Source: Psammoneis japonica (taxonomy: Eukaryota). Taken from it: a DNA stretch of 64,000 bases. Numbering within the stretch: the first letter of the stretch is position 1; each line of letters begins with the position of its first letter. Where the stretch lies: positions 124,001 to 188,000 of the forward strand of contig QPGO01000080.1 in assembly GCA_008632985.1 (NCBI GenBank), given 5' to 3'. The translations under genes were made by a program, and so were the position numbers. Below, piece after piece: positions 1 to 64,000 of the stretch. The notes under the pieces are model-generated. The model worked only from the letters and a program-made list of their open reading frames with translations, did no database searches and was not told where the DNA came from.

Positions 1-1551
1 CATGATCACATTAGTCGACCTTCAAGAAGATTTCGTGTTATCGACATATACTGTTTGAATATCAGTATGTCTTAAATTTGCATAGTGAGAACTGAATTCG
101 GTTTCTACTATCAGTCGTAAAGAGCTCACCCTTGGTTTCCCAAGTTTTTTGGTGGCGGATATTTGGTTCTCAACTTTGCACGATTTGCGTAAAATCATGG
201 GTGACGATGTTCTTTATCGAGAGAACACGTAGAAGCTTATTTTTTGCTTTTCTCAGAGAAGTAGTCATATAGACGGCGAGAATAGAACTCGTATAACATA
301 CTATGATGTTTTTTCTGGGTTTCCAGACGTCCTGTAACGCTGTATACTCCTCGATCGGTGTAAATTTTTGATCGGACTCGATCGGGTCAATTTTTCTAAA
401 TTGATAGTTTCATTCTCTAAGTGTTTTAGAGTCGTAATTTTCGCTCTTATTTTTTCGCTCCTTTGCTGAGGAACTCATTTTAATTTTTTTGTGAACTACC
501 CAGTTCATTATGGGGTTCAATTCCTCTTTCACAGAGGTATTTCCTGCTATCGCCACGCCGCGTGCGATTGCTGTTAGAGTGTCATATTTTTGGGTCTCTT
601 TTAGAGCCACCCTTGCACTCTTTTGCTAGTTCATTTTCAGAATAGCTTTAATCCGTGATGTAGGTATTCTTTTTTCAAAGATTGGACCTTGCATTCACTT
701 TGGATTGTTCAGGTACCATATAGGAGACCATTTTGGGAACCAAATTTGGAACCTTTTTTATTTTGGAACCAACTGCGCTATCAGAGCCTGAGTTGATATG
801 TTTTTTCGTCATGGACGTCATGAACGACCTCTTGACTACTCAAACCTCAATCAGCTCGTCAAGGGTATGATCCAGTAGTTCAATATTTTGGACAGTAGGC
901 TGATGCTGCCATCCTTGCGGTGCGAGTGATAGCTGATAGCTCACGGCTCGGTTTCCCGCTAGATTCAACTTAGAATCGATTGAAGGGTCGTATAGAGACT
1001 CTTCATTGACCTCTTGGGTCGAATAGGCACTCTCTTGCTGCTGAGAGCCTTTGGTTTCTTCAGATCATCTCGAAAAAAATAATTCTGATTCTGAAGTGCA
1101 ATTCCTGGAAAGACATGAGATAAGAGACTCTTGACGTACTTTCCAATGGTTCCTTCTTGCTCTTTGGACTCGAGACTCGTCGATTCGGTCTGAAAAACTC
1201 TCCAATAGTCTCTCCTTGCAAAGTAAATGTATTTCTCGGATCTGATCGACTCGGGACTTGCATTCTCTGCAACCATGACTTGGTGTAGATTTTTTGATAA
1301 TGCGGTGTACTTGTAGAGTCCTTGATCCTTGGATGCTTGGAATAGACCGTATTAGAACGAATCTTGTCATTTGCTAGACGAAAAACAGCGTTCCATCTTG
1401 AGGTACTGCTCGGATTGAGCTCCTTCCGCTCGGAAATCGATTCTAGCATAACTGATGCGATTCGTCCCTGTTTATAGAAGAATTTACAAAGGCACATTAG
1501 TTAAAATTTTCATTTTCCGTGCTTTTTACCTTCTGTGGTGTGTATACACAA

Positions 1552-1694
1552 TGCACCATGCTCGAAGAACGAGTATAAACGAAAGTAGAATCAAGTATGA
1601 AAAGTGAAAATTATGAGATTAAATTTTACTCTGTGATTTTTGGTTTCTCCGAACGAGTTCTCAATGGCCTAAAGCTTCTATACTGCTTCTACAG
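1552..1694 (+). repeat. Dispersed repeat, TA-intact copy (partner at 34427-34571)
   Basis: Aligns to 34427-34571 (e.g. GCTCGAAGAAC, AAAGTGAAAATT, GGTTTCTCCGAA.GAGTTCTCAATGGCCT). Confidence 0.85.
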
Positions 1695-2010
1695 ACAAAA
1701 GGCCTTTCGGAGAATATATTCGTGACAACAGATTGTCCGGATACGATTGCCATTGACACGTAAGATGTCAACATCGTCAATCGATCGTATTTGCAATTTT
1801 CGACATCCGATCAACTCTGTGTGATCGTTCTGTCCTTTGTACGCATCCACGACTGTGGTACGATTGACATATAAATAACATATAATTCTGAATATGTGTG
1901 TAACAGTCGCATGCTGCACCTGTGCAATTTTCACCGTGGGGAAGCACTGAGTCACGAGTGGGCGGGACTGACAACTTCACATTTACATGTGCTTGCCTCA
2001 GTCCTTGCTT

Positions 2011-2099
2011 TCAGTGCAGATCGGAGATGGATGGACCAATGAGAGATGGTGGTCTGTGCCTCCCCCCTGTGCGAGTGGGAGGTTGTTTTCGTGATCTGC
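2011..2099 (+). repeat. Dispersed repeat or possible DNA-element terminus (inverted partner at 63131-63211)
   Basis: TCAGTGCAGAT...GAGATGGTGGTCTGTGCCTCCCC is shared with the reverse complement of 63131-63211, where it interrupts a copia coding remnant. Confidence 0.6.
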
Positions 2100-2337
2100 T
2101 TCGACGACGTGCCTCATGCCGCAGAAGCAACATGCGAGCCTGCGAGCACCCTTCGAGCCACAGCAAGCTTGCTCAGACTGAAAACAATCATTTCTGGTGC
2201 TCTTCTACACAATTTCTATGCAACAACTCTGAGCGCCAAATGACTCCTGTTGATGCTGCAAAAATCAGCCCTCTGTGCTGTCAGGCGGAGCTCTGATGCT
2301 CGCGCGGGTTCGAATCCCTCCTGCTCACGAGGGGGGG

Positions 2338-5300
2338 TGCCAAAAGTGTCTCGACAAGACAAATCAGTGGCAAACAGCAACCTAATCAAGATTGTGAGAA
2401 GATCCTCGAGTGGATTGCTCGGCATTGCACTGATGCCCTCAGAATGTCAAAGACATCACCAAATGGTCTTGCTTTCCGAGAACCGAGCCAACCACACGTG
2501 GGACACATCGTGAGTTGAGTGTGACATTTTCATTGTGACCGGCAGACCAACCAGCCAATCAGAATCGTTTTTGATGACAAAGGACCCCTTCACTTGTGGA
2601 GCACCAATTGCCCCACAATGTTCACTTGGGGAACAACGGTTGTCTCACAGCCTTCAGGTCAAAACACTCCCCTCAATCAAGACTTGGTCGCATCGTCAAG
2701 CTGGATTGCATGCAAAGGGACAAAACATCATTGTGTGATGGCAAAATTCACATGCAAACATCCATCAAGTGGGGAACTCCAGACAAAAACCCACTTTGTC
2801 AGCAGGGAGCTCCAAGCAAAACCCTCTGCACAGGCAGGTGGTTCAGCAGGACAGCCCATTCCACCTTCCCTCCCCAAGACAATGCAAGATCATTCTGACA
2901 AACCGATTGCACTTCTCCCCTGATGGGAGTGCCTTGGTTAGAAGATCACTGGGGTTGAGATGCGTGTTGACATGCGCCACTCTCCATTCATCTCTGGCCG
3001 CACCTTCTTGCACAAAGTGGCAAGCCAGACTGTGACATTTCTTCTTCAGCGTTGAGTCGGGGACAGAGGTGTTCACCAGAACAGACTGGTTGTCTCCATG
3101 GACATGGGCTGGTCCGACAACCTGGATCCCCATCATCCGGAGCTTGCAGCAAAGCCCATGGATGTGCTCCATGCACTGTTTCATGCTGGTGAACTCTGAA
3201 CCAAATGAACTCGTTTCAATGCTCGTCTGCTTCTTGGACATCCAACAGACAGGTGCCGAGTTCAAACAGATGAGAAAACCAGTCCGAGATCGGCGAGTGA
3301 TCGAGTCGCCAGCATGATCAGCATCCACAAAAGCACGCATGATCATGCCAAATCCTCTTGCTTGAGGCATGTCATCAGGCGCATCTCTTCCGCTGTTGCC
3401 AGACCGAACTCAGAAGTTGTCCAGTCTCGTCGAGCAAAGAGAGCTTCATCAATGGCAGGACAGGTGGGGTCAAATGCCATCTCGGTGTTGTGATGCCTCT
3501 TGAGATGCACAAAGACATGGCACACCTGGTTGAGGTGCCCTTCTCATGGCATGGCCAAGTGCAATGACATCACAGACACCTCAAGACAAATGTCGACATG
3601 CCCCAGCTCAACCATCCAGTGCAGGATGCCAGCAAGCAATTGACAGTGCGCAGCATCAGTCGGAGTCAATTCCTTGCTCATGTCATGCTCAGGATGATGC
3701 GAGCTGCTGAGTGGGGTTGGAGCCTTGGCAGGCAACTTCAAACCCTTTGACTCCAGGAAAGTCTCGACATTCTCAACCGATGCTTGAGTGTGCTGGGAGG
3801 AACTGAATGCCCATGCCTTGGCCCCATTCTCAAGTTCCACCTTTCGCAGGTGTCCTCCAAGGCACAGACTTGGAGGTCTGATCGATGACTCCTTCAATGG
3901 GAAGCACTTGCCAATCTCCCCTCGTAGAATCTCCTCGGCATTGTTGGAGATGCATGGAACATCATCGGTGTAGAGGAGGACATGTTCCCAGCACTCCGTG
4001 CCATCCGACTTGAGTGCTTCACACATCCACACATCAGGGTCAGCCCTGCAAGGTTTGAAACCAAGATGGGACACACACGCACGCAGATGATTCCGGAAAT
4101 CTCATCCCACCGACTTGCCACCATGCAGAGCCCGACGAATGAGGGCTCGCTTGCCAACATTCTTGAGACCGAACTCTGGACCACATGCAATGCAGTGCTT
4201 TTGGGATGAAGGAGCCTGAAGGCATGCATTCTGAATGTCTGCTGCCATCAAGTCAATGTCATTCAAGGCAGCGTACATCAGGGCAATGCGCGCACTTTCC
4301 CTGGAGACAACACCAGCACACGTCGACCCCTTGGGACTTGAAGTCTTGTGTCCATCAAGGACCCATCTGGCCTTCCTAGCCATGGTCATCTTAACATCAA
4401 ATGTCAGGTGACCTGACTGTTTGGACCAACCAACAGGAGTCGGAGTGTCATCATCCAAGATCTCGAATGTGACACCCGCATCACGCATCTCCTTCTCGAT
4501 TGCTTGTGCCCAAAGTTTGTTGCCATTCTGACTGTCAAGTTCAAGTGCCTCTTCCACTGTCTTGGGAAGCTTGACCCCACATTTGTGCGTCACACGTCGC
4601 ACACATGCCTTGACCGCAGATACGATGACATCTTGCTTGCGAAGGGTGCACGACATCCACCATCGAAAAGCTGGTTCATCATCAATGCCTCTGGCTTTGG
4701 CAAATTCTGCAGTCTCCACTGGGTGCGATTCCTTCATGTCCTTCAGGGAGACCCATGACTCGGTCCCATCCTTCCACAGAACCAGGAATTTCCAGCTGCA
4801 CATCGTCTTGCGCAACCGTTTCTGCTTGCCAACCTTGGCGCACATGTTGTCCTTGGTCACTGCCACATCATCTTTGGCGAAATCGAGCATGCTGTCAAAA
4901 ACGTTGAGAGTGCAGCCCTCCGAGTCAACTTCAGAAAGCAAGTTCTCAGCGATGATGTTGGCAGCATGTTCCTTTTCACCTCCCCATCAGGAAACTCGAC
5001 TTCGTAAACCAAAGTGTTCATGATCGGGTTGTCATTGTACGTGCCGACCGATCGACCATCTGGATCCACAGATCAGCCAATTGTGCGGGCCTGCCTTAAC
5101 TTGTCACCCTGAGGCAGAGCAACCTCAGCATGGATGAGTTGATCATGCAAGGGGGTCGGGTCGATGGCATTCCCAGTGGCGTCAACTGGGTCATCAAATT
5201 CAGGGAGATCTCTGGGCTTTTTGTCTGCATCCCCATGCGGAATGAACTGCTTGCCTGTGGAGGACACGGGACAAGCCGCAGAGCCCCAGTGTGATTCAAT

Positions 5301-5958
5301 GCACTGGTCAAAAATCTCATGCTTGCGTTTCTCAGTGTCGCTGTTCATCTCAGCAACTGAAAGGGGTCAGACAGAACGTCGTGGCGCAACATTGCCATTG
5401 CCCTTCAGCACCCACTGAGCCATGTCGTTTCCTTCTCCTTTCGCGGGGCCTGGCACACACCCGAGAACTTCGCGATCAAACGGGAAGGGGTTGGTGTGCT
5501 CATGGAAGCACCACCAGTCATGCCATCCAAATTGAGCAAGGTTGGAGATGTCACCTTCTTCCCCTGTCACAGAGAAGTGCGGGTTCCTCCCCTCAAGTTG
5601 GGACAGGTTCCGGGCCGTCAAGTTGCCAATTCTTGCCTGTCGCTCAAAGCAGCAGTCCCAAAAAGGCAAAGGGCACAAGGACTCTTTCATGTCCTTGCGC
5701 ACTGCCTCCTTGAGCAAGCCAATGCACAGTTCAGCATGGTTCGACCATGGTGTTCCTTCCTCCAGCAGCCCAAGGCCAGTCCCAATGGAGTGGAGAAATT
5801 GTCGAATCTCATCAGACTTCTGTGCTGGGTCGCTGTCACACATGATCACCTCCAGTGCACCCACTTCCTTGGCAAACATCTTGAGTGCCTGAGGCATCTC
5901 AGATCGAGCATGCATGGGCACCACATGAACAAAGTCCTTGTCAGTGACAAACAACTGC
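2338..5958 (-). mobile_element. Degenerate 5'-truncated Ty1/copia (CoDi-like) retrotransposon: integrase, RT, RNase H, PPT and probable 3' LTR
   Basis: Frameshifted fragments: integrase (5367-5950, TPWSNHAE), WKDGTESWVSLKDMKES linker, RT (KARWVLDGH, DIQNACLQA, LLYTDD), RNase H (FVDADHAGD..TRRSRTG, ETSSFGSE, GDNQSV). PPT GAGGGGAG at 2667-2674 is followed by TGTTTT. The far end of the LTR is uncertain. Confidence 0.9.
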
Positions 5959-5959
5959 G

Positions 5960-6113
5960 CGCAGTGAGAGCCGTGAGGTCGCGTGATGCATGGGGAGGAG
6001 GAGTGCAACACACAGCCACTTGTGAGAGTTGATGCATCACGGTGACATGCTGCAGCCTTTAAAAGTCACAAAGGTCATGACAAAAATGACCTTTTGTCTG
6101 CATGCATGCTGCA
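5960..6113 (+). mobile_element. 3' fragment (PPT plus 110-bp LTR at 6004-6113) of the TRIM family at 40776-56750
   Basis: TGGGGAGGAGGAG followed by a 110-bp TG...CA repeat matching 40776-40885 and 56641-56750. Confidence 0.8.
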
Positions 6114-6114
6114 C

Positions 6115-6325
6115 CAGCTCTGGGTGGGACCTCGCACTGCTGGGCTGTGCTCAATTGTTTTTTGTCATCCGTCGCATGTTTCGCGCGCACATTTCTGCGT
6201 GTTCCATTGTAAAAAAAGTTCCACACTGCCTGTTTTGTGAAGCCAAAGGCTTTCTGTTTTCTGCATTTATGACAACAAAAACATGCTGGGCACACTCTTT
6301 AATGTCTGAAGAACACACCCGGGCA
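6115..6325 (+). repeat. ~210-bp non-autonomous interspersed element (copy 1)
   Basis: Aligns end to end with 15057-15269. Differences are mostly TG/CA/TA interconversions. Confidence 0.85.
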
Positions 6326-7158
6326 TGCTGTCAAAAATGTGCTTCAAGTGTGGAGGAGGAGATGCGTTTGCAAAATTGCCTCTTTTTCTGTTGGCGATCA
6401 TTCATGTTTTCATTGCTCAACGACTTTGCTGTGGAGCTCGCATGCAAAATTCCACGGGCCCAATGTCACAAAAGTCCCGCCTGGGGCTGGAACCCGTCAG
6501 GACGATGAAGGAGCACGTGTGACGAGAATGGCAAAATCACATCAGACTCGAGCTGACAAGCCAAATCAACAAATGCATTGTCATCAACATCAGAGGCAAA
6601 GAAGTCAGACATGATGAGAGAGAAGAGCAAAAAGAGAATCTTTTCCGAGCAGTGGTGTGATCCCAGTCACAGTGATCAACGCTCCTGTTCGAAACAAAGC
6701 TGGAAAAGCAAGAAGATGAAAAATCCGGAGTTTGACCGGTCACAGTCGCAAAGACTAGAACCAGTCATCTTGGCTCGGAGGTACCCTCCTCCAAGTCAGA
6801 TCAATCCAGGAGCAACAGCTGTTGGGCGAACGTGCTTTCGGCAGGTCGTCTCCATCTAAACTTGGGCACGAAGAGCACTGGGAAAACCCCCAGACGCACT
6901 GGCGATCAGACCGCCTTCGACGATCTCGCGCGCGCGCACGCTCTACCGGTAGCTAGTAAGCACTTCCAAACGACGCCCCCCAGCTAGGTACGTATGTACG
7001 GTATCATACGGTACGACTTGAAAAATGAGAATGTCACTGGGGCATTTGGCATTTGACAACCTGCTCAAGTGTTTTGATCCCTTCATTCGTTCATGATGTG
7101 ACCGCGCATTGTCACTTTTGCTTTGACGAGTACAAACACCGCTTGGTGCTCTGCAACC

Positions 7159-8172
7159 ATGGCACTGCAACGCAATCTTTTTGCTTTGCCTCTTCTCATG
7201 TTCCTCATGGTGTTTCGCATCTACTCAGAAACGTTCATGTTTGTGTTTGTGCAGCTTGAGGAAAGCATGATTCCGATTTCGAACAAAGGAAAAAGTCTCA
7301 GCTGTGTATGGCAACCAAACAATGACACTGAATGCGTCAATCTCCTCACACGCCGAATTTACAGGGATGCCACTGCTTCAACATATCGGTGGCTCTTTTT
7401 TGGAGACTCAACGATGTATCGCATATTCTCTAGAAGTCCTCTGTCCCGAACCATCATGAATGAACCGAAAGCTGATTGTTGCAAGGAACTACAATTTGGT
7501 CGCTGCAATGCGGATTCATTCCTGCATTTTAATAGGACTATGCAGTGGAACAAACCCAACTTTTCTGCTGGCGAAGGTCCGGTCCGATTCGGAGAACAAA
7601 ATCCGTTCTGCACCGATTGCTCCGGGTGCAATTCGCGATTTCTTTGGTGCACTTGTGGTGATCGAGGAGGCGGCTACGCCGCCATTGAGTTTGCCCGAGA
7701 TGTTGAGCTGCAATCTGTCCAGCATGGCACAACTCAAGAGAACTGGGCATCTTATCTCGCCAAGGAATGGAACTCAAATCCGGATCAAAATCGGCCGATC
7801 TGTGTCATCCAGGCCGGGATTCACGATGTCTTAATCCCCAACATAACAACCGAACTATACTTGGAAAATGTTGAGTGGTATTTGCAAATGATGCATTCAC
7901 AATGTAACCATATTGTCTGGTTGGGCAACACAAGCCCCAAGACGGATGATTTTCCACAGAAGAAGAACAAGACGCTGGAATGGAATCACGGCATACGCGA
8001 CAAGATACTTGCCACACACTTTCCAGATAGCAGTTCTTTTGTTGATGTCTTTGATGCTTCCATCGACTCTCGCATGGCGGATAACATTCACATGACTGCA
8101 CCATTCTACCGTAAATTGGGTACAACGTTTCTCACCGTCATGAAGTCTTCTCGCCCTGACATAATTGAGTAA
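7159..8172 (+). CDS. Membrane-anchored SGNH/GDSL-like hydrolase or O-acyltransferase (PC-esterase-like)
   Basis: Uninterrupted ORF with an N-terminal hydrophobic helix, FFGDST block and C-terminal DNIH (DxxH). Normal Tyr and TA content. First in-frame ATG is at 7159. Confidence 0.75.
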   Translation: MALQRNLFALPLLMFLMVFRIYSETFMFVFVQLEESMIPISNKGKSLSCVWQPNNDTECVNLLTRRIYRDATASTYRWLFFGDSTMYRIFSRSPLSRTIMNEPKADCCKELQFGRCNADSFLHFNRTMQWNKPNFSAGEGPVRFGEQNPFCTDCSGCNSRFLWCTCGDRGGGYAAIEFARDVELQSVQHGTTQENWASYLAKEWNSNPDQNRPICVIQAGIHDVLIPNITTELYLENVEWYLQMMHSQCNHIVWLGNTSPKTDDFPQKKNKTLEWNHGIRDKILATHFPDSSSFVDVFDASIDSRMADNIHMTAPFYRKLGTTFLTVMKSSRPDIIE

Positions 8173-8466
8173 ACAGGATCAAATTTGTGTGGCTCAGTGA
8201 ATACGTAACATTTAAACTTTTTCTTTCAAGATACAAAGGTCTTTAGTTTCTTTGTTTGACAGCATTCGGACCGACTAAATATCCAACGTCTATTTCGCAC
8301 TACTGTACACTCCTGTCGACACAACTAAGATGCCACGAGATTCTCATGAGCGCACATAATATCGCACGGTTCCGTCTACACCCAGAGAGAACACGAAAAG
8401 CGAGAATCGATGTCTTATTTTTGCTCCTGTGCTACTAAAACCAAAGGCCTCCAAAGACTGATGGCT

Positions 8467-10489
8467 TTATAAAATGATAATGGATGACACTTTGAGAAAG
8501 GAATCGGGCGCATGGACGTGAACAGTGACATTGTATTGGCCATTGTCGTTGGGTTGCCAATCGTACTTTTTGTTGCCATTCAGCAGGACCATGCAATTGC
8601 CGAATTCCTCTGCTTCTGACACTGGCTGATCATTGACAGCTATTGTAACATTGCCATTGTTGATTTCATTCATACCCACTCCCGGTGGGCACTTATTCAT
8701 GGGACAACTTGCTAGACACAGCACGATTATGGATGCTTGCTTCAATCGATTCTTTTCTAGATACACATCCAATTCAGCCTCATTGGGCAACACAAGAGAC
8801 GTGGCACCATTGGCAGTCTCGAGATGGAACCAATCCTTGTAGTCAATCTGCACCGTGCGATTGACTTTTCCATTGTACTTGTCGTGGTCCGATGCATCGT
8901 ACACGAGACGCCATTTGCTATTTTCGTCACTGGTACTTGGAGGTGCTTCATATTCATTTCTCGAACCTTCATAAAAGACGCCGGGTGTATTGGATGAAAT
9001 TCCCATGTAGCGAGATTTTGATGGCAACAACGCCGTGTGACATAAAGCGCGATTACGCAACATGACGTTTTGCTCAGGAATTTCAGACAATAACTCGGAG
9101 TCATTCAAGAGCTTGAGTCCCTTTTCTTTAAACAACTCGTAGTCTTGGTCTTGATGATTTTGTATTATTGCCATAACCTCTCTTGGCGAATAGTCTGGAT
9201 TATCTTGATACATGCTGAGCAGCTCTTCTAATGATTCCACTAATGCATCCATCAAAAAAAGAGCTAGGATGTTGCCCTTTAGAGCATGGTGCTTCCTATT
9301 AACATGGTTTGAAAGAGTGAGAATGATACTTAGAATCAGTGTTGTATGGTCCAGGCAGCCATCATAACTCAATGCGAACTCACCATCCAGGATGAAACTT
9401 GACGCGTCCTATGATTGGAACATCCGAAGGTGTGTACTTGTTGAGTCCGCACGTAGGATCACCCCATTCCAATTGTTCACCGCATCTAAAGTGCCTCACA
9501 GGCTTCGGTATATTTTCTATCTGATCATACTCAATTTGCATGTCTGGCAAAGAGTCACGAAACGAAGCTACGCCAAAGCGAGATACCAATGCTGTCATGC
9601 CAATGTCTTCTAGCAATGCTAAGTTTTCCATTCGAGGTTTTTGTCCGACGTCTAACCCAAATAGGGCAGGACGATTCCTATGCATACCAACGCGGTTACC
9701 ATAGAGAAGATTTTGCCAATAGCTTCTACCATCCGTTATCCCGAAGTCCCATGCAATGACATCCGCGTCAAGGCCGTACACCGCTTCACTGCAAAGGGCC
9801 AATTCCGGTGCAGATTTCATCCCTCCCATGCCGTAATTGCGCCCTTCAAGAGCAATACCCGCTGCACCGAACACAGCTTTTGCCAGGCGTTCCATGACGG
9901 CAGTGTAAGACTCATCATGAAAGTTTCCACGACCTAGAGCAACCGAATTGCCGCCCGTAGCCCAAACAAAGCGTGTTTGACCACAGTCTTGTTGTGACTC
10001 GCAAGCCTCGTGCTTCAACTGAACCTGCACTATTTTCTTCATGAGTCGTTGTCGAAACCTAGAACGTGAAACATCTTCACGTGCATCATACAGCGGATGC
10101 GGGGCTATCTTGGCTGATGTGAAGGCCATCTTTCCCACCGATTCGCCCGCGGGTGTCACGAATAACTTGTTAAAATATTCCTCGCCATAATCAACCTTGA
10201 GTTGAGCGACAGCCTCGCTTCTCGCCGAATTGGCACGTGCCAAGAGTTCCTCGATAGCTTCTTTATTGGATCGTACAAACACTGATGAGAAAGAGTTGTC
10301 TTTTCGTAGCTTGACTTTGTCTAGTACTGCGTGGGTCACGAACGACGAGTCTTGTTGTAAGACAAAACCGGCTCCAGCCAAACACATGGCAATCAAAACC
10401 ATGAAACGCATGACGCTCTGACTAACATGGCGATTCAGTTTTGTGACATCCTCTTCATTGCTTCTGAACAATGCATCAGAAGAACCCAT
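8467..10489 (-). CDS. Type II membrane SGNH-like protein, two exons (10489-9384 and 9295-8467; intron 9383-9296)
   Basis: Removing an 88-bp GTGAG...TAATAG intron joins two long ORFs in frame (KFHPG-W-KHHALKGN). TM helix near the N-terminus, plus ATGGNSVALG, GMGGMKS and HPGW motifs. Confidence 0.8.
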
Positions 10490-10700
10490 GGCTTTGGCTG
10501 TTTTGCGGTTAGACGACAAATGGCCGAAGAAGTGGCATGGGTTTCACACATCGTGATAAAACGAAAAGGAGAAGTTTCAAGTTGTGAGCGACGCAAGGGA
10601 ATGCGAAAAGGAAATGATCTGTCAAATGCCAGTGCGCGCCCGCCCGCCCGTCCGCGCAAATTGTGTCTGTCCGTCGACTAACTGCTGCACCTTCGTCACA

Positions 10701-11037
10701 GGCATGATGCTGTACTTGCACCTTTAAAAATCCAGCACCTTTTAAAAAACGGCCAAAAAAGTGAGCACCTTTTAAAAACGATTTAAAAATGCAGCACCTT
10801 TTTAAACACTCCTTCTGTGCGAGAGAGAGCACAAAACACTGAAGTGAATCGATGTTGGTTGGCTCCACCAAAATGCGTGACTTGCCTGCGCACATCTTTC
10901 AAAGTGCTGAGACCAAAGGTGCTGAGTGCAGACGGCAGCCCAGGAATGCAGAATTTTCAAGGTGCTGGAAATTTAAAAAGTTGCTAATTTTCTTTTGAAG
11001 TGCTGACATTTGAAGGTGCCAAGTGCAAATTCATGTC
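10701..11037. mobile_element. MITE-like element with imperfect ~26-bp TIRs and subterminal GCACCTTT repeats
   Basis: GGCATGATGCTGTACTTGCACCTT versus the reverse complement of AAGGTGCCAAGTGCAAATTCATGTC. Four direct GCACCTTT(T)AAA copies on the left and inverted AAGGTGC copies on the right. Confidence 0.55.
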
Positions 11038-13229
11038 AAAGGAGGCTCAGATGTTCAAATTTTAGCAGATGCAAAATGTTCATTGTTCATTGATGTGTTT
11101 CATGTGAACTTCAGCTGCAGACACAAGACAAACTGAAAGTGACAGAGCAGCGCAAAATTGCACAGAGATGCATCTGTTGGGCACATGGAAGCATCTCCAA
11201 CATGGAGCAAAATTGTGGTCTTCTTTGTTGTCCTCACGTTGTTGCTGTTGCAGTTGTTTGTTGCCACATGACCACAATCGCCCTGCCCCTTTTCACACAT
11301 GGATCCGCACAAGGGCACCATGGAGGGCCCCAACGAGGATGTGTGTGATGAAGCTGAGGATCATGTGGATGATTTAAGACTGTGGATGAATCGGCAGCTC
11401 CGTTGCTGTGCTGCCGTGGAGGGGTTTTGCAAGAGGCGCTCAAGGCAACGAAGACAAGCACTCCATTGCATGACCTGTTTGTGCAATGTTTCCCGTGCAC
11501 ATTTGATGAGAGCATGGTGGTGTGCAGATGCAGAGCAACAGACAGCTGTTTAAATTAACTTTTGGCAAGGACAATTTAAACTGAAATGGAAAAATGTAGA
11601 AATGACCATGGACAGACTGAGGAGAGGAGGGTGGAGGGGAGGAACAAACAAAAGATGCACAAATGGAGGGAAAAGAAAAATGCAACAGCACAAAATTGTC
11701 AATGCAATGGCAAAAATTGGGGCCAGGTCATTGACCCACATTTTAAATGAAGAAAGACATTCACTGCAAATGAACAAAGACAGTGTGACCACCCCAGTTG
11801 AGTGCAACAGAACCCCAAATGCAATGAACCCAAAACCTGCATGGAAAATGAGAGGCAGGCCCACATTTTTCAATTGCCCCCCAATCAAATTGTCCCCCCT
11901 CTGATGCAAGCCACCTGATCACCCAAGATCTTTGTCCATGTTTTGGGTCCACCAAGCCAAAGAACAAGGTGTTGTTCTTTTGTTTGTTGAGCATCATTTG
12001 CACAAATGCAAACAAGACAAAGCACAGTGCTCGTTCAATGCACTGCACTGTCATGGAACCTGGGCACAGAGACAGGTTGTAAATGACAATCTTTGAGCAC
12101 CTCATTTGTTGGTGGTGTGATCCAAGATCCATTGGGCAAATGCCCAGTGGGACAGTGTGCCATGCCTTGAGAACATTGAGCATGAAAACGTTCAAGGCAA
12201 TCAAGGGAGCAAACAGACAAAACTCACAATGCCAATCCAAACAACAGCATCTGCTGTGTGATTGTTCAAAAACACCTGCCCATTGTTTCAACAGAAGCAC
12301 CATTGGCTCGCAACATGTTTTGCAAGTTGTCAAAAATCTTGGAGCAGATGTCGGGAGATGACCTGTGACCCACATTTCTTCTTGTGTGGCGACCCAGACT
12401 TGTTTTCCTTGACACACATCGGCACCATTCACAGTTGCAGCCAGCCAGCTTGAGGCCATTTTGCAGTGTTTCATCAGCTGTTGCTGTCAACACAGCTGTC
12501 CTTGATGCTGCTTTTCCTTGTGCCAATGATGGAAGAGTCGACAATGTTGTTTTGTTTTGCACTGTTTCCATGCAGGACTAAAAGCAGCCATTGTGACGAG
12601 TCGAGTCACATTCCCAGTAAAAGTGTCTTGCATTTTTGCTGTTTTTGACAATGCAGTTTTAGAAAATGACAAATCAGAATTGTGCAGTTCTAGATTGAGA
12701 AAATCTAGAACTGCCCAGTTCTAGATTTGGACAATCCGTCTGTGTCTCCCCCAAGCCCTGACCCCAAACAGACCAGAAAAACAGACCAGAGACAGATGGG
12801 CAAGATGAAGTCGGGGTGTGGTGGTTTGGGGTTGACCACTTTCAAAAAGACCAAATTTGCAAGCGGTCTTTGCACACAAAATGGAGTGCAACAACTTTTG
12901 ATGGTGGTTCAGGGTTTCACAAAGATTGCTTCACAATTGAAAACAAAACATTGCAAATTTTGCATGGCCCCAGTCATTTTCCAGTTGGGATGCCATTGAC
13001 TCCCAGCCGTTTTTCCATTTTGAGGTTGTTCACTTCATGTGTGCAGTGTGGATGCCAGTTGCTTTTGTCTTTTTGTTGCCCTTTGTCAACAAACAAATGT
13101 GTTTGGACTTTTTCCACTTGCTTCACTTCATTCATTTCATGTCGAACCCACCGGCAATCATGAGCGCAACAATCTCACTCAACCTCCTTGTTTTTGTGCC
13201 TGACAAAGACAGTCACAGGATGCAAGCCT

Positions 13230-14090
13230 GGGCAGTTGCTGCATTGTTGAAAAGCATTGTCTGATGATTGCGACATTTAGGCTGGCTGCAATGCCTCCAT
13301 GGTCATTTGCAGCAGGACCCTGACAGCCTTCTTTTTGCTGGGAGCCCTCTCTTGTGCTCCCCCTGCCTTTTCCTCATGCCTCAAGACAATGGACTCAACT
13401 TGTGAAACACAGGCTGTCCTCACACAACAACCATCAATCCTCATCAACAATTCTCTAAATCATCCAAAGAAACACCTTGCTTCAGCTCAACTCCCTCAAC
13501 AAAGCCAGGCAGCACCGTTGGCCTCTTTTTTCTCCAAGGCATCCTCACTGAGATTCATCGTGACAGGGTGGCCATGGCAAAGCTTGAGAAGTGGGTCCAC
13601 ATGCCTTGATTTGTTCCCAGCTTGCTTGGTGCAAGCATCTGGACAGGCCACAAACAAAATGTCCTTGGACAGCTCATCTTGAAAATCCACATGCTCGTTG
13701 TGCCTGGTGCTCCACTTTTTCCACTTGAGCAGAGGTGTTGCTTGCTCAGAGGACAATGGCATGTGTTGGAGATGGCTGCGCAAAAGATTTTGAGTGTGTT
13801 CCCTCCAGCACCTTCTTGAAAATGCCGCCGTTGACAGCACTCCAGTCAAGATTGGTGGCAACAGCACACAGGCTGCACACATTGCTTGGGCAGTCACGTG
13901 CTTGTTGATTTCCTTCACATCGTCTCTCCAGTCAACCCTTGAATTGTTCAAAAGCATGAAAGACTCTCACCTCCAGATCATGTCTAAAATGTGTGGTTTT
14001 CTCTGAGTTTGATTGGTTCAGCCATTGATGCCATTGTTCAAACTCTTCACAGACAAGAAACAGCAGATGCCCTCCTTGGCAGATCAGTGG
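13230..14090 (-). pseudogene. Degenerate PIF1-like helicase fragment, probably a Helitron relic
   Basis: VDPLLKLCHGHPVTMNLSEDALEKKEANGA resembles the PIF1 LKLxxGxxVMxxxNxDVxxGxANG segment. An upstream frame reads VATNLDWSAVNGGIFKKVL. Confidence 0.5.
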
Positions 14091-14095
14091 CACAT

Positions 14096-14466
14096 TGAAC
14101 ATTTTATCTTGAACATGTCTTCATGAAGACAACGGGACACAGCCGTTCAGCAAAGCATCCAATCTAAAACTGTCTCCAGTTCTAGAATTGGACAAATTAG
14201 TTTTAGGATGGGAATGAGAGAAAATGTCTGAATGACAACGTTTGGACTTTTCATGAGTCATTCTGAAAAAAGTGTCGCGCTGAACATTTTGTCTTGAACA
14301 TGTCTTCATGAAGACAACGGGACACAGCCATTCAGCAAAGTGTCCAATGTAAAACTGTCTGCAGCAGTTCTAGAATTGGACAAATTGGTTTCAGGATGGG
14401 AATGAGAGAAAATGTCTGAAAGACAACATTTGGACATTTCATGAGTCATTCTGAAAAAAAGTGTCG
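14096..14466 (+). repeat. Tandem duplication, two ~185-bp units
   Basis: TGAACATTTT(A/G)TCTTGAACATGTCTTCATGAAGACAACGGGACACAGCC... starts at both 14096 and 14281. Confidence 0.9.
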
Positions 14467-14869
14467 TCCCGCCGATCGACCCTTGCATTGCCAACTCAGA
14501 ACACTTTGTGGCAGAGTTGAAGAGCAAAATGCTTTGATCATTGTGCACAGCATGGTGGCAGCAGGAAGGAAGTGGGTGAGACAAGCTTCTCAAAGTGTGG
14601 GTGGGACAAAAGATTGCTCTCACACTGCAAAAGAAGAAACAACAACAGAGAGACAGGAAACAAGCAAGCAACAGATGACAACGGCAATTCTTTCTGCTTG
14701 GAGTGCAGCCACATTTTCTGTGTTCATTGTCCTTGTTGCTTGCATCAGACTGGTGACATTTGTGCCACAAGATCTGTCATCTCCGTGGTGCGTGATGCAT
14801 GATGGCGGCTCAAATCTTTCTTTGACCAACTTGATTGAAATGACAAAGGGCAATGTGTGATGACTCAAA

Positions 14870-17620
14870 AAATTGCCCCGTTGAGCAACCAACAATTCAC
14901 CTCTGTGCACGGCACAACCTTGTTGCGTCCTCCACCTTGAGTGTGGTGTAAAATTCACACCGTGCATGAGGCACGTTTGCCCAAAGGATGACCTTCCATG
15001 TCAGCGCTGTCATCACGTGTGGTGTCCCACACTGTTTGACGACCTGAGATGCGCTTCAGCTCTGGGTGGGACCTCACACTGCTGAACTGTGACACAATCA
15101 TTTTTTATCATCCGTCGCATGTTTCGCGCACACATTTCTGCATGTTCCATTGTGAAAAATTGTTCCACACTGCCTGTTTTGTGAAGCCAAAGGCTTTCTG
15201 TTGTCCACATTTGTGACAATGAAAATGCACTGGGTGTGTTTTTTAATGTCTGAAGAACACACCCTGGCAGTGCTGACACTTCAGGATGTGGTCTCGGTCC
15301 TCCATTGGGTGTGAACAATGGATGCAGGCATCGGGGCAGTTGGGATTGTAACGATGCACAATCTTGTTGGTGGGGAGCAGGTCCTCAACCAGCTTCACAG
15401 CGCTGACTTTCCTCTGAATGTTCTTGGACATGAGTTTAGAGTGGGACAACCAGTCAATGGATTGAAAGACCTCTTCATGCATTGAGCAAGAGCTGGACAT
15501 GAAGGCTCACAATGCACAATGGACTTGCACTTGGATCTGATGGTGGCGTTGTTGAGAAGAAGATTGGCAGAAAAGTGAGGCATTCTTGGTGCACGAAGTG
15601 TGTTGCCTTGCAACTTTCCATGATGTTGGCCAGCAATCTTGTCTGCGCGCACATTCAATTTGGCTGGCAAGATCAGAGACTCGCAAGCAACCATGGCGTC
15701 TTGATGTCCTTTTGTCCACTTGACAGAAATTGAAGCATCTGGTGATTCCCCGGTTTGTGTTGTGGAACACTCCTCCATTGAGGCAAATGTCTCATTTGCT
15801 GCATCCCAATTGGCCGACAAGGTGTTGGCTGTGTGATGGCAGCAATGCAATCCCGTGCAGCTGAGTCGCTGTCACTCGCAAGCTCATCTGGTGACCTCTG
15901 AAACTTGGAAACGTTTTGGACAATCGCAGAGTTGTCACAATGTAGATCATGTCCGAGAAGAAACTTAGTTTGACAACATTCAGTCAGCCAAATAAGAAAC
16001 CAGAAAAAGGACAACAACCCGCATGCTTCAGCCCGACAAGACAAGGGTCTGAAACCAAAGACGGGAGAGTCCAACCAAATGCAGCATCAGTTCCAATCAC
16101 TGACCCATCGCTGGCAGCTGATGACTGACATGCCTGCAAATGTTCCGCAATCTCAAAGACAGACACACGCAGATGCAAATCTGCAAACAGGCAAGACTCC
16201 CATGGTGACAAGGATGACAGCCAATCTTGGAAATCAGAGTGGACCTGGATCATCTCAGTCAAGTCAAATGGAGCACCGGCACACTTTGTGCACCATTTGC
16301 CATCCCTTGTAGTGTCCACTGTAGCCGGAGAAGCTAAGGGAGAGAGGTCCAGCATGATCTCAAGGGGATCCTCTGTTTGAGCAGCACTCTGAGATGTGCA
16401 AAAAAGCTGAAAGCCTTGGGGTGAAGTGACACACAAAATTCTTCATTTGGTTCACAGCATGCACAACAGGTCATTCTCATTTCTGCAGCTGGAACAACCC
16501 AAGAGCCCAAGGGTTCACAGAGTCTCAATTTGCCGTTTCGGCACAACAGCTGACAGGCTCGTTTCTGTTGTTTCCAAGCTTGTGTTGAGGGATTGGACTG
16601 CTCCACGGGATTTAACGCAGATGCACTGCTGACAACGGAGGATTGGCCAAGATGCTTGTGCCTGTCAAGAAATCTTCCATTGGGCTCTGTGATGTCAGAG
16701 ACAGCAAGGACGTTGAGAAACAGTCTGCAGCAATTGACCCACCTGACTTCTCTGTCGGAGAATTCACCGGAATCTAGGACCATGTCCATGATGCACTGGT
16801 CATTGTCTTGTTGAAGAGGAAGGGCTCCGGTGCTGTCCAGATCCAGGGAAGCATTGATGCAAGACAAAAATGCCCGAAGTGACACAAACCATTTGGACTC
16901 TGAGTGTGGCAATTTGGAATGGACGTCGGCAAGAAAACTTTTTTCCGGTTCCCAAGTGATGCTGAACCCAAGACACCACAATTCACGAAAGGGTCTGGGG
17001 TTGACCAGAGCCTCTCCAATGAGTCAGAAACTGCAGAACTTGGCCCATTCCTTGCTTGACATCTAAGGATCAAAAAACCCCTCCACCTGAGTGGTGTGAA
17101 CCGCACAGAACATCACGTCTCGCATTCCTGTTGTGTCCACATTTCACAAAGACAGTGTGCATTGCCTTTTGCTGGATCTCCAACAATTCCTTCAGGGCAA
17201 AATGAGTGTTGGGAAGAGTGCATGTCATTGCTGACAAGCAGCACGCGAAGCAATGGGTCCATGCCTTGTGGCGGTCCAAGGGGCACGACCGGAGAAAAGG
17301 GCCACATTGTCACTCTTCTTTTCACTGCCTTGCAATGTGTCTTTTGAGTGCCAGTTGGAGCTTTGCAGTGTCCCAGGGTCTTGTGGGAAGAGCAAGGCAA
17401 AAGTTGAGTGCTTGGCCTGCTGTCGGACCTGTCAGCTGAGGAAGTGTCAGTGACAATGTCTTGTTGCATGCTCGAAGATGCGGGTCGCCATCATCAGCAA
17501 AGTTCCATTCAATGACGTGAAAGGAACACTCAGGCAATTCTAACTCGTGGCCAGCTGCATTGAGGCATGCAAGATTAAAGTCAATGCCATGCTTGCATTT
17601 GAATTTGCAAAGCGCTGTCC
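14870..17620 (-). mobile_element. Degenerate non-LTR retrotransposon 3' part (RT C-terminus, RNase H, Cys/His motif), diatom RNase H-bearing LINE type
   Basis: Fragments GHELELPECSFHVIEW, TLGHCKAP, AASDGSV..AAFGW, SCRAEACGLLS, HCDNSAIV, VKWTKGHQD, LNVRADKIA and CIHCSHPMEDRDHILKC. Confidence 0.8.
15057..15269 (+). repeat. ~210-bp non-autonomous interspersed element (copy 2), inserted in the LINE
   Basis: Matches 6115-6325 and interrupts the LINE frame just after HILKCQH. Confidence 0.85.
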
Positions 17621-17949
17621 CAAGGACCAAGCTGGAATTGTTCCCAGGTGCAGCAAAAGACTCACCATGCTTCATTGCAGAATGTGTGACCAAAGGGCCG
17701 ACTGCCTCGCAGACGATGAAAAATGCAAGTGCTCTTCAAAAACCAAACAAAGGATTAGAAGGACTTGCAAAGATGGCAGATTTTTGTGTGATCCTGGTGA
17801 GCAAATCCACTGTCATTTGTCACACTTTTCCTCTCTCCATTTTGTCTCATGCCAGACCTTCCCTCTCTGCTTTGGAGTGTTGCAACAAGAGCCCTCTTTG
17901 ACCGTCCCTCAGAAGACTTCCCCGGCTGCAGCGTCTTCTCTCCCACTGC

Positions 17950-18500
17950 CACCCTCCTCTCCCGGCAGCGTGGCATCACACAGGGAGGAGGAGCAGCACA
18001 AACTGACCTCTGACCTTCCCACCTTGTTGGAGTTGGTCACCAAGGCTTCACCAACTTCCTCTTTAAGCATGAGCAGTTGTCACCCTGGACTGCCAAGAGA
18101 CGGCTCCCACCACAGACCCCACAATGCATGACCCCAATGACATGTCTTGGCTTGATGAGTCAACCCTTCGTCAATGGTTTGACCTGTTGAAATGTTGCCC
18201 CACCACGTTGGAGGAAGTTTCTGCTCAATTGTTGCACCTGCATGTGACAGATTCATCCACTGATGTTGAGCACATTCTCCACCACTCTGGCAGTGACTTT
18301 CACCTTGTGGACAACCTCAGCAACAATTGGCACAAATTGCAAATCAAACTCCTGCTGATGATCCTGCCCAGGGTTCGCGTGTCAGAGTTGAGTGCCCCAT
18401 TTCATTGGATCACTGCTCAGAGGAAGTCTCCATTGCAAGGCAGACAAATGAGGTGCACAAATCTCACTTTGGGAGTCTCCGCCATGTTTGTGTCCCTTCT
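17950..18500 (-). pseudogene. Possible piggyBac-like transposase remnant
   Basis: A short VVGQHFNRSN / IDEG segment resembles the piggyBac Y-N-x-x-x-VD region. Weak evidence. Confidence 0.25.
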
Positions 18501-18699
18501 CTGCTGCTGTTCGTTGAGTTGAAGGGAGAGCCCAATCTCAAGCATGACGGCCCTGATGCTGTCGAATCTGGGAACAGAAGGAGGATAAAGTTTGGTTGTG
18601 GGGGGTGGAATTGTCACCCAAAGGAGCCTGGCTCAACCAAGCATGCTAAGCTGGCTGAGACCTGTGGTCTTGACGCATTCGATTCTGACAAAAACTTGA

Positions 18700-21600
18700 T
18701 GAATTGGCCTGCGCTGTGATGAAGGCAATGGTTGCAGACATTCTGGACTCCATCCAGCTCTGCAAGAACGAGGTGGAACTTAAGAAACTGAACAACCCCC
18801 CACCATTCAATTGGTCTCTCCACTGCAATGAGTGCACCAAGGTTGTTGGCAAGGTGTTGGGTCACCTGTGTCACAGACGCGAGGATTGCATGATGCAGGC
18901 ACTGTGCATGTCATGGGGTCAAGGCTGTGCTGGTCACAAAGACAAAAACAACTGCAGCTGGCACAGACACAGGAAGACGGCTGCTGGTTGTTTCTTCATT
19001 GTTGATGCCTTTGGTGACATTTGGTCCTTCAAGGTTGTTTGCAACAGCAAGAGGATCATCGGGGAGCACTGTGATGACAAGTGCAAATTGCAACCAGTGC
19101 TGACGCGCATTCATCGCAATCAAGCAAAACTGGACCACACCTTGCAAGACATGGATCTCAAGCAGGATGGTCACTCACACCCTGAAGTGAAGCCATCTGC
19201 TGAGACATTCAAGCACTTCCACCTCGATGACAGTCATCTGTGGGACAATGTGATGACAGGCAGGGTGTGTCCATCGGGCTGCCCGAAGTGCACATGGACC
19301 GCCTGAAATTGCCGGCTTTCCCAGTTAGAGACATGCACCTGTCTGCTCCAGCCAGTGTGGTTCATTGCTTCAAGCGCTTTGTGCACCAAGCAGGCCCAAA
19401 TCCCAAAAGGGTGATGTGTCCAGCCATGCACTGGTTGGATGCCCAGTGGGCTGTCATCACTTTCATTGCATTGGTGACAAGCATTGGCCCAATCTGTGTT
19501 GTGAAGGATATGATCCCTTTGTTCTCTCTGTCCAGTTGATGGTCAAGGAATTTAGCATCCCCTTTGGAGACAAACAGGTGGGAAGGATCAGCCCAACCAA
19601 CATGACAGAGAAATTTGAAAAGGTGTTTTTGGATGGAACATCCAATGAGAAGGCCAACTCACTGGTGGATGACATGGTGGATGAAATGTGCCCCGTCCTG
19701 CAATGGATGAACTGGCACATGGACTCAGAAGAGTTCTTGCTGATCCAGTGGAACAACGTTGCAAGGCGGCGTGCATTGTGTGGGCTGACCGGGGCACTGA
19801 TTTCAACAAGATCAGACTGATGCTGGTCCTTCATTGTCTTGCTGTTGCCACCGTGGTGTTGAAGGACCATCCTCATCTCAACAACATTGTTTGTCCTGTG
19901 TTCAATTCAGGAGCTGCTGAACAATTGCAGCACATCAATCCTGGAGAGCAACCTCTTGTTCACAACAGGATCACTGTGGAAACTGGCACAACTGAATTTG
20001 GCAGCAATGGAACTGAGCATCAGCTTTGTGAGTCCTCTGTCAGTTGGTGTGCAAATGTTTATGACCACTTCTTCCGGGGACCCGTTTCCAGCCAAGACAT
20101 CTTCATGTTCTCCCTGGTTGGGCTGCATTTGTGCAAGGAATGTGGTGGCAGCGAGTGTCAGATGATTGCCTGTGTTGATGACAATCCCCTCCTGCACCCG
20201 ACCATGCCCAAAGGTTTTGCCGCCCATCTCGGAAGAATCATCAATTGACGAGATGTTGGAGTGCAGCAAAGCTTGGATTCAACCAAAGACGACAGAAATT
20301 TAGACAGTTGTGGGGAAGCACAGTGGAACAATTGTCGATTGACAATGTGTTGCATTTTACATTGTCGGGAAGCCCGCAATGATTTGGAGTCCTGTTTTGA
20401 ATCAGACTCCACCCTCCATTGCAATGATGACAGCAAACACAGCATTGTTCTGACAATGGAGTGGGAGCTGTCAAACCATCATTCAGTAGATCCAACTGAC
20501 GGGTGGATGAGCGGCAGCTGCCTGCCTTTGACGAATCCAAAAAAAGATTTGGAGTGTTCCTCTGCTGCTTCGGATTTGCACTCAGCAAGTTTGGTGACAA
20601 ACAATGGGGCGATTGATTTGATCAAGTGCCCTTCTTCGAGTGGCCTTTCTGAAATGTCTGACACTGCTAACAACAAATCAGATTCTTCACCGTCTGATTC
20701 GGAATCTATGTTGGCCACTCCAGCTTGAAGGCATCTGGATTGAACGTGTGCAAATTCCGAAATCAAATGCTCGAGTGAGGATCCTGTCATTGTGTTTGTG
20801 TCAATGCAATGCTTTCATTTGTCCATTTATTTTTCCCTTTTTCCTGCAGGAATGATGGTGGCACCTGGCACCTCTGGCTAGGAATGACCCGTCCTGTGAA
20901 GGCGGGCGAGTTTACATTGGACGAATTGTGTTCAGAGGCTGGCCAAGAGTTGGTTCCGTCCATCCAACAATGAAGAGATGAGGCCAGGTGTGTGGCTTTC
21001 GAGGATTTTGCAAACTCAGAAGTGGAGATGTGGGTGTGCACAGTGTCGCTGCAGGATGGAGATAAAACATGCCACATCAACTGCAACGTTTCTGCGAACG
21101 ATTTTGTTGATCGTGTGATTCTCCAGTTTGGTGATGAAATAGATTTTGATGAGTGTGGCTTTGTGCAAATGCAATGGACTGCTTCTGGATGCCGGGAGGT
21201 GAATGGCAGCAAAACACCTTTGGAGAACATTTCTTTTGCAAGAACCTGCGGGGAATGATTCACTGCCTGCTTCATCCAAAGATGCAAAGGTGCAAAATCA
21301 TCATCCCTTTCAATCTGTGGTTGCTCAGACAAGTTTGCAAAAACTTTGAATGCCTGTGTGGTTTTGCTGAGATGTTTGCACTTGACAAGGAGTCATCAAA
21401 AGCACAAGCGGCAATTTGCCAAGTGTCCAGATTGGTGGGCGATTGGAGAAGAGGAGATTGGCTCGGCAAGCCATCGAATCAGGAGGATTTGCATTTGGGT
21501 GCAACGGAACAGCAGATGTGCGACTGTTGTCTGGAAACAGAAAAAGAGAGTCCACAAGGCTTTTGGTGCATTTTTGTTTTCAGAGTGCTGGCTGAACCAG

Positions 21601-22800
21601 ACCCAGAACTGCACTTTCTAAAACAACTTCATTGGAAACAACGGGTGCCGTGCAAAGAGACAATGGCAAGGCAGAAAACAAAGGAGACAAAGAAGAAGGC
21701 TGAAGCGGCTGCTGCAGAGCAGACGAGTCCAAGGCTGAAGGCAATGTTGCAGCTTGTGGGAGCAACTGGGGGGTGTCAGGAACTCCAAAAAGAGATCAAG
21801 GAGGTGGCTCAAACGGAGCTGTTTCTAAAGGCAAAATTCCTTGCCAAGGCAGACTTGGCAAGTGGTGGAAAGGTGTTGCACCTCATCCACAAGAAAATGG
21901 CAGGTGATGAGTTTGGAAAGCGCGACTGGCAGGAACATGGGAGGACTGGGCAAAGAAGTGTGTGGCAAATGCCATCAACGCAAAGAGAAACCAGCAACCC
22001 AGGCTGTGATGAAGAGTGCAATGAGTGGCAAGTGATGTGGAAAACGTTGTGGATGAGGAGTTGCAGTCAATGCCACTGAACCACTTGCCTGTTTGCACCA
22101 GTTGTGATGTCTGTGGAAGAAGCCGATGAGTCGCTGGGAAGAGAGGAGGTGGAGGTGTCAAAGCACAAGAAGAGAGGAAGAGTGCCCAAAAGCAAAAAGA
22201 GGAAAATCCAAGAGCCGCGGAGGAACCGTTTGTTGCAACTTGAGATCACGCGACTGTGGACACCATCGCAAAGGGAAAGTGGGTGAACAAGGAAGCACAC
22301 ACGTGGTTCCGTGACAACACACTAAAGTTCACCAAGAGCACAACGGTGTGGAGAAGCAAGGCAACAGATCCAACTGCAGTGAGCGACGAGGCTCTGGGGC
22401 TGTTGACATTGGAAAACCACTGGAGGACATGGGAACACAAGGCAAAGAAGAAGAAGCTAACTAGACAGGGGAGCAGCATCAATGATGATGAGAAGAAAAG
22501 GGCAAAAAACCACCAAAGCCAGAGCACACAGACCCAAACAAACAGCAGGGCTCCTGGGGTGACAAAGGGACAAAGCAATTCAATGAACTGTGCAGACAAG
22601 CACAAGATGACAGGGCAAGTGCAAAAGGCATGCAGCTTGACACTGGTTGCATGGAAGACAAGAAGGAAAAACACAGCAAGAACAGCAAGAGTGAAACAAA
22701 GGAAAAAAGCCGGTCAAGAGGGTGCAGAGGACACAAGCAACGACTGAGCTGTCAAGTGACAACGAGGCGACACGAGGAAGAAGAAGAAAGGAAAAGAAAT
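18700..22800 (+). pseudogene. Heavily mutated coding remnants, probably DNA-transposon (CACTA/Plavaka-type) accessory ORFs
   Basis: Successive frameshifted + strand fragments, including VSDEALGLLTLENHW..W followed by an acidic tail. Lies wholly in a TA-depleted block. Confidence 0.35.
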
Positions 22801-24156
22801 GGAAGGAATGATGAAGATGAAGGTGACAGCAAAGAGGAGATGGAAGCCATGGTGGCAGAGAGGGTCCAGCAGAAAAACTCACATCCGAGCCTGGCCAAAT
22901 CAATGAAAACAGTGAAATGGCAACCATCGACAAAATCAATTGACACGCACAGGTTTCATCCTTTTCAAACCTGGACATCAACTCAAAATGCAAGTTCAAA
23001 TTAATTTTGATTTTGACTTTTGCAGGGTTGTGGTGCATGCAACGACAGGTCACAATGGGAGACCATTTCACAGACAAAGAGCTCCTCATGGCTGAGGTGG
23101 GGTTGGCACAGTGAAAAAAAACATCACCTGTCACAGACAAAGAAAGTTCACTGTGTGGACACCCAGTGCCCTGTCACAGCACAAAAATGTTCGCTGTGAG
23201 AATGCACCCTTGGTTGCCAGAACGCGCGCTCTGATGTGCTTGATGAGCATTTTGACAGAACTGCAACCAACATGAAGAGACTGTGCTTTGGAGCTCATCT
23301 GGCCTTGATGATGGACGTCTCTGTCCGACTGTGCCTTTCCAGCCACCACATCAAAAATCAGAGTCTGACCCACTTCTGCGAGATGATGGCGCACTTTGAT
23401 CTGTTTCTTTCTGCTGTCCATGTCCGGGTTTTTCATGGAGCAAATTCTGCGATCGGCGCTCATGGCGGCCTCCAAAATGCGAGGTTTCTGGAGGGGAAAA
23501 AGCCAAAGTGCGAACGCAGAATTGCAGGCAATTTTTGCTGCTGACGGATTCTGCAGTTTTTAGAGCTCTTTTGTTGGGCTTCGACTGGATGACTCACTCA
23601 AGGGCATGCTGGTGACACGGAAAATCAGCCACAAAGACAAATTGGCCACTTTTTCGTTTCACGCGTGTGGGAAGCACGGCGAAAGTTTTTCTGCGTCGGG
23701 CCAAGTCGGGCAGTGCATTTCAATCTGATCTGCCTCCGACCTCGTCACCCGCATCATTTACACTCAAGTACGAGCTATTTCTTTTATATATATATTATTT
23801 AATTTACCACAAATCGTTTCTGGCCGATTTTCCGAGCTGCTAGCATGTGTACGGTACCTACATAGCCCTACGTATGTACCCGGCGGCGCCCGTCCGTCGA
23901 GATTTGTTACCCCTCATGCGGCTTCACCTCTGATGACTCTTACAACAACGAAAACAACACTTTAGTGAATCGAGGAAAGGACATAGAAGAAAGGAAGAAA
24001 GCTGCACACAGGTGAAGTGAGAATGTTGTGTTTGTCGCCTCTTGTTTCTGTCATTCACATTGCAGCTCTCGCCTCGCAATCAGCAGGCTTTGTTGGCTTC
24101 TTTCTAAACTGGCCTTTCGTCATTCTTCTATTTAGCCTCTCTCTGTCATTCAGGAC

Positions 24157-25472
24157 ATGGTGGCAGACACGGACTCCCTCCTCATTCACAAAACGCGCCC
24201 CGCTCAGTTCGGGAGTTTTCTCCGAACGGTGCCGTTTTTGTGCGTCACAGGTCTGATGATGCTTCTGCTGGACATTCGCCGCGGAATCGGACTGCTGAAA
24301 TCGACGGTTCCCCGTCAATGGCAGGAGATGCCTGTGTCCGCTGGTGCAAGACCAACAGCAACAGGAGTGGCGGACAAACAAGGTGGTCTCAAAAGATTCT
24401 CTACTACACGGATAATAACAAAAGGACTAATTGGTATGGCTTGGGACAAGAGCCGTTTGCTCAGTGCAAAGTCAAAGGTTGTTTTGCTGTAGAGAATGAC
24501 GGAACGCAGGATCTTAGCAATTTTGATGCAGTGCTCATAAATCCATGGGCTGGTCAGAACGGCACTGATTTTGCTGCAAACAACAGCAGTCAGAAACCGC
24601 TTACCAGTCCCAAACCCAGGAGAGCAAAGTTTGTTTTTTATTCGGTGGAAAGCCCTCAGTATCATTCCGCATCACGCTGGGCGGATGATTTCTTTGACTG
24701 GACGTGGACCTACCGCTTCGACGGTGACATGCAACGGGTTTCGGGGCATTTTCCACCCATCAACCAAGTCAATTCATCACCAGCTCTTTCCCATGACTCT
24801 CTGACCTTTGATATGGACGAGTTCAAAAAGAAAGGTCTCCCACTCATGTCTGACGAGATCAAGGCCTACGCCAAGAAACCCAAGAAAATTTCATGGATTG
24901 TATCCAACTGTAAAGCAGTATCAGGAAGAAACGAGTACGCGGCAGAGCTATCGAGGTACATTCCTGTGGACATCATGGGAAGATGTGGCACCATTTCATG
25001 TGATCGCACTTTGGGAGAAGGAAGTTCGTTTTCCGACAACTGTTCTCAAGCTGTTGAGAAGGACTACAAATATTATTTGTCTTTTGAGAATTCATTGTGT
25101 TTGGATTACGTCACTGAGAAATTCTTTCTGGCTTTTCAGCGAAACGTGATTCCAATTGTAATGGGGGGGAATGACTATACACGCTTTGCCCCTCCACACT
25201 CATTCATTGATGTGAATGACTTTGAAGATGCTGAGCACCTGGCGGAGTATATCCAAAAGCTTGAAGAGGATGAAACTCTCTACTTGTCATATTTTTGGTG
25301 GCGCCAGCACTTTGATTTGCCAGTCCGAGGTAACAGTCGCGAACGCAGTGATCTCAATGGGATGTGCCAGTTATGCGAGAAATTGCACAATGTCGACGAG
25401 GAACATCCTCCCCAAAAACCTCTTAACATCACCCATTGGTGGGACGAGAAGGGAAAATGCCGATTGCCTTGA
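24157..25472 (+). CDS. Alpha-1,3/1,4-fucosyltransferase (GT10), copy 1, with an apparent 1-nt deletion at 24391-24394
   Basis: YKYYLSFENSLCLDYVTEKFF GT10 motif. The N-terminal TM region (24157 frame) matches the paralog up to GGLK, then the frame shifts: CTCAAAAGATT versus paralog CTCAAAAAGGTG. Confidence 0.85.
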
Positions 25473-25796
25473 ATGGTAGATAGAACCCATGCACCAGGGT
25501 GGTTTTTCTTGTCTGCATCAGACTCGGAAGGGGACGCCTGGTCCCTCATAAATCTCTTTTTAATTAGACACTCTATGACTTGAGCCACTTGTGCTGCAAT
25601 GACAACAATGACTCTACTGTAGGTACTTGCGCAGGTCGTGTGTTTTGAAGGGTTAGTGTTGATGGAATTTATACCAAAATTCCTACCTCCAAGCTTTGGT
25701 GTAAATTCTGTTCTTCCAACAGTTAGGGTTAGAAAAACTCAGGAACCCAATGAATCCTGGTGTTATTGGCAGAAACCATAACAAAGGTGTGCATTA
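25360..25796 (+). repeat. Left arm of a high-identity inverted repeat (3' CDS and downstream flank of the fucosyltransferase pair)
   Basis: Reverse complement of about 30398-30832. Confidence 0.9.
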
Positions 25797-26522
25797 TTTG
25801 TCCAATTTGCTTCATAAGATTGTGCAACTTGACATTGTCTCCCATGAGATTGTCATCTTTGCAAAACTAGGCCTGACATTTGAGCAACACCATTGTTGCA
25901 AGGGCAGAGGTGGGCTCCATGTTTGCGGTGACGATGTCAAAAAAAGATGATGGGGTTTGACAACAACAAGCAAATTTCACACCTCAGCCCCCACACTAGA
26001 GAAGCCCATCGATTGCTATCGCTGTATCGTTCAGCGTGCTTGGCAAAGTAGATGATGACAGAGTGATTTCAAACTTTGTGCTTTGAACCCCACTACAGTA
26101 GAGAAACCCATTGCTGTATCGTTCAGCGCGCTTGGCAAACTTTTTGTTGTCTCTAATTTTGCCTCACGACAGTGAGTTCTCGTCTGTTATTCTTCTTTTC
26201 ATCAGAAACTGCCTAAGATGAGCATTTGTGAGCAATGCAAACAACTCAAACTTTTTATTGTTGCTGATTTTGGATTCAGTTAAGGACACTTGATCTGCAC
26301 CCTTGCAGCAGTTTATAGTAGTCGGGGTATGGCTCACCTGTTGATGACATTGCTTGGCGGTTCAGCTGAAGATAAACTGGTTATCGACCACATTTGAAAA
26401 TGATAACTTGTTGTAAGCTGCTGTCGAAATTTGATTATTGAATTTTCAGCATAAAACCACCCGAGACAAGATAAATTTTTAGCTTGATTAACGGAATGTA
26501 CCAAGCCAAATGACACCAGAAA

Positions 26523-26753
26523 ATTAGTCAGAATAATGCAAATTCAAGTGCACAAATAGAAATACCACAAATTCCAAATTTGTAAGTAAACATGCATGTA
26601 GTAAGTCCTGGGATGAGAATTTCCTTTATGCCAAAACACTTAAACGTTAGTCAGAATGTTGCAAATACGAATGCACTAAATGAAATAGTTCCGATTTTGT
26701 AATAAGTAAACATTCACGTAGTAAGTCCTGGGATGCGAATTCCCTTTGCGCCA
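26523..26753 (+). repeat. Diverged tandem duplication (~123-bp units)
   Basis: TTAGTCAGAAT...TAAGTAAACAT.CA.GTAGTAAGTCCTGGGATG.GAATT occurs twice. Confidence 0.75.
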
Positions 26754-26845
26754 CTTGGTGATAAATTCTCGTGTCACATACAGAGATGTGTTGCCATCAG
26801 TTACAACAAAGAATCAATCAGTAAGCTATCAGGATGAAACATTAA

Positions 26846-27085
26846 GGCGGGTCATCCCCGCGTTTATCCTTCGGTAGAATTACCGTGGCATTTGAATCGC
26901 GCACGAAAACGAGAACATCAGGCACCGTGATCGAAGCACGACGATGACGGTAATATCGACGTAAGTCCGAAACGTAGTGGTCCGTGCGCAAACACCACGG
27001 TGAAGCACGGTGAAATTCAAGAAAAATCATGCAAATCACGAGCTATTCGGCCAAATTCGAGCTAAAAAAGTAGCAAATGACCCCT
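26846..27085. mobile_element. Possible small TTAA-flanked non-autonomous DNA element (Kolobok-like termini)
   Basis: TTAA|GGCGGGTCAT ... ATGACCCCT|TTAA, a short imperfect TIR. Confidence 0.3.
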
Positions 27086-27169
27086 TTAAAGAAAATAGAA
27101 TAAGGAGTAACATGATAAAACTTGAAGGTAAAATGAAAAGGTGACGGTGTTGGCTTTTTATTGATTTTT

Positions 27170-28810
27170 ATGATTTTCTCCATTTGAGCAAGAAAGCAAC
27201 ATCCAATCGCTCATCTTAGGACATTGTGGTCTGCTGAGTCAACCTATGCGAGAGACCACCCATTCCTTCGGTCCCTTATTTTTGACAATTTTTTTCGTCC
27301 AATCTCTAATCTTAGGTCTTTTTTAAAACAAGCAACAGATCTCATGTAACCTCCCTTGACTGTTGACGAATTTATCCTTTCAAGGTAGAAAACAACGTCC
27401 AATCGCTCATCTTAGGGCATTTTTATCTTTTTCTGTACCCACGCAGTTGCCTTGTTGAAGTAAAATATTCAATTATGAAAAATGCCAAAAATGAACGAAC
27501 CCTTCTATTCAATTACATAGAGAAGTTAGAGAAGTATCAGCTTTTTCGACCGCTACAATTTTGGCCAATGATATTGCAAGCCCGCGAAGAGATCCGTGCT
27601 ATAGAAACTTGGACGACACATCTGAATGGGTGAGGGTAATATTTCCGGCATCTTCTGTCCTATTCAAACTTTTTGATTATGCACCGGTGTCGTCAAATGC
27701 AACAACAGGTCATATAAAGAAAACTAGTGATGAAATAAAAAAGATCTTTTGAGCCCTACAAACTTCATTTGACAAATTTATCCTTTTGAGGCCAACCCTA
27801 ACCGAGCGAAAAAAGAAAATGAAAAAGACTTAAATAGCTCGAAAAGCTTGAACTCACCCGGATTTTCCCCGCAACTAGGCCGAAACGAAAAAAGAGTGAC
27901 ACTCTTCTTTCACAAACCGGAGGCATGAAAAAAGAAAAAAGAGTGCGTATGCTACTGTACATTTTGTACATGCGTCTTGGCTTTTGTAGGACACTACCAA
28001 GCCAACCAAAGTTCGCCTTCACTCACCGAATTATCAAGTCGCCATGGCGTCTCTGATTGTTTTTTGACAACTTCTTTCAACTTTGCATCTTAGAAGTAAC
28101 ACCAATCGATGATATGAGGTACATATGATATGTCACTTGAAAGATTACCGGTCTTGATGCATCATAGAAAGTCGACGGATAAGTTCACTAAAATAGATCT
28201 TCATGTCGCAGAAATAACCATACTGAATAATTTAGGTACGACTCATTCAATGGTGTTGTTATTATGTTGATTGCTTGTAGAGTAGGGGCTCGAAATGACC
28301 CGAGAAGTGTGCAAAGACCTTCCACTTGACAGCCACTTAAATCACCCTTAGCCTGATGTGTTTGTGCTGAACAAAAAAGAAATAGCACCCACAGACTAAG
28401 AAAAATATGGAGGTTCTAATGGTGTTATTATTATTGTCATAAGGTAGACATTCGATGCCGGTATCGGCCGTCATCATCCGGATATTTAGCTTTTTAATTT
28501 TCGGCTAGGGTTGGCCTGAGCAAGGGAATACATGCAATCGCTCATCTTAGGACTCTTTGAAACAAGTAACAGCTCTGTTGTGCACTACAGTACCGGTATG
28601 AACTACATTTGATCATCCTATGCAAGAGACCACCCATTGCGTCCGAGTGTGAGTAGAAAAGAATCTTTGGTCCTTGTTTTTTTACGAATTTCTCCTTACT
28701 ATACAAGAGACCACTCATTGCGTCCGAGTGTAAGTAGAAAAGAATCTTCGGTCCTTGGTTTTTTACGAATTTCTCCTTTTGAGGTAGAAAACAACATCCA
28801 ATCACCCAAC
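27170..28810 (+). repeat. Degenerate AT-rich repeat array (CAATCGCTCATCTTAGG unit; 80-bp tandem at 28625-28778)
   Basis: Motif recurs near 27204, 27400 and 28536, and degenerately at 28799. AGAGACCAC.CATTGCGTCCGAGTGT.AGTAGAAAAGAATC occurs twice. Confidence 0.7.
27790..28516. mobile_element. PIF/Harbinger-like MITE with 16-bp TIRs and 3-bp TSD (TGA)
   Basis: TGA|GGCCAACCCTAACCGA ... TCGGCTAGGGTTGGCC|TGA. Excision restores the host repeat unit (AATTTATCCTTTTGAGCAAG...CAATCGCTCATCTTAGG). Confidence 0.8.
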
Positions 28811-30397
28811 GAAGACGTCTTCTAGTTCCTCAATGACAGTGTGCTGCAATGCTTGTTTTGGGTTCAGGACAATTTAAAGAAACGGAAGCATCAACGCAGT
28901 CAAGTGCTTCGCGGCACCCGCACTATCGCTTCTGCCACACTCCTTGTTGAGTGTACTGGCATTGTGGCTTGCGCCGGTGTTGGACAAAGGTGTAATAGCA
29001 CTGAAAATTAACAGTTTCCTCCCGAAAGTGTTTTTTGTATTCAACGGAAATAAAAATCTAAAATCACATAAGAAAATTGTGCTTTTATATACGCATAAAT
29101 CTCCTATTCAATTAGTCCGTCTCTTCAATGACTGTGTCTACGAGCTGTCATGTGCTTGGTGGTTGTCTCTTATTGCTCTACATGTGGCGTAGACATTGTT
29201 GCTTCGTCTCCGATGATTGATCACTTAGGATGCAGACACTAGCCTACTCGTTCATTCCCCTAAATGTTGGCGCGAACTGGCGATAGACAGGCAAACACAT
29301 ACGGAGCTCTACGTAGAGGACCAATTTTAGCGATGACTTTGCCCCTATTTAACTTCTGTCAAAATGGGTGCCTTCCCTAGCCATGGGCTATTCCGTGGGA
29401 TCAACTAGGTCTTATCGCTACTGTTCGACACTACTGGCATGACCCTGCATCTACATCTGATGTGTCTACCGCCCTACCGATACTAAGCACTGTCATTTCG
29501 TATTTAATTTGGACATGCTTCAATACGAAATTGATTATCTAAGAAATATATCTTTGAATAATGACTACATGCTTTGTACACGTAAAATATAAAAATTAAA
29601 TACAAAATGTAGTCATTTGTAGTCACTCGGGAGGAAACGGTTAAGATTTTTTTCTTTCTTTTCTTTCTGAAACTCCTCTTTCAACAACCTGTAAATAAAG
29701 CTTAAAATTTTATAGGTATAACGACCACCATAGCTCTAGTCACCAAATTAATCACGAACTTATCCTGATGCTTGTCTGTTGTTGGAATGCCGTGGCCACC
29801 GCTGTGCAGAAATGACATTCTGGGCGTTCAATTTTCTCTCAGGGAGAGTTGAAGAACAATGTGGAAAGACGATAGAAGGCTGAAAAAGTATAAAGCCTCA
29901 ATGAAATACACAATGCAGGATTCCTTCTGATGCAACAGAAGTGGTGTTGTCAACGGGACCTTCGATTCGAATCTTCACTGAGCTACCAAGTTGAACGCGC
30001 ACATTCTCAAGCTTGCCACTCTTGTTATGCTTTGACGTATTTATCCTTTGAATATACGCTAAAGAACCTGAGTATGCTGAATTTTCGAAACGCCATTGTT
30101 TGTTATATTTGCGCAGTATTTCAGTCGGCGAGCCAGAAACACCACACGAAATCTTTTTGAAAAGGGCAAAAAGTAACATACCCAAATTTGGGTTGTAGCA
30201 GGCCTCATAGAAATTTGACGGGCCGGGGGAAAATATGCTCATGTTAGGACTTTTGAAACAAATAATATCTCTTGGGTTGTAGCAGGCCGCATAGAAAGTG
30301 AACGGGCCGGGGTTCTCGGCCCGCCCACTTGAATAATGCGCTCACGTCAGGACTTCTGAAACAAATAATGTCTCTTTTGCGCTATTTTGGTTGGGGT

Positions 30398-30832
30398 TAA
30401 TACACACCTTTGTTACGGTTTCTGCCAATAATACCAGGATTCATTGGGTTCCTGAGTTTTTCTAACCCTAACTGTTGGAAGAACAGAATTTACACCAAAA
30501 CTTGGAGGTAGGAATTTTGGAATTCTATCTCCAACACTAACCCTTCAAAACACACGACCTGCGCAAGTACCTACAGTAGAGTCATTGGTGTCATTGAAGC
30601 ACGAGTGGCTCAAGTCATTGAGTGTTTAATTAAAAAGAGATTTATGAGGTGAAGACCAGGCGTCCACTTCCGAGTCTGATGCAACAAGAAAAAACACCCT
30701 GGTGCATGGGCTCTGCCATTCAAGGCAATCGGCATTTTCCCTTCTCGTCCCACCAATGGGTGATGTTTAGAGGTTGTTGGGGAGGATGTTCCTCGTCGAC
30801 ATTGTGCAACTTCTCGCAAAGCTGGCACATTC
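30398..30832 (-). repeat. Right arm of the fucosyltransferase inverted repeat
   Basis: Reverse complement of 25360-25796. Confidence 0.9.
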
Positions 30833-32033
30833 CATTCTTTCCAAGACCATGGTGGCTGGGCGAACCAAAGTACTGTCGCCACCAAAAATAGGACAAGTAG
30901 AGAGTTTCATTCTCTTCAAGCTTCTGAATGTATTCTGCAAGGTGCTTGGCATCTTCAAAGTCATTCACATCAATAAATGAGTGCGGAGGTGCAATGCGAG
31001 TGTAATCGCTTCCCCCCATTACGATTGGAATCACGTTTCGTCTGAATGCCATAAAGAATTTCTCTGTAACGTAATCCAAACACAGGGAATTCTCAAAAGA
31101 CAAATAGTACTTGTAGTCTGTCATGACAGCTTCAGAACAATTGTCTTTAAGGTTTCCATGTCCAACGGCGCGGTCACAAGATATGCTGCCACATTTCCCC
31201 ATAATGTCAACAGAAACGTTTCTTGACAGCTCTGCCGCGTACTCGTTCCTTCCTGATTCTGCTTTGCAGTTGGACACAATCCATGCAATTTTCTTGGGTT
31301 TCTTAGCATATGCCTTGATCTCATCAGGCATGAGTGGGAGTCCTTCTTTCACAAATTTGTCCATGTCAAAGGTCATTGAATCATAGTTCGGACTTGACGA
31401 GTGATTGGGTATAGAACTTGATGACATGTTGGCTTGGTTGAGAGGTGGAAATTGTGCTGGTAGCCATTGGATGTCACTGTCAAAGCGGTAACTCCATGTC
31501 CAGTCAAAGAGATCATCCGCCCAGCCTGACATGGAAAAAGACTGAGGGCTTTCCTTAGAGAGGAAGACATATTTTGCTCTCCTGGGTCTTGGATTGTCAT
31601 GCAATATCTGCTTGGCCCTGCTATCGGACATTATGTTATACTCAATGTTCCATGGATGTACGAGCACTGCATCAAAATCGCGTATATCCTGTGTTCCATC
31701 ATTCTCGACAGCAAAACAATCTTTGACTTTACATTCAGCAAATGCCTCTTGACCTAAGCCGAACCAATTAGTCTTTCTATACGAAGCCGTGTAATAGAGC
31801 ACCTTTTTGAGACTACCTTGTTCGTCGGCCAATCCTGGCGCTGTTGGCGTTGTGTCAACTGGCACAGAGATCTCCAGGTCCGGACGTGGAAGCGGGATTT
31901 TCGACAGTCCGATTAAAATGCGACTGTTCAGCATCGTCGCACCAGCGATAGTCAGCAGAAACGCCTTTCGGAGAAAACTCGAGAAAAGAACGGGATGTTC
32001 TTTGTGAAGCCGGGAGAGTATGTTTTTCGCCAT
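30720..32033 (-). CDS. Alpha-1,3/1,4-fucosyltransferase (GT10), copy 2, intact
   Basis: Continuous ORF with a TM anchor and ESP, WTWSYRFDSD, AWIVSNC and YKYYLSFENSLCLDYVTEKFF motifs. ATG at 32033 has the same TTCAGGACATGG context as copy 1. Confidence 0.93.
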   Translation of the reverse strand: MAKNILSRLHKEHPVLFSSFLRKAFLLTIAGATMLNSRILIGLSKIPLPRPDLEISVPVDTTPTAPGLADEQGSLKKVLYYTASYRKTNWFGLGQEAFAECKVKDCFAVENDGTQDIRDFDAVLVHPWNIEYNIMSDSRAKQILHDNPRPRRAKYVFLSKESPQSFSMSGWADDLFDWTWSYRFDSDIQWLPAQFPPLNQANMSSSSIPNHSSSPNYDSMTFDMDKFVKEGLPLMPDEIKAYAKKPKKIAWIVSNCKAESGRNEYAAELSRNVSVDIMGKCGSISCDRAVGHGNLKDNCSEAVMTDYKYYLSFENSLCLDYVTEKFFMAFRRNVIPIVMGGSDYTRIAPPHSFIDVNDFEDAKHLAEYIQKLEENETLYLSYFWWRQYFGSPSHHGLGKNGMCQLCEKLHNVDEEHPPQQPLNITHWWDEKGKCRLP

Positions 32034-32846
32034 GTCCTGAAACAACGGCGAGCCGATTGTGAGGCGAGAACTGCAACAATCGAAAAAACACAAAATTACA
32101 GAAATCACAAATCTGTCTCTGCGACGCAAAAAAAAAAATCTCATGGAAAGAGCACGTCTTTGACAAAGTCCTCACCTCGATTCACGGAAGTTATTGACTT
32201 GATAGAATCAGTGAGAAGGGCCGCGTCCTTTTCTTCCGTGACCTGGCCTTGACTTCTCGGAAGTGTGTTCTCAGCTACTCCAGTAAGAACCACTCAGCGG
32301 TAAAAGCCGCATGAGGGGTTACAAGTCCGTGGGGCATTTGAAGTGTATGCTTTACTGCAGTGTACTTTCGAACTTGCACAGCCGCATTTTATCGAGGTCC
32401 GTCAGTTGGTACCGGTACCATGTACGCGTACGGTACCATAGCTCGAATCGTGTATCGGACACAGTCGAGCGCGCTTCTCGAGCGATCGCCAGGATCAAAT
32501 AAGTCGGTCCGTCCGTCAACATTGCAATGTACCGGTACCTACTCTACTCTCTAGAGGGTACTCTATCATAGCTACAGTAGTAGCTCTCTAGAGAGTAGAA
32601 GTACTTCTAGTAGAGAGTAGAGATCAAGATAGTGGATACGCTTTGGGAAAACTTTTGGTTACGTGCAGTAAAAGCCCTTTTGTGGCATAAAGCTTTGGTA
32701 AAACATTTGGAGAGGTGCGGAAAAGCCTTTTTGTGCAACAAAGCTATCATAATTTATGTGTTGGAGCTTTTAGAGCCAGCCGTTTGTTCTTTCAAAACCA
32801 CGCGTGTTGGTCGCAAGGTGCTTTGCCGCGCGCAAACTGCACTTCT

Positions 32847-33775
32847 TCAAGCGCCGCTCTTCAAGATGTCATTCTTGGAACCAATGCATTGATTGCAAAA
32901 TTTGTAATAGTCATGCTTTTCAAGAAGATGAGCTTTGGCAATGCTCTGCAGTTCGGGGTGGTTCCACATGCATTCCTTTGATTTGTCTCGGCGGCGATTT
33001 GTTTCCCGAGCCACAAAATCAGACTCGATGCGCTTCTGTTGTAACCTATTGTCCATGTGTGCCATGTATCCCGACAAATCTGCAAAGTCAAAACACTTCA
33101 CATTGAAATTCTCCAACAGCTTCATGGAAAACCGTTCCAGGTTTTTTGCATTGTGATCCAGTTGCTTCCGAAAGTCGATTTCATCGACGAGCTTCTTGTT
33201 GTCGCCGTGAACGCATTGAAACGGTTTCCCAAACATGTTGGTCATCGAGTGCAAATGATCAAGGGGCTCACGACAAGGCACGTGCAGTTCCAGCGGCATT
33301 GTCCATTTTGAAACAGATTGGGCCACAATGTCCAGTGCGATTCCAAGCTGATGTAGTCACAATCCTCAAATCCAATTTCTTTCATTGCTGCCAACGGTAC
33401 TCTGTTTCGGTTGTGATTCACCCACACCTTGCCAATCGAATCTAGTGTCCTCCATTTGCCAGTTTTCCGAATTCTCTCATTTGCTTGATGAAAATCATAG
33501 GAATAACCCTTGTGTCCGCACACACGTTCGTATCGCGCTGCCAATTTCCCGTTGACTGTAGTGCCTGCTGTCTTGGCCATGTGAACATGTCCATAGATGG
33601 TTGGATGGGAGACAAAACCTTTTCTGTGAGTCAGTTCAACAAAACGATCATTCACTCTTACACTGTGAGTCACAAAAGCCTTCTCTTCTATGGCGTTGTG
33701 AAGCATCAGAAGGTGCACCATCAGAATGGAGATCGCAACCAAAATAAAGATCATGAAAACTGTGAAATGTTTCAT
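32847..33775 (-). CDS. Membrane-anchored sulfotransferase-like protein with an apparent 1-nt deletion near 33306-33309
   Basis: Signal anchor and HVHMAKTAGTT (PAPS 5'-PSB-like) in ORF 33242-33775. CREPLDHLHS (3'-PB-like) in the overlapping ORF 32847-33326. Confidence 0.65.
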
Positions 33776-34426
33776 TTTGCACCCTTCGTTGAAACCTAGG
33801 GCCCTACAGGCTCGATTTATGCGTGTCTGAGTTCGAGTGCCTGCCTGGTGATGTGGGGTATTGAGTCATTCGGTGCATCTGCGGTTTCACTGCAAGTGCC
33901 GGCGGCCTCAAACGCAACATTCTGGAGTGTGTTCCCGTTTCCCTGCCGTTTCCTTCAAACATTTCCCGCTGCGCGAAGGAGGACGCGCGCTACTGCTCTA
34001 GATCGAGTGAATGGACATTCTCGCTGTTGCCAGCACGGCAGCACGTGCTGTAGCATGGTGCCGGCAGCATCTGAGTGCAAGTGATTACGTTAAGGATCTG
34101 CGTGCTGCGGCATTTAAAACAGCTCACATTTCCCACCAATGCTTCACTGTGTCATTTTGACATGCTGCCTTGGCTCACGTGCTCCAAACACTTGTGGGTT
34201 CTTCTCTGGCAGCCCTTGTTGGGGCCGTCAAACCGCTGTGACAGCTGCACATTTGAGATGCTTCAAATGCCACTTGTTGGCCTTTGCCCTCAAGTTTTGC
34301 TAAAATTGGCCTCATTGTGGGAGACAAGCTGCAAGCTTCGGGTGGTTGGCCAGTTGGGAGAGTGTCCACTGGTGGCAAAATCAGCTTCCGTTCGGATGAC
34401 ATCGTGCAGATGCAATCAAGGACAGC

Positions 34427-34571
34427 TGCACTGTGCTCGAAGAACAAGCACAAGTGAAAGTGGAGTGAGCAACAAAAAGTGAAAATTGTGAGACTAAAAT
34501 TTGCTCCATGAAAATTTGGGTTTCTCCGAATGAGTTCTCAATGGCCTGAAGTGCTTGCACTGCTCCTGCAG
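34427..34571 (+). repeat. Dispersed repeat, hypermutated copy of 1552-1694
   Basis: Same sequence with TA>TG/CA and CG>TG/CA changes. Confidence 0.85.
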
Positions 34572-37500
34572 CAACAGAGGTTGGAGGGAAATGGGTGGAA
34601 GAAAACAACAACTCCTTGCCATGCTGTCTCAATGGCAGATGAGCACCCATGCAGATGCCATCACAGGAGCCAAAAGAGTGGTGTTGTGACATTGGTGCCA
34701 CTTCCATCATTCTTGTGAGCTGATTGGCTTGAAAGCAAACTGCACAGCACGTCACACCCGGAGCCAATGACACACACAATTGTGCGCAACAAACTGGGAT
34801 CTTGTTCAAATCCTGTCACTCCCCAGTTTGCTTGAGGAATCAACAGTGACAGATTCAAAGTCAGATTGACCAGAGGCCTTGGGATTGAATTTCCAAAACA
34901 TGAGGGGATGGAGGAGATTCTTAACCTGGGAGTGACCCCAGTGCTTGCTGAGGATGTCAGCGGGGTTGCGGGAACCTTCGATGAAGTGAAAGTTGAGGAT
35001 GCCAAAGGCAATTGCCTCATGCACACAATGGAATGAGAGGGTGGTGTGTTGCTTGTGTAACTTGGAGTGCAGGGTTGTGAGGCTGTCCACAGCTGACTTG
35101 TTGTCCCTGAACATGTGGCATGTGTCGTGTGGACTGCAACGCTGAAGCAGTGCAGTGTGATGTGCAGATCAATGATCTGCTCAATGCATGTCCCAGCAGC
35201 AACAAACACAGATCCACAGGTGGTGGTCTTGACTGTGGCTTGTTTCTTGGAGAACCAATCAGCTGGGATGTTGAATTCCATTGGGTTTCAGCAGTTCTGA
35301 GGTGTTGAGCTTGGGGTGGTCTCCCTGTTCAAGAGGAGATGAGACGTTGGTGCAAGGTGTCCCCAAACAGACAGGTGTAATTCTCAACCATGCATTCAAT
35401 GTGCTTGCAAGGGGCAAGGCACGGTGTGCCATTAGAGTGGTGGGAGAAATTGCATCCAAGGTGGAGTTCAAGGGGTCCAGTGCCCTTGAGTTTGAACTTG
35501 CATTTCTCTGTGAGTGTGTTGATGAAGGACTGGGGGTCTTTCATGACAAAGGCCAGATCATCCACACACACTGATGCAATGCATTCACAATGGTTGCCAT
35601 TCCGGCATAACCAAATGTTGGGTTCAGCACAGCACTGGACAAATCCTTTGGCTTGCAGACAATCAGCAAAATGTTCATGCCACCTGAGAACAGAGCTGCA
35701 GAGACCACACAGAGCCTTGTGAATGACAAGGATGTGTCCTTCTAAACTGCCAAATTCTGGACCTGCAATGATGTGCAGCTTCTCCTTGGTTGTGGCTTCA
35801 AAGTGTGAGCATTGCCAACATGCCGGTCACCCAACTCTCCACCAGCTTGTTGAGTTCAGCTGGAAAGATCATCATTCAAAGGCCACTGAGGGACACTGCA
35901 CTGGAACAGATGCTGTTGATGGGCATGTCCGTGAGGTGCCCATCAGCAACAAGTCAGGCCTTGTGCCTGCCGTCTTGTTTGACGTTGTGGACAAGATGCG
36001 CCTGAACATTCTTGTGTCCTGTCGGGGCGCTAAAGTCCTTGTAGTGTCCGCAATTGTGGAACACCTTGCACTCATCCAGCTGAGTCATCTCGAGGTCAGT
36101 TGCATCTCCCCACTTGCGGTTGCCATTGTGCTTGTCAAGTTCCAGGGTGTGCTTGTAGTCCCATGGCACTTTGAATCCATGCTTGCAGCATGGCGCAGCA
36201 CAAAACAAGCACAGCTTGGCTTGATTGGCCATTCGGAATGGCTTCTTCTGGCAATGAGCTATCGTACAAAAGCATTTCCAACCTTCAGCATTGAGCAAGC
36301 CATGTTCACGGGCACAGATGGCACAGGTGACAGGATCACCCTTGGTGATGATGGCAAGGGGCTCAGACTTGACCTCCTGTTCTCCCATTCAAGCATGACA
36401 TTGCAGCTTGAGCCCTTCCAAGAGGGGTCATGAGGTCACAACAGCCCTTTGTGTGAAACAATGCACTGGAATTTCCTGACAGCAGTGTCTTTGTTCTCTT
36501 GCTTGAGGTGATGAATGATGTCATTGCAGGCAAGGATTTCCTTGCATTCATTGTTGTCAACTGAGCAAATGAACTTGACGAGTTCCGGGTTGTCTCCAAT
36601 TTCCCAGTCATGGTCCTTGATGGCCTTGATGATGCAGGCCCTGTGATGTTGTCCATCCTCTTGTGGCTTCATGAGGAAAGTGCATCCAACGACATCCTCG
36701 GGGTCAAAAACTGGCATCTTGGGCATCCTGATCTCCTCCCCATCTGATGCTGAATCTGGCAGATCTACAGAATCATGGTGGGATTTGACAATGGGTGCAA
36801 CAGACTCTCCATCAGGAGGTTCAAGATGCACAGATTGTGCATTGATGGGTTGTGATTGTTGGTGGAATGGACGTTGGACGGGCATGGAATCTTCTGGGTG
36901 TCATCAGAAAGAATCTTGAAAGTCATTTGATGGCCAGTGTGTTTGGCAATGCCAACAAAGTGACCACGGAGCTCACGGGATTCAGATGGCCAGTCGGAGT
37001 CATCCAAGTGGCAGCACACGGGTTCTCTCCATTGGAAGCAGAAGAGGGGGCTAATGTTGGGAGTGGAGCCAGACAACACCTCAGTGGGAGTGTGTCAGTG
37101 GAGCTTGGCAGATGCTGTGTGATTGAGCAGAAAACACACACACATGAGAGCAAGGAGCCAGGTGTGGGCAGGCAAGCAAAAGCAGTCCATGATGTTGTCA
37201 GCCATGTTTTTTGTGGTTTGGTGGCATTGTTTGGCAAAGTTCTGGTGCTGCAGGTGGGGTCCGCTCTGCCAGCTGGAGATGAAGAGGGCACAGAGAATGC
37301 AGAGAACTTTGTTGCTGATCTCAACTTGGGTGCAATCACTGATGAGCTTGGGCAGAGCACCGCGGTTGTGGATGTTGTCCTCAAGGGTGTTGACAAATTC
37401 CTTGTCCATCTTGGTGCCACACACATCTGTGACAAGGGATTCCACACTAAAGAAGAGCTGTGTGCTGATGCATCCAGAGTCAATGGTGGGAGTGTTGGAG

Positions 37501-40500
37501 CACACTGTGTTGGTGGCAATGGGTTTGTTGCATTGGCGGACATTCAGGGCCAGGTTGGGCAACTTGCAAGCTTTTTTAAGGTGCGTGCTGGCAGGCATGC
37601 GGGCGCATTGAGTTGTGCAATCAAAGATGTGGTGAACAGTGTTCTTAAGGAGGAAGCCAAAACAGGGGCAAAGGGACTCACAGTTGGGGTCCTGAGGCTT
37701 GATGTTGTGCTTGTGGCACTCACAGAAGAAATCAGACAACAGAATGATATGATCATCAAGCATGGGATCAGCAAGCATGGTGTTGTGCACAATGTGATGG
37801 TGATGACAGTTGCTGAACTCCTCAAATGGATTGACAGCAGGGTCATCCTGAAGGTCGGATGCAGCATCACACCAATTCTCATCATTGGTGAGCTGGTGAT
37901 TGAGCACAGATGGGTCCCAAGTGTCGTCGCCGGTGAGGATGACATGAGGCAGATCATCCCCCTCAGGAGTCGGTGTGTGGGCGCATGGCAATGTGTGGCA
38001 ACGCAGCTGCCCATGATGTTGATTGGGATGATGCAACCATTGATGGTGGTGGTGTGTTGCAAACCATGAGGAACCTTGGTTGACTGGTTGTTGATGTCAT
38101 GTTTGCACCATTCAAGTTGGCCGCAAGAATGGATGGTCTTGCCCTTTCCAGTGCAGATGTGCTGGTGAAGGATGGCAATGATGGGGCCACATTGTGTGTT
38201 GATGACAGTGCCGGCTGTGACAATGGGAATGTCAACAAGCAGATGGTTGTCAATGCCCTGCACATCAACCTGTTGGCCAGAGCATGCAATGACATGAACA
38301 CAGTCACCAGCCATGCCACCATTGGCACCACAATCTGCAAGAGCTCCCAAGCGTGTTGATGTGCAGGTCAAAGCAGAGTGGATGATGCTGTGGTTGCCAA
38401 CGTGGCAGTGGATGTGGCCGTTGAGCTCAATGTCAGTGCCAGTGCTGGGTGGGAATTTTGCATTGGGTGGTTTCTCACCAGAGCAGGCCAAAGGAGATTT
38501 AGCGGGCACAAGAAGATGCTGTAGATCCCCGGGTGGCAAAGGCTTGCACTTTGACAGATGCACCAGGATGGGGTTGTCATCTGCCAAGTCATTGGTGCCA
38601 GTGGGTGGCACAGGAGCATTGGCAAGGTCGTGAGTGTTGGCAGATAAGTCAACGTCACCATTGCTTCCCAGAGGGAGGTTGCGAAGGTTGACAGCCTCTG
38701 ACTCAAGGATGACAGCCTTGGTGGTGGAGCTGGGCAGGGTGTCCCAGATGTGCTGGTGGTCCGGCGGGCACAATGCCACTGTTCCTTGGTGAGGGAGGGT
38801 CCGCGAATGTGAGAGGCGCAAGCCTGGATGACATCAATGTTGCTGTCTGTGTTGAAGAATGGGTCATCAGGGTCATTGGAAGCCAGGTCATGGGTGCACA
38901 GATGGCATGGCATGGGGTGCAAGAGGCCGTCTTGGGTGCAAAAGTGCTGCCGCACTGTGCCGCCACAGAAAGTAGAAGGCCACAACATTGCTCATGAGTG
39001 AGGCTCTTGCCAGTCTGCGTGCAATGCTGGTCGGCTTGGTTCTTGACTGAGCAAAGTTCTTCAACAGGATGTGCAGCATTTTGGACTTTGAGCTGGTGGA
39101 TTTCTCACCAGAATGGGCCAAGGGAGGTTTGTTGGGCAAAAGGAGATGCCGCAGATCACCAGGCAGCAAAGACTTGCACTTCATGCAGTGCGCCAGGATG
39201 GGATTGGCATCTGTTGTGTCATTGGCATTGTTGGTTGGCACGGGAGCTGAGGTGAGGTCACAAGTGTTGGCACACAAGACAACATTGCTGTTGCTTCCCA
39301 GACAGAGGTCATGAAGGTGTTGACAGCCTCGACTCATGGCAGTTGCTGGAATGGGCAGTGCACAAGCCAAGGATGATGGTCTTGATGAGCTGAGGGAGGG
39401 AGCATCAGATGTGCTGGTGATCTGGTGGAATGCAATGCCACCATTCCTTGGTGAGGGAGGGGGCACAAGTTTGTCAAGCACAAGCCTGGATGATGTCAAC
39501 ATTGATGTCAATGTTGAAGAATGTGTCATCATCAGGGTCATCAAGGGCCAGGTCATGGGCACAAACCACATGGTGTGCAGTGCCAGAGGCCATCTTGGCT
39601 GTGCCATTGTGCTGCACTGCCGCAGAAAGCAGGATCCCACAACATTGCTTGCAGGAAAGGCTCTTGACATTCTGTGCACTGCACTGGTTGGCTTGGTTTT
39701 TGACAAAATGGAGTTCTTCAACAGGGGGTGAATGGCATTTTCCAGCATGACACATGTCTGGCCAGCAGAGAAACAGTCCATGGAAGGAGTGAGAGCTTTG
39801 CATTTGCAGAGTTGGTCTTGCCAGTGATGCATGAAGGCCTGGGTGGAACCCTTCCAAGTGCCATCACCAAGATGGGTGGTGGTGATGTGCGTGAGAAGGG
39901 TCAACAACTCAAGTGACGCATGGGTGGAGGCAAGGATGCACTTGTGGAGTTTGCTGCACACAGTTTGGGCATCAGATGAGTCCTCATGTTCGTGAACAAG
40001 TGCTTTGCCCTTGTCAGTTTGCAAAATGTGCTCAAAGACGGCAAACATGTGTTTCTGTTGCTCGTCAAACAATGCCTTGTCTTTTGCTGTGGAGGGCTTG
40101 CACTTCAGGTCAAGAATGCAGTCAATGTCTTGAGGACAAGCCTGTGCAACAATGGAGGTGTGCCAGGTGTGCCACTGTTTGTCAGACTCAAGAGTTGCAA
40201 AGGTGAGCGGGTCATGTTTGATGCCTTGTTTGAAGTCACGAACTGGGTCACACGGTTTGGGAGGCAACATGCCAGCCACAGGACCAGATGGGGCAGTGCC
40301 TGTGGAGAGAGACATGATGCAATTGGTGCCAAGATGACAGTCAGTGAATTCCTTGTGGGCAAACAGATTGGGGTTGTTGCTGACACTGGCGCCACTGCGT
40401 GCTTTTACATGGTGCAGAGACTGATCAATGCCACAATCATTGCTTTGTAACTGTGCAGCAAAGGTGTTTGGTTGGCGCCATCATTGTGAACAAGGGCACC

Positions 40501-40892
40501 CAGTTGTGCTGGAGCAAACATGAAGAGATCCTGGCAGAAGTCTGTCCTGTCAATGCCGAGGGCTGAGCGCAACAAACAGGTGTCATCTTGAGCCAGAACA
40601 GTGCCCAAGACATGCTCAAAGCTGCCAGTTTGTTGCTGTCAGGTGAGAACCATGGTGCAAGAACAAAAGGGAGTGTCAGAGCTTGAGCTGGAGGTTGAGC
40701 TTGAACAAACTTGCAAACTTGATTTGAAACTTGACTTGAAATGTTAAAATCTTGACTCATGTTGCAAATCAGAAGTGCAGTGCACAGCTGCCAACAAGAG
40801 TCAATGTGTCACGGCGACGTGTTGCAGCCTTTAAATGTCACAAAGGGTGTGACAAAAACAACCTTTTGTCTGCATGCATGCTGCGTCATGAA

Positions 40893-40957
40893 TTCACAGC
40901 GGAGTGGTTCATCGCAACCATTGGGCAGGAGGCCAGGGGTTCGAAACCCTGAGTGGG
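40893..40957 (+). promoter_or_regulatory. tRNA-derived Pol III A/B-box segment inside the TRIM
   Basis: A-box-like CAGCGGAGTGGT (40897) and B-box GGTTCGAAACC (40938) within a CAGGG/CCCTG stem. No clean anticodon arm. Confidence 0.6.
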
Positions 40958-41050
40958 AGTTGTCTGCAGCAACGTTGATCACTGTCGAACGCGTAAAACT
41001 CTGTGCAGTTCTGTGTGTTCCTTCGCACGTGCCCACACTGTTCCACCAAA

Positions 41051-41665
41051 GAATCCAGCGGATTCCCTGGTCCCGCCTCGGACGCCAGCAAACTCTCCGT
41101 CCAAGATGGATGTGCGACTGGTTGCCGCTCGCGCAGCCAAACTAGTGGGGGACAGTTGTGAATTGCAGCGTGTGGCGGAAACGTGCATTCTAGAGTTTGA
41201 AATCCGGGTTGCAGATTCGCTTGAGTGGAGGTGCACAATCCTGCCCGGGAATTGGGTGGGTGGGAAAAGCAAAAAAGGATTCAAGCGGTGTCATCGCCGC
41301 CATCATCCTCTCAACCTCGGTTTCCTGGGGAAGGAATGAGACAGGAACCGAGGCCCTCCATCCAGCGATCCCTGACTTCTGCTGCATTCTAGATTGACGT
41401 CAGCAGCCCCGGTCTGTCAGACGCTCGGCAGTTGGCTCATTGCCTTCTGCCCCAATGTCTCGCCAACGAGAATCCAGCGGATTCCCTGGTCCCACCTCGG
41501 ACGCCAGCAAACACTCCGTCCAAGACAGATGTGCGACTGGTTGCCGCTCGGGCAGTTAAACTGGTGGGGGACAGTTGCAAACTGCAGCGTGTGGCAGAAA
41601 CGTGCATTCTAGAGTTTGAGGTCCGGGCCACGGATTCGCTCGAGTGGAGGTGCACAATCCTGCCC
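41051..41665 (-). repeat. B1-A2-B2 terminal repeat block of the YR retrotransposon
   Basis: GAATCCAGCGGATTCCCTGGTCCC...CACAATCCTGCCC at 41051 and 41470 flanks the A repeat. Confidence 0.9.
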
Positions 41666-41886
41666 AGGTCGAACACTCACAGTTGCATGTGACAAAGGGA
41701 AATGCAAAGGAGAGTGCCATCTTGGAGTGGGAGTGGGCGTCCAGAAAAAAAGAAAAGGAAAAGAAAAAGGGAAAAAGGCGCAAATTGGCAAAATTTTGTG
41801 GTGCCAAAAACCATTTGTGCTGTCATTGGAATGGATGCAGTGGACGCACGAAGTGGAAAAGAAGATTGGAAGTAAAGGGTTAAAGA

Positions 41887-43000
41887 TTAAAGTGTGTTTG
41901 GCATGATGCCAAGGTCTGCCATTGCCTGGCTCTGCTTGTTGGACAGAATGGCGAGATTGCGCAAGCAGGCGACGAAAGCGCGCGAGCGCCAACGCAGGAG
42001 AAACTGGATTTGGTCCTCCAGAGAAGCCCATGGCGCATAGAATGCAGCAAGCACCCACACGGACAGAGTGCGAAGACCACTTGGAAAGGATCTTTGCATG
42101 AGATTTCCTGCACGGATCCAGGCTAAACTTGCGACTGGCAACCGTCTGCATGACACGGGAAATGTCACTTGCAGTCACAGAAAGCACAGTGCCATCCTCA
42201 CGACGATGCAAGCTCAGGGGTGTGTCCTTGGATGACATGCCAAAAAGCCTGTCAAAACATCGTAAGATGTCAAGAAACAGGGTGACGGGGCTCATGTCGC
42301 AGCGTGCACTGTCAAAGGTGAACAAACGTGCTTGCCATGCGACCCATTCTTTTGCCAAGAGAAAGTGAGCTCAAGACGCAATGAATCCGGGTCTGTGTGC
42401 CGAAGGGCTTCCGAAAAGCTAAGCGGGCGCAAGTTAGAGTCAAAAAGCTGGGCGTCCTCAAGGGTGAAAGCACACACTGTTCCATTGGGAGCAACATGCG
42501 GGTGGTGTGGGTCTGGGCGATCGTTGTGTTGCGCCCATTCCGAGAGGCGAAACCCACCGTGTGAGCCAATGCCGAACCAGTCGCAACACACGGCCCATGT
42601 CGATGGTGAAGGACTCGCAGCGGTCTGGGACTCCATCCCAGCGACGGCATTCCACAAGCACTTGAGCGACACACGGGGCAAATTCCTTGTCATGAGCCAA
42701 GAAGTGCCTTGGATCATTGTTGCACAGGTCACTGGGGGACCACCTGGGAAAGCGCTTGATGAACGATGCCGCGTCCAGTGGGTGCTTCGCAATCGTGTCG
42801 CCATGAACAGTGCGATGTGCCAAGGTGCTGCCGGTGGCAAGGTGTGCGGCGCAGAGCGCCATTTGGCAGTTCCTGCGCTCTTGGGAGGCCCTGACGAGGA
42901 GCCAGTCATCCGACAGACCTGGATCATAACTGAAAATGAAGCAATGGATTTGCCGGCTACGAATCGTCCCAAGTTGCTTGGAAGACTTGGGGGGGCCAGC
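41887..43000 (-). pseudogene. Tyrosine recombinase of the YR element (frameshifted; catalytic Tyr>Cys)
   Basis: GGFRLSEWAQ (first Arg), WQKNG, SSHSVRVGA (HxxR), and LRWRSRAFVACLRN, where Tyr is expected at the Cys. Confidence 0.85.
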
Positions 43001-45780
43001 CATTGTCTTGTGAAGAGATGCAACGAGATTAGCGAGACGAGCTCGTGACTTGGCTGGAAAAAACGATGGGATCGCAGCTTCGGAATTCTCCGGAACATCT
43101 GTGCATGCCAAAGTGCAGGGGGAACGGTGAGGTCCGGGTGCGAAATGAGATCTGGGTTAACATTTTTGTGACCGGGGAGCCAATCGCTCTGATGTCCAAG
43201 ATCGGACCGTGAGAGCAACGATCCTTGGATTTTCAGGAGGTTCTGACCACACAACGACGTAGAAGACACTTTGGCTGTCCATTTGCGAGAGCTCATGCTG
43301 TCGGTCCTAGACAGAAGGATCGGAAGCGGGGGCAATTGGCCATCCGGGAGCTTGGCAAGCAGATCCTCCGAAAGGCCTTCCTCCAGCATGACGACAGCTG
43401 CGGCGTGCTGCAGCAGTTGCACAACACGCTCCAGGCAATTGACGTGGACGTAGTCTCGGTGGCTGCTGGGCAAACGTGCGCCATGCCTGACCTTGTCAGA
43501 CCACAGGACGTCAAACCAATGGCATGGGTCGTCAGAGAGAGCTCCTCTGGCATCTAAACTTGCGTCTCCAGTGCTCACAAAGGTTGGTGTGCGTGGGACA
43601 AGGTGGCCAATCTTCACCTCCCACGGATTCGTGGGGTCAGACAAATGATCATGTAGCCATGATAGCTCCTGACGCAGCTGGGTGGTCACATTCGCTGGTT
43701 TTCCGTCACTCCACAGTAGACGGGCCACATCTTGGGAAACAAGGGAGAGCACTCTGTGCTCAAGAGTGCGTGGCATCTGGTCCGCGAATTCCTTCACTTT
43801 CCTCGTGCGATTGTGGCAACCCTTGATCATGTGAAATCGCCTGGCCAGGATGGTACGAACCATGTTCTGGAGAGTAAAAAAAGTGACAGGTCCCCAACGG
43901 CAGAGGAGAGCGGCGTCCACAAGTGATCCCACAAGTTCGGCCGCTTCAACGAGAGCAAAGGAATCGCGGGTAAGCCAAATCGCAAGGACAGCCACCAGCT
44001 GCTCGCACTTGTAGTCCGGCAAAGAGATCGTCATGGCGCGAGTGTTAACCCAAATCCCAATGATTTTTCTGCAATGCGCAAAATGCTTCTTGAACTTCTC
44101 CCACGAAAAAGAGTCTGAGCATTTTTCAGACGGAAAGCCAAGGACGGTGTAAAGCGCCAAAATGCTGGACGAGATGGTGAGTGGCATGCACTCGGCTACG
44201 TCCGCGTGCATGTTATCGTCGACATGATGGTCGCAGGTTGGAGCACGCCACGACCCGTCTGCAAGGAGAACGCCGGGATTGAGTGCGTCCTTGTTTGCCG
44301 GAGCAAAGACTGCATCGGGAGGTGGCGGTTCGAAAACGATTTTGGGGCAATGCAGCATTGCGCGTTCCAGCATGTCTGGACGATGCCAAAGGTGCTGTGC
44401 ATGTTGCTGGCGGCAACGCGCAATAACTTCCCAGTTCCCCGGACTAGGTCCATCACCAAAAGTCTGGCCAGTGGCCATCACGAGGTAGCCGAAAATGAGG
44501 AAGCCATGCATTGCAACAACAAATGGGTTGTACTTGCAGTGCCAAAACGCGCCAGCCACATCGTCATCGCCCGGGTAGATTTCTGATGTCGGGTGTGAAA
44601 TTCGGAGGTTCCAAAGCCATGTAAGAAAACGCATCTTAGAACCGCCGAAAATGAGTTCCGGTTCGTTGTCTTTGTCTGTCCAGTCGTTGATGGCGTTGCA
44701 CCAAGGTTTTGGACGGAAGGACGAGTCAAAAATATTCCGTGGCGACTTGTGTAGTTTGAGGAGGTCGACCATGCCAAGGGGCATCCGATGCAGGTGCGGA
44801 ACAAACCAAAGCAGAGCTGGGTGAAAGGGGATGGCGCACCCACGGCGAATGTCTTTCGCAATGGCCTTCATGGTCTTGTGTGGCACCTCGTTGACGGACG
44901 AGTGGTTGCCATGCCTGACGAACTCACGAAAGTTCTCCTCTGCAGCTTCTGCCTGGCAGAGACGAGGGCACCCCACTTTGCACATCCGTTGCAGTTCGTC
45001 GACTAGCTCGTGGGCTACTCCACCATTTCGAAGAGCATGCAAAATTGCATCAGCGTCACGATGGGCTCCAACGTGAATCCCGCCAACGTGTGAGATAAGA
45101 GCCGGGATTTCCAAATCGAAATGAAGAGCCGCGGCAGTAAACATGCGGCTACAGTCCTTCATCATGGAGTCCATTTCCACACCCTTCGGGATTGGGTCTT
45201 GGATTCGTGAAAAATCAACGCCTTGGTGGTCTCACATGAGCTTGGACAACCATCGTGCGGGCTTGTAGGCCACTTCAAGGTGCACCCGAGTCTTGCGCGA
45301 TAAAACACCTGATTTGTAGAGTGGCAAAAGGACATGCCGAAGTTGCACTTTGGAAAAAAACGAGTGATTGAGGGATGGCTCACCAAAAGGTTGGTCGAGT
45401 TGACACTGCACTTTGGACGGAAGATGGGACTTGACAAAGACCTCGCGCGCTTGAACTCGAGAGTGATGGCCCGCGGGAGCGCTGTCAATCCTGACATCGG
45501 ACGGACTGGAAACTTTCTTGTCTGTGACCCCTTCTGCAATCGGCTGCAGCGATCCTTCGGTGACTGCTGACACTGTCGGAGCAAATTCATCCATGTCCCA
45601 GTCTTCATCGACCTCTCGGATGTCCATGTCACCGGGGAAGGTCGTGCTGGTGGTGTCTGAAGCGGAATCGGTGACCGAAAGGTCAGCGGGATAATCTCGT
45701 ACGGAAATGAGCGGCGGGACGAGGTTGTTGGGACAAACGTAGACTGGATCTGCGAATTTGAATAGAAAACAGGTGCCCAA
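42950..45780 (-). pseudogene. Reverse transcriptase plus RNase H of the YR element
   Basis: DDDVAGAF, FGDGPSPGNW, HHVDD, TGDAS, HVNCLE and RTDS motifs in ORF 42292-45180. N-terminal extension in 45232-45780. Confidence 0.85.
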
Positions 45781-46439
45781 GTGTTAGATTGCATCGCAGT
45801 TGGGTGAGAGCGCAACAGCTGCGCACCAGAAGAAGGCTGGTTGGCCCAAGCAAGTTCAGCGTGATCATTGACGAACTTCTTGTAGGCTGTGCGTGCCTCG
45901 CCGGGAAGTTTCTCGATGGACGTCGGGTGTGAGAAGTTGCAACGTTCGCCAAACCAGCAGCTGCAGCCAACAGTTGTGAAGTCACTGCAAATCATGGCGG
46001 GTTTTTTCTTGACAGGGTGAGGTGCCATGATTGAATCTGCAATCGGCAGTTTCCCAGAGCCGTTGAAGCGCACGAGACCTTTGGCTTTGTTCGCCTCCGT
46101 GCAAGCATTGTCACTCCTGGGTTTTTTGGGTGAGTTTGTGGAACCTTTGGAGGACGCATTGGACGCACCACTCCACAACAACGCTGGGCACACAAGCCTC
46201 ATGATGGGTGGCTCGTCGCGACATTCGCCCAAGTCTCCACTCCGAATGACATTCGTGAGGCGTGCAACCTCTGACACAGCCTGGGCCGTGGCATCAGCAA
46301 TCACTTTCGGACTAATCTGCACACCGGAAGCAAGAGCATTGCGACATGCCAGCGTGTTGCCAAGGGAGACAAAAGGTGACAAGATGTGCTGGAGAGATTG
46401 GATCACATGGATGAAGACATGCTGCATTGCCCGGTGCCG

Positions 46440-46716
46440 TGATAGAAATTGAAGGCAAATGGCAAGAATTCAAACAATGACTCCTTGCTGCTGTCTAAAC
46501 AGCAGATGAGTCTCCGCTCAGAGACCGTCACAGGAGCCGAAAGACGTGCAAGTCGGGCATAATCGGGCTGCTGTCATCATTCTTGTGAGCCTTGTGGCTC
46601 GAAAGCAAACTGCATCGCGCGTGAACGCGCGGAACTAAAGCACACAAAACTGTGCGTGGTAAACTAAACAGCGCGCGATGCTTCGCGCGCATCCAAATCC
46701 TGTTCAAATCCTGTCA
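46440..46716 (-). repeat. 3' LTR of the young copia
   Basis: Direct repeat of 53274-53549. Confidence 0.95.
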
Positions 46717-49700
46717 CTCCCCAGTTTGCTTGAGGAGCCACAGAAACAGATTCGACTTCGGATGGAATGAAGTTCCAGAACATGAGGGGGCGGAGAAGGT
46801 CCCAGATTTGGGAGTGACCCCAATGCTTGCTGAGAATGTCAGCAGGGTTGCGGGAGCCTTCGATGAAGTGGAGCTCAAGGCAACCAGAGGCAATTGCCTC
46901 ACGCACACGGTGGAACGACAGTGCGGTGTGTCGCTTGTGTAACTTGGAGTGCGGGATGGTGGCACTGTCTACAACCGACTTGTTGTCACCGAACATGTGA
47001 CTAACATTGCGGATCGGGACGCCAAGGCAGCGCAGGGTGATGCGCAGGTCGACAATCTGCTCAACACAATTCCTTGCGGCAACAAATTCAGATCCGTAGG
47101 TTGCAGTCTCCACGGTGGCTTGTTTCTTGGAGAACCAATCAGCTGGGAATTTGTTGAGGAAGTGGAGCATTCCCATGACAGAGCGTCCGGTGAGCATGCA
47201 ATGGTGCAAGTTTGCATCGACGCAGTGGGTGGTAGTGACGAACTTGCCAAGGGGCGGTGGAGCGTCCTTCGGGATCATCTCTTCTGCTTCACCATGCACG
47301 GAATGCATCCATTCACAGGCCGGAGCAGGGAGATCCGAACAGTCGGGCTCTTCCGTGCGAACGCGGAGAGCACCGTGTCGCATCTTGGAGAGGTGCCCAC
47401 AGACGCGTTTGGCACGATCCAAGTGGCCTTGACGGGGCGCAGCTCGGAAGCTAGAGAGTGACATGACAGCCGTGGTAATGTCAATTCGACCAAGGGACAC
47501 TGCCCATTGGAGTGAACCAACAAGAGACTGGAACTTGTGAATGCCTTCGGGTCCCAGCAGTTCGGAAGTGTCCAGTTTGGGGTGGTCACCCTTCTCTAGA
47601 GGTGACAGGGCGTTGGTGGCAGGTTTCTCCCCAAACAGTCGGGCGTAACTGTCGACCATGCGCTCGATGTACTTGCGCGGAGACAGGCACAAGGTTCCGT
47701 CGGGGTCCCGGGAAAAGTCGCAACCCAGATGGAACTCAATGGGTCCCGCACCCTTGAGCTTGAACTTGCACTTTTCCGTGAGAGTGTCGACGAAAGATTG
47801 AGGGTCCTTCATGGCAATGGCGAGGTCATCCACATGAACGGCAATGCACTCACAGTGGTCGCCGTTCCTGCGCATCCAAATGTCGGGTTCGGCGCGGCAG
47901 GGGAAGAAGCCTTCAGCTCGCAGGCAGTCGGCGAAGCGCTCGTGCCAGCGGAGACCGGAGCTGCGCAGTCCATGCAGTGCCTTGTGGATGACAAGGATGT
48001 GTCCTTCGAGTTTGCCAAATTCGGGTCCAGCTACAATGTAAAGCTTCTCCTTGGTGGTGGCTTCAAGGCAGGCATTGCCAATGTCGGTGGCCCATGTCTC
48101 CAGCTCGTTGAGTTCGGCCAGGAAAATCATCAGCCGAAGGCCACGAAGGGAGACTACTCCGGAGTAGACACTGTCGACAGGTACGTCCGTGAGGTGCCCG
48201 TCGGCTACGAGTCGTGCCTTGTGGCGACCGTCGTGTTTCACGTCGTACACCAGGTGGACTCGGATCTTCTTGTGTCCCGCAGGAGGAGTGGAAGACTTGA
48301 AGGGCCCGCAGTCATGGAAGACTTCGTATTCGTCGAGTTGGTCCATCTCGAGATTAGTTGCGTCTCCCCACTTGCGGTTGCCGTTGCGTTCGTCTAGTGA
48401 CATGGCGTGTTTGTAGTTCCGGGGAACTTCGTATCCGTACTTGTAGCGAGGTGCAGTGCGGAAGGAGCGAAGCTTGGCTTGGTTGGCCATGCGAAATAGC
48501 TTCTTTTGGCGCCTCGCGATGGTGCGGAACCGCTTCCATCCATCCGTGTCGAGGAGTCCGTTCTCTCGTGCATAGATGGCACAGGTGACGGGGTCGTCCT
48601 TGGCGATGATGGCAAGAGGCTCGGACGTGATCTCCCCACTTTCCCATTCAAGCATGATGTTATAGCTTGAGCCTTTCCAGGTTGGGTCGTGAGGCTTCAG
48701 AGGGCCTTCGTGTGACACGATGCGTCGAAATTTCCAAACAGTGGTGTCTTCGTCTTCTTGCTCAATGTGATTCATGATGTCATTGCAGGCAAGGACTTCC
48801 TCGTATTCGTCATTGTTGACAGAGCAGACGAACTCAGTGAGCTCGGGATTGCCGTTCACTTTCCATTCGTGGTCTTCGACGGCCTTGACGATGCGAGCTC
48901 TGTGGCGTTGTCCGTCCTCTTGTGGCTGCATGAGGAAGGTACGTCCAATGATGTCTTGCGGATCGAAAACTGGCATCTTGGGTGTCCTGATCTCCCCATC
49001 AGGAGAATCGACGGGGTTGTCGTCATGGCAAGATTTGATGATGGGTTCAGGTGGCTCCCCATCAGGAGGATCAAGACGCAGGTTTCGAACGGCAGGATCG
49101 GGGGTGGCGGAGCGAACGTTGGACCGGCAGAGGATCTTCTGAGTCTCGTCAGATAGAATCTTGAAGGTCATCTGGTGGCCGACGTGCTCAGCAATGCCAA
49201 CGAAGCGTCCACGCAACTCACGAGATTCGGACGGCCAATCGGAGTCATCGAGGTGGAAGTGCACTGGTTCCCACCAGTGAAAGCGAAGCAATGGGCTGAT
49301 GTCCGGGGTGGATCCAGTGAGAGTCTCGAGGGGCGTGCGCCAGTGGAGACGTGGGGACGCTGCATGGTTGAGCATGAAGCACACGCACATGAGCGCCAGC
49401 AGCCATGTGTGGGCGGGCGAACCAAAACGGTCCATGACAGTGTTCGCCATGCGCTTCACAGTCTGGTGTCGATGCTCGGCAAAGTTTTGGTGTTGCTGGT
49501 GAGGCTCACTTTGCCAGCTGGAGATGAAGAGGGCGCGTAGGATCCCGAGCACTTTGTTGCTGATCTCAACTTGAGCACGGTCGCTAATGAGTTTGGATGG
49601 TGCACCACGTTCACGGATCTGATCCTCGAGTGTGTTGACAAACTCTTTGTCCGTCTTAGTGCCGTAGACGTCAGTGATGGTAGACTCGGTGCCAACAAAC

Positions 49701-52332
49701 AGTTGGGCGCTGGTGCAACCAGAGTCGACGGCCGGGGTGTCGGCACAAACGGTGTCAGTGGCGACAGGCTCGTTGCGGCGGTGCACATTAAGGGCGGGGT
49801 TGGGTGATTTGCAGGCCTTGCGAAGGTGTGTGCCGGCGGGCATGCGGGCGCACTGCGTGGTGCAGTCAAAAGTACGACGGACCGCATCGGTGGGTAGGAA
49901 GCCAAAGCAAGGCCGAAGAGACTCGAAGGGGGGGTCCTTGGGCTTTACAGTGCGCTCCGGAGGTGGAACGTCATCGCCCGTGGGGTCAATCGCATGCAGA
50001 TGACACTCGTAGAACACGTCGTCGTTCGGAATGAGGTGATCATCGAGGGCGGACGCGTGATCGGCAGACAAGGAAGCGGACAAGATGGTCTCGTTGACAA
50101 CGACACGGTGACGGTAGTTGCCGCATTCGTCAAACAGGTTGGCAGTGGGATCGTCCTGTAGATCAGAGATCGCGTCGTACCACTGGTCGTCGTCAGTGAC
50201 AGAGTGATCGAGGACGGAAGGGTCCCATGTGTCATCACCGGCAAGGATGACATGGGGCAGGGTGTCCCATTCGGCGTCAGTGTAAGGTCGCATGGCAACA
50301 TGAGGCAGGCCAGCCTTGATGTCAATGGGGATGACATAGCCATCAGGAGTGGCAATGCGTTGCAAGCCGTTGGGCACCTTGACAGAGCGATCGTTGACAT
50401 CCTGTTTGTGCCATTCGAGCTGGCCGCAGGAATGGATGGTCTTGCCCTTTCCCGTGTGTGCGTGCTGATGGAGGATGGCGATGACGGGACCACGCTGGGT
50501 CTCAATGACGGCACCAGCGGTGACAATGGGGATGTCCACCAATTGATGATCGTCGATGCCCTGAACGTCGACTTGGCGAGAGGTGCGTGCAATGACGCGA
50601 ACGTCGTCGCCAGCAATGCCGCCGTTGGCCCCACGATCGACTAGAGCGCCAGTGCGTGTGGAGCGATGAGCAGAGGCAGAGCAAATGACATTGTGGTTGT
50701 TGACGCGGCGGCAAGTGCGGCCGTTAAGTTCCATGTCATCTGCAGAAGCTGGCGGGGTAGAGGAAGCGGCGGATGGCCCCGGTCGACTGGCATTGGGGGC
50801 TTGGTTAGGAGACAACAGACGTTGCAGATCACCGGGTGGCAGTGGCTTGCGCTTGGTGAGGTGCGCCAGGATGGGATTGTCCGAAGTGGCGTCCACATGT
50901 GCAGCGGGGTCACCACAGTCAGCAGGAGTCGTGTTGGACAAGTTGACATCACCGTCACTCCCAAGGTGTTGGTCGTGAAGGTTGGCCGTAACAGACTCAT
51001 GGCAGTTGCTGGCTCGCGGGTTGCGGGGAGGCGGACGAGAATGCTCAAGGATGATCGCCTTGGAGGAATCGGGCAACGAATCCCAGAGCCGTTGGTGGTC
51101 GGGAGGGAGACGTCTCCATTGGACACCGGTGAGGCTGGGACCGCGGGTGCAGGCAGCATTGGCTTGAAGGACGTCAACGTCGCTGTCAATGTCGTAGAAC
51201 ACATCGTCGGACGGTTCCTCGGAGCAGACGTCGTGTGCGCATGTGGCGCGTCGGGGAGCTCGAGGTGTCGTCTTGGGTTGAAACGTGCTGTCGCACTGAG
51301 CTGCCGCGGAGAGGAGCAAGCCACAGCATTGATCGATGTGAGGCTCTTGCCACTCTGCGTACGATGCTGATCAGCTTGGTTCTTGACAGCACGGAGTTCC
51401 TCGACAGGATGCACGGCATTCTCGAGCATGACGCGCTTCTGTCCTTCAGAGAAGTGGTCGCTGGCGGGGATGAGTGCCTCGCACTTGCGCAACTGATCTT
51501 GCCAATGAAGGATGAACCCGTGGGTCGGACCTTTCCAAGTGCCATCACCAAGACGTGCGGTGGTGAGGTACGTGAGCAGGGTGGAGGACTCGATGGATGC
51601 ACGGGTGGAGGCAAGCGCGCATGCAGACAAGGAGCGGTGGACGGTCTGTGCGTCAGAGGACCCCACATTTTCGCGAATGAGAGCCTTGCCCTTGTCGGTG
51701 AGAAGGATGCGTTCGAAGACGGCGAACATGTGCTTTTGCTGTTCAGCAAAGAGCAGTTTGTCTTCGGGGCTGGTCGGTTTGTACGACGAGTCTAGAATGC
51801 ACTCGACGTCTTGGGCACGGGCTTGTGCCACAAGTGAGGTGTGCCAAGTGTGCCACTGCTTGTCGGATTTGAGAGCCGTGAAAGCAGTGGGATCACGCTT
51901 GATGCCTCGCTTGAAGTCTCGCACCGGGTCGCGTGCCTTGGTCGGGTTGGTGACATGTGGAGGTGCAAGGGGTGAGCTGCCGATGGACACAGAAGACATG
52001 CAGTCGGGGCTGAGGCGGCAGGCAAGGAACTCGTCATGCGTGAACAAAGAGGAGTCGTTGGCAACGTCAAGACCTTTGTGTGCTTTGACAATGTACAGAC
52101 TGACTGGTGCTGCTAACATGTTCTTATAACCACGGGGCAAAGGGATTGCATCAGTGCCGTTGTCGTGCTCAAGCGAGTCGATTTGGGACGGCATGAACGT
52201 GAACAGTTCCTGACATGAGTCCGTGCCGTCTTGGGCCAAAGCCAAACGAAGAGGACTCCCAGCACCTTGGGCAAGCACGGTTCCAACCACGTGCTCGAAA
52301 CCATCGGTTTGTTGCTGACGAGTGAGAACCAT
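46664..52332 (-). pseudogene. gag-pol polyprotein of the young copia (protease, integrase, RT, RNase H), with a 1-nt deletion near 51335 and YVDD>HVDD
   Basis: ALVDRGANGG protease, integrase core (SEPHQQHQN), KARLVADGH, DIGNACL, IAVHVDDL, and RNase H CVDAN..TGRS / ETATYGSE / FGDNKSV. Confidence 0.92.
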
Positions 52333-53273
52333 GGTGGACAAAAATGGTGTCAGGACAATCAATTCTGGTTGGGAAGCGAAGGTAGACTCGAAACTTGGGT
52401 GAGAATGGACTTGACTTGAAACAGACTTGACTTGAAATCTTGAACTATCTTAAAAATCAGAAGTCGCCGGGCTTTGTTATCCCGTTCGTTGTCAAGTGCT
52501 AAACTTCCTGTCCGGTCCGTAGAGTTGTGCCAGCACGTCCGAACCCGCAGCCAGCGGCGCTTTGGGTTGCTTGCGAGCGGAGTAGCGGGTTGTAAACCCC
52601 TGCAGGCAAGCTGACCAGAGGTGGACAAGACCCCCGAACCGTTCTTATTTTATGTCGGTTGGATTTCCCGATCAGGCTGGCCAGTTGACGCAGGCGTCAG
52701 GCGCTGTGGACGAACGAACAAACGCGGGAAAGCACCCTCGCCCCAACGCAGGCTGCAATCACGGCTGCTTGCTCTCACAGTCGTCCTCGTGGACCTAGCA
52801 GAACTGTAGAGCACCAGTAGTCCGGGGTAGATCAGGTACAATGGACTCGGTGTGCTTGTAGAGTGGCAGCAAAACCGCAGTCCGAAGAGTGGGTACAGGT
52901 TCTTGGCCGTGAAGACATGTGTATATATGTGTGTCTTCAGCGACGAAGATCCTTGAATATGTAGGGTTCTTGACCGTTAACCGATGAACAGGTATATCAA
53001 GGGATGAGGATCAAGGATAGACTTGGATGTGACCGTTGAATGTATGTCTTCAGCGATCAAAGGTAGTATAATCAATCCAGATATCCAGCGGTAAGGAGAC
53101 TTGACGGTGACGTTAACTTCCTGCCGATGCCCTGGTATTGAATGCGCGTAGACCTGCCGATGTATGTAGAACCATATACGGAGGTCCACGTAGAATTGAA
53201 ATAGCGTCGTTGGTAAATCAACGACGACGATGGCGGTTGCTCAATGGGTTGACAATGAGCAAGACTGTTAATC

Positions 53274-53549
53274 TGATAGAAATTGAAGGCAAATGGCAAG
53301 AATTCAAACAATAACTCCTTACTGCTGTCTAAATGGCAGATGAGTCTCCGCTCAGAGACCGTCACAGGAGCCGAAAGACGTGCAAGTCGGTGTGATCGGG
53401 CCACTGTTGTCATTCTTGTGAGCCTTGTGGCTCGAAAGCAAACTACATCGCGCGTGAACGCGCGGAACTAAAGCACACAAAACTGTGCACGGTAAACTAA
53501 ACAGCGCGACATGCTTCGCGAGCATCCAAATCCTGTTCAAATCCTGTCA
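53274..53549 (-). repeat. 5' LTR of the young copia
   Basis: Direct repeat of 46440-46716. Confidence 0.95.
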
Positions 53550-55704
53550 TGCCGAGTTGCCCAAGCGCGTCCTTCTGGGCTGTTCTTGACCCGCAAAAAG
53601 GCCTGAATGACTCGCCACACCGCTGGCAATTTTTTCGGGTTGGTCATGAGGAAGGCGTCTGATGCGAAGGTAAAAAAGATCCACAGATTGCCCGCTGCAG
53701 TGTCAACCATTTCATGGGAATCCATCATGCCAGTGAAGCACAGGTCTGTGGTTTTCTTGTTTTTCTCAGTGTCCTCCTCACCGACCTGCTCTTGACGAAG
53801 GAGAGTGCGACCGTTCTCAATTCGCACAAGGTGCTTGACACACGATTGGTTGGGCTTGGCGAAATGACAGATGCCAAGCTTGTCCTTGACAGAGTCTGGG
53901 TCAACAATGGGAGGGACTGGCGCCCATCCACACGAAATCAGACGCGCAACAAAGGGAAGATCCAAAAGCTTGATGTCAAAATCTGCACAACCATCGATGT
54001 GTGAGTCCGAGGTGGCACGATCCTTGACATGCTGCGTCATGTTCTCAATGGCGAGTGCCAAAGCACGAGTGCTTTTGGAAGCGCGAACAACAGACAAAAA
54101 TTCCTCGCACAATGGGGGAGCAGTGACAAGGTTGTCTGTGACGTGACCGTCACTGTCCACTGCCTCAACAATGTGCGAGAAGAGCAGATGGCGACGAAGG
54201 ATGACGTCATCCGTCTCCTTGCGTTGGTCGTGTTCCGAACCAGTGAGGGTGTTCTGAGGTTTGTCCAGATTGTGGCGAGTGACTGACTCAACTGTGGCTC
54301 GGACAAGGCGTTCTAGGTCTGGGGTGCCAGCCACTGGTGGCCCTCCGGTGAAAACGGATGCAGGGTCCTTGTCTTCTGCAAGACGAACAACAGCTGCAGT
54401 GCGCAACTCCTGGAGGATGGAGTGCACATTGTCGAAATGGACCGTGTGTGGGGTGAGCACGGTGTGCTCGACAGAGGGACCTTGGCAAGCTGGTGGTCTT
54501 GGAACACATTGACAAACTCAGCCTCTTTGAAAAGATCATCGCATGCCTGGAGGGATTTGCCTGAATCATGCAAGATCAGGTGACGGACAGCAGCATGCCA
54601 AGAATGAAAGGGAGCCGAAACGGGGACAGAAGCAGGAATGTCGTCCTCAATGGGGACATCAACCCAAAGGTGCTCACCCAGCGCCAAAGGGCAAGCGAGG
54701 GGAATGCAAACAAACTCAGGCATGTCGTCAGCAGAGGCGGCGTCAAACCCCAGGCGCTCTTGGCCGGGTGGGACTTCATTCCCGTCCTCATCGGGCTGAG
54801 ACGCGCCCAACGTCGCCGGGTTCTTGTCACTGATGGGGAGATCAAGGGAGTCCGCAATGTGTTTGGGAACGAGGGTGACAACACACTCATCCAGCATGTC
54901 CTCAACCTTGACAGGGGTGATGCTGTCAAAGGTGTTCCCAAGGCTCGCCAGTGCAATGGCTTTGTTGAAAGCATCCGAGGAAGCGAGGGTTGGGCACGTG
55001 AGTGCGCGTAAAAAACCGTCGACCACTGCGATGGTTTGGATGGTGGAACGCGGATCATTGACCATGGCCGAACGGATGGTGGGGCTGATGGTGCGAGACA
55101 TGGCGGTGGCAAGGTGGGCGATTTTATCAGGGTCATGCTTGAAGCTGGAGGAAACAGCCGGCAGCGCACCGGCCATCTGACGGGCGAAGTCACCCAGGGT
55201 GCTGGGAGAAGCTGGCATCATCGACGGGGAGAACTTGAGACGAAAGGAACAAAAACGACGTTGTCGAAATTGCGAGTGTTTCGAATGGGTGCAACTGAGA
55301 GAAAGGGTTGAAACTCCCAGCACCACCTCAGTGAAAAGTTGGCGTGGAGGGGTGTGTGGTGCGCCACATCATTGTGGAACGATGATGTGGCTCAGGAAAT
55401 TGCGCTCGACCAATGGAAGATGACAACGCGTCCATCGTCTGTTGCAATTACGACGATGGGAAAGGGAAATTGTGGCGGTTGGAGTTCACGCACGCGTGGC
55501 AGACGTGTCGTTGAAGTGGTTGTTAATTAAATTTGTCAATTCGGCAAATGTGTGTGTGCAGCACTGAAAGTGACACAAGGCATGATGACTTGAAAGAAAC
55601 AGCCGTCAGTTTCCATTGTTGATGTGGCACCTAAAACCAAAAGCTGTTGCATTCACTCTCCAGCTGGTGAGGAAGGAACGAAGCAGCTGCAGGGAACGGG
55701 CAAG

Positions 55705-56100
55705 ATGGTGGTGACCAGGGAGTGGCTTGTGGGTGACCATGTGGAAATGACGGGCGGCAGCTGCGGTGGGCAGAGTGGCACGGTGGTGAAGACAACCCCA
55801 TTTTGTTTGAGGGTGCGCCATGAAAGGCCTGGAGACACCCAAGGGCGATTAAAACTATCAGAAAAACGTTTCTGTCGATTGGTTGCTGTGACACCGGCAC
55901 CGAGTGCTCCCGTTCGTGAGGAAACAGGGAACGCTGCTGGATTGGAGCAGCTGGTGGTCGCTGCGGCGCGCATGGTTGGAGAGAGTGAAGCGGAAAGCTC
56001 CGAGATTGACGAATTGTCCAGAATGTTCAGGGTGGTGGCGATTGCAGCAAGGAACACACGACGGAGAGGGGCCCGAGACGAAGCTGAAGAAGGGAGGTAG
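55705..56100 (+). CDS. Antisense accessory ORF of the YR element with a KOW-like motif
   Basis: LVGDHVEMTGGSCGGQSGTVVK matches the KOW pattern GDxVxIxxGxYxGxxGxV once ATA>ATG and TAC>TGC are reversed. Ends in TAG. Confidence 0.55.
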   Translation: MVVTREWLVGDHVEMTGGSCGGQSGTVVKTTPFCLRVRHERPGDTQGRLKLSEKRFCRLVAVTPAPSAPVREETGNAAGLEQLVVAAARMVGESEAESSEIDELSRMFRVVAIAARNTRRRGARDEAEEGR

Positions 56101-56384
56101 AGGGAAGCCGAGTGGCAGGCGATTGGGACAGGTGCAACGCCGGTGTGGCAGGCGAAAATGAGTTTAAACACAGCCGAGCAGCAGGCACAATGGAAAAGGC
56201 CGAGTGGCAGGTGCAATGAATGAATAAATCCAACTGTAAAGTTGAAAAATTAGAGGAGCCAGAGGGCGATGTTCAGGTGGCCAGCGGGCCTGAGCCAAGC
56301 AAGGCCACACGATTCGATCCAAAGGAAAAGAAAGGCAGAGCCAAGTGAGGCCACATGATTCGATCCAAAGGAAAAAGGAAAAAC

Positions 56385-56578
56385 AAAGGATTCAAGCGGC
56401 ATCATCGCCGCCATCATCCTCTCAACCTCGGTTTCCTGGAAGGAATGAGACAGGAACCGAGGCCCTCCATCCGGCAATCCCTGACTTCTGCTGCATTCTA
56501 GATTGACGTCAGCGGCCCCGGTCTGTCAGACGCTCGGCAGTTGGCTCATTGCCTTCTGCCCCAACGTCTCACCAACGA
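56385..56578 (-). repeat. A1 terminal repeat of the YR retrotransposon
   Basis: Matches 41274-41469. Confidence 0.9.
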
Positions 56579-57711
56579 ACCGTGCAGTGTCAGCACACGC
56601 CAGCAAAGAGCCGCATGGACGCATGACACATGGGGAGGAGTGCAATGCACAGCTGCTGATGAGAGTTGATGCATCACGGCGACGTGTTGCAGCCTTTAAA
56701 TGTCACAAAGGGCATGACAAAAACAACCTTTTGTCTGCATGCACACTGCAGAAGCTGCCAGGCCATGCCACCCCATTTGCAGTTAAGTGCCAAGCTTCCC
56801 GTCCGGTCTGCAGACTTGTGCTGGCATGTCCAAACCCGCAGCTGGCGATGCTTTGGGTTGCTTGCAAGCAGAGCAAATGGGTTAGAAGCCCCTGCAAACA
56901 AGCCAAATAGATGTGAACAAGACCCCCAGACCTTTGTCATTTTGTGTTGGTTGGATGACCCGATGCAACGCTGAGGACAAATGAACAAACCTGGGAAATG
57001 CACCCTGAATGCCAGCGCAGACAGCAATCACACACTGCTTCCTCTCAATTGTCCTCGTGGACCTGGCAGGACTGTAGAAGACCGGCAGTCCAGTGCAGAT
57101 GTTTGGCAACAGTTTGGGCAGCAGCCCCTGAAGTCAGAGTGCATTGTGTGCGCAAGAGGGTGCACGGATCTGGTGTGATGAGTTGGTCTGCCTGCCAATC
57201 AAGACAGGATTCAATGAGGGGAATCCAGAATCTCAGATGTGTGAGAAATGGAGAATTTTTGACCAACCTGATGTCTGTTGAACAGATGCATCCAGTGATT
57301 GGAGATCTTGGAAGGATCCAAATGTGCTGATCCAATCCAGATGTCCAGCAACAAGGAAGTTGTGCAAGTGCTTCCACTGCCAACAATGTGCATCGTCAAA
57401 AAAAATTCTTGATGAGACAATGATGAATGCTCAATGGATGAAAATGAGCAAGACTGTCAATCTGACAGAAACTGAAGGAAAGCAGGCTGCTGTCTAAATG
57501 GCAGATGAGCATTGAGCATCCATGATGTAGATGCCGTTGCAGGAGCCGAAAGACTGGTTTTGTGACGTTGGCGCTGCTGTCATCATTCTTGTGAGCCAAC
57601 CGGCTCAAAAGCAAACTGCATTGCACATCGCGCACAGAACTGAGAGCACACACAATTGTGTGCAATGAACTAAAATCTTGTTCAAGTCCTGCAGGATTTG
57701 AACAAGATTTT

Positions 57712-60700
57712 CACGAGATGAGCCATCATCGCAGCAATGGCGGGAACATCAAGTGCCATGTGTCTTGACATTGCACTGCCATTGGGGACAAAGCACAATT
57801 GCATCCTTGGGTTGCTTGATCGGTGCACCAAACATGCAGAAAGCATGAAAATGATTGAGTTGAGCAAACTCACCTTGGTGCCACTGGTCCCATGTGGACA
57901 GCTTCTTGAGGTGATTCCAGGTAAAACCATCAAGCACCTCTTCCTCTGGAGTGACAGCATGGGAGGACATTGCACAGATGTTGAAAGCACCTTGATCACA
58001 ATCAACAGTTGGTGACAGTTCATGTTCCACATTGTCCAGAGCAGAGAAATCAACATCAGGATTTTGTGCAGCTGCAACAGCTTGCACATCTGCAAAGGAG
58101 GAGAGAAAACATCATGTTCAGCCAGTGCTTGTTGAAGCTGGCAAGAGTCCAAATGACATTCTGGGGCAAAGACAACGTCAAACAAAGGGACAGTCACATC
58201 ATGCAAGTGCTGGAGTTCATCAACATCCAACAAGTGTGCACGGTTGAAGATCTCATCTGTCTTCAGAGTCACACCATGCAAAGGATCCAATGGGGAATGC
58301 TTCATTCAACGAACACTTGAGCGTCTTTTCAAAAGGATTGCAAGTGAAATGAAATCTTGCAACCAATGCTTCCTCCTCCTCCACAGGGAAAGGTTTGCCA
58401 CTCTGCGTTCACTGAAGATGAACAACATTTGGAGGGATCTGGTCATGGGGGAGATCATTCATGCCTTCATCAAACTGAAAGTGCACACCCATCTTGACAA
58501 GATGCAAAGCAGGATCATGCCACACATGATGTTCTTTGTGGTGTCTGGCATGCAGCCAAGGAAGATCCCTTTTGCAGAGTTGTCACACATCTTTGCTGGG
58601 CACTTGGAGTTCTTGTGAGCCCAGACACAGCAGCCAAAAGTGCAGAAACCAGTGAAGTCCTCAACCTGTCCTGCAGCAAGAGCAACAGGGGAAGCATCTT
58701 GATCTTTCAAAGGGATGGCATTCTTGATGCGAATGCAGTGACAGAAAGCATGCAGCCAAAACTTGATTGGCAAACCAGCGCCAATGAGGAGTGCTTGAAC
58801 AGCATTCTCAATGGTTGAATGGCTGTGTTCAACAGGTCCATTTTGGTGAGAGGCATTGGTGCCAGTGGGGCACACAGTGTGCCAAAAATCATGTTCAAAA
58901 AGTCTTTGCACCATGGAGTTCCTGCACAATTCACCACTTTGATCCACAAATGCATGTTTGTCTTGACATTTTGGCAAGTGTTCCTCCAAAAAACGGCAAA
59001 TCCACGCAATTGGTGTGGCTTTGGAGACACGAGCAGAACCATGGAGACAATGGGTTTTATGATCGCACACCAACAAGTCCAACCATTCAATCCAACATGA
59101 TTGGCAGCACGGTCTTTGTTCTTCAACTTGACACCAGAGAAACACAAAACTAACAGCAAGTCCTTGATGTGCCTGCGTTGCAGCATGTGTGGAATTGGGG
59201 CCAGCCAGACTCTTTGTCTGCTTTGCTTGAATGCAAGCAGGACAAGTGTTCAAAGGGGAAGTGCCATGTGCAAACTTTGGGACACCCTTGATGCACTCAC
59301 ATGCATTGTGCAGGCAATGATTGCTGGGATGGCCAAGGCATTGGTGCCAGAGCAATTGTTCCACATTGGCCTTGAGGGATTGAACAGGGACCTTGTCCTC
59401 AAAGCAGCTCTCAGAAGGAACATCTTGACATGCTCAGGGGATGAGCTTGCATTGTTCTTAGAGAGCAGATTTTTGATTTTCCTTGCAGGTGTCAACCACG
59501 TGCACCACCACAGCATTGCATTCCTTGGCAAAGTTGGGGTCAGCAGTCTTGAGATCCAATGTTGCATGATCAAGGTCATCATTGGACTCAGGCAGCATCA
59601 AAGGATGGGCAAAACCTTTTCCATTGATCAGCTGCCCATGGATGATGAGGGCTTGGCTGGAACAAAGGCAATGTTTGGCGACATGCTTGCAGGTTTGTTG
59701 GTCATGACATTTCAACAGACAATCCACCATGAAATCATGTTTTCAGCCGCCATTGGGGCAGAATGAAGGGCACGTTTGTCTGCCAATGTTGATTGGAGCT
59801 TAGGGTGGCAACAAGTGCAAATGGCAACATGACCTTCCTTGGTGGCAGCAGGAATGCACAAGCACCCAAAACTGTGTGGGATGGCAGTGGCACCAAGAGC
59901 CAGGTTGACCTTCAGAGGACAAGGGTTGGCAGGGCAAATGCTTGACAGTGGTGAAGGAGATCTTTATCACCAGCACATGAGACATGGGCACTGGCATCAA
60001 ACTGTGCACAACATTCTTTGGAAGAGAAGTTGATGGTGTTGACTTCAAAAATCTTGCATTCAGCATCAAACAGAACAGCCAGAGACATCCAAGAAGGAAC
60101 AGATGGAGATGTGCAGATGGAGTTGAGGGCCGCAAAACCAGATTCAATGGGGCACTCCAAGCATTCAAGTTCAAATGGCGCCAATGTTTCCTCTGCCCTC
60201 CCCTGATCTTGATCCCTCCCCATGTCTTGACATGGCTCCATGGGATTTTTGTCAGGGAGAGTCATGACATCAGGTGACATCGGAGCATCAGGTTCCTGTT
60301 TGCTGAAATTGACTTGCCAAGAAAGAGGTTTGTTGGTGGAAGGTGATGGAACTGTGAGTCCCTCTTTCACAGTTGCCTCACTCTCATGGGTGTTGTCTTG
60401 GGAAGGAGAGTGCAGAGGCGGCATTTTAGATCCAAAACCAGCTGCGACAGCCCGCGTGAAAATCCTGAGCGGGAGTTTCAGTTGAAGGTGGATCTTGCTT
60501 GTTCTGTCCAGCAGGCAAGATTCCTTGATTGCCAGTGAAGACAGCAGCCCATTGAGCAGCCTCATGCTTCAAGAATTGACAAAAGTGGATGTGAAAACCC
60601 TTGAGGTGCGGGTTGTTCAGAAGAACAGGACAATGATCAAAAAGATGATCATCATTGCAAATGACACAGTTCCATTTGATGGCCTCAGCCGGGGATGCCT

Positions 60701-62450
60701 TGAGCTTGAACACAGAAGCCAAACAGGTGTGATGCAAAATGCAATCATTGTCTGCAGTTGGGAGTTCCATGGCATCCAATTCTTTGCATGGCATTGCAAA
60801 AGCATTGTTGCACAGAACAAAGTGCCCTCCACAACCTCTTCAGCAGGTGTGTGTTCCGGCTCTGGAGGAGCAAGCATTTCAAGACCATTGACATCAGCAT
60901 TGCAATGAGGGGTCTCAAAACGGTCATGGGGTGGCAAGGGTTTGAGACATGGTTGGCTGGTGATTCATGAGCAAGAGGGCCATCAGCTGGGCTGACAAAT
61001 GAGCTGAGAGTTTCCACAATGTGTTTCTTGGCGCACTTGTGCTGGTGGGCAGGAGAGGTTGGTTCAACCTCAGCAACATGCATGAGGAACTTTGAGCACT
61101 TGGTGTTCTTGACAAAAACAGTCATCTCACAATCATTGTCTGGCGAGGAATCAGAGTCAAAAACAAATGCGCGCAGTTGCAAAAAATCCTTGAAGATTGC
61201 ACAGTGGTTGTTGAGGGACAAGTTTCCTTGTTTGGGATGCAAGTCAACCACACCAGCGGCTTCATCACAAAAGGCCAGATGAACTTGAAAAAGCATCTGT
61301 TTCAATGCATTGCAGCTGTTGCCATGGCAAGAGGTGACAATGTGACAAAGCTTGCTGTTCTTGGGGAACATGTCTGGGTGCAAAAGTGGCTTGTGCAGAG
61401 CATGCAATGCACGTGCATGCATTGTGGCAAGTCATCAGTGGCAGCATTGCCAATGGTGAAACCTGCACATCTTGTCCATGGTTTTGCTTGAAACACCATA
61501 AAGGATGCACACAGCATCCACAATCAGAGGTGTGCCACTGAAAATTTTGATGCCATTGACGAATTCCATGGGGAGAGTTGTCATGACACAGGCTTGGTTC
61601 ATGGAGAAGAGCCGTCCCATGTGGCCTGGATTCAGGGTCATGACAAACAGGGATCAATCTGGCAAGATGAGTTGGTCTGCACCATCCAGGTGGTGCACAC
61701 AGCCACTCAAGCAGTTCTTCAGGGAGTTTTGAAGGATCACTTTCTTGGCAGCTCTGTGGTCAAATCTTGCACAGACATTGCTTGGGAGCTTGTCCGGATT
61801 GAAAAGAAATTTCAATGACAAGGACATGTTGACCAAATCAATGACATTGACAGAACCTGAAGTGGCAGCTGCTGGTTGTTGCTTGGGAGTGTAGACTGGA
61901 GGGCATGGAGTGTCAGAGGACTCGCTCCAATCCCTGAAAGAATGTTGCATCATGGGGTGAAAGTGGAGATGCGTGGTGCCAACAAGAACAGCAACCTTGG
62001 CATGCTTGTTCTTGAGGGCTTGCTCAATCCTGCAGTTGATCATCTGATGGGACAAACAAGATGCTTGGTCCATTGAACCAGGACTGACAACCTTGAGGGA
62101 TGCTTTCTTGAAGAAGGACACGACTGACAGTTTATCGGCAGGATCAAAGGTCTCCAGGAGAATCAATTCTTAAAGAACACATTCCCGAAGTAAGTCAATG
62201 ATGTTGTCCTTGGAGGTTGCATGGTTGGGATCATCAAAAAATTGATCCAGATCAACAATGACACCACTGCAAAGATTGTTGAAGTGCTTCGCAACCTCAT
62301 TGTCACCACAATGTGGTTGAAACACAACAGGGATCTCTCTGAGGCAGCCATGAGTGTGCTTCTTGGGGGTCAAATGCACCATGGTTTCTGAGGTGCACAA
62401 AATTTTTAGTCATGCACATGTGGAAATCCAGCACAGTTCTACAGAGCCTG
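57712..62450 (-). mobile_element. Degenerate Ty1/copia element of another lineage (gag, protease, pre-integrase, integrase, start of RT)
   Basis: QFDASAHVSC protease-like, LWHQCLGHPS..CPACIQAK, HQNGPVE, LPIKFW, FCTFGCCVW, and GEFAQL..VLCPQWQCNVK. Confidence 0.8.
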
Positions 62451-63130
62451 TGTGCCAATGAAAAAATCCTCTTTCAGGATCAAAATGGTGGCAGGCTCAT
62501 TCAGCTGACAAACCAAACAAGAGCCATGGTGGGAGAGTTGCAACACAGAGGAGTGACAACCTGGTGAGGCCACAACCTGACAGAATGCCAATGGTGAAAG
62601 CAATGAGCTAAAGAGCTCCCTGCAGACTGGTGACAGTGGATGACATGTGTGCCAGTGAGAAAGAGTGAGAGAAGCAGATCTTGGATGGATGTGCTCATCT
62701 GTTCAATGACGTCTGTCCGTCATCGGTGCACAGTCTGACCATGTGCCATGGCAGGTCTGCTGACAGGCACTGCTCCTTTCTGCTTTGCTGATGCATGACT
62801 CAACAGCAGCAAGCAGCAACATGTGCATTTCAAGCTGCAAATGCACAACTTGATGCACCCACTGCCCTTGCTGCATTTGCCACACATGTGAAAGATGGTC
62901 CAATCACTTCCACCTCACCCACCCACTGCCCATGCTGTGCACCACCAGCTTGGGAATGGGAGATGGTTGGCATCAATGCCAGCAACCTCTCTCAGTCCAA
63001 AAGCTGACACCAACCAATGATGTCTGCTTCTTTTTTGCAAGGCCAGGGTCTGCTTCCATTTGGCATTTGTCAGTTTTTTTGTGCCCCCAGCTCTTTGGAC
63101 ACTTGTCTTCAGTGCTTGAAGAGGTCAGAG

Positions 63131-63211
63131 CAGCCATGCAAAACAAACCCCCCATGTGCACAGAGGGGAGGCACAGACCACCATCTCCTGTTGGTCTCCC
63201 ATCTGCACTGA
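63131..63211 (-). repeat. Inverted partner of the 2011-2099 repeat
   Basis: Reverse complement matches 2011-2099. Confidence 0.6.
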
Positions 63212-64000
63212 ACCCACCAAGTGAAGGCAAGCTTGTCTTTGACAGACCAGGCCCAAGCAAAATTTGCTGCCTTTACCAGATTCAATTCCTTGACATCCGC
63301 CAGGCATTCCCATGTTGTCACACCTTCTTTCCAGTGCATGCATGAGTTCCATCCCTTTGTTGTCTGTGTGATGTGTTGGCAGTCTGACCAGATGCAGCAG
63401 TTTTGGGCACCTCAACATTTAACTCAAAGATGTCATGGACCATGTTTGACTGAATCAGTCCTCCAGCTTTTGAGACAGCCATCCTTGTGGCCTGCTCCAT
63501 GCTTGGATTTATGAACAGCTCCTGTGGAAGTGTTGGTCTGTTGATGGCAGTCAGCTTTCCTGGCCTTTTTGCAAAGCTGCTTGATCATCTTTTGGGCCAC
63601 ATTTGCTGTCACAGCATGGAGGGCACCATCTTGTGTAAAGAACAAGGACAACACTTCACGTGCCAGGGTCTTAGAGATTTTAGAAGACAGATGTGTGCTC
63701 AGCTGTTGGACATGCTCAAGACTTGAGCACAGATGTTGCCTGACCTTGACTTGATGGAGAAAAGCACAATGTTAGAGTGCACTCCCTTTGCAATGCACCT
63801 GTGTTGCAGTTGGCAGTCATTGATGCAGAGCATTGGATTCAATGTCATCCTTCTTGCACCTCACTGAGCCATGACCTTGGCTGCATTCTTGGCATCCTTC
63901 AAGCTGAAGATGTGGACCAATTCTTGGCCAAGCACTCCTGCTGTTCTTCTTTTGTCATTTTGAGCAAAGAGAGGACAACTGATGCAAGCAGCATGCAATC
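63212..64000 (-). mobile_element. Fragment of another degenerate CoDi-like copia (integrase to RT linker)
   Basis: WKEGVTTWECLADVKELNLVKAANFA...AFTWWV matches the linker WKDGTESWVSLKDMKESHPVETAEFA...AFRWWM at ~4650-4780. Confidence 0.65.

Follow-up and report, generated by a model that had tools for sequence, protein, structure and literature searches.

In the window, by which we mean the whole 64,000-nucleotide stretch of DNA analyzed here, two copies of a dispersed repeat probably represent two states of a single process: a tract-limited hypermutation, acting at the level of DNA, that turns TpA into TpG or CpA and is probably enzymatic and targeted. We put the probability of this reading at roughly 70%. 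The two copies, A and B, and the repeated unit around A are as follows.

1552..1701, plus strand: copy A, TA-retaining, with 11 TA, in DNA of normal composition.
34427..34571, plus strand: copy B, with one TA left, adjoining the left LTR of the element Copia1.
1235..1880, no strand assigned: highly repeated, unclassified dispersed element or elements containing copy A; 1552 is the start of many genomic copies and has 18 loose ends.

BLASTN pairs 1552–1701 with 34427–34577 at 75.7% identity over 152 columns (E = 3.7e-26), and every substitution string quoted for the pair in the initial annotation is present as written. That annotation also held that nearly all alignable TA are converted, and the alignment agrees: nine of the 11 TA of copy A appear in copy B as TG (six) or CA (three), each through a single transition, one is kept, within TTAA in A and within CTAA in B, one falls in a poorly aligned patch, and no TA of copy B stands opposite TG or CA in copy A. 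Of the 22 bases within TA, 9 carry A>G/T>C differences; of the 75 A/T bases elsewhere, 9 do (one-sided Fisher test, p = 0.0045). On the mutated strand, the target A is followed by a pyrimidine (T-A-Y) at seven of the nine conversions in copy B, and the TA that survives is a TTAA; the pair fits the T-A-Y context rule. Three CG of copy A also read TG or CA in copy B. The surroundings of copy A (1–2081) have a TA o/e of 0.67, and those of copy B (34192–43812) one of 0.09. Copy B ends at the start of a Copia LTR, at approximately 34572.

The pair is less exact than the “natural before/after pair” first described. One copy is indeed TA-rich and the other TA-poor, but 8 transversions and 8 other transitions (approximately 10% ordinary divergence), together with 3 CA/TG doublets, also separate them, and thus B did not derive directly from A. 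Similarly, the “145-bp repeat” consists of genuine repeat copies but represents only part of a longer and very abundant family. Within the 64-kb window, an ungapped search revealed no copies besides A and B, even in purine/pyrimidine space. A search past the right LTR of Copia1 for the missing remainder of copy B's repeat, and one for homology in the flank left of B, found neither (scores of 20 versus a shuffled mean of 23.2 and 24 versus 22.8), and an exact scan of metagenomes with a 27-base pattern common to A and B gave 0 matches. Rfam recognizes no family anywhere in the window, so the repeat is no known RNA gene.

Elsewhere in the genome, the repeat is abundant. Positions 1201–2200 are matched at ≥80% by 1461 contigs of sequencing run X1 (and by one contig and none, respectively, of runs X2 and X3), and the summed X1 depth is 55,000–109,000 over 1541–1846 versus approximately 56–70 in the unique flank, a depth that does not equal copy number. 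In this comparison, which left out contigs of <80% likeness and lists 40 of 102 variable places, 18 of the 40 listed places are A>G/T>C changes exactly at the TpA of copy A, where approximately 4.6 would be expected. Counted by kind over all variable places, A>G (30) and T>C (32) outnumber G>A (6) and C>T (13). The two products can share a TA site: 1574 is C in 28 contigs and 1575 is G in 46, and 1404 is C in 16 and 1405 is G in 13. Because TG and CA forms both sit at one TA site, an ancestral TA appears to be the most parsimonious reading of these copies.

It is less simple to read the majority base. The initial annotation had named a consensus with TG/CA at these sites as the result that would speak against it, and the depth-weighted majority is in fact G at 1575 (93%), 1628 (93%), and 1680 (approximately 100%). 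The majority is thus TG/CA at several of the TA sites of copy A, but a majority-rule test is unsafe here. Most genomic copies carrying TG/CA have probably simply been mutated, and a naive majority consensus would then wrongly “refute” an ancestral TA; alternatively, the TG majority at the three positions could mean that the founder of the main subfamily already carried TG. The same majority favors a reading in which a RIP-like C>T process made the TA of copy A from CA/TG, with copy B as the original, and two copies alone leave the direction formally open. The window contains members of the Ty1/Copia group (RVT_2, E = 6.4e-26; gag_pre-integrs, E = 3e-7; homologues up to 62% identity), nested in one another and in a further element, X.

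2864..5975, minus strand: Copia3 fragment, within TA-depleted tract 1.
34192..40776, minus strand: left part of Copia1 with approximately 380 bp of depleted flank including copy B; LTR from approximately 34572; old and saturated, TA o/e approximately 0.05–0.1, CG approximately 0.2–0.4.
40777..46439, no strand assigned: left portion of X, an unclassified element that sits within Copia1; TA approximately 0.1–0.26, CG mostly kept.
46440..53558, minus strand: Copia2, nested in X, the youngest element; polyprotein nearly open with one frameshift; TA o/e approximately 0.2, CG approximately 0.9.
46440–46726 and 53274–53558, minus strand: Copia2 LTRs, 93.5% alike.
52384..53520, minus strand: TA-normal island at the 5' end of Copia2, o/e 0.72; right edge at the end of the element, left edge inside it.
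53559..56748, no strand assigned: right part of X; TA depletion sets in at 53521, still within the right LTR of Copia2.

Tyrosine codons polarize the change. At sites with at least 60% Tyr among at least six Copia homologues, Copia1 has 12 Cys (TGY), 4 His (CAY), and 1 Tyr at 20 conserved Tyr sites; Copia2 has 8 Tyr, 6 His, and 3 Cys at 19; and Copia3 has 5 His, 3 Cys, and 1 Tyr at 14. The control residues are largely kept (Phe at 18 of 21, 13 of 17, and 5 of 9 sites and Trp at 9 of 10, 12 of 13, and 7 of 9 sites in Copia1, Copia2, and Copia3, respectively), and cell counts in the homologue alignment agree with this site-wise result. The median Tyr content of 150 Copia homologues is 3.8% (Cys 1.2%) versus 0–0.2% Tyr in Copia1, and the catalytic motif of the Copia2 reverse transcriptase (RT) reads HVDD instead of YVDD.

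Another Copia family, from environmental sequences, serves as an independent replicate. Across 80 environmental loci of this one other family, TA o/e spans 0.08–0.82. Among 31 unique aligned copies, consensus TA sites read TA in 54%, TG in 23%, and CA in 19% of cases, and 40 of 56 such sites show all three states, each in at least two copies. The forward change thus amounts to 42% of cells, whereas consensus TG or CA is read as TA in only 2.8% and 3.4%, respectively. A>G affects 427 of 1345 TpA adenines versus 233 of 5077 other adenines, with per-context rates of 0.40 for T-A-Y, 0.20 for T-A-A, and 0.14 for T-A-G, so that a purine after the A lowers the rate 2–3 times. In sense orientation, TG and CA are about balanced within single copies (22:20, 25:20, and 21:25). 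Inspection of the copies' site strings revealed no clear strand-coordinated runs of TG or CA, a comparison that shared ancestry confounds. Step-like edges occur in three environmental loci (L017, L052, and L018).

TA is ancestral and TG/CA derived, because Tyr codons read Cys/His, because the repeat copies vary mainly at the TpA of A, and because reversal is rare in the environmental family. The polarity first proposed is thus borne out for the tract of copy B and for the process generally; for the A/B pair itself it is indirect, coming by way of the tract, the Tyr codons, and the other genomic copies. Creation of the TA of copy A by C>T is accordingly hardly credible. It would not account for conserved Tyr turned to Cys/His with Phe and Trp kept, nor for TG and CA forms at a single site, nor for the rarity of the reverse change in the environmental family; moreover, it is the DNA with working-looking genes that has an ordinary TA o/e (0.6–0.7) and the tracts that are abnormal (0.02–0.1).

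The nested elements also give a relative time scale. The LTRs of Copia2 differ by TA/TG singles and CA/TG doublets. The differences at TA/TG indicate change after insertion; the doublets alone fit either an ancestral TA or an ancestral CG. When Copia2 is compared with the older Copia1, 21 of 39 and 27 of 46 aligned TA of Copia2 stand opposite CA/TG, as do 204 of 295 CG. Ordered by nesting, TA o/e is approximately 0.05–0.1 in Copia1 (CG approximately 0.2), 0.1–0.26 in X, and approximately 0.2 in Copia2 (CG approximately 0.9). TA loss progresses with element age to near-saturation. The 1.1-kb TA-normal island of Copia2 sits within a nest of 30 kb.

Because most of the depleted DNA here is retroelement-derived, one might suppose that the changes were made in RNA, by ADAR-like A-to-I editing fixed through reverse transcription, or that a TA-poor composition was inherited from mutated master elements. 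The preference of ADAR for U before the edited A, as given in a recent preprint (bioRxiv 10.64898/2026.01.13.699255), would suit the former. Either origin seems very improbable. Both strands are about equally affected within single copies, and Tyr gives both Cys and His. LTR pairs differ after insertion, and a given site may hold different products in different copies of a family. The mutated flank includes non-retroelement DNA, copy B among it, and an RT that reads HVDD speaks against transposition following mutation.

Across the window, depletion of TA takes the form of long tracts that alternate with ordinary DNA.

2082..6757, no strand assigned: TA-depleted tract 1; TA o/e 0.07, CG 0.54; sharp edge, with the last dense TA sites at 1901–1984.
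10944..23589, no strand assigned: TA- and CG-depleted tract 2; TA o/e 0.07–0.08, CG 0.23–0.38; sharp right edge at 23561.
23590..32955, no strand assigned: normal-composition DNA, the internal control; TA o/e 0.6–0.74; holds two inverted GT10 fucosyltransferase genes.
24108–25472, plus strand, and 30720–32171, minus strand: the GT10 fucosyltransferase genes, inverted to each other.
56749..64000, no strand assigned: right end of Copia1 (to approximately 57691) and a further TA-/CG-depleted tract.
58459–59433, minus strand: Copia gag/integrase remnant in that depleted tract.

The tracts make up approximately two thirds of the window, with a TA o/e of about 0.07–0.2 (down to 0.02 locally) and TG/CA at 1.4–1.8. 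When all 16 dinucleotides are compared between tracts and normal DNA, only TA falls (o/e 0.61 to 0.07), and TG and CA rise equally (1.19 to 1.76); CG drops in the older tracts only (0.91 to 0.26), and AA (1.17 versus 1.18), AT, GA, TC, and CC are unchanged. GC content goes from approximately 41% in normal DNA to approximately 50% in tracts (ranges 0.37–0.45 versus 0.46–0.59). The survival of TTAA and CTAA, which had been remarked upon for a single site, holds statistically: relative density (tracts/normal) is 0.28 for TTAA, 0.30 for CTAA, and 0.30 for CTAG versus 0.018 for ATAT and 0.015 for ATAC. Edges are step-like (approximately 2034, 23561, and 53521), some at a transposon end and some within an element. 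Host gene DNA, including the fucosyltransferase genes, is spared (TA o/e 0.6–0.74), and the tracts hold three Copia elements. A Pfam scan of 46 ORFs of the depleted tracts gave a significant match only for the known Copia remnant, and beyond that remnant no protein families were recognized in 10944–23589 and 57.7–64 kb. The same scan produced, below threshold, two matches to zinc fingers, as well as one MEF2-binding match, and for the ORF at 9380–10543 an Atlas look-up returned weak SGNH-hydrolase-like leads only, with no taxonomic placement. The tracts also contain spurious long ORFs left by vanished TAA/TAG stops.

Of the 500-bp bins that are poor in CpG, 54 of 55 are TA-depleted; conversely, 31 of 85 TA-depleted bins keep CpG. 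CpG loss is thus a second process, slower than TA loss and nested within the tracts depleted of TA. The same coincidence makes the tracts resemble methylated silent chromatin, and it could be taken to favor chemistry other than deamination, that is, lesions or error-prone repair synthesis where repair is poor, as in heterochromatin (A>G errors of polymerase eta, photoproducts at TA, or, by analogy with 5-methylcytosine at CpG, a modified adenine at TpA that decays). TpA and CpG are, moreover, both self-complementary steps, and a maintenance-type modification of each is conceivable. We consider such chemistry unlikely. Polymerase eta targets WA, yet AA is unchanged; UV damage would deplete TC and CC, and neither is. 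In young Copia2, TA loss has run far ahead of CpG loss, and the edges of tracts are step-like. Finally, the comparable process in Bigelowiella natans is reported to be burst-like (11 of 15 lines), suggesting a regulated activity.

A technical origin must also be weighed. Modified bases cause systematic errors in long-read consensus sequences. The sequencing platform is unrecorded, and errors of base calling or assembly at modified bases might in principle cause TA and CG to be read as TG/CA. This seems very unlikely to explain the tracts. The product varies from copy to copy and, within an element, from one LTR to the other, and long reading frames are intact in the genes and in Copia2. A contig of run X1 agrees with 2037–2200, within the depleted tract, with 0 differences, a match that may not be independent because X1 may be the window's own source sample. 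The same signature is found in many independent environmental assemblies and, according to the B. natans preprint, in Illumina-based mutation-accumulation data.

Hypermutation at TpA proceeds by A:T to G:C change at the A of TpA on either strand, with both strands hit within one tract. A pyrimidine after the target A is preferred, and TTAA, CTAA, and CTAG are resistant. The chemistry may be enzymatic deamination of DNA adenine to hypoxanthine, which is read as G, and the enzyme is possibly a DNA adenine deaminase. It might be directed to silenced foreign DNA, such as transposon nests, by a cue from chromatin, cytosine methylation, or small RNA. Copy B would then have been mutated because its tract lies next to Copia1, and copy A would lie in DNA outside the targeting. 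The consequences seen are a rise in GC, the turning of Tyr codons into Cys/His (YVDD to HVDD), and a loss of TAA/TAG stops.

The suggestion that position rather than family identity decides the fate of a copy fits these data, as the window holds a single repeat family in either state and the environmental Copia family spans TA o/e 0.10–0.85. Position might stand for chromatin, adjacency to a long element, age, or tracts that arise by chance. Copy A is untouched although its family is very abundant and a depleted tract begins approximately 330 bp away. Because of this, and because of the TA-normal island inside Copia2, targeting is not simply of “repeats” or “transposons,” and the cue may be partly stochastic.

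We know of no description of targeted A:T>G:C hypermutation of DNA before a 2026 preprint on one chlorarachniophyte. The same signature in the window and in the environmental Copia family, both on LTR retrotransposons and in the window at saturation, suggests a widespread, overlooked eukaryotic genome defense and perhaps a natural source of editors of DNA adenine. Three constraints on mechanism are added: the T-A-Y context, step-like kilobase tracts that can end inside an element, and nested CpG decay of the methylation type. More specifically, and tentatively, a T-A-Y DNA adenine deaminase directed to chromatin tracts could be a defense of distant SAR lineages (a diatom-like stramenopile and a chlorarachniophyte) that is common in environmental algae. 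If so, transposons and integrated viruses would be silenced through erasure of Tyr codons, with a rise in GC and removal of stops, as a mirror image of RIP; erasure of TATA boxes and AATAAA signals should be expected too; and the enzyme would be a natural A-to-G editor working in a dsDNA context. In practical terms, such tracts yield long false ORFs, blur transposon homology, and mislead majority-rule consensus building.

Several known systems can be compared with this one. The closest is that of B. natans, where, in the preprint, mutation accumulation gave 231 new changes within two regions of integrated viral DNA, 230 of them A>G/T>C, all at TpA (bioRxiv 10.64898/2026.01.13.699255), at a rate of approximately 6e-7 per site per generation, and an ADAT2-like deaminase was proposed (Mettrop et al. 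2026, bioRxiv 10.64898/2026.01.13.699255). The long-term signature described there is one of clusters in which TpA is low and CpA+TpG is high, enriched for reverse-transcriptase and DDE domains (bioRxiv 10.64898/2026.01.13.699255). As in our tracts, transitions are confined to TpA, give TpG or CpA by strand, and occupy delimited regions of foreign DNA. In contrast, the window holds nests of LTR retrotransposons near saturation (TA o/e 0.02–0.1 versus 0.45 in a B. natans viral region), and the T-A-Y context and nested CpG decay seen here are absent from the main text of the preprint, whose supplements may hold context. The organism here is probably a diatom or a close relative, to judge by the three best named homologues (36–57% identity), and not the annotated B. 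natans; best protein matches are ≤49% identical for the window's genes and 62% for Copia. A literature search for the signature outside B. natans found only papers on fungal RIP and unrelated work.

Fungal RIP likewise inactivates transposons by tract-limited, both-strand transition hypermutation in a dinucleotide context, with copies unequally affected. RIP changes C to T, mostly CpA to TpA, and DNA becomes AT- and TA-rich with new stop codons. The product here is the opposite, with tracts that are TA-poor, GC-richer, and relieved of stops. Dependence on duplication, moreover, is not evident, as copy A, whose family is very abundant, is unmutated, although the unit may be under a length threshold. 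Decay of 5-methylcytosine resembles what is seen in the older tracts, where CpG gives TpG/CpA, but CpG decay does not explain the loss of TA.

Among deaminases, the AID/APOBEC enzymes share with the proposed process an enzyme-driven hypermutation (here inferred) that disables retroelements within a short sequence context. APOBEC is described as converting C to U on single-stranded cDNA, with strand-specific G>A as a result (PMC4866542); here, unlike this, the changes fall on adenine, on both strands, and extend into neighboring non-retroelement DNA. Deamination of A is the point in common with TadA/ADAT2–ADAT3 and ADAR, to inosine in those cases and by inference here. To our knowledge, these are RNA enzymes without chromatin targeting. 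The tRNA deaminases act on A34, which has U33 before it and, in bacterial tRNA-Arg, a C after it. This tRNA context of TadA/ADAT2–ADAT3 resembles T-A-Y, a lead rather than a test, and the B. natans preprint cites ADAT2 enzymes that act on DNA (bioRxiv 10.64898/2026.01.13.699255).

The dinucleotide profile (observed/expected, or o/e, for TA and CG) separates the eukaryotic DNA of the window into two classes, and self-comparison, Pfam and tblastn with 14 Copia homologues locate its transposons: three Ty1/Copia elements (Copia1, Copia2 and Copia3) and X, an unclassified element nested in Copia1. The features are as follows.

1-2081, 7633-10943 and 23590-32955: normal DNA, TA o/e 0.54-0.74, CG o/e ~0.8-1.05
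2082-6757, 10944-23589 and most of 34192-64000: depleted tracts, TA o/e 0.07-0.24, TG+CA up to 2.0
2864-5975, 34839-40351 and 46682-52332: Copia matches (tblastn)
34572-40776 plus the right end, 56749-57691: Copia1 (self-comparison)
40777-46439 and 53559-56748: element X, which splits Copia1 (self-comparison)
46440-53558: Copia2, which splits X, LTRs 93.5% alike (self-comparison)
within 46664-51370, minus strand: Ty1/Copia reverse transcriptase (Pfam)
58459-59433, minus strand: gag-pre-integrase remnant (Pfam)
24108-25472, plus strand: GT10 alpha-1,3-fucosyltransferase gene in normal DNA (Pfam)
30720-32171, minus strand: second such GT10 gene in normal DNA (Pfam)

Base composition predicts 4111 TA dinucleotides in the window, where 1088 are observed. 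With both strands pooled, TA o/e falls from 0.61 in normal DNA to 0.07 in the tracts and TG/CA rises from 1.19 to 1.76. In the older tracts CG falls as well, from 0.91 to 0.26 (again pooled), and thus two processes contribute to TG/CA. CpG decay is the usual footprint of cytosine methylation. CpG-poor 500-bp bins are TA-depleted in 54 of 55 cases, whereas 31 of the 85 TA-depleted bins have normal CpG, indicating that TA loss outpaces CpG loss and that CpG decay is nested within it. AA, AT, GA, TC, CC and other dinucleotides are unchanged in the tracts (strands pooled), which argues against the WA signature of polymerase eta and against UV damage; more generally, some other chemistry or a polymerase acting in poorly repaired chromatin seems an unlikely source of the pattern.

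The tract edges are step-like. At the first, TA is dense until 1901-1984 and then occurs just three times within the following 600 bases; near 23561, there is no TA across 23002-23561 and 24 TA in the 500-bp bin starting at 23501. An inverted match of 56 nt (82%) connects the beginning of the first depleted tract (2034-2089) with the opposite end of the window (63141-63196) and may represent the terminus of another repeat family. Within a depleted tract, 14096-14466 is a tandem duplication of 188 bp (two copies, 92% alike), and in the portion of its consensus that was inspected TA occurs in resistant contexts alone (TTAT, CTAA, CTAG and TTAG).

Depletion tracks element age in the nest: Copia1 has TA o/e of ~0.05-0.1 and CG o/e of ~0.2, element X has TA o/e of 0.1-0.26, and Copia2 has TA o/e of ~0.2 and CG o/e of ~0.9. 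Inside this 30-kb depleted nest, a TA-normal island of 1.1 kb (52384-53520, o/e 0.72) extends over the leader/gag start and 5' LTR of Copia2; its right edge coincides with the end of Copia2, and the left edge is internal to the element. Together with a second, smaller TA-richer island (48047-48638, o/e 0.55), it indicates that tract ends can fall within an element. The 43 stop-to-stop ORFs of at least 200 aa (200-1568 aa, on both strands of the window) are largely a by-product of lost TAA and TAG stops, with TGA alone remaining, and most of the other tract ORFs had no family match in Pfam. Depleted tracts are, in this respect, a trap for gene prediction, with long spurious ORFs. The two GT10 genes form an inverted duplication whose arms are 76-96% complementary, most highly (94-96%) near their inner ends, and are separated by ~4.6 kb of TA-normal DNA.

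The initial annotation had proposed that a 145-bp repeat, present outside (copy A, 1552-1694, extended to 1701 by BLASTN) and inside (copy B, 34427-34571, likewise extended to 34577) a mutated domain, constitutes a before/after pair. Their alignment spans 152 columns with 75.7% identity (E = 3.7e-26), and all of the substitution strings that had been quoted for them are present in the sequence. Copy A contains 11 TA and copy B one. Nine of the 11 are one-transition products in copy B (six TG, three CA), one is retained (TTAA in A, CTAA in B), and one lies within a poorly aligned patch, bearing out the claim that nearly every alignable TA was converted and TTAA/CTAA spared. No TA in copy B lies opposite a TG or CA of copy A anywhere in the alignment, and three CG sites of copy A read TG/CA in copy B. 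A>G/T>C changes affect 9 of 22 TA bases versus 9 of 75 other A/T bases (one-sided Fisher p = 0.0045). The pair is not a clean one, however, as it carries a further eight transversions and eight transitions of other kinds, as well as three CA/TG doublets, for ~10% ordinary divergence; copy B is thus a diverged relative of copy A rather than its derivative. The end of copy B abuts the left LTR of Copia1. Copy A belongs to a very abundant family and lies 330 bp from a depleted tract, yet its TA are intact.

Three independent lines of comparison concur that the change runs from TA to TG/CA. The first comes from proteins. A search for Copia homologues over 1.84 billion representatives gave a best identity of 62%, and the best 150 have a median composition of 3.8% Tyr and 1.2% Cys. 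At sites where one residue occurs in at least 60% of at least six homologues, conserved Tyr is replaced by Cys (TGY) at 12 and His (CAY) at 4 of 20 sites in Copia1 (1 Tyr retained), by His at 6 and Cys at 3 of 19 in Copia2 (8 Tyr), and by His at 5 and Cys at 3 of 14 in Copia3 (1 Tyr). As controls, conserved Phe and Trp are retained at 18/21 and 9/10 sites in Copia1, 13/17 and 12/13 in Copia2, and 5/9 and 7/9 in Copia3, so that TAY became TGY or CAY. The catalytic motif of Copia2 reads HVDD in place of YVDD. Separately, Asn stands opposite homologue Asp in 152 of 739 cells of Copia1 (34576-40776), a G>A excess that fits CpG decay atop TpA loss, and homologue Lys is opposite Cys and His in 62 and 52 of 653 cells.

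The second line is provided by differences that arose after insertion. The LTR pair of Copia2 differs by TA/TG singles and CA/TG doublets, and TA of Copia2 lies opposite CA/TG of Copia1 at 21 of 39 and at 27 of 46 aligned sites.

The third is provided by other copies of the repeat. In a sequencing run that possibly represents the same sample as the assembly, 1461 contigs with at least 80% likeness matched 1201-2200. Across 1541-1846 their summed depth is 55,000-109,000 versus 56-70 in the unique flank, although depth is not copy number, and 18 loose contig ends at 1552 indicate that many copies begin there. Relative to copy A, variable places show 30 A>G and 32 T>C versus 6 G>A and 13 C>T; among 40 of the 102 variable places, 18 A>G/T>C changes fall exactly at a TpA of copy A, versus ~4.6 expected. 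Both products occur at single TA sites (at 1574/1575, C in 28 contigs and G in 46; at 1404/1405, C in 16 and G in 13). A single step leads from TA (or CG) to either TG or CA, whereas these two are separated by two steps; as copy A also keeps TA, TA is the parsimonious ancestor. A consensus with TG/CA had been put forward as the sign that copy A instead gained its TA, and the depth-weighted majority is indeed G at 1575 (93%), 1628 (93%) and 1680 (~100%). Such a test would refute falsely if mutation has reached most copies and the product is set by context; the founder of the main subfamily could also have had TG already at these three positions. Given the agreement of the three lines, a RIP-like gain of TA is scarcely credible, and the TA-to-TG/CA reading as a whole, with the caveats described here, is supported. 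That the pattern is a sequence artefact is very improbable, as a contig of the run is identical to the window at 2037-2200, albeit possibly from the same sample.

An independent replicate is found in public environmental assemblies. Two Tyr-free proteins and one Tyr-poor protein among the best 150 homologues, all rich in Cys/His (P0221, P0249 and P0174), are Copia reverse transcriptase fragments from these assemblies with mostly Cys or His at the homologues' Tyr. In P0249, Arg is additionally found at 21 of the 108 cells where homologues have Tyr, a hint that His/Cys codons changed further. With P0174 we obtained 80 loci of one Copia family, none with nucleotide similarity to the window, whose TA o/e spans 0.08-0.82 (12 loci below 0.25, 22 between 0.25 and 0.5, and 46 from 0.5 upwards). 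One family thus occurs in all states from intact to saturated, which makes on a larger scale the point first drawn from the repeat, that position rather than family identity decides whether a copy is mutated. A reverse transcriptase alignment of 37 of the 80 loci (near-full-length matches, of at least 330 residues and 72% identity; the remaining 43 were left out) contains 31 unique copies. Among these, consensus TA cells read TA in 54%, TG in 23% and CA in 19%, and consensus TG and CA cells read TA in just 2.8% and 3.4%; at 40 of 56 consensus TA sites, TA, TG and CA each occur in at least two copies. Sense-orientation TG:CA within single copies is ~1:1 (22:20, 25:20 and 21:25), which excludes editing of sense-strand RNA made permanent by reverse transcription; overall, an origin in RNA editing, or in descent from masters that were already mutated, is highly improbable. 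Long environmental loci also have step-like TA edges, some inside the element (L017, L052 and L018). Switches from 0-3 to 12-26 TA per 250 bp are seen in L017, L052, L018 and L055, that of L052 inside the Copia element.

Context shapes the target. In the window, the tract/normal ratio of TA density is highest for CTAG (0.30), CTAA/TTAG (0.30) and TTAA (0.28) and lowest for ATAT (0.018) and ATAC/GTAT (0.015). Per-strand scoring of the environmental family, with its ten TA-richest copies as reference, gives a mutated fraction of TpA adenines of 0.40 before C/T, 0.20 before A and 0.14 before G, with a weaker effect of the base preceding T (A 0.36, C 0.31, G 0.29, T 0.24). Seven of the nine conversions in copy B hit T-A-Y as read on the mutated strand; the one TA that survives is TTAA.

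These data describe a DNA-level, two-strand, TpA-specific A:T>G:C process that acts in kilobase tracts with sharp ends, reaches saturation, is joined later by CpG decay, and ruins coding capacity without creating stops. We favor, with a probability of roughly 55-60%, an enzyme that deaminates DNA adenine to hypoxanthine and is aimed at silenced foreign DNA. By this mechanism, copy B would have been mutated because of its place within the tract next to Copia1, and copy A, in untargeted DNA, would have been spared.

The kind of phenomenon seen here is otherwise described only in a 2026 preprint, in which Mettrop et al. (bioRxiv 10.64898/2026.01.13.699255) report a TpA signature in Bigelowiella natans; a literature search for it beyond that species, full text included, returned only fungal RIP and unrelated papers. 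In mutation-accumulation lines of B. natans, a virophage region and a region of integrated giant virus gained 231 new mutations, of which 230 were A>G/T>C, every one at TpA; the rate was ~6e-7 per site per generation, and 11 of 15 lines showed them. Its genome has 124 clusters in which TpA is low and CpA+TpG is high, reverse-transcriptase and DDE domains are overrepresented in its coding sequences with low TpA, and an ADAT2-like deaminase has been proposed (10.64898/2026.01.13.699255). By term search, the main text of the preprint is without trinucleotide context, CpG or retrotransposon analysis. Iyer et al. 2011 (PMC3239186) describe a deaminase restricted to stramenopiles and carrying fused SAM and Tudor domains, which is a lead, nothing more, for a chromatin-reading deaminase. 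With best protein matches of 40% (fucosyltransferase), 49% (the ORF at 9380-10543) and 62% (Copia) in sources that would include B. natans proteins, the window probably does not come from the annotated B. natans. Its closest named relatives are without exception diatoms (Seminavis and Nitzschia for the fucosyltransferase, besides Fistulifera and Fragilaria), and the lineage probably belongs to a different supergroup from B. natans. The features found here constrain the mechanism of a process otherwise reported from B. natans.

Follow-up and report, generated by a model that had tools for sequence, protein, structure and literature searches.

The DNA analysed here, called the window, is a 64-kb stretch in which tracts of unaffected host DNA lie between blocks that are poor in the dinucleotide TpA (Table 1). 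The two GT10 fucosyltransferase genes belong to the tract that was used as a control. Most of the 1-kb bins between 24,001 and 33,000 have a TA observed/expected ratio (O/E) of 0.46-0.79, with lower values at 24-25 kb (0.37) and at 33-34 kb (0.29), the latter adjoining a block border. The two GT10 copies show 242 differences, of which 19 are TA<>TG/CA and 5 are TG<>CA. For the intact GT10 protein, none of 72 matches in a collection of 5.8 billion proteins that includes NCBI and UniRef records exceeds 41% identity. The ORFs of the other host tract match Lipase_GDSL_2 at E 6e-5, which is under the Pfam cut-off, and Atlas features with scores of 0.81-0.85 suggest, as a lead only, that they encode SGNH hydrolases.

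Table 1. Host genes, mobile elements and TpA-depleted blocks in the 64-kb window
Feature	Position	Strand	Remarks
Decayed Copia copy in TpA-depleted block	1900..6900	-	pol remnants 2846-6065
Unaffected host DNA	6900..10600	.	TA O/E 0.35-0.67
SGNH/GDSL-like ORFs	7102-8169; 8470-9408; 9383-10543	+; -; -	
TpA- and CpG-depleted 13-kb block	10600..23700	.	TA 5.8/kb, CG 19.2/kb
Unaffected host DNA, used as control	23700..33900	.	Two inverted GT10 fucosyltransferase genes and spacer
GT10 fucosyltransferase genes	24108-25472; 30720-32171	+; -	Glyco_transf_10 E 1e-58 and 1e-59
Old Copia copy, TpA almost erased, CpG decayed	34581..40480	-	TA O/E 0.07, CG 0.23
RT-RNase H retroelement, 3' part	41262..46439	-	RT-RH remnant 41932-45783
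Younger Copia insertion	46440..53549	-	LTRs 46440-46716 and 53274-53549, TG..CA ends, 5-bp TSD TGCCG
TpA-depleted DNA, CpG still fairly high	53550..57400	.	TA 5.5/kb, CG 48.9/kb
Heavily TpA- and CpG-depleted block	57400..64000	-	TA 3.8/kb, CG 9.1/kb

Over the whole 64 kb the O/E ratios are 0.26 for TpA, 0.61 for CG, 1.49 for TG and 1.52 for CA. In about 45 of the 64 kb, TpA reaches 0.07-0.24 of the expected frequency, matched by a surplus of TG and CA; the genes stand at 0.59. Depleted blocks, defined by 500-bp windows with rho_TA<0.3, extend over approximately 1.9-6.9, 10.6-23.7 and 33.9-64 kb, and within the last of these TpA partly recovers at 44-44.9, 47.8-48.9, 49.4-50.4 and 52.1-53.7 kb. 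The "heavy" blocks (31,104 nt) have O/E ratios of 0.07 for TA, 0.31 for CG, 1.72 for TG, 1.77 for CA, 1.16 for AA and 0.91 for AT. At 41-57 kb, the "intermediate" block (16,001 nt) has 0.24 for TA and 0.87 for CG, and genic or normal DNA (15,802 nt) has 0.59 and 0.89. The GC content is 0.44 in genic DNA versus 0.49-0.55 in depleted DNA. The borders at approximately 1,900, 6,900 and 23,700 are step-like and at most 100 bp wide, with 0-2 TA per 100 bp on one side versus 8-10 on the other. The affected DNA is confined to elements with these sharp borders and the neighbouring genes are spared. A sequence-only reading of the window had described TpA as near-absent in such blocks and ordinary in the genes, with TG and CA in excess, and both the bins and the windows agree with it; its estimate by eye of about 25-30 TAs in 57,000-64,000 compares with a count of 26 in 57,001-64,000 (5, 0, 5, 1, 2, 6 and 7 in successive 1-kb bins). 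The sum of TA, CG, TG and CA per kb is conserved: mutated copies have 235-253 and relatives 245-249. Reciprocal TG<>CA swaps, which the same reading had seen between paired copies and had taken to mean that both strands are hit, are indeed the top tandem double difference in seven of the eight repeat pairs compared, and 59 of them separate the old from the young Copia copy. The exception is the repeat pair at 41262 and 56370, where AA<>GG is ahead of TG<>CA (2 vs 1).

Every affected block that can be classified is a retroelement; Copia is represented by at least three copies, and there is one RT-RNase H element. The copy at 1900-6900, where TA O/E is 0.04-0.24 per kb, gives tblastn matches to the Copia proteins P0073 and P0078 at 25-35% identity and matches the Copia profile at E 1e-10 to 1e-36. 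A Copia integrase-like remnant is located at 58462-59433 (gag_pre-integrs, E 3e-7). The younger Copia insertion has gag-pol frames at 50644-52449 and 46667-51370, aligns collinearly with P0073, a relative of 1,859 aa, from residue 1 to 1848 and is a Ty1/Copia element by its LTRs with TG..CA ends, its 5-bp target site duplication, its RVT_2 match (E 6e-26) and this collinearity. Its summed k-mer depth is 70,000-220,000 versus about 60-280 in most flanking bins. The Copia proteins of the window have no homolog above 72% identity in the protein collection used for GT10. The younger Copia appears to be nested inside the RT-RNase H element, whose other half is probably 53550-56578; the repeats at 41262-41469 and 56370-56578 are 93% alike. 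The ORF at 42295-45231 has 1,585 homologs, and RT-RNase H profiles match within 41262-46439 at E 5e-289 and 1e-19. An AlphaFold model of the homolog P0313 (pLDDT 88) has the reverse transcriptases of foamy virus, CaMV, MMLV and Ty3 as its top Foldseek matches (E 1e-9 to 7e-7). The stretch 53550-57400 probably holds the 5' part of this element together with other repeats, and no family match was found there with Pfam or NCBIfam. The ORFs of 10600-23700 match neither Pfam nor NCBIfam families, nor the Copia or RT-RNase H profiles. Copia, LINE, YR, Helitron-like and MITE-like elements had all been proposed as targets. Copia stands, while the window shows no signature of LINE, Helitron or MITE elements; Copia and the one RT-RNase H retroelement are what is recognised in it. 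The RT-RNase H element may be the proposed YR element; no recombinase was seen in Pfam and profile searches of the window ORFs.

The direction of change is TA>TG/CA and the change is restricted to TpA. Copia relatives from metagenomes have TA O/E 0.55-0.99 in all 21 loci counted, each of at least 1.1 kb. Tyrosine makes up a mean of 4.19% (sd 0.63) of 240 homologous Copia proteins versus 1.4% of the window's copy, and a second family behaves likewise, with 0.61% in the RT-RNase H ORF versus 3.09% in 24 homologs (minimum 2.24). At positions where at least 70% of 30 homologs have Tyr, the young Copia keeps 15 of 42, with 14 changed to Cys (TGY) and 10 to His (CAY); the other conserved residues have retention rates of 74-100% and Arg codons are intact. 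The old Copia keeps 2 of 59 Tyr (26 to Cys, 13 to His) and 15 of 112 Arg (25 to Cys, 21 to His, 12 to Gln). Polarisation used a consensus of 19 outgroups, and the counts of polarised TA are small (25-33 sites) and drawn from selectively conserved positions. Consensus TA is kept at 38% in the young Copia (n=29; 8 to TG, 6 to CA) and at 1 of 25 sites (4%) in the old one (17 to TG, 5 to CA). The fates of consensus TA in the two copies comprise 9-18 transitions versus 1-4 other outcomes. A>G occurs at 27% and 60% of TpA versus 0-7% at ApA, CpA and GpA, with ApA at 5-7%. T>C at consensus TpG is likewise raised (21-22%), a rise that may come from CpG states to which the outgroups assign the wrong polarity. 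The polarised comparison agrees with the earlier proposal of an A:T>G:C process at TpA on both strands of integrated mobile DNA, and it contradicts the idea that TA>TG/CA is no commoner than other A>G changes.

The decay of TpA precedes and is independent of a slower decay of CpG to TpG/CpA, which is seen only in older copies. The young Copia (TA O/E 0.34) has lost about 60% of its TpA (62% of consensus TA) with CpG O/E at 0.96, and it keeps 91% of CG at consensus sites (n=22); the old Copia keeps 1 of 15, and CG O/E in older copies is 0.03-0.4. The two processes are separable because the young Copia is TpA-poor with CpG and Arg codons intact. CpG decay through 5mC is rejected on these grounds as the source of the TG and CA excess, and the coupling of the TpA change to 5mCpG deamination that had been suggested does not hold for this copy.

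The two LTRs of the young Copia differ in 17 columns, 12 of which are TA-linked and fall at 8 TA-derived sites. There are no other lone transitions, and 16 CpGs have survived in both LTRs. As a rough contrast, 12 of 26 TA site-copies have changed, while the 277 aligned columns of the two copies include 3 mismatched ones that belong to neither TA nor CG sites. The mutation hit DNA after integration and on both strands, a case that is made by one LTR pair (277 bp) together with strand symmetry. Element class alone leaves an RNA stage possible because everything classifiable is a retroelement. Tyr>Cys changes number 45 versus 27 for Tyr>His, where a model based on the 3' neighbour expects 25.9 His, and both strands are hit without extra strand bias; the model fits badly when T precedes the Tyr codon (7 Cys to 7 His). 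Survival of NTAN is strongly non-uniform (LR chi2 148-156 in the heavy blocks and 47-63 in the intermediate block). TpA is lost fastest when a pyrimidine comes next: the rate parameters for the base 3' of the edited A are 2.5 for T, 1.7 for C, 0.8 for G and 0.4-0.55 for A, the surviving TAs being possibly in part new ones that arose from the abundant CA and TG. In this survival analysis the 3'-neighbour effect is inseparable from an effect at -2, and the two are weakly separated by a comparison of 23/36 vs 17/44 (Fisher p=0.04).

Fungal RIP changes C:G to T:A, mostly at CpA, and creates TpA and lowers GC. Like RIP, the changes seen here amount to a dinucleotide-specific, in-place hypermutation that inactivates repeated or mobile DNA and leaves host genes intact; unlike RIP, A:T becomes G:C, TpA is destroyed and GC is raised, and RIP is rejected on this basis. 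Deamination of 5mC has the same products, TpG and CpA, and is present in the older copies with their Arg>Cys/His/Gln changes. However, it cannot remove TpA, and most TpA is gone from the RT-RNase H element and from the younger Copia, with CpG nearly intact. The host deaminases ADAR and APOBEC3 also mutate parasitic nucleic acids, and ADAR likewise makes A>G changes. ADAR is described as editing dsRNA and accepting a 5' A, U or C, with only G disfavoured (PMC8586724), and APOBEC3, which acts on retroelement cDNA, as giving G>A (PMC12548423). In contrast, the changes here are at TpA only, on both DNA strands and after integration.

The closest precedent is a TpA-erasing signature already described in Bigelowiella natans in a 2026 bioRxiv preprint (Mettrop et al., bioRxiv 10.64898/2026.01.13.699255), so the earlier suggestion that the signature was undescribed does not stand. 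With no match above 41% identity for the GT10 protein and none above 72% for the Copia proteins, the window probably does not derive from the annotated B. natans reference strain. The preprint reports TpA>TpG/CpA arising de novo in viral inserts, with rates: 230 of 231 mutations in two hypermutable regions are A>G/T>C, all of these at TpA, and the rate is raised about 1000-fold and is episodic among lines. It also reports an enrichment of TE-type Pfam domains in TpA-depleted CDS and DNA editing by amphioxus ADAT2, and it proposes a DNA-acting ADAT2-like deaminase. As in its account, the changes in the window are TpA>TpG/CpA only, affect both strands of foreign integrated DNA and combine TpA depletion with CpA/TpG enrichment; they are almost only A>G/T>C, restricted to TpA and local, with host DNA normal. 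The NCLDV and virophage inserts of B. natans, as the preprint presents them, still retain many TpA (NCLDV rho 0.45), whereas erasure here is near-complete (rho 0.07). There the evidence is de novo mutation and TEs are inferred targets; here the targets are LTR and other retroelements. Beyond that account, the window adds LTR-pair evidence of action after integration, a 3'-pyrimidine preference and superimposed CpG decay.

That TA was miscalled in parts of the sequence during sequencing, assembly or polishing has next to no probability. The window comes from one assembly, and the DNA runs found are all from one sample and study. An assembly artefact is nevertheless ruled out because contigs built from the reads show the TA-free sequence again: those assembled from k-mers of run X1 (0.5-5.6 kb, depth about 57-62) match 57.5-64 kb, with 0-15 differences in stretches of 0.5-2.7 kb, although X1 may be the assembly's own sample and hence is not fully independent. 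The effect also ends within 100 bp at element borders, forms a graded age series with CpG decay and gives coherent Tyr>Cys/His changes, and the metagenome protein P0241 bears the same signature. Very improbable too, if less extremely so, is the proposal that selection or lineage composition has made the element families TA-poor, for instance because UpA-cleaving RNases are avoided or because of codon usage. In its favour, TpA is mildly scarce throughout, even in the genes. The proposal, like the view that family members are equally TA-free, is contradicted already by the TA content of the relatives. Conserved and presumably functional Tyr residues have been lost at the general TA rate (36% kept vs 0.34/0.84 = 0.40), and differences have arisen between the LTRs of one insertion.

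A more serious, though still unlikely, alternative keeps the same targeting and signature and changes the chemistry. Adenine deamination is replaced in it by, for example, error-prone repair or translesion synthesis where heterochromatic TpA carries a specific lesion or a modified base, or by a polymerase whose errors concentrate at TpA. The strand symmetry could arise from replication or repair errors, and the Pfam scans of the window contain no deaminase gene. Against it, the changes are nearly all A>G/T>C, and ApA is spared, a poor fit to the WA hotspot of pol-eta that had been offered as a candidate. Base-flipping enzymes typically depend on the 3' neighbour, and such dependence is observed here. 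ADAR-like A-to-I editing of retrotransposon transcripts, fixed by reverse transcription and reinsertion, is improbable, clearly more so than a different DNA chemistry. All classified targets are retroelements, and many TA>TG/CA states are common to much of the summed k-mer depth of the high-copy Copia family; some are therefore inherited through transposition. However, two LTRs that were identical when their element integrated now differ at 8 TA-derived sites, and edits of sense RNA would give only TA>TG, whereas Tyr>His is as frequent as the neighbour model expects. ApA and CpA are untouched, unlike the described ADAR preference (PMC8586724), and the B. natans target is reported to be single-copy, transcriptionally silent DNA (10.64898/2026.01.13.699255). 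ADAR-type hyper-editing is rejected on the LTR differences, the involvement of both strands and the sparing of ApA and CpA.

We consider it likely that the TpA-poor blocks are integrated retrotransposons (Copia of different ages, the RT-RNase H element and unclassified repeats) that were mutated after insertion by a TpA-specific host process. The process acts at 5'-TpA-3' on both strands, replaces A:T by G:C and leaves TpG or CpA behind. It inactivates element copies by destroying Tyr codons, even though their frames remain open, since neither TAA nor TAG can be created. The leading candidate for the enzyme is a nuclear, DNA-acting adenine deaminase, ADAT2- or TadA-like, which would convert A to inosine, read as G, and would somehow be guided to silenced or foreign DNA. 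TadA, ADAT2 and the TadA-derived adenine base editors deaminate A after a pyrimidine, and a TadA-8e variant (A48E) is reported to prefer a "YAC" context on DNA (PMC13109818). The motif here would be T-A-Y, in which T serves no worse than C 3' of A, and not a strict UAC; the T-A-Y context is compatible with a TadA/ADAT2-like deaminase acting on DNA. Pfam scans of 154 ORF entries, some ORFs being entered twice, found no deaminase or polymerase gene in the window, in line with the sequence-only reading, which had seen no causative gene there. The process would be of the same kind as the TpA hypermutation of B. natans and may act as a genome defence. As a host mutation process it is real and highly unusual, and the genes beside the elements are untouched by it.

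TpA is depleted far beyond chance in this DNA, which confirms the description given by the sequence-only reading. The observed/expected ratios (O/E) for the whole window are 0.26 for TpA, 0.61 for CpG, 1.49 for TpG and 1.52 for CpA. A 500-bp scan (rho, the same ratio, <0.3) places the TpA-poor DNA at about 1.9-6.9, 10.6-23.7 and 33.9-64 kb, with partial recovery of TpA in places in the 44-54 kb interior, and 26 TAs in total are present within 57,001-64,000. For further analysis the window was split into heavy blocks, an intermediate block and the gene-bearing rest. The borders near 1,900, 6,900 and 23,700 are sharp; within one 100-bp bin the TA count per 100 bp switches from 0-2 to 8-10 or the reverse. 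The sum of TA, CG, TG and CA is 235-253 per kb across all blocks and 245-249 per kb in unmutated relatives, and a near-constant sum is what interconversion among these four dinucleotides predicts. The erasure of TAA and TAG results in spurious long ORFs on both strands of the depleted DNA, where long open frames overlap, and the 64 kb window holds 66 ORFs that are 150 aa or longer.

Features of the window and their dinucleotide content
Feature	Position (strand)	TA and CG	Description
Heavy blocks		O/E: TA 0.07, CG 0.31	31,104 nt; TG 1.72, CA 1.77
Intermediate block	41-57 kb	O/E: TA 0.24, CG 0.87
Gene-bearing rest		O/E: TA 0.59, CG 0.89	15,802 nt
Copia remnant	2.8-6.1 kb		Pfam, tblastn, own profiles
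Old Copia	34.6-40.5 kb (-)		Pfam, tblastn, own profiles
Younger Copia	46,440-53,549 (-)	TA 16.4/kb, CG 72.9/kb	Complete insertion; LTRs 277 and 276 bp, TG..CA ends, 5-bp target-site duplication TGCCG
Copia integrase-like piece	58.5-59.4 kb		Pfam, tblastn, own profiles
RT-RNase H element	41262-46439 (-), probable other half 53550-56578	TA 10.7/kb, CG 63.1/kb	Interrupted by younger Copia
979-aa ORF of RT-RNase H element	42,295-45,231
RT-RNase H protein region	42295-45783 (-)		Matches a family of proteins of about 930 aa
Direct repeats	41262-41469 / 56370-56578		93% identical; probable terminal repeats
Segment beyond younger Copia	53.6-57.4 kb	TA 5.5/kb, CG 48.9/kb
Old copies		TA 3.8-5.8/kb, CG 9-19/kb
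Tandem duplication in old Copia gag region	38466-39082 / 39095-39741		About 630 bp, internal; 71% alike
Overlapping open frames (example)	36846-38096 and 37547-38833
Host genes: GT10 fucosyltransferase	24149-25796 / 30398-32041		Two genes, inverted duplicate
Host genes: SGNH/GDSL-like ORFs
TACGTATGTAC	6989-6999 and 23869-23879 (+)		11-mer, candidate promoter or boundary motif

The elements inside the depleted blocks are in part those that had been listed from the sequence alone. Copia elements were found, but the LINE, Helitron and MITE elements have no evidence from Pfam, NCBIfam, tblastn or profile searches. From 133 ORFs, taken from stop to stop and 110 aa or longer, Pfam returned Copia pieces only, and NCBIfam returned no matches from 13 ORFs. 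Our own Copia and RT-RNase H profiles had no matches in 10.6-23.7, 53.6-57.4 and most of 57.4-64 kb, and about 24 kb of depleted DNA is without a family match in Pfam, NCBIfam and profile searches. Scans of the window for tRNAs and Rfam families also gave no matches. An internal tandem duplication in the old Copia's gag has two halves with 21 TG<>CA swaps between them.

The 979-aa ORF has 1,585 homologues (E<=0.001) and no Pfam match. A PDB sequence search returned no matches with the ORF and chance-level matches only with the profile of A1, an alignment from its family (proteins P0313-P0462), and Pfam gave a single weak RVT_1 match (E 0.013) among the 46 members of A1. The AlphaFold model of one relative, P0313 (pLDDT 88), matches the reverse transcriptases of foamy virus, CaMV, MMLV and Ty3 in Foldseek with E-values of 1e-9 to 7e-7. 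This likeness of the model to retroviral-type reverse transcriptases identifies the ORF as part of an RT-RNase H retroelement. The family is large and was recognized by structure alone, and it may merit a profile of its own or form a new TE clade. Between the direct repeats lie the nested Copia, 53.6-56.4 kb and the RT-RNase H remnant. The repeats are probably the termini of one element of about 8.2 kb that was split by the Copia, the nesting being deduced from the repeat pair.

The direction of change was determined by comparison with relatives. The Copia family has many metagenome relatives with 60-72% protein identity; no match exceeds 72% identity and none is from a named eukaryote. Relatives' DNA was obtained from 3 loci in a metagenome scan and 19 loci in a genome-contig scan, and a scan of viral contigs for Copia relatives yielded none. 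All 19 genome-contig loci come from MAGs of bacteria or archaea, with marine, sediment and gut-associated bacterial ones among them, and are presumably mis-binned eukaryotic DNA. TA O/E is 0.55-0.99 in all 21 related loci of at least 1.1 kb and 0.32 in one 871-nt piece, so the family is not itself as TA-free as the copies in the window. When nucleotide changes were polarized against the 19 outgroups, 38% of outgroup-consensus TAs were retained in the younger Copia (n=29) and 4% in the old Copia (n=25). The lost TAs became TG (8 in the younger, 17 in the old copy) or CA (6 and 5). A>G occurred at 27% and 60% of TpA sites and at 0-7% of ApA, CpA and GpA sites, so TA>TG/CA exceeds A>G in the other contexts. 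T>C occurred at 27-30% of TpA sites, 10-12% of TpT and TpC sites and 21-22% of outgroup-consensus TpG sites; the raised value at TpG is tentatively ascribed to CpG states mis-polarized by CpG-poor outgroups.

The same change is visible in the proteins. The means of 240 homologous Copia proteins are 4.19% Tyr (sd 0.63), 1.11% Cys and 3.60% His, compared with 1.4%, 2.74% and 4.97% in the protein of the younger copy. At 42 conserved Tyr positions (Tyr in at least 70% of 30 homologues) the younger Copia has 15 Tyr, 14 Cys (TGY), 10 His (CAY) and 3 Phe, and all other conserved residue types are retained at 74-100%. The old Copia retains Tyr at 2 of 59 aligned positions, with 26 Cys and 13 His. It also retains Arg at 15 of 112 positions, with 25 Cys, 21 His and 12 Gln, a pattern characteristic of CpG decay. 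The RT-RNase H ORF has 0.61% Tyr versus 3.09% (minimum 2.24) in 24 homologues, 2.66% Cys versus 1.50% and 5.82% His versus 3.65%. Tyr>Cys, in which the coding-strand A is edited, was counted 45 times and Tyr>His 27 times. A model that considers only the nucleotide following the edited A gives an expectation of 25.9 His, so an extra transcription-strand bias is unnecessary.

The LTRs of one retrotransposon insertion are identical at integration. Those of the 46,440-53,549 insertion differ in 17 columns and one gap. Eight TA-derived sites, 4 with TA<>TG/CA differences and 4 with TG<>CA swaps, account for 12 of the 17 columns; a CGTG/CACG pair accounts for 2, and the remaining 3 are changes of other kinds. 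Both LTRs retain 16 CpGs and five TAs (one ATAG, three CTAA and one GTAA). Single-step CpG differences are absent from the pair and therefore the four TG<>CA swaps are unlikely to be CpG-derived. TA site-copies are changed in 12 of 26 cases, and 3 mismatches lie outside TA/CG sites over 277 aligned columns and two copies. Dated from this one LTR pair, the TpA changes were made in the DNA after integration, and both strands were hit. Among eight repeat pairs, seven have the TG<>CA swap as their most frequent tandem double difference; in the remaining pair, 41262/56370, AA<>GG is ahead by 2 to 1. Such swaps make up 5 of 242 events in the duplicated host genes.

Could the depletion have arisen in some other way? 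An assembly or polishing artefact was considered by comparison with the contigs of a DNA sequencing run, X1, placed on the window at 80% likeness or more. The TA-free 57.5-64 kb is matched by run X1 contigs of 0.5-5.6 kb at a depth of about 57-62 with 0-15 differences. The reproduction of this stretch argues against an artefact, which was dropped, although the run is possibly from the assembly's own sample. In the same run the summed k-mer depth of the younger Copia is 70,000-220,000, most flanking bins are at about 60-280, and bins at 56.6-57.7 kb, with other repeats, are at 3,800-43,600. The Copia family of the younger copy is thus very abundant, on the order of a thousand copy-equivalents. 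Variation between its members consists mainly of transitions (A>G 179, T>C 153, G>A 150, C>T 125; each transversion type 7-20). Among the 40 of 717 variant places listed, 9 are at TAs retained here, with TG or CA in 33-80% of depth, and 3 are at TG/CA here, with TA in 54-71% of depth.

Selection against UpA would also deplete TA, but the relatives keep their TA and the LTRs of one insertion differ at TA, and this explanation was dropped. Error-prone repair at the WA hotspots of pol-eta was dropped too, as A>G at ApA is low versus TpA. The sequence-only reading had coupled the TpA change to 5mCpG deamination. The copies in the window form an age series in TA and CG density, from the younger Copia to the old copies, and along it TpA loss saturates well ahead of CpG loss. 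The two are separable processes with common products, so coupling to CpG methylation is not supported and was set aside. A mutational, host-driven, TpA-specific change at the DNA level is well supported, and an editing enzyme is inferred.

The sequence context of the lost TpAs suggests what such an enzyme may prefer. Survival in the ten NTAN contexts is strongly non-uniform. TTAA and CTAA/TTAG survive best in the heavy blocks, and the worst survivors, ATAC, ATAT, ATAG and GTAC, have 1, 2, 4 and 4 left versus 94, 52, 95 and 52 in genic DNA, which is about half as much sequence; some surviving TAs are possibly new, having arisen from CA and TG, which are abundant. We fitted a two-strand model with a rate set by the nucleotide 3' to the edited A; with genic DNA or relatives as the baseline, it gave rates of 2.5 for T, 1.7 for C, 0.8 for G and 0.4-0.55 for A. 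This model is better than a uniform one with either baseline (LR chi2 148-156 in heavy, 47-63 in intermediate DNA), with the +1 effect inseparable from a -2 effect in NTAN survival by itself. Among 40 TA-versus-TG/CA differences between copies, a strand with a pyrimidine at +1 was edited in 23 of 36 opportunities and one with a purine there in 17 of 44 (Fisher p=0.04). The Tyr outcomes agree with the 3'-base model in total, and some preceding bases deviate. Together these results are suggestive of a T-A-Y preference.

The gene-bearing DNA has features of its own. The coding parts of the GT10 duplicate are 76-85% alike and the stretches just 3' of their ends are 94-96% alike, a pattern pointing to gene conversion or to a staggered history. 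Among 72 matches to the intact 474-aa GT10 protein, identity reaches 41% at most, and protein searches gave no close relative with a name. The annotated B. natans reference should have supplied a nearly identical record if it were the source of the window, and is therefore judged an unlikely source, at roughly one chance in five. In Atlas features, which are coarse or weak, GT10 is near arthropod and mollusc clusters (0.97) and an SGNH-like ORF is near a haptophyte cluster (0.85). The 11-mer TACGTATGTAC occurs exactly twice versus 0.02 expected. Both copies are located at repeat/gene borders, each within a short island rich in TA and CG, and lie about 110 and 240 bp upstream of + strand ORFs that start at 7102 and 24108, respectively; the 11-mer could act as a promoter or boundary motif in the host.

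To our knowledge, RIP was until now the sole well-characterized in-place hypermutation defence against transposons, and it is cytosine-directed. The sequence-only reading did not recognize an adenine-directed process as described. A full-text literature search on TpA hypermutation found one relevant work, a preprint by Mettrop et al. on mutation-accumulation lines of B. natans (bioRxiv 10.64898/2026.01.13.699255), in which both the inverse-RIP and the deaminase ideas are already present. Of the 302 nuclear single-nucleotide mutations in those lines, 231 were located in two inserts, one from an NCLDV and one from a virophage, and 230 of the 231 were A>G or T>C, all 230 on TpA. These mutations arose at about 6e-7 per site and generation, some 1000-fold over background, and in some lines only. 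Mettrop et al. also reported 124 TpA-depleted clusters and 324 low-TpA CDS, the latter enriched in reverse-transcriptase and DDE Pfam domains, and put forward an ADAT2-like protein as the editor. The same kind of system having been described there, a categorically new one is not upheld here. This first report of an adenine-directed counterpart of RIP, in 2026, concerns two viral inserts only. The window certainly adds a new target class and is probably a new host. What the window adds is that retrotransposons are direct and near-saturated targets, along with the post-integration dating by a single LTR pair, the footprint of Tyr>Cys/His, the suggestive flanking-base preference and the separation from CpG decay.

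Known deaminases differ in how well they fit. ADARs tolerate a 5' A, U or C (PMC8586724), whereas TpA alone is changed in the window, so an ADAR-type origin is a poor fit. A TadA-derived editor variant prefers 'YAC' on DNA, as stated in PMC13109818; the enzyme family is thus capable of such a context, which has no bearing on this host. The footprint also occurs elsewhere. P0241, a Copia protein from an 11-kb contig of a JGI metagenome, has 0.85% Tyr, 3.41% Cys and 4.87% His, as in the window's copies, and two other Copia proteins, P0220 and P0308, are intermediate in composition. The signature is therefore present in environmental DNA outside this assembly, from the same or other hosts. We tentatively put forward, at somewhat below an even chance, that a natural TpA-specific DNA adenine editor with a T-A-pyrimidine preference, amounting to an endogenous adenine base editor, serves as a RIP-like retrotransposon defence beyond Bigelowiella natans, with the window as a second host and Tyr-depleted, Cys/His-enriched metagenome Copia proteins (P0241 and, more weakly, P0220 and P0308) marking further hosts.

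The spurious ORFs of TpA-erased DNA would mislead gene finders, and Tyr>Cys/His decay conceals TE proteins from profile searches. The suggestive flanking-base preference could be used for testing candidate enzymes, and base editing would have a use for knowledge of any DNA adenine deaminase that is natural and has a defined context. If the host is one other than B. natans, the system is wider than reported.
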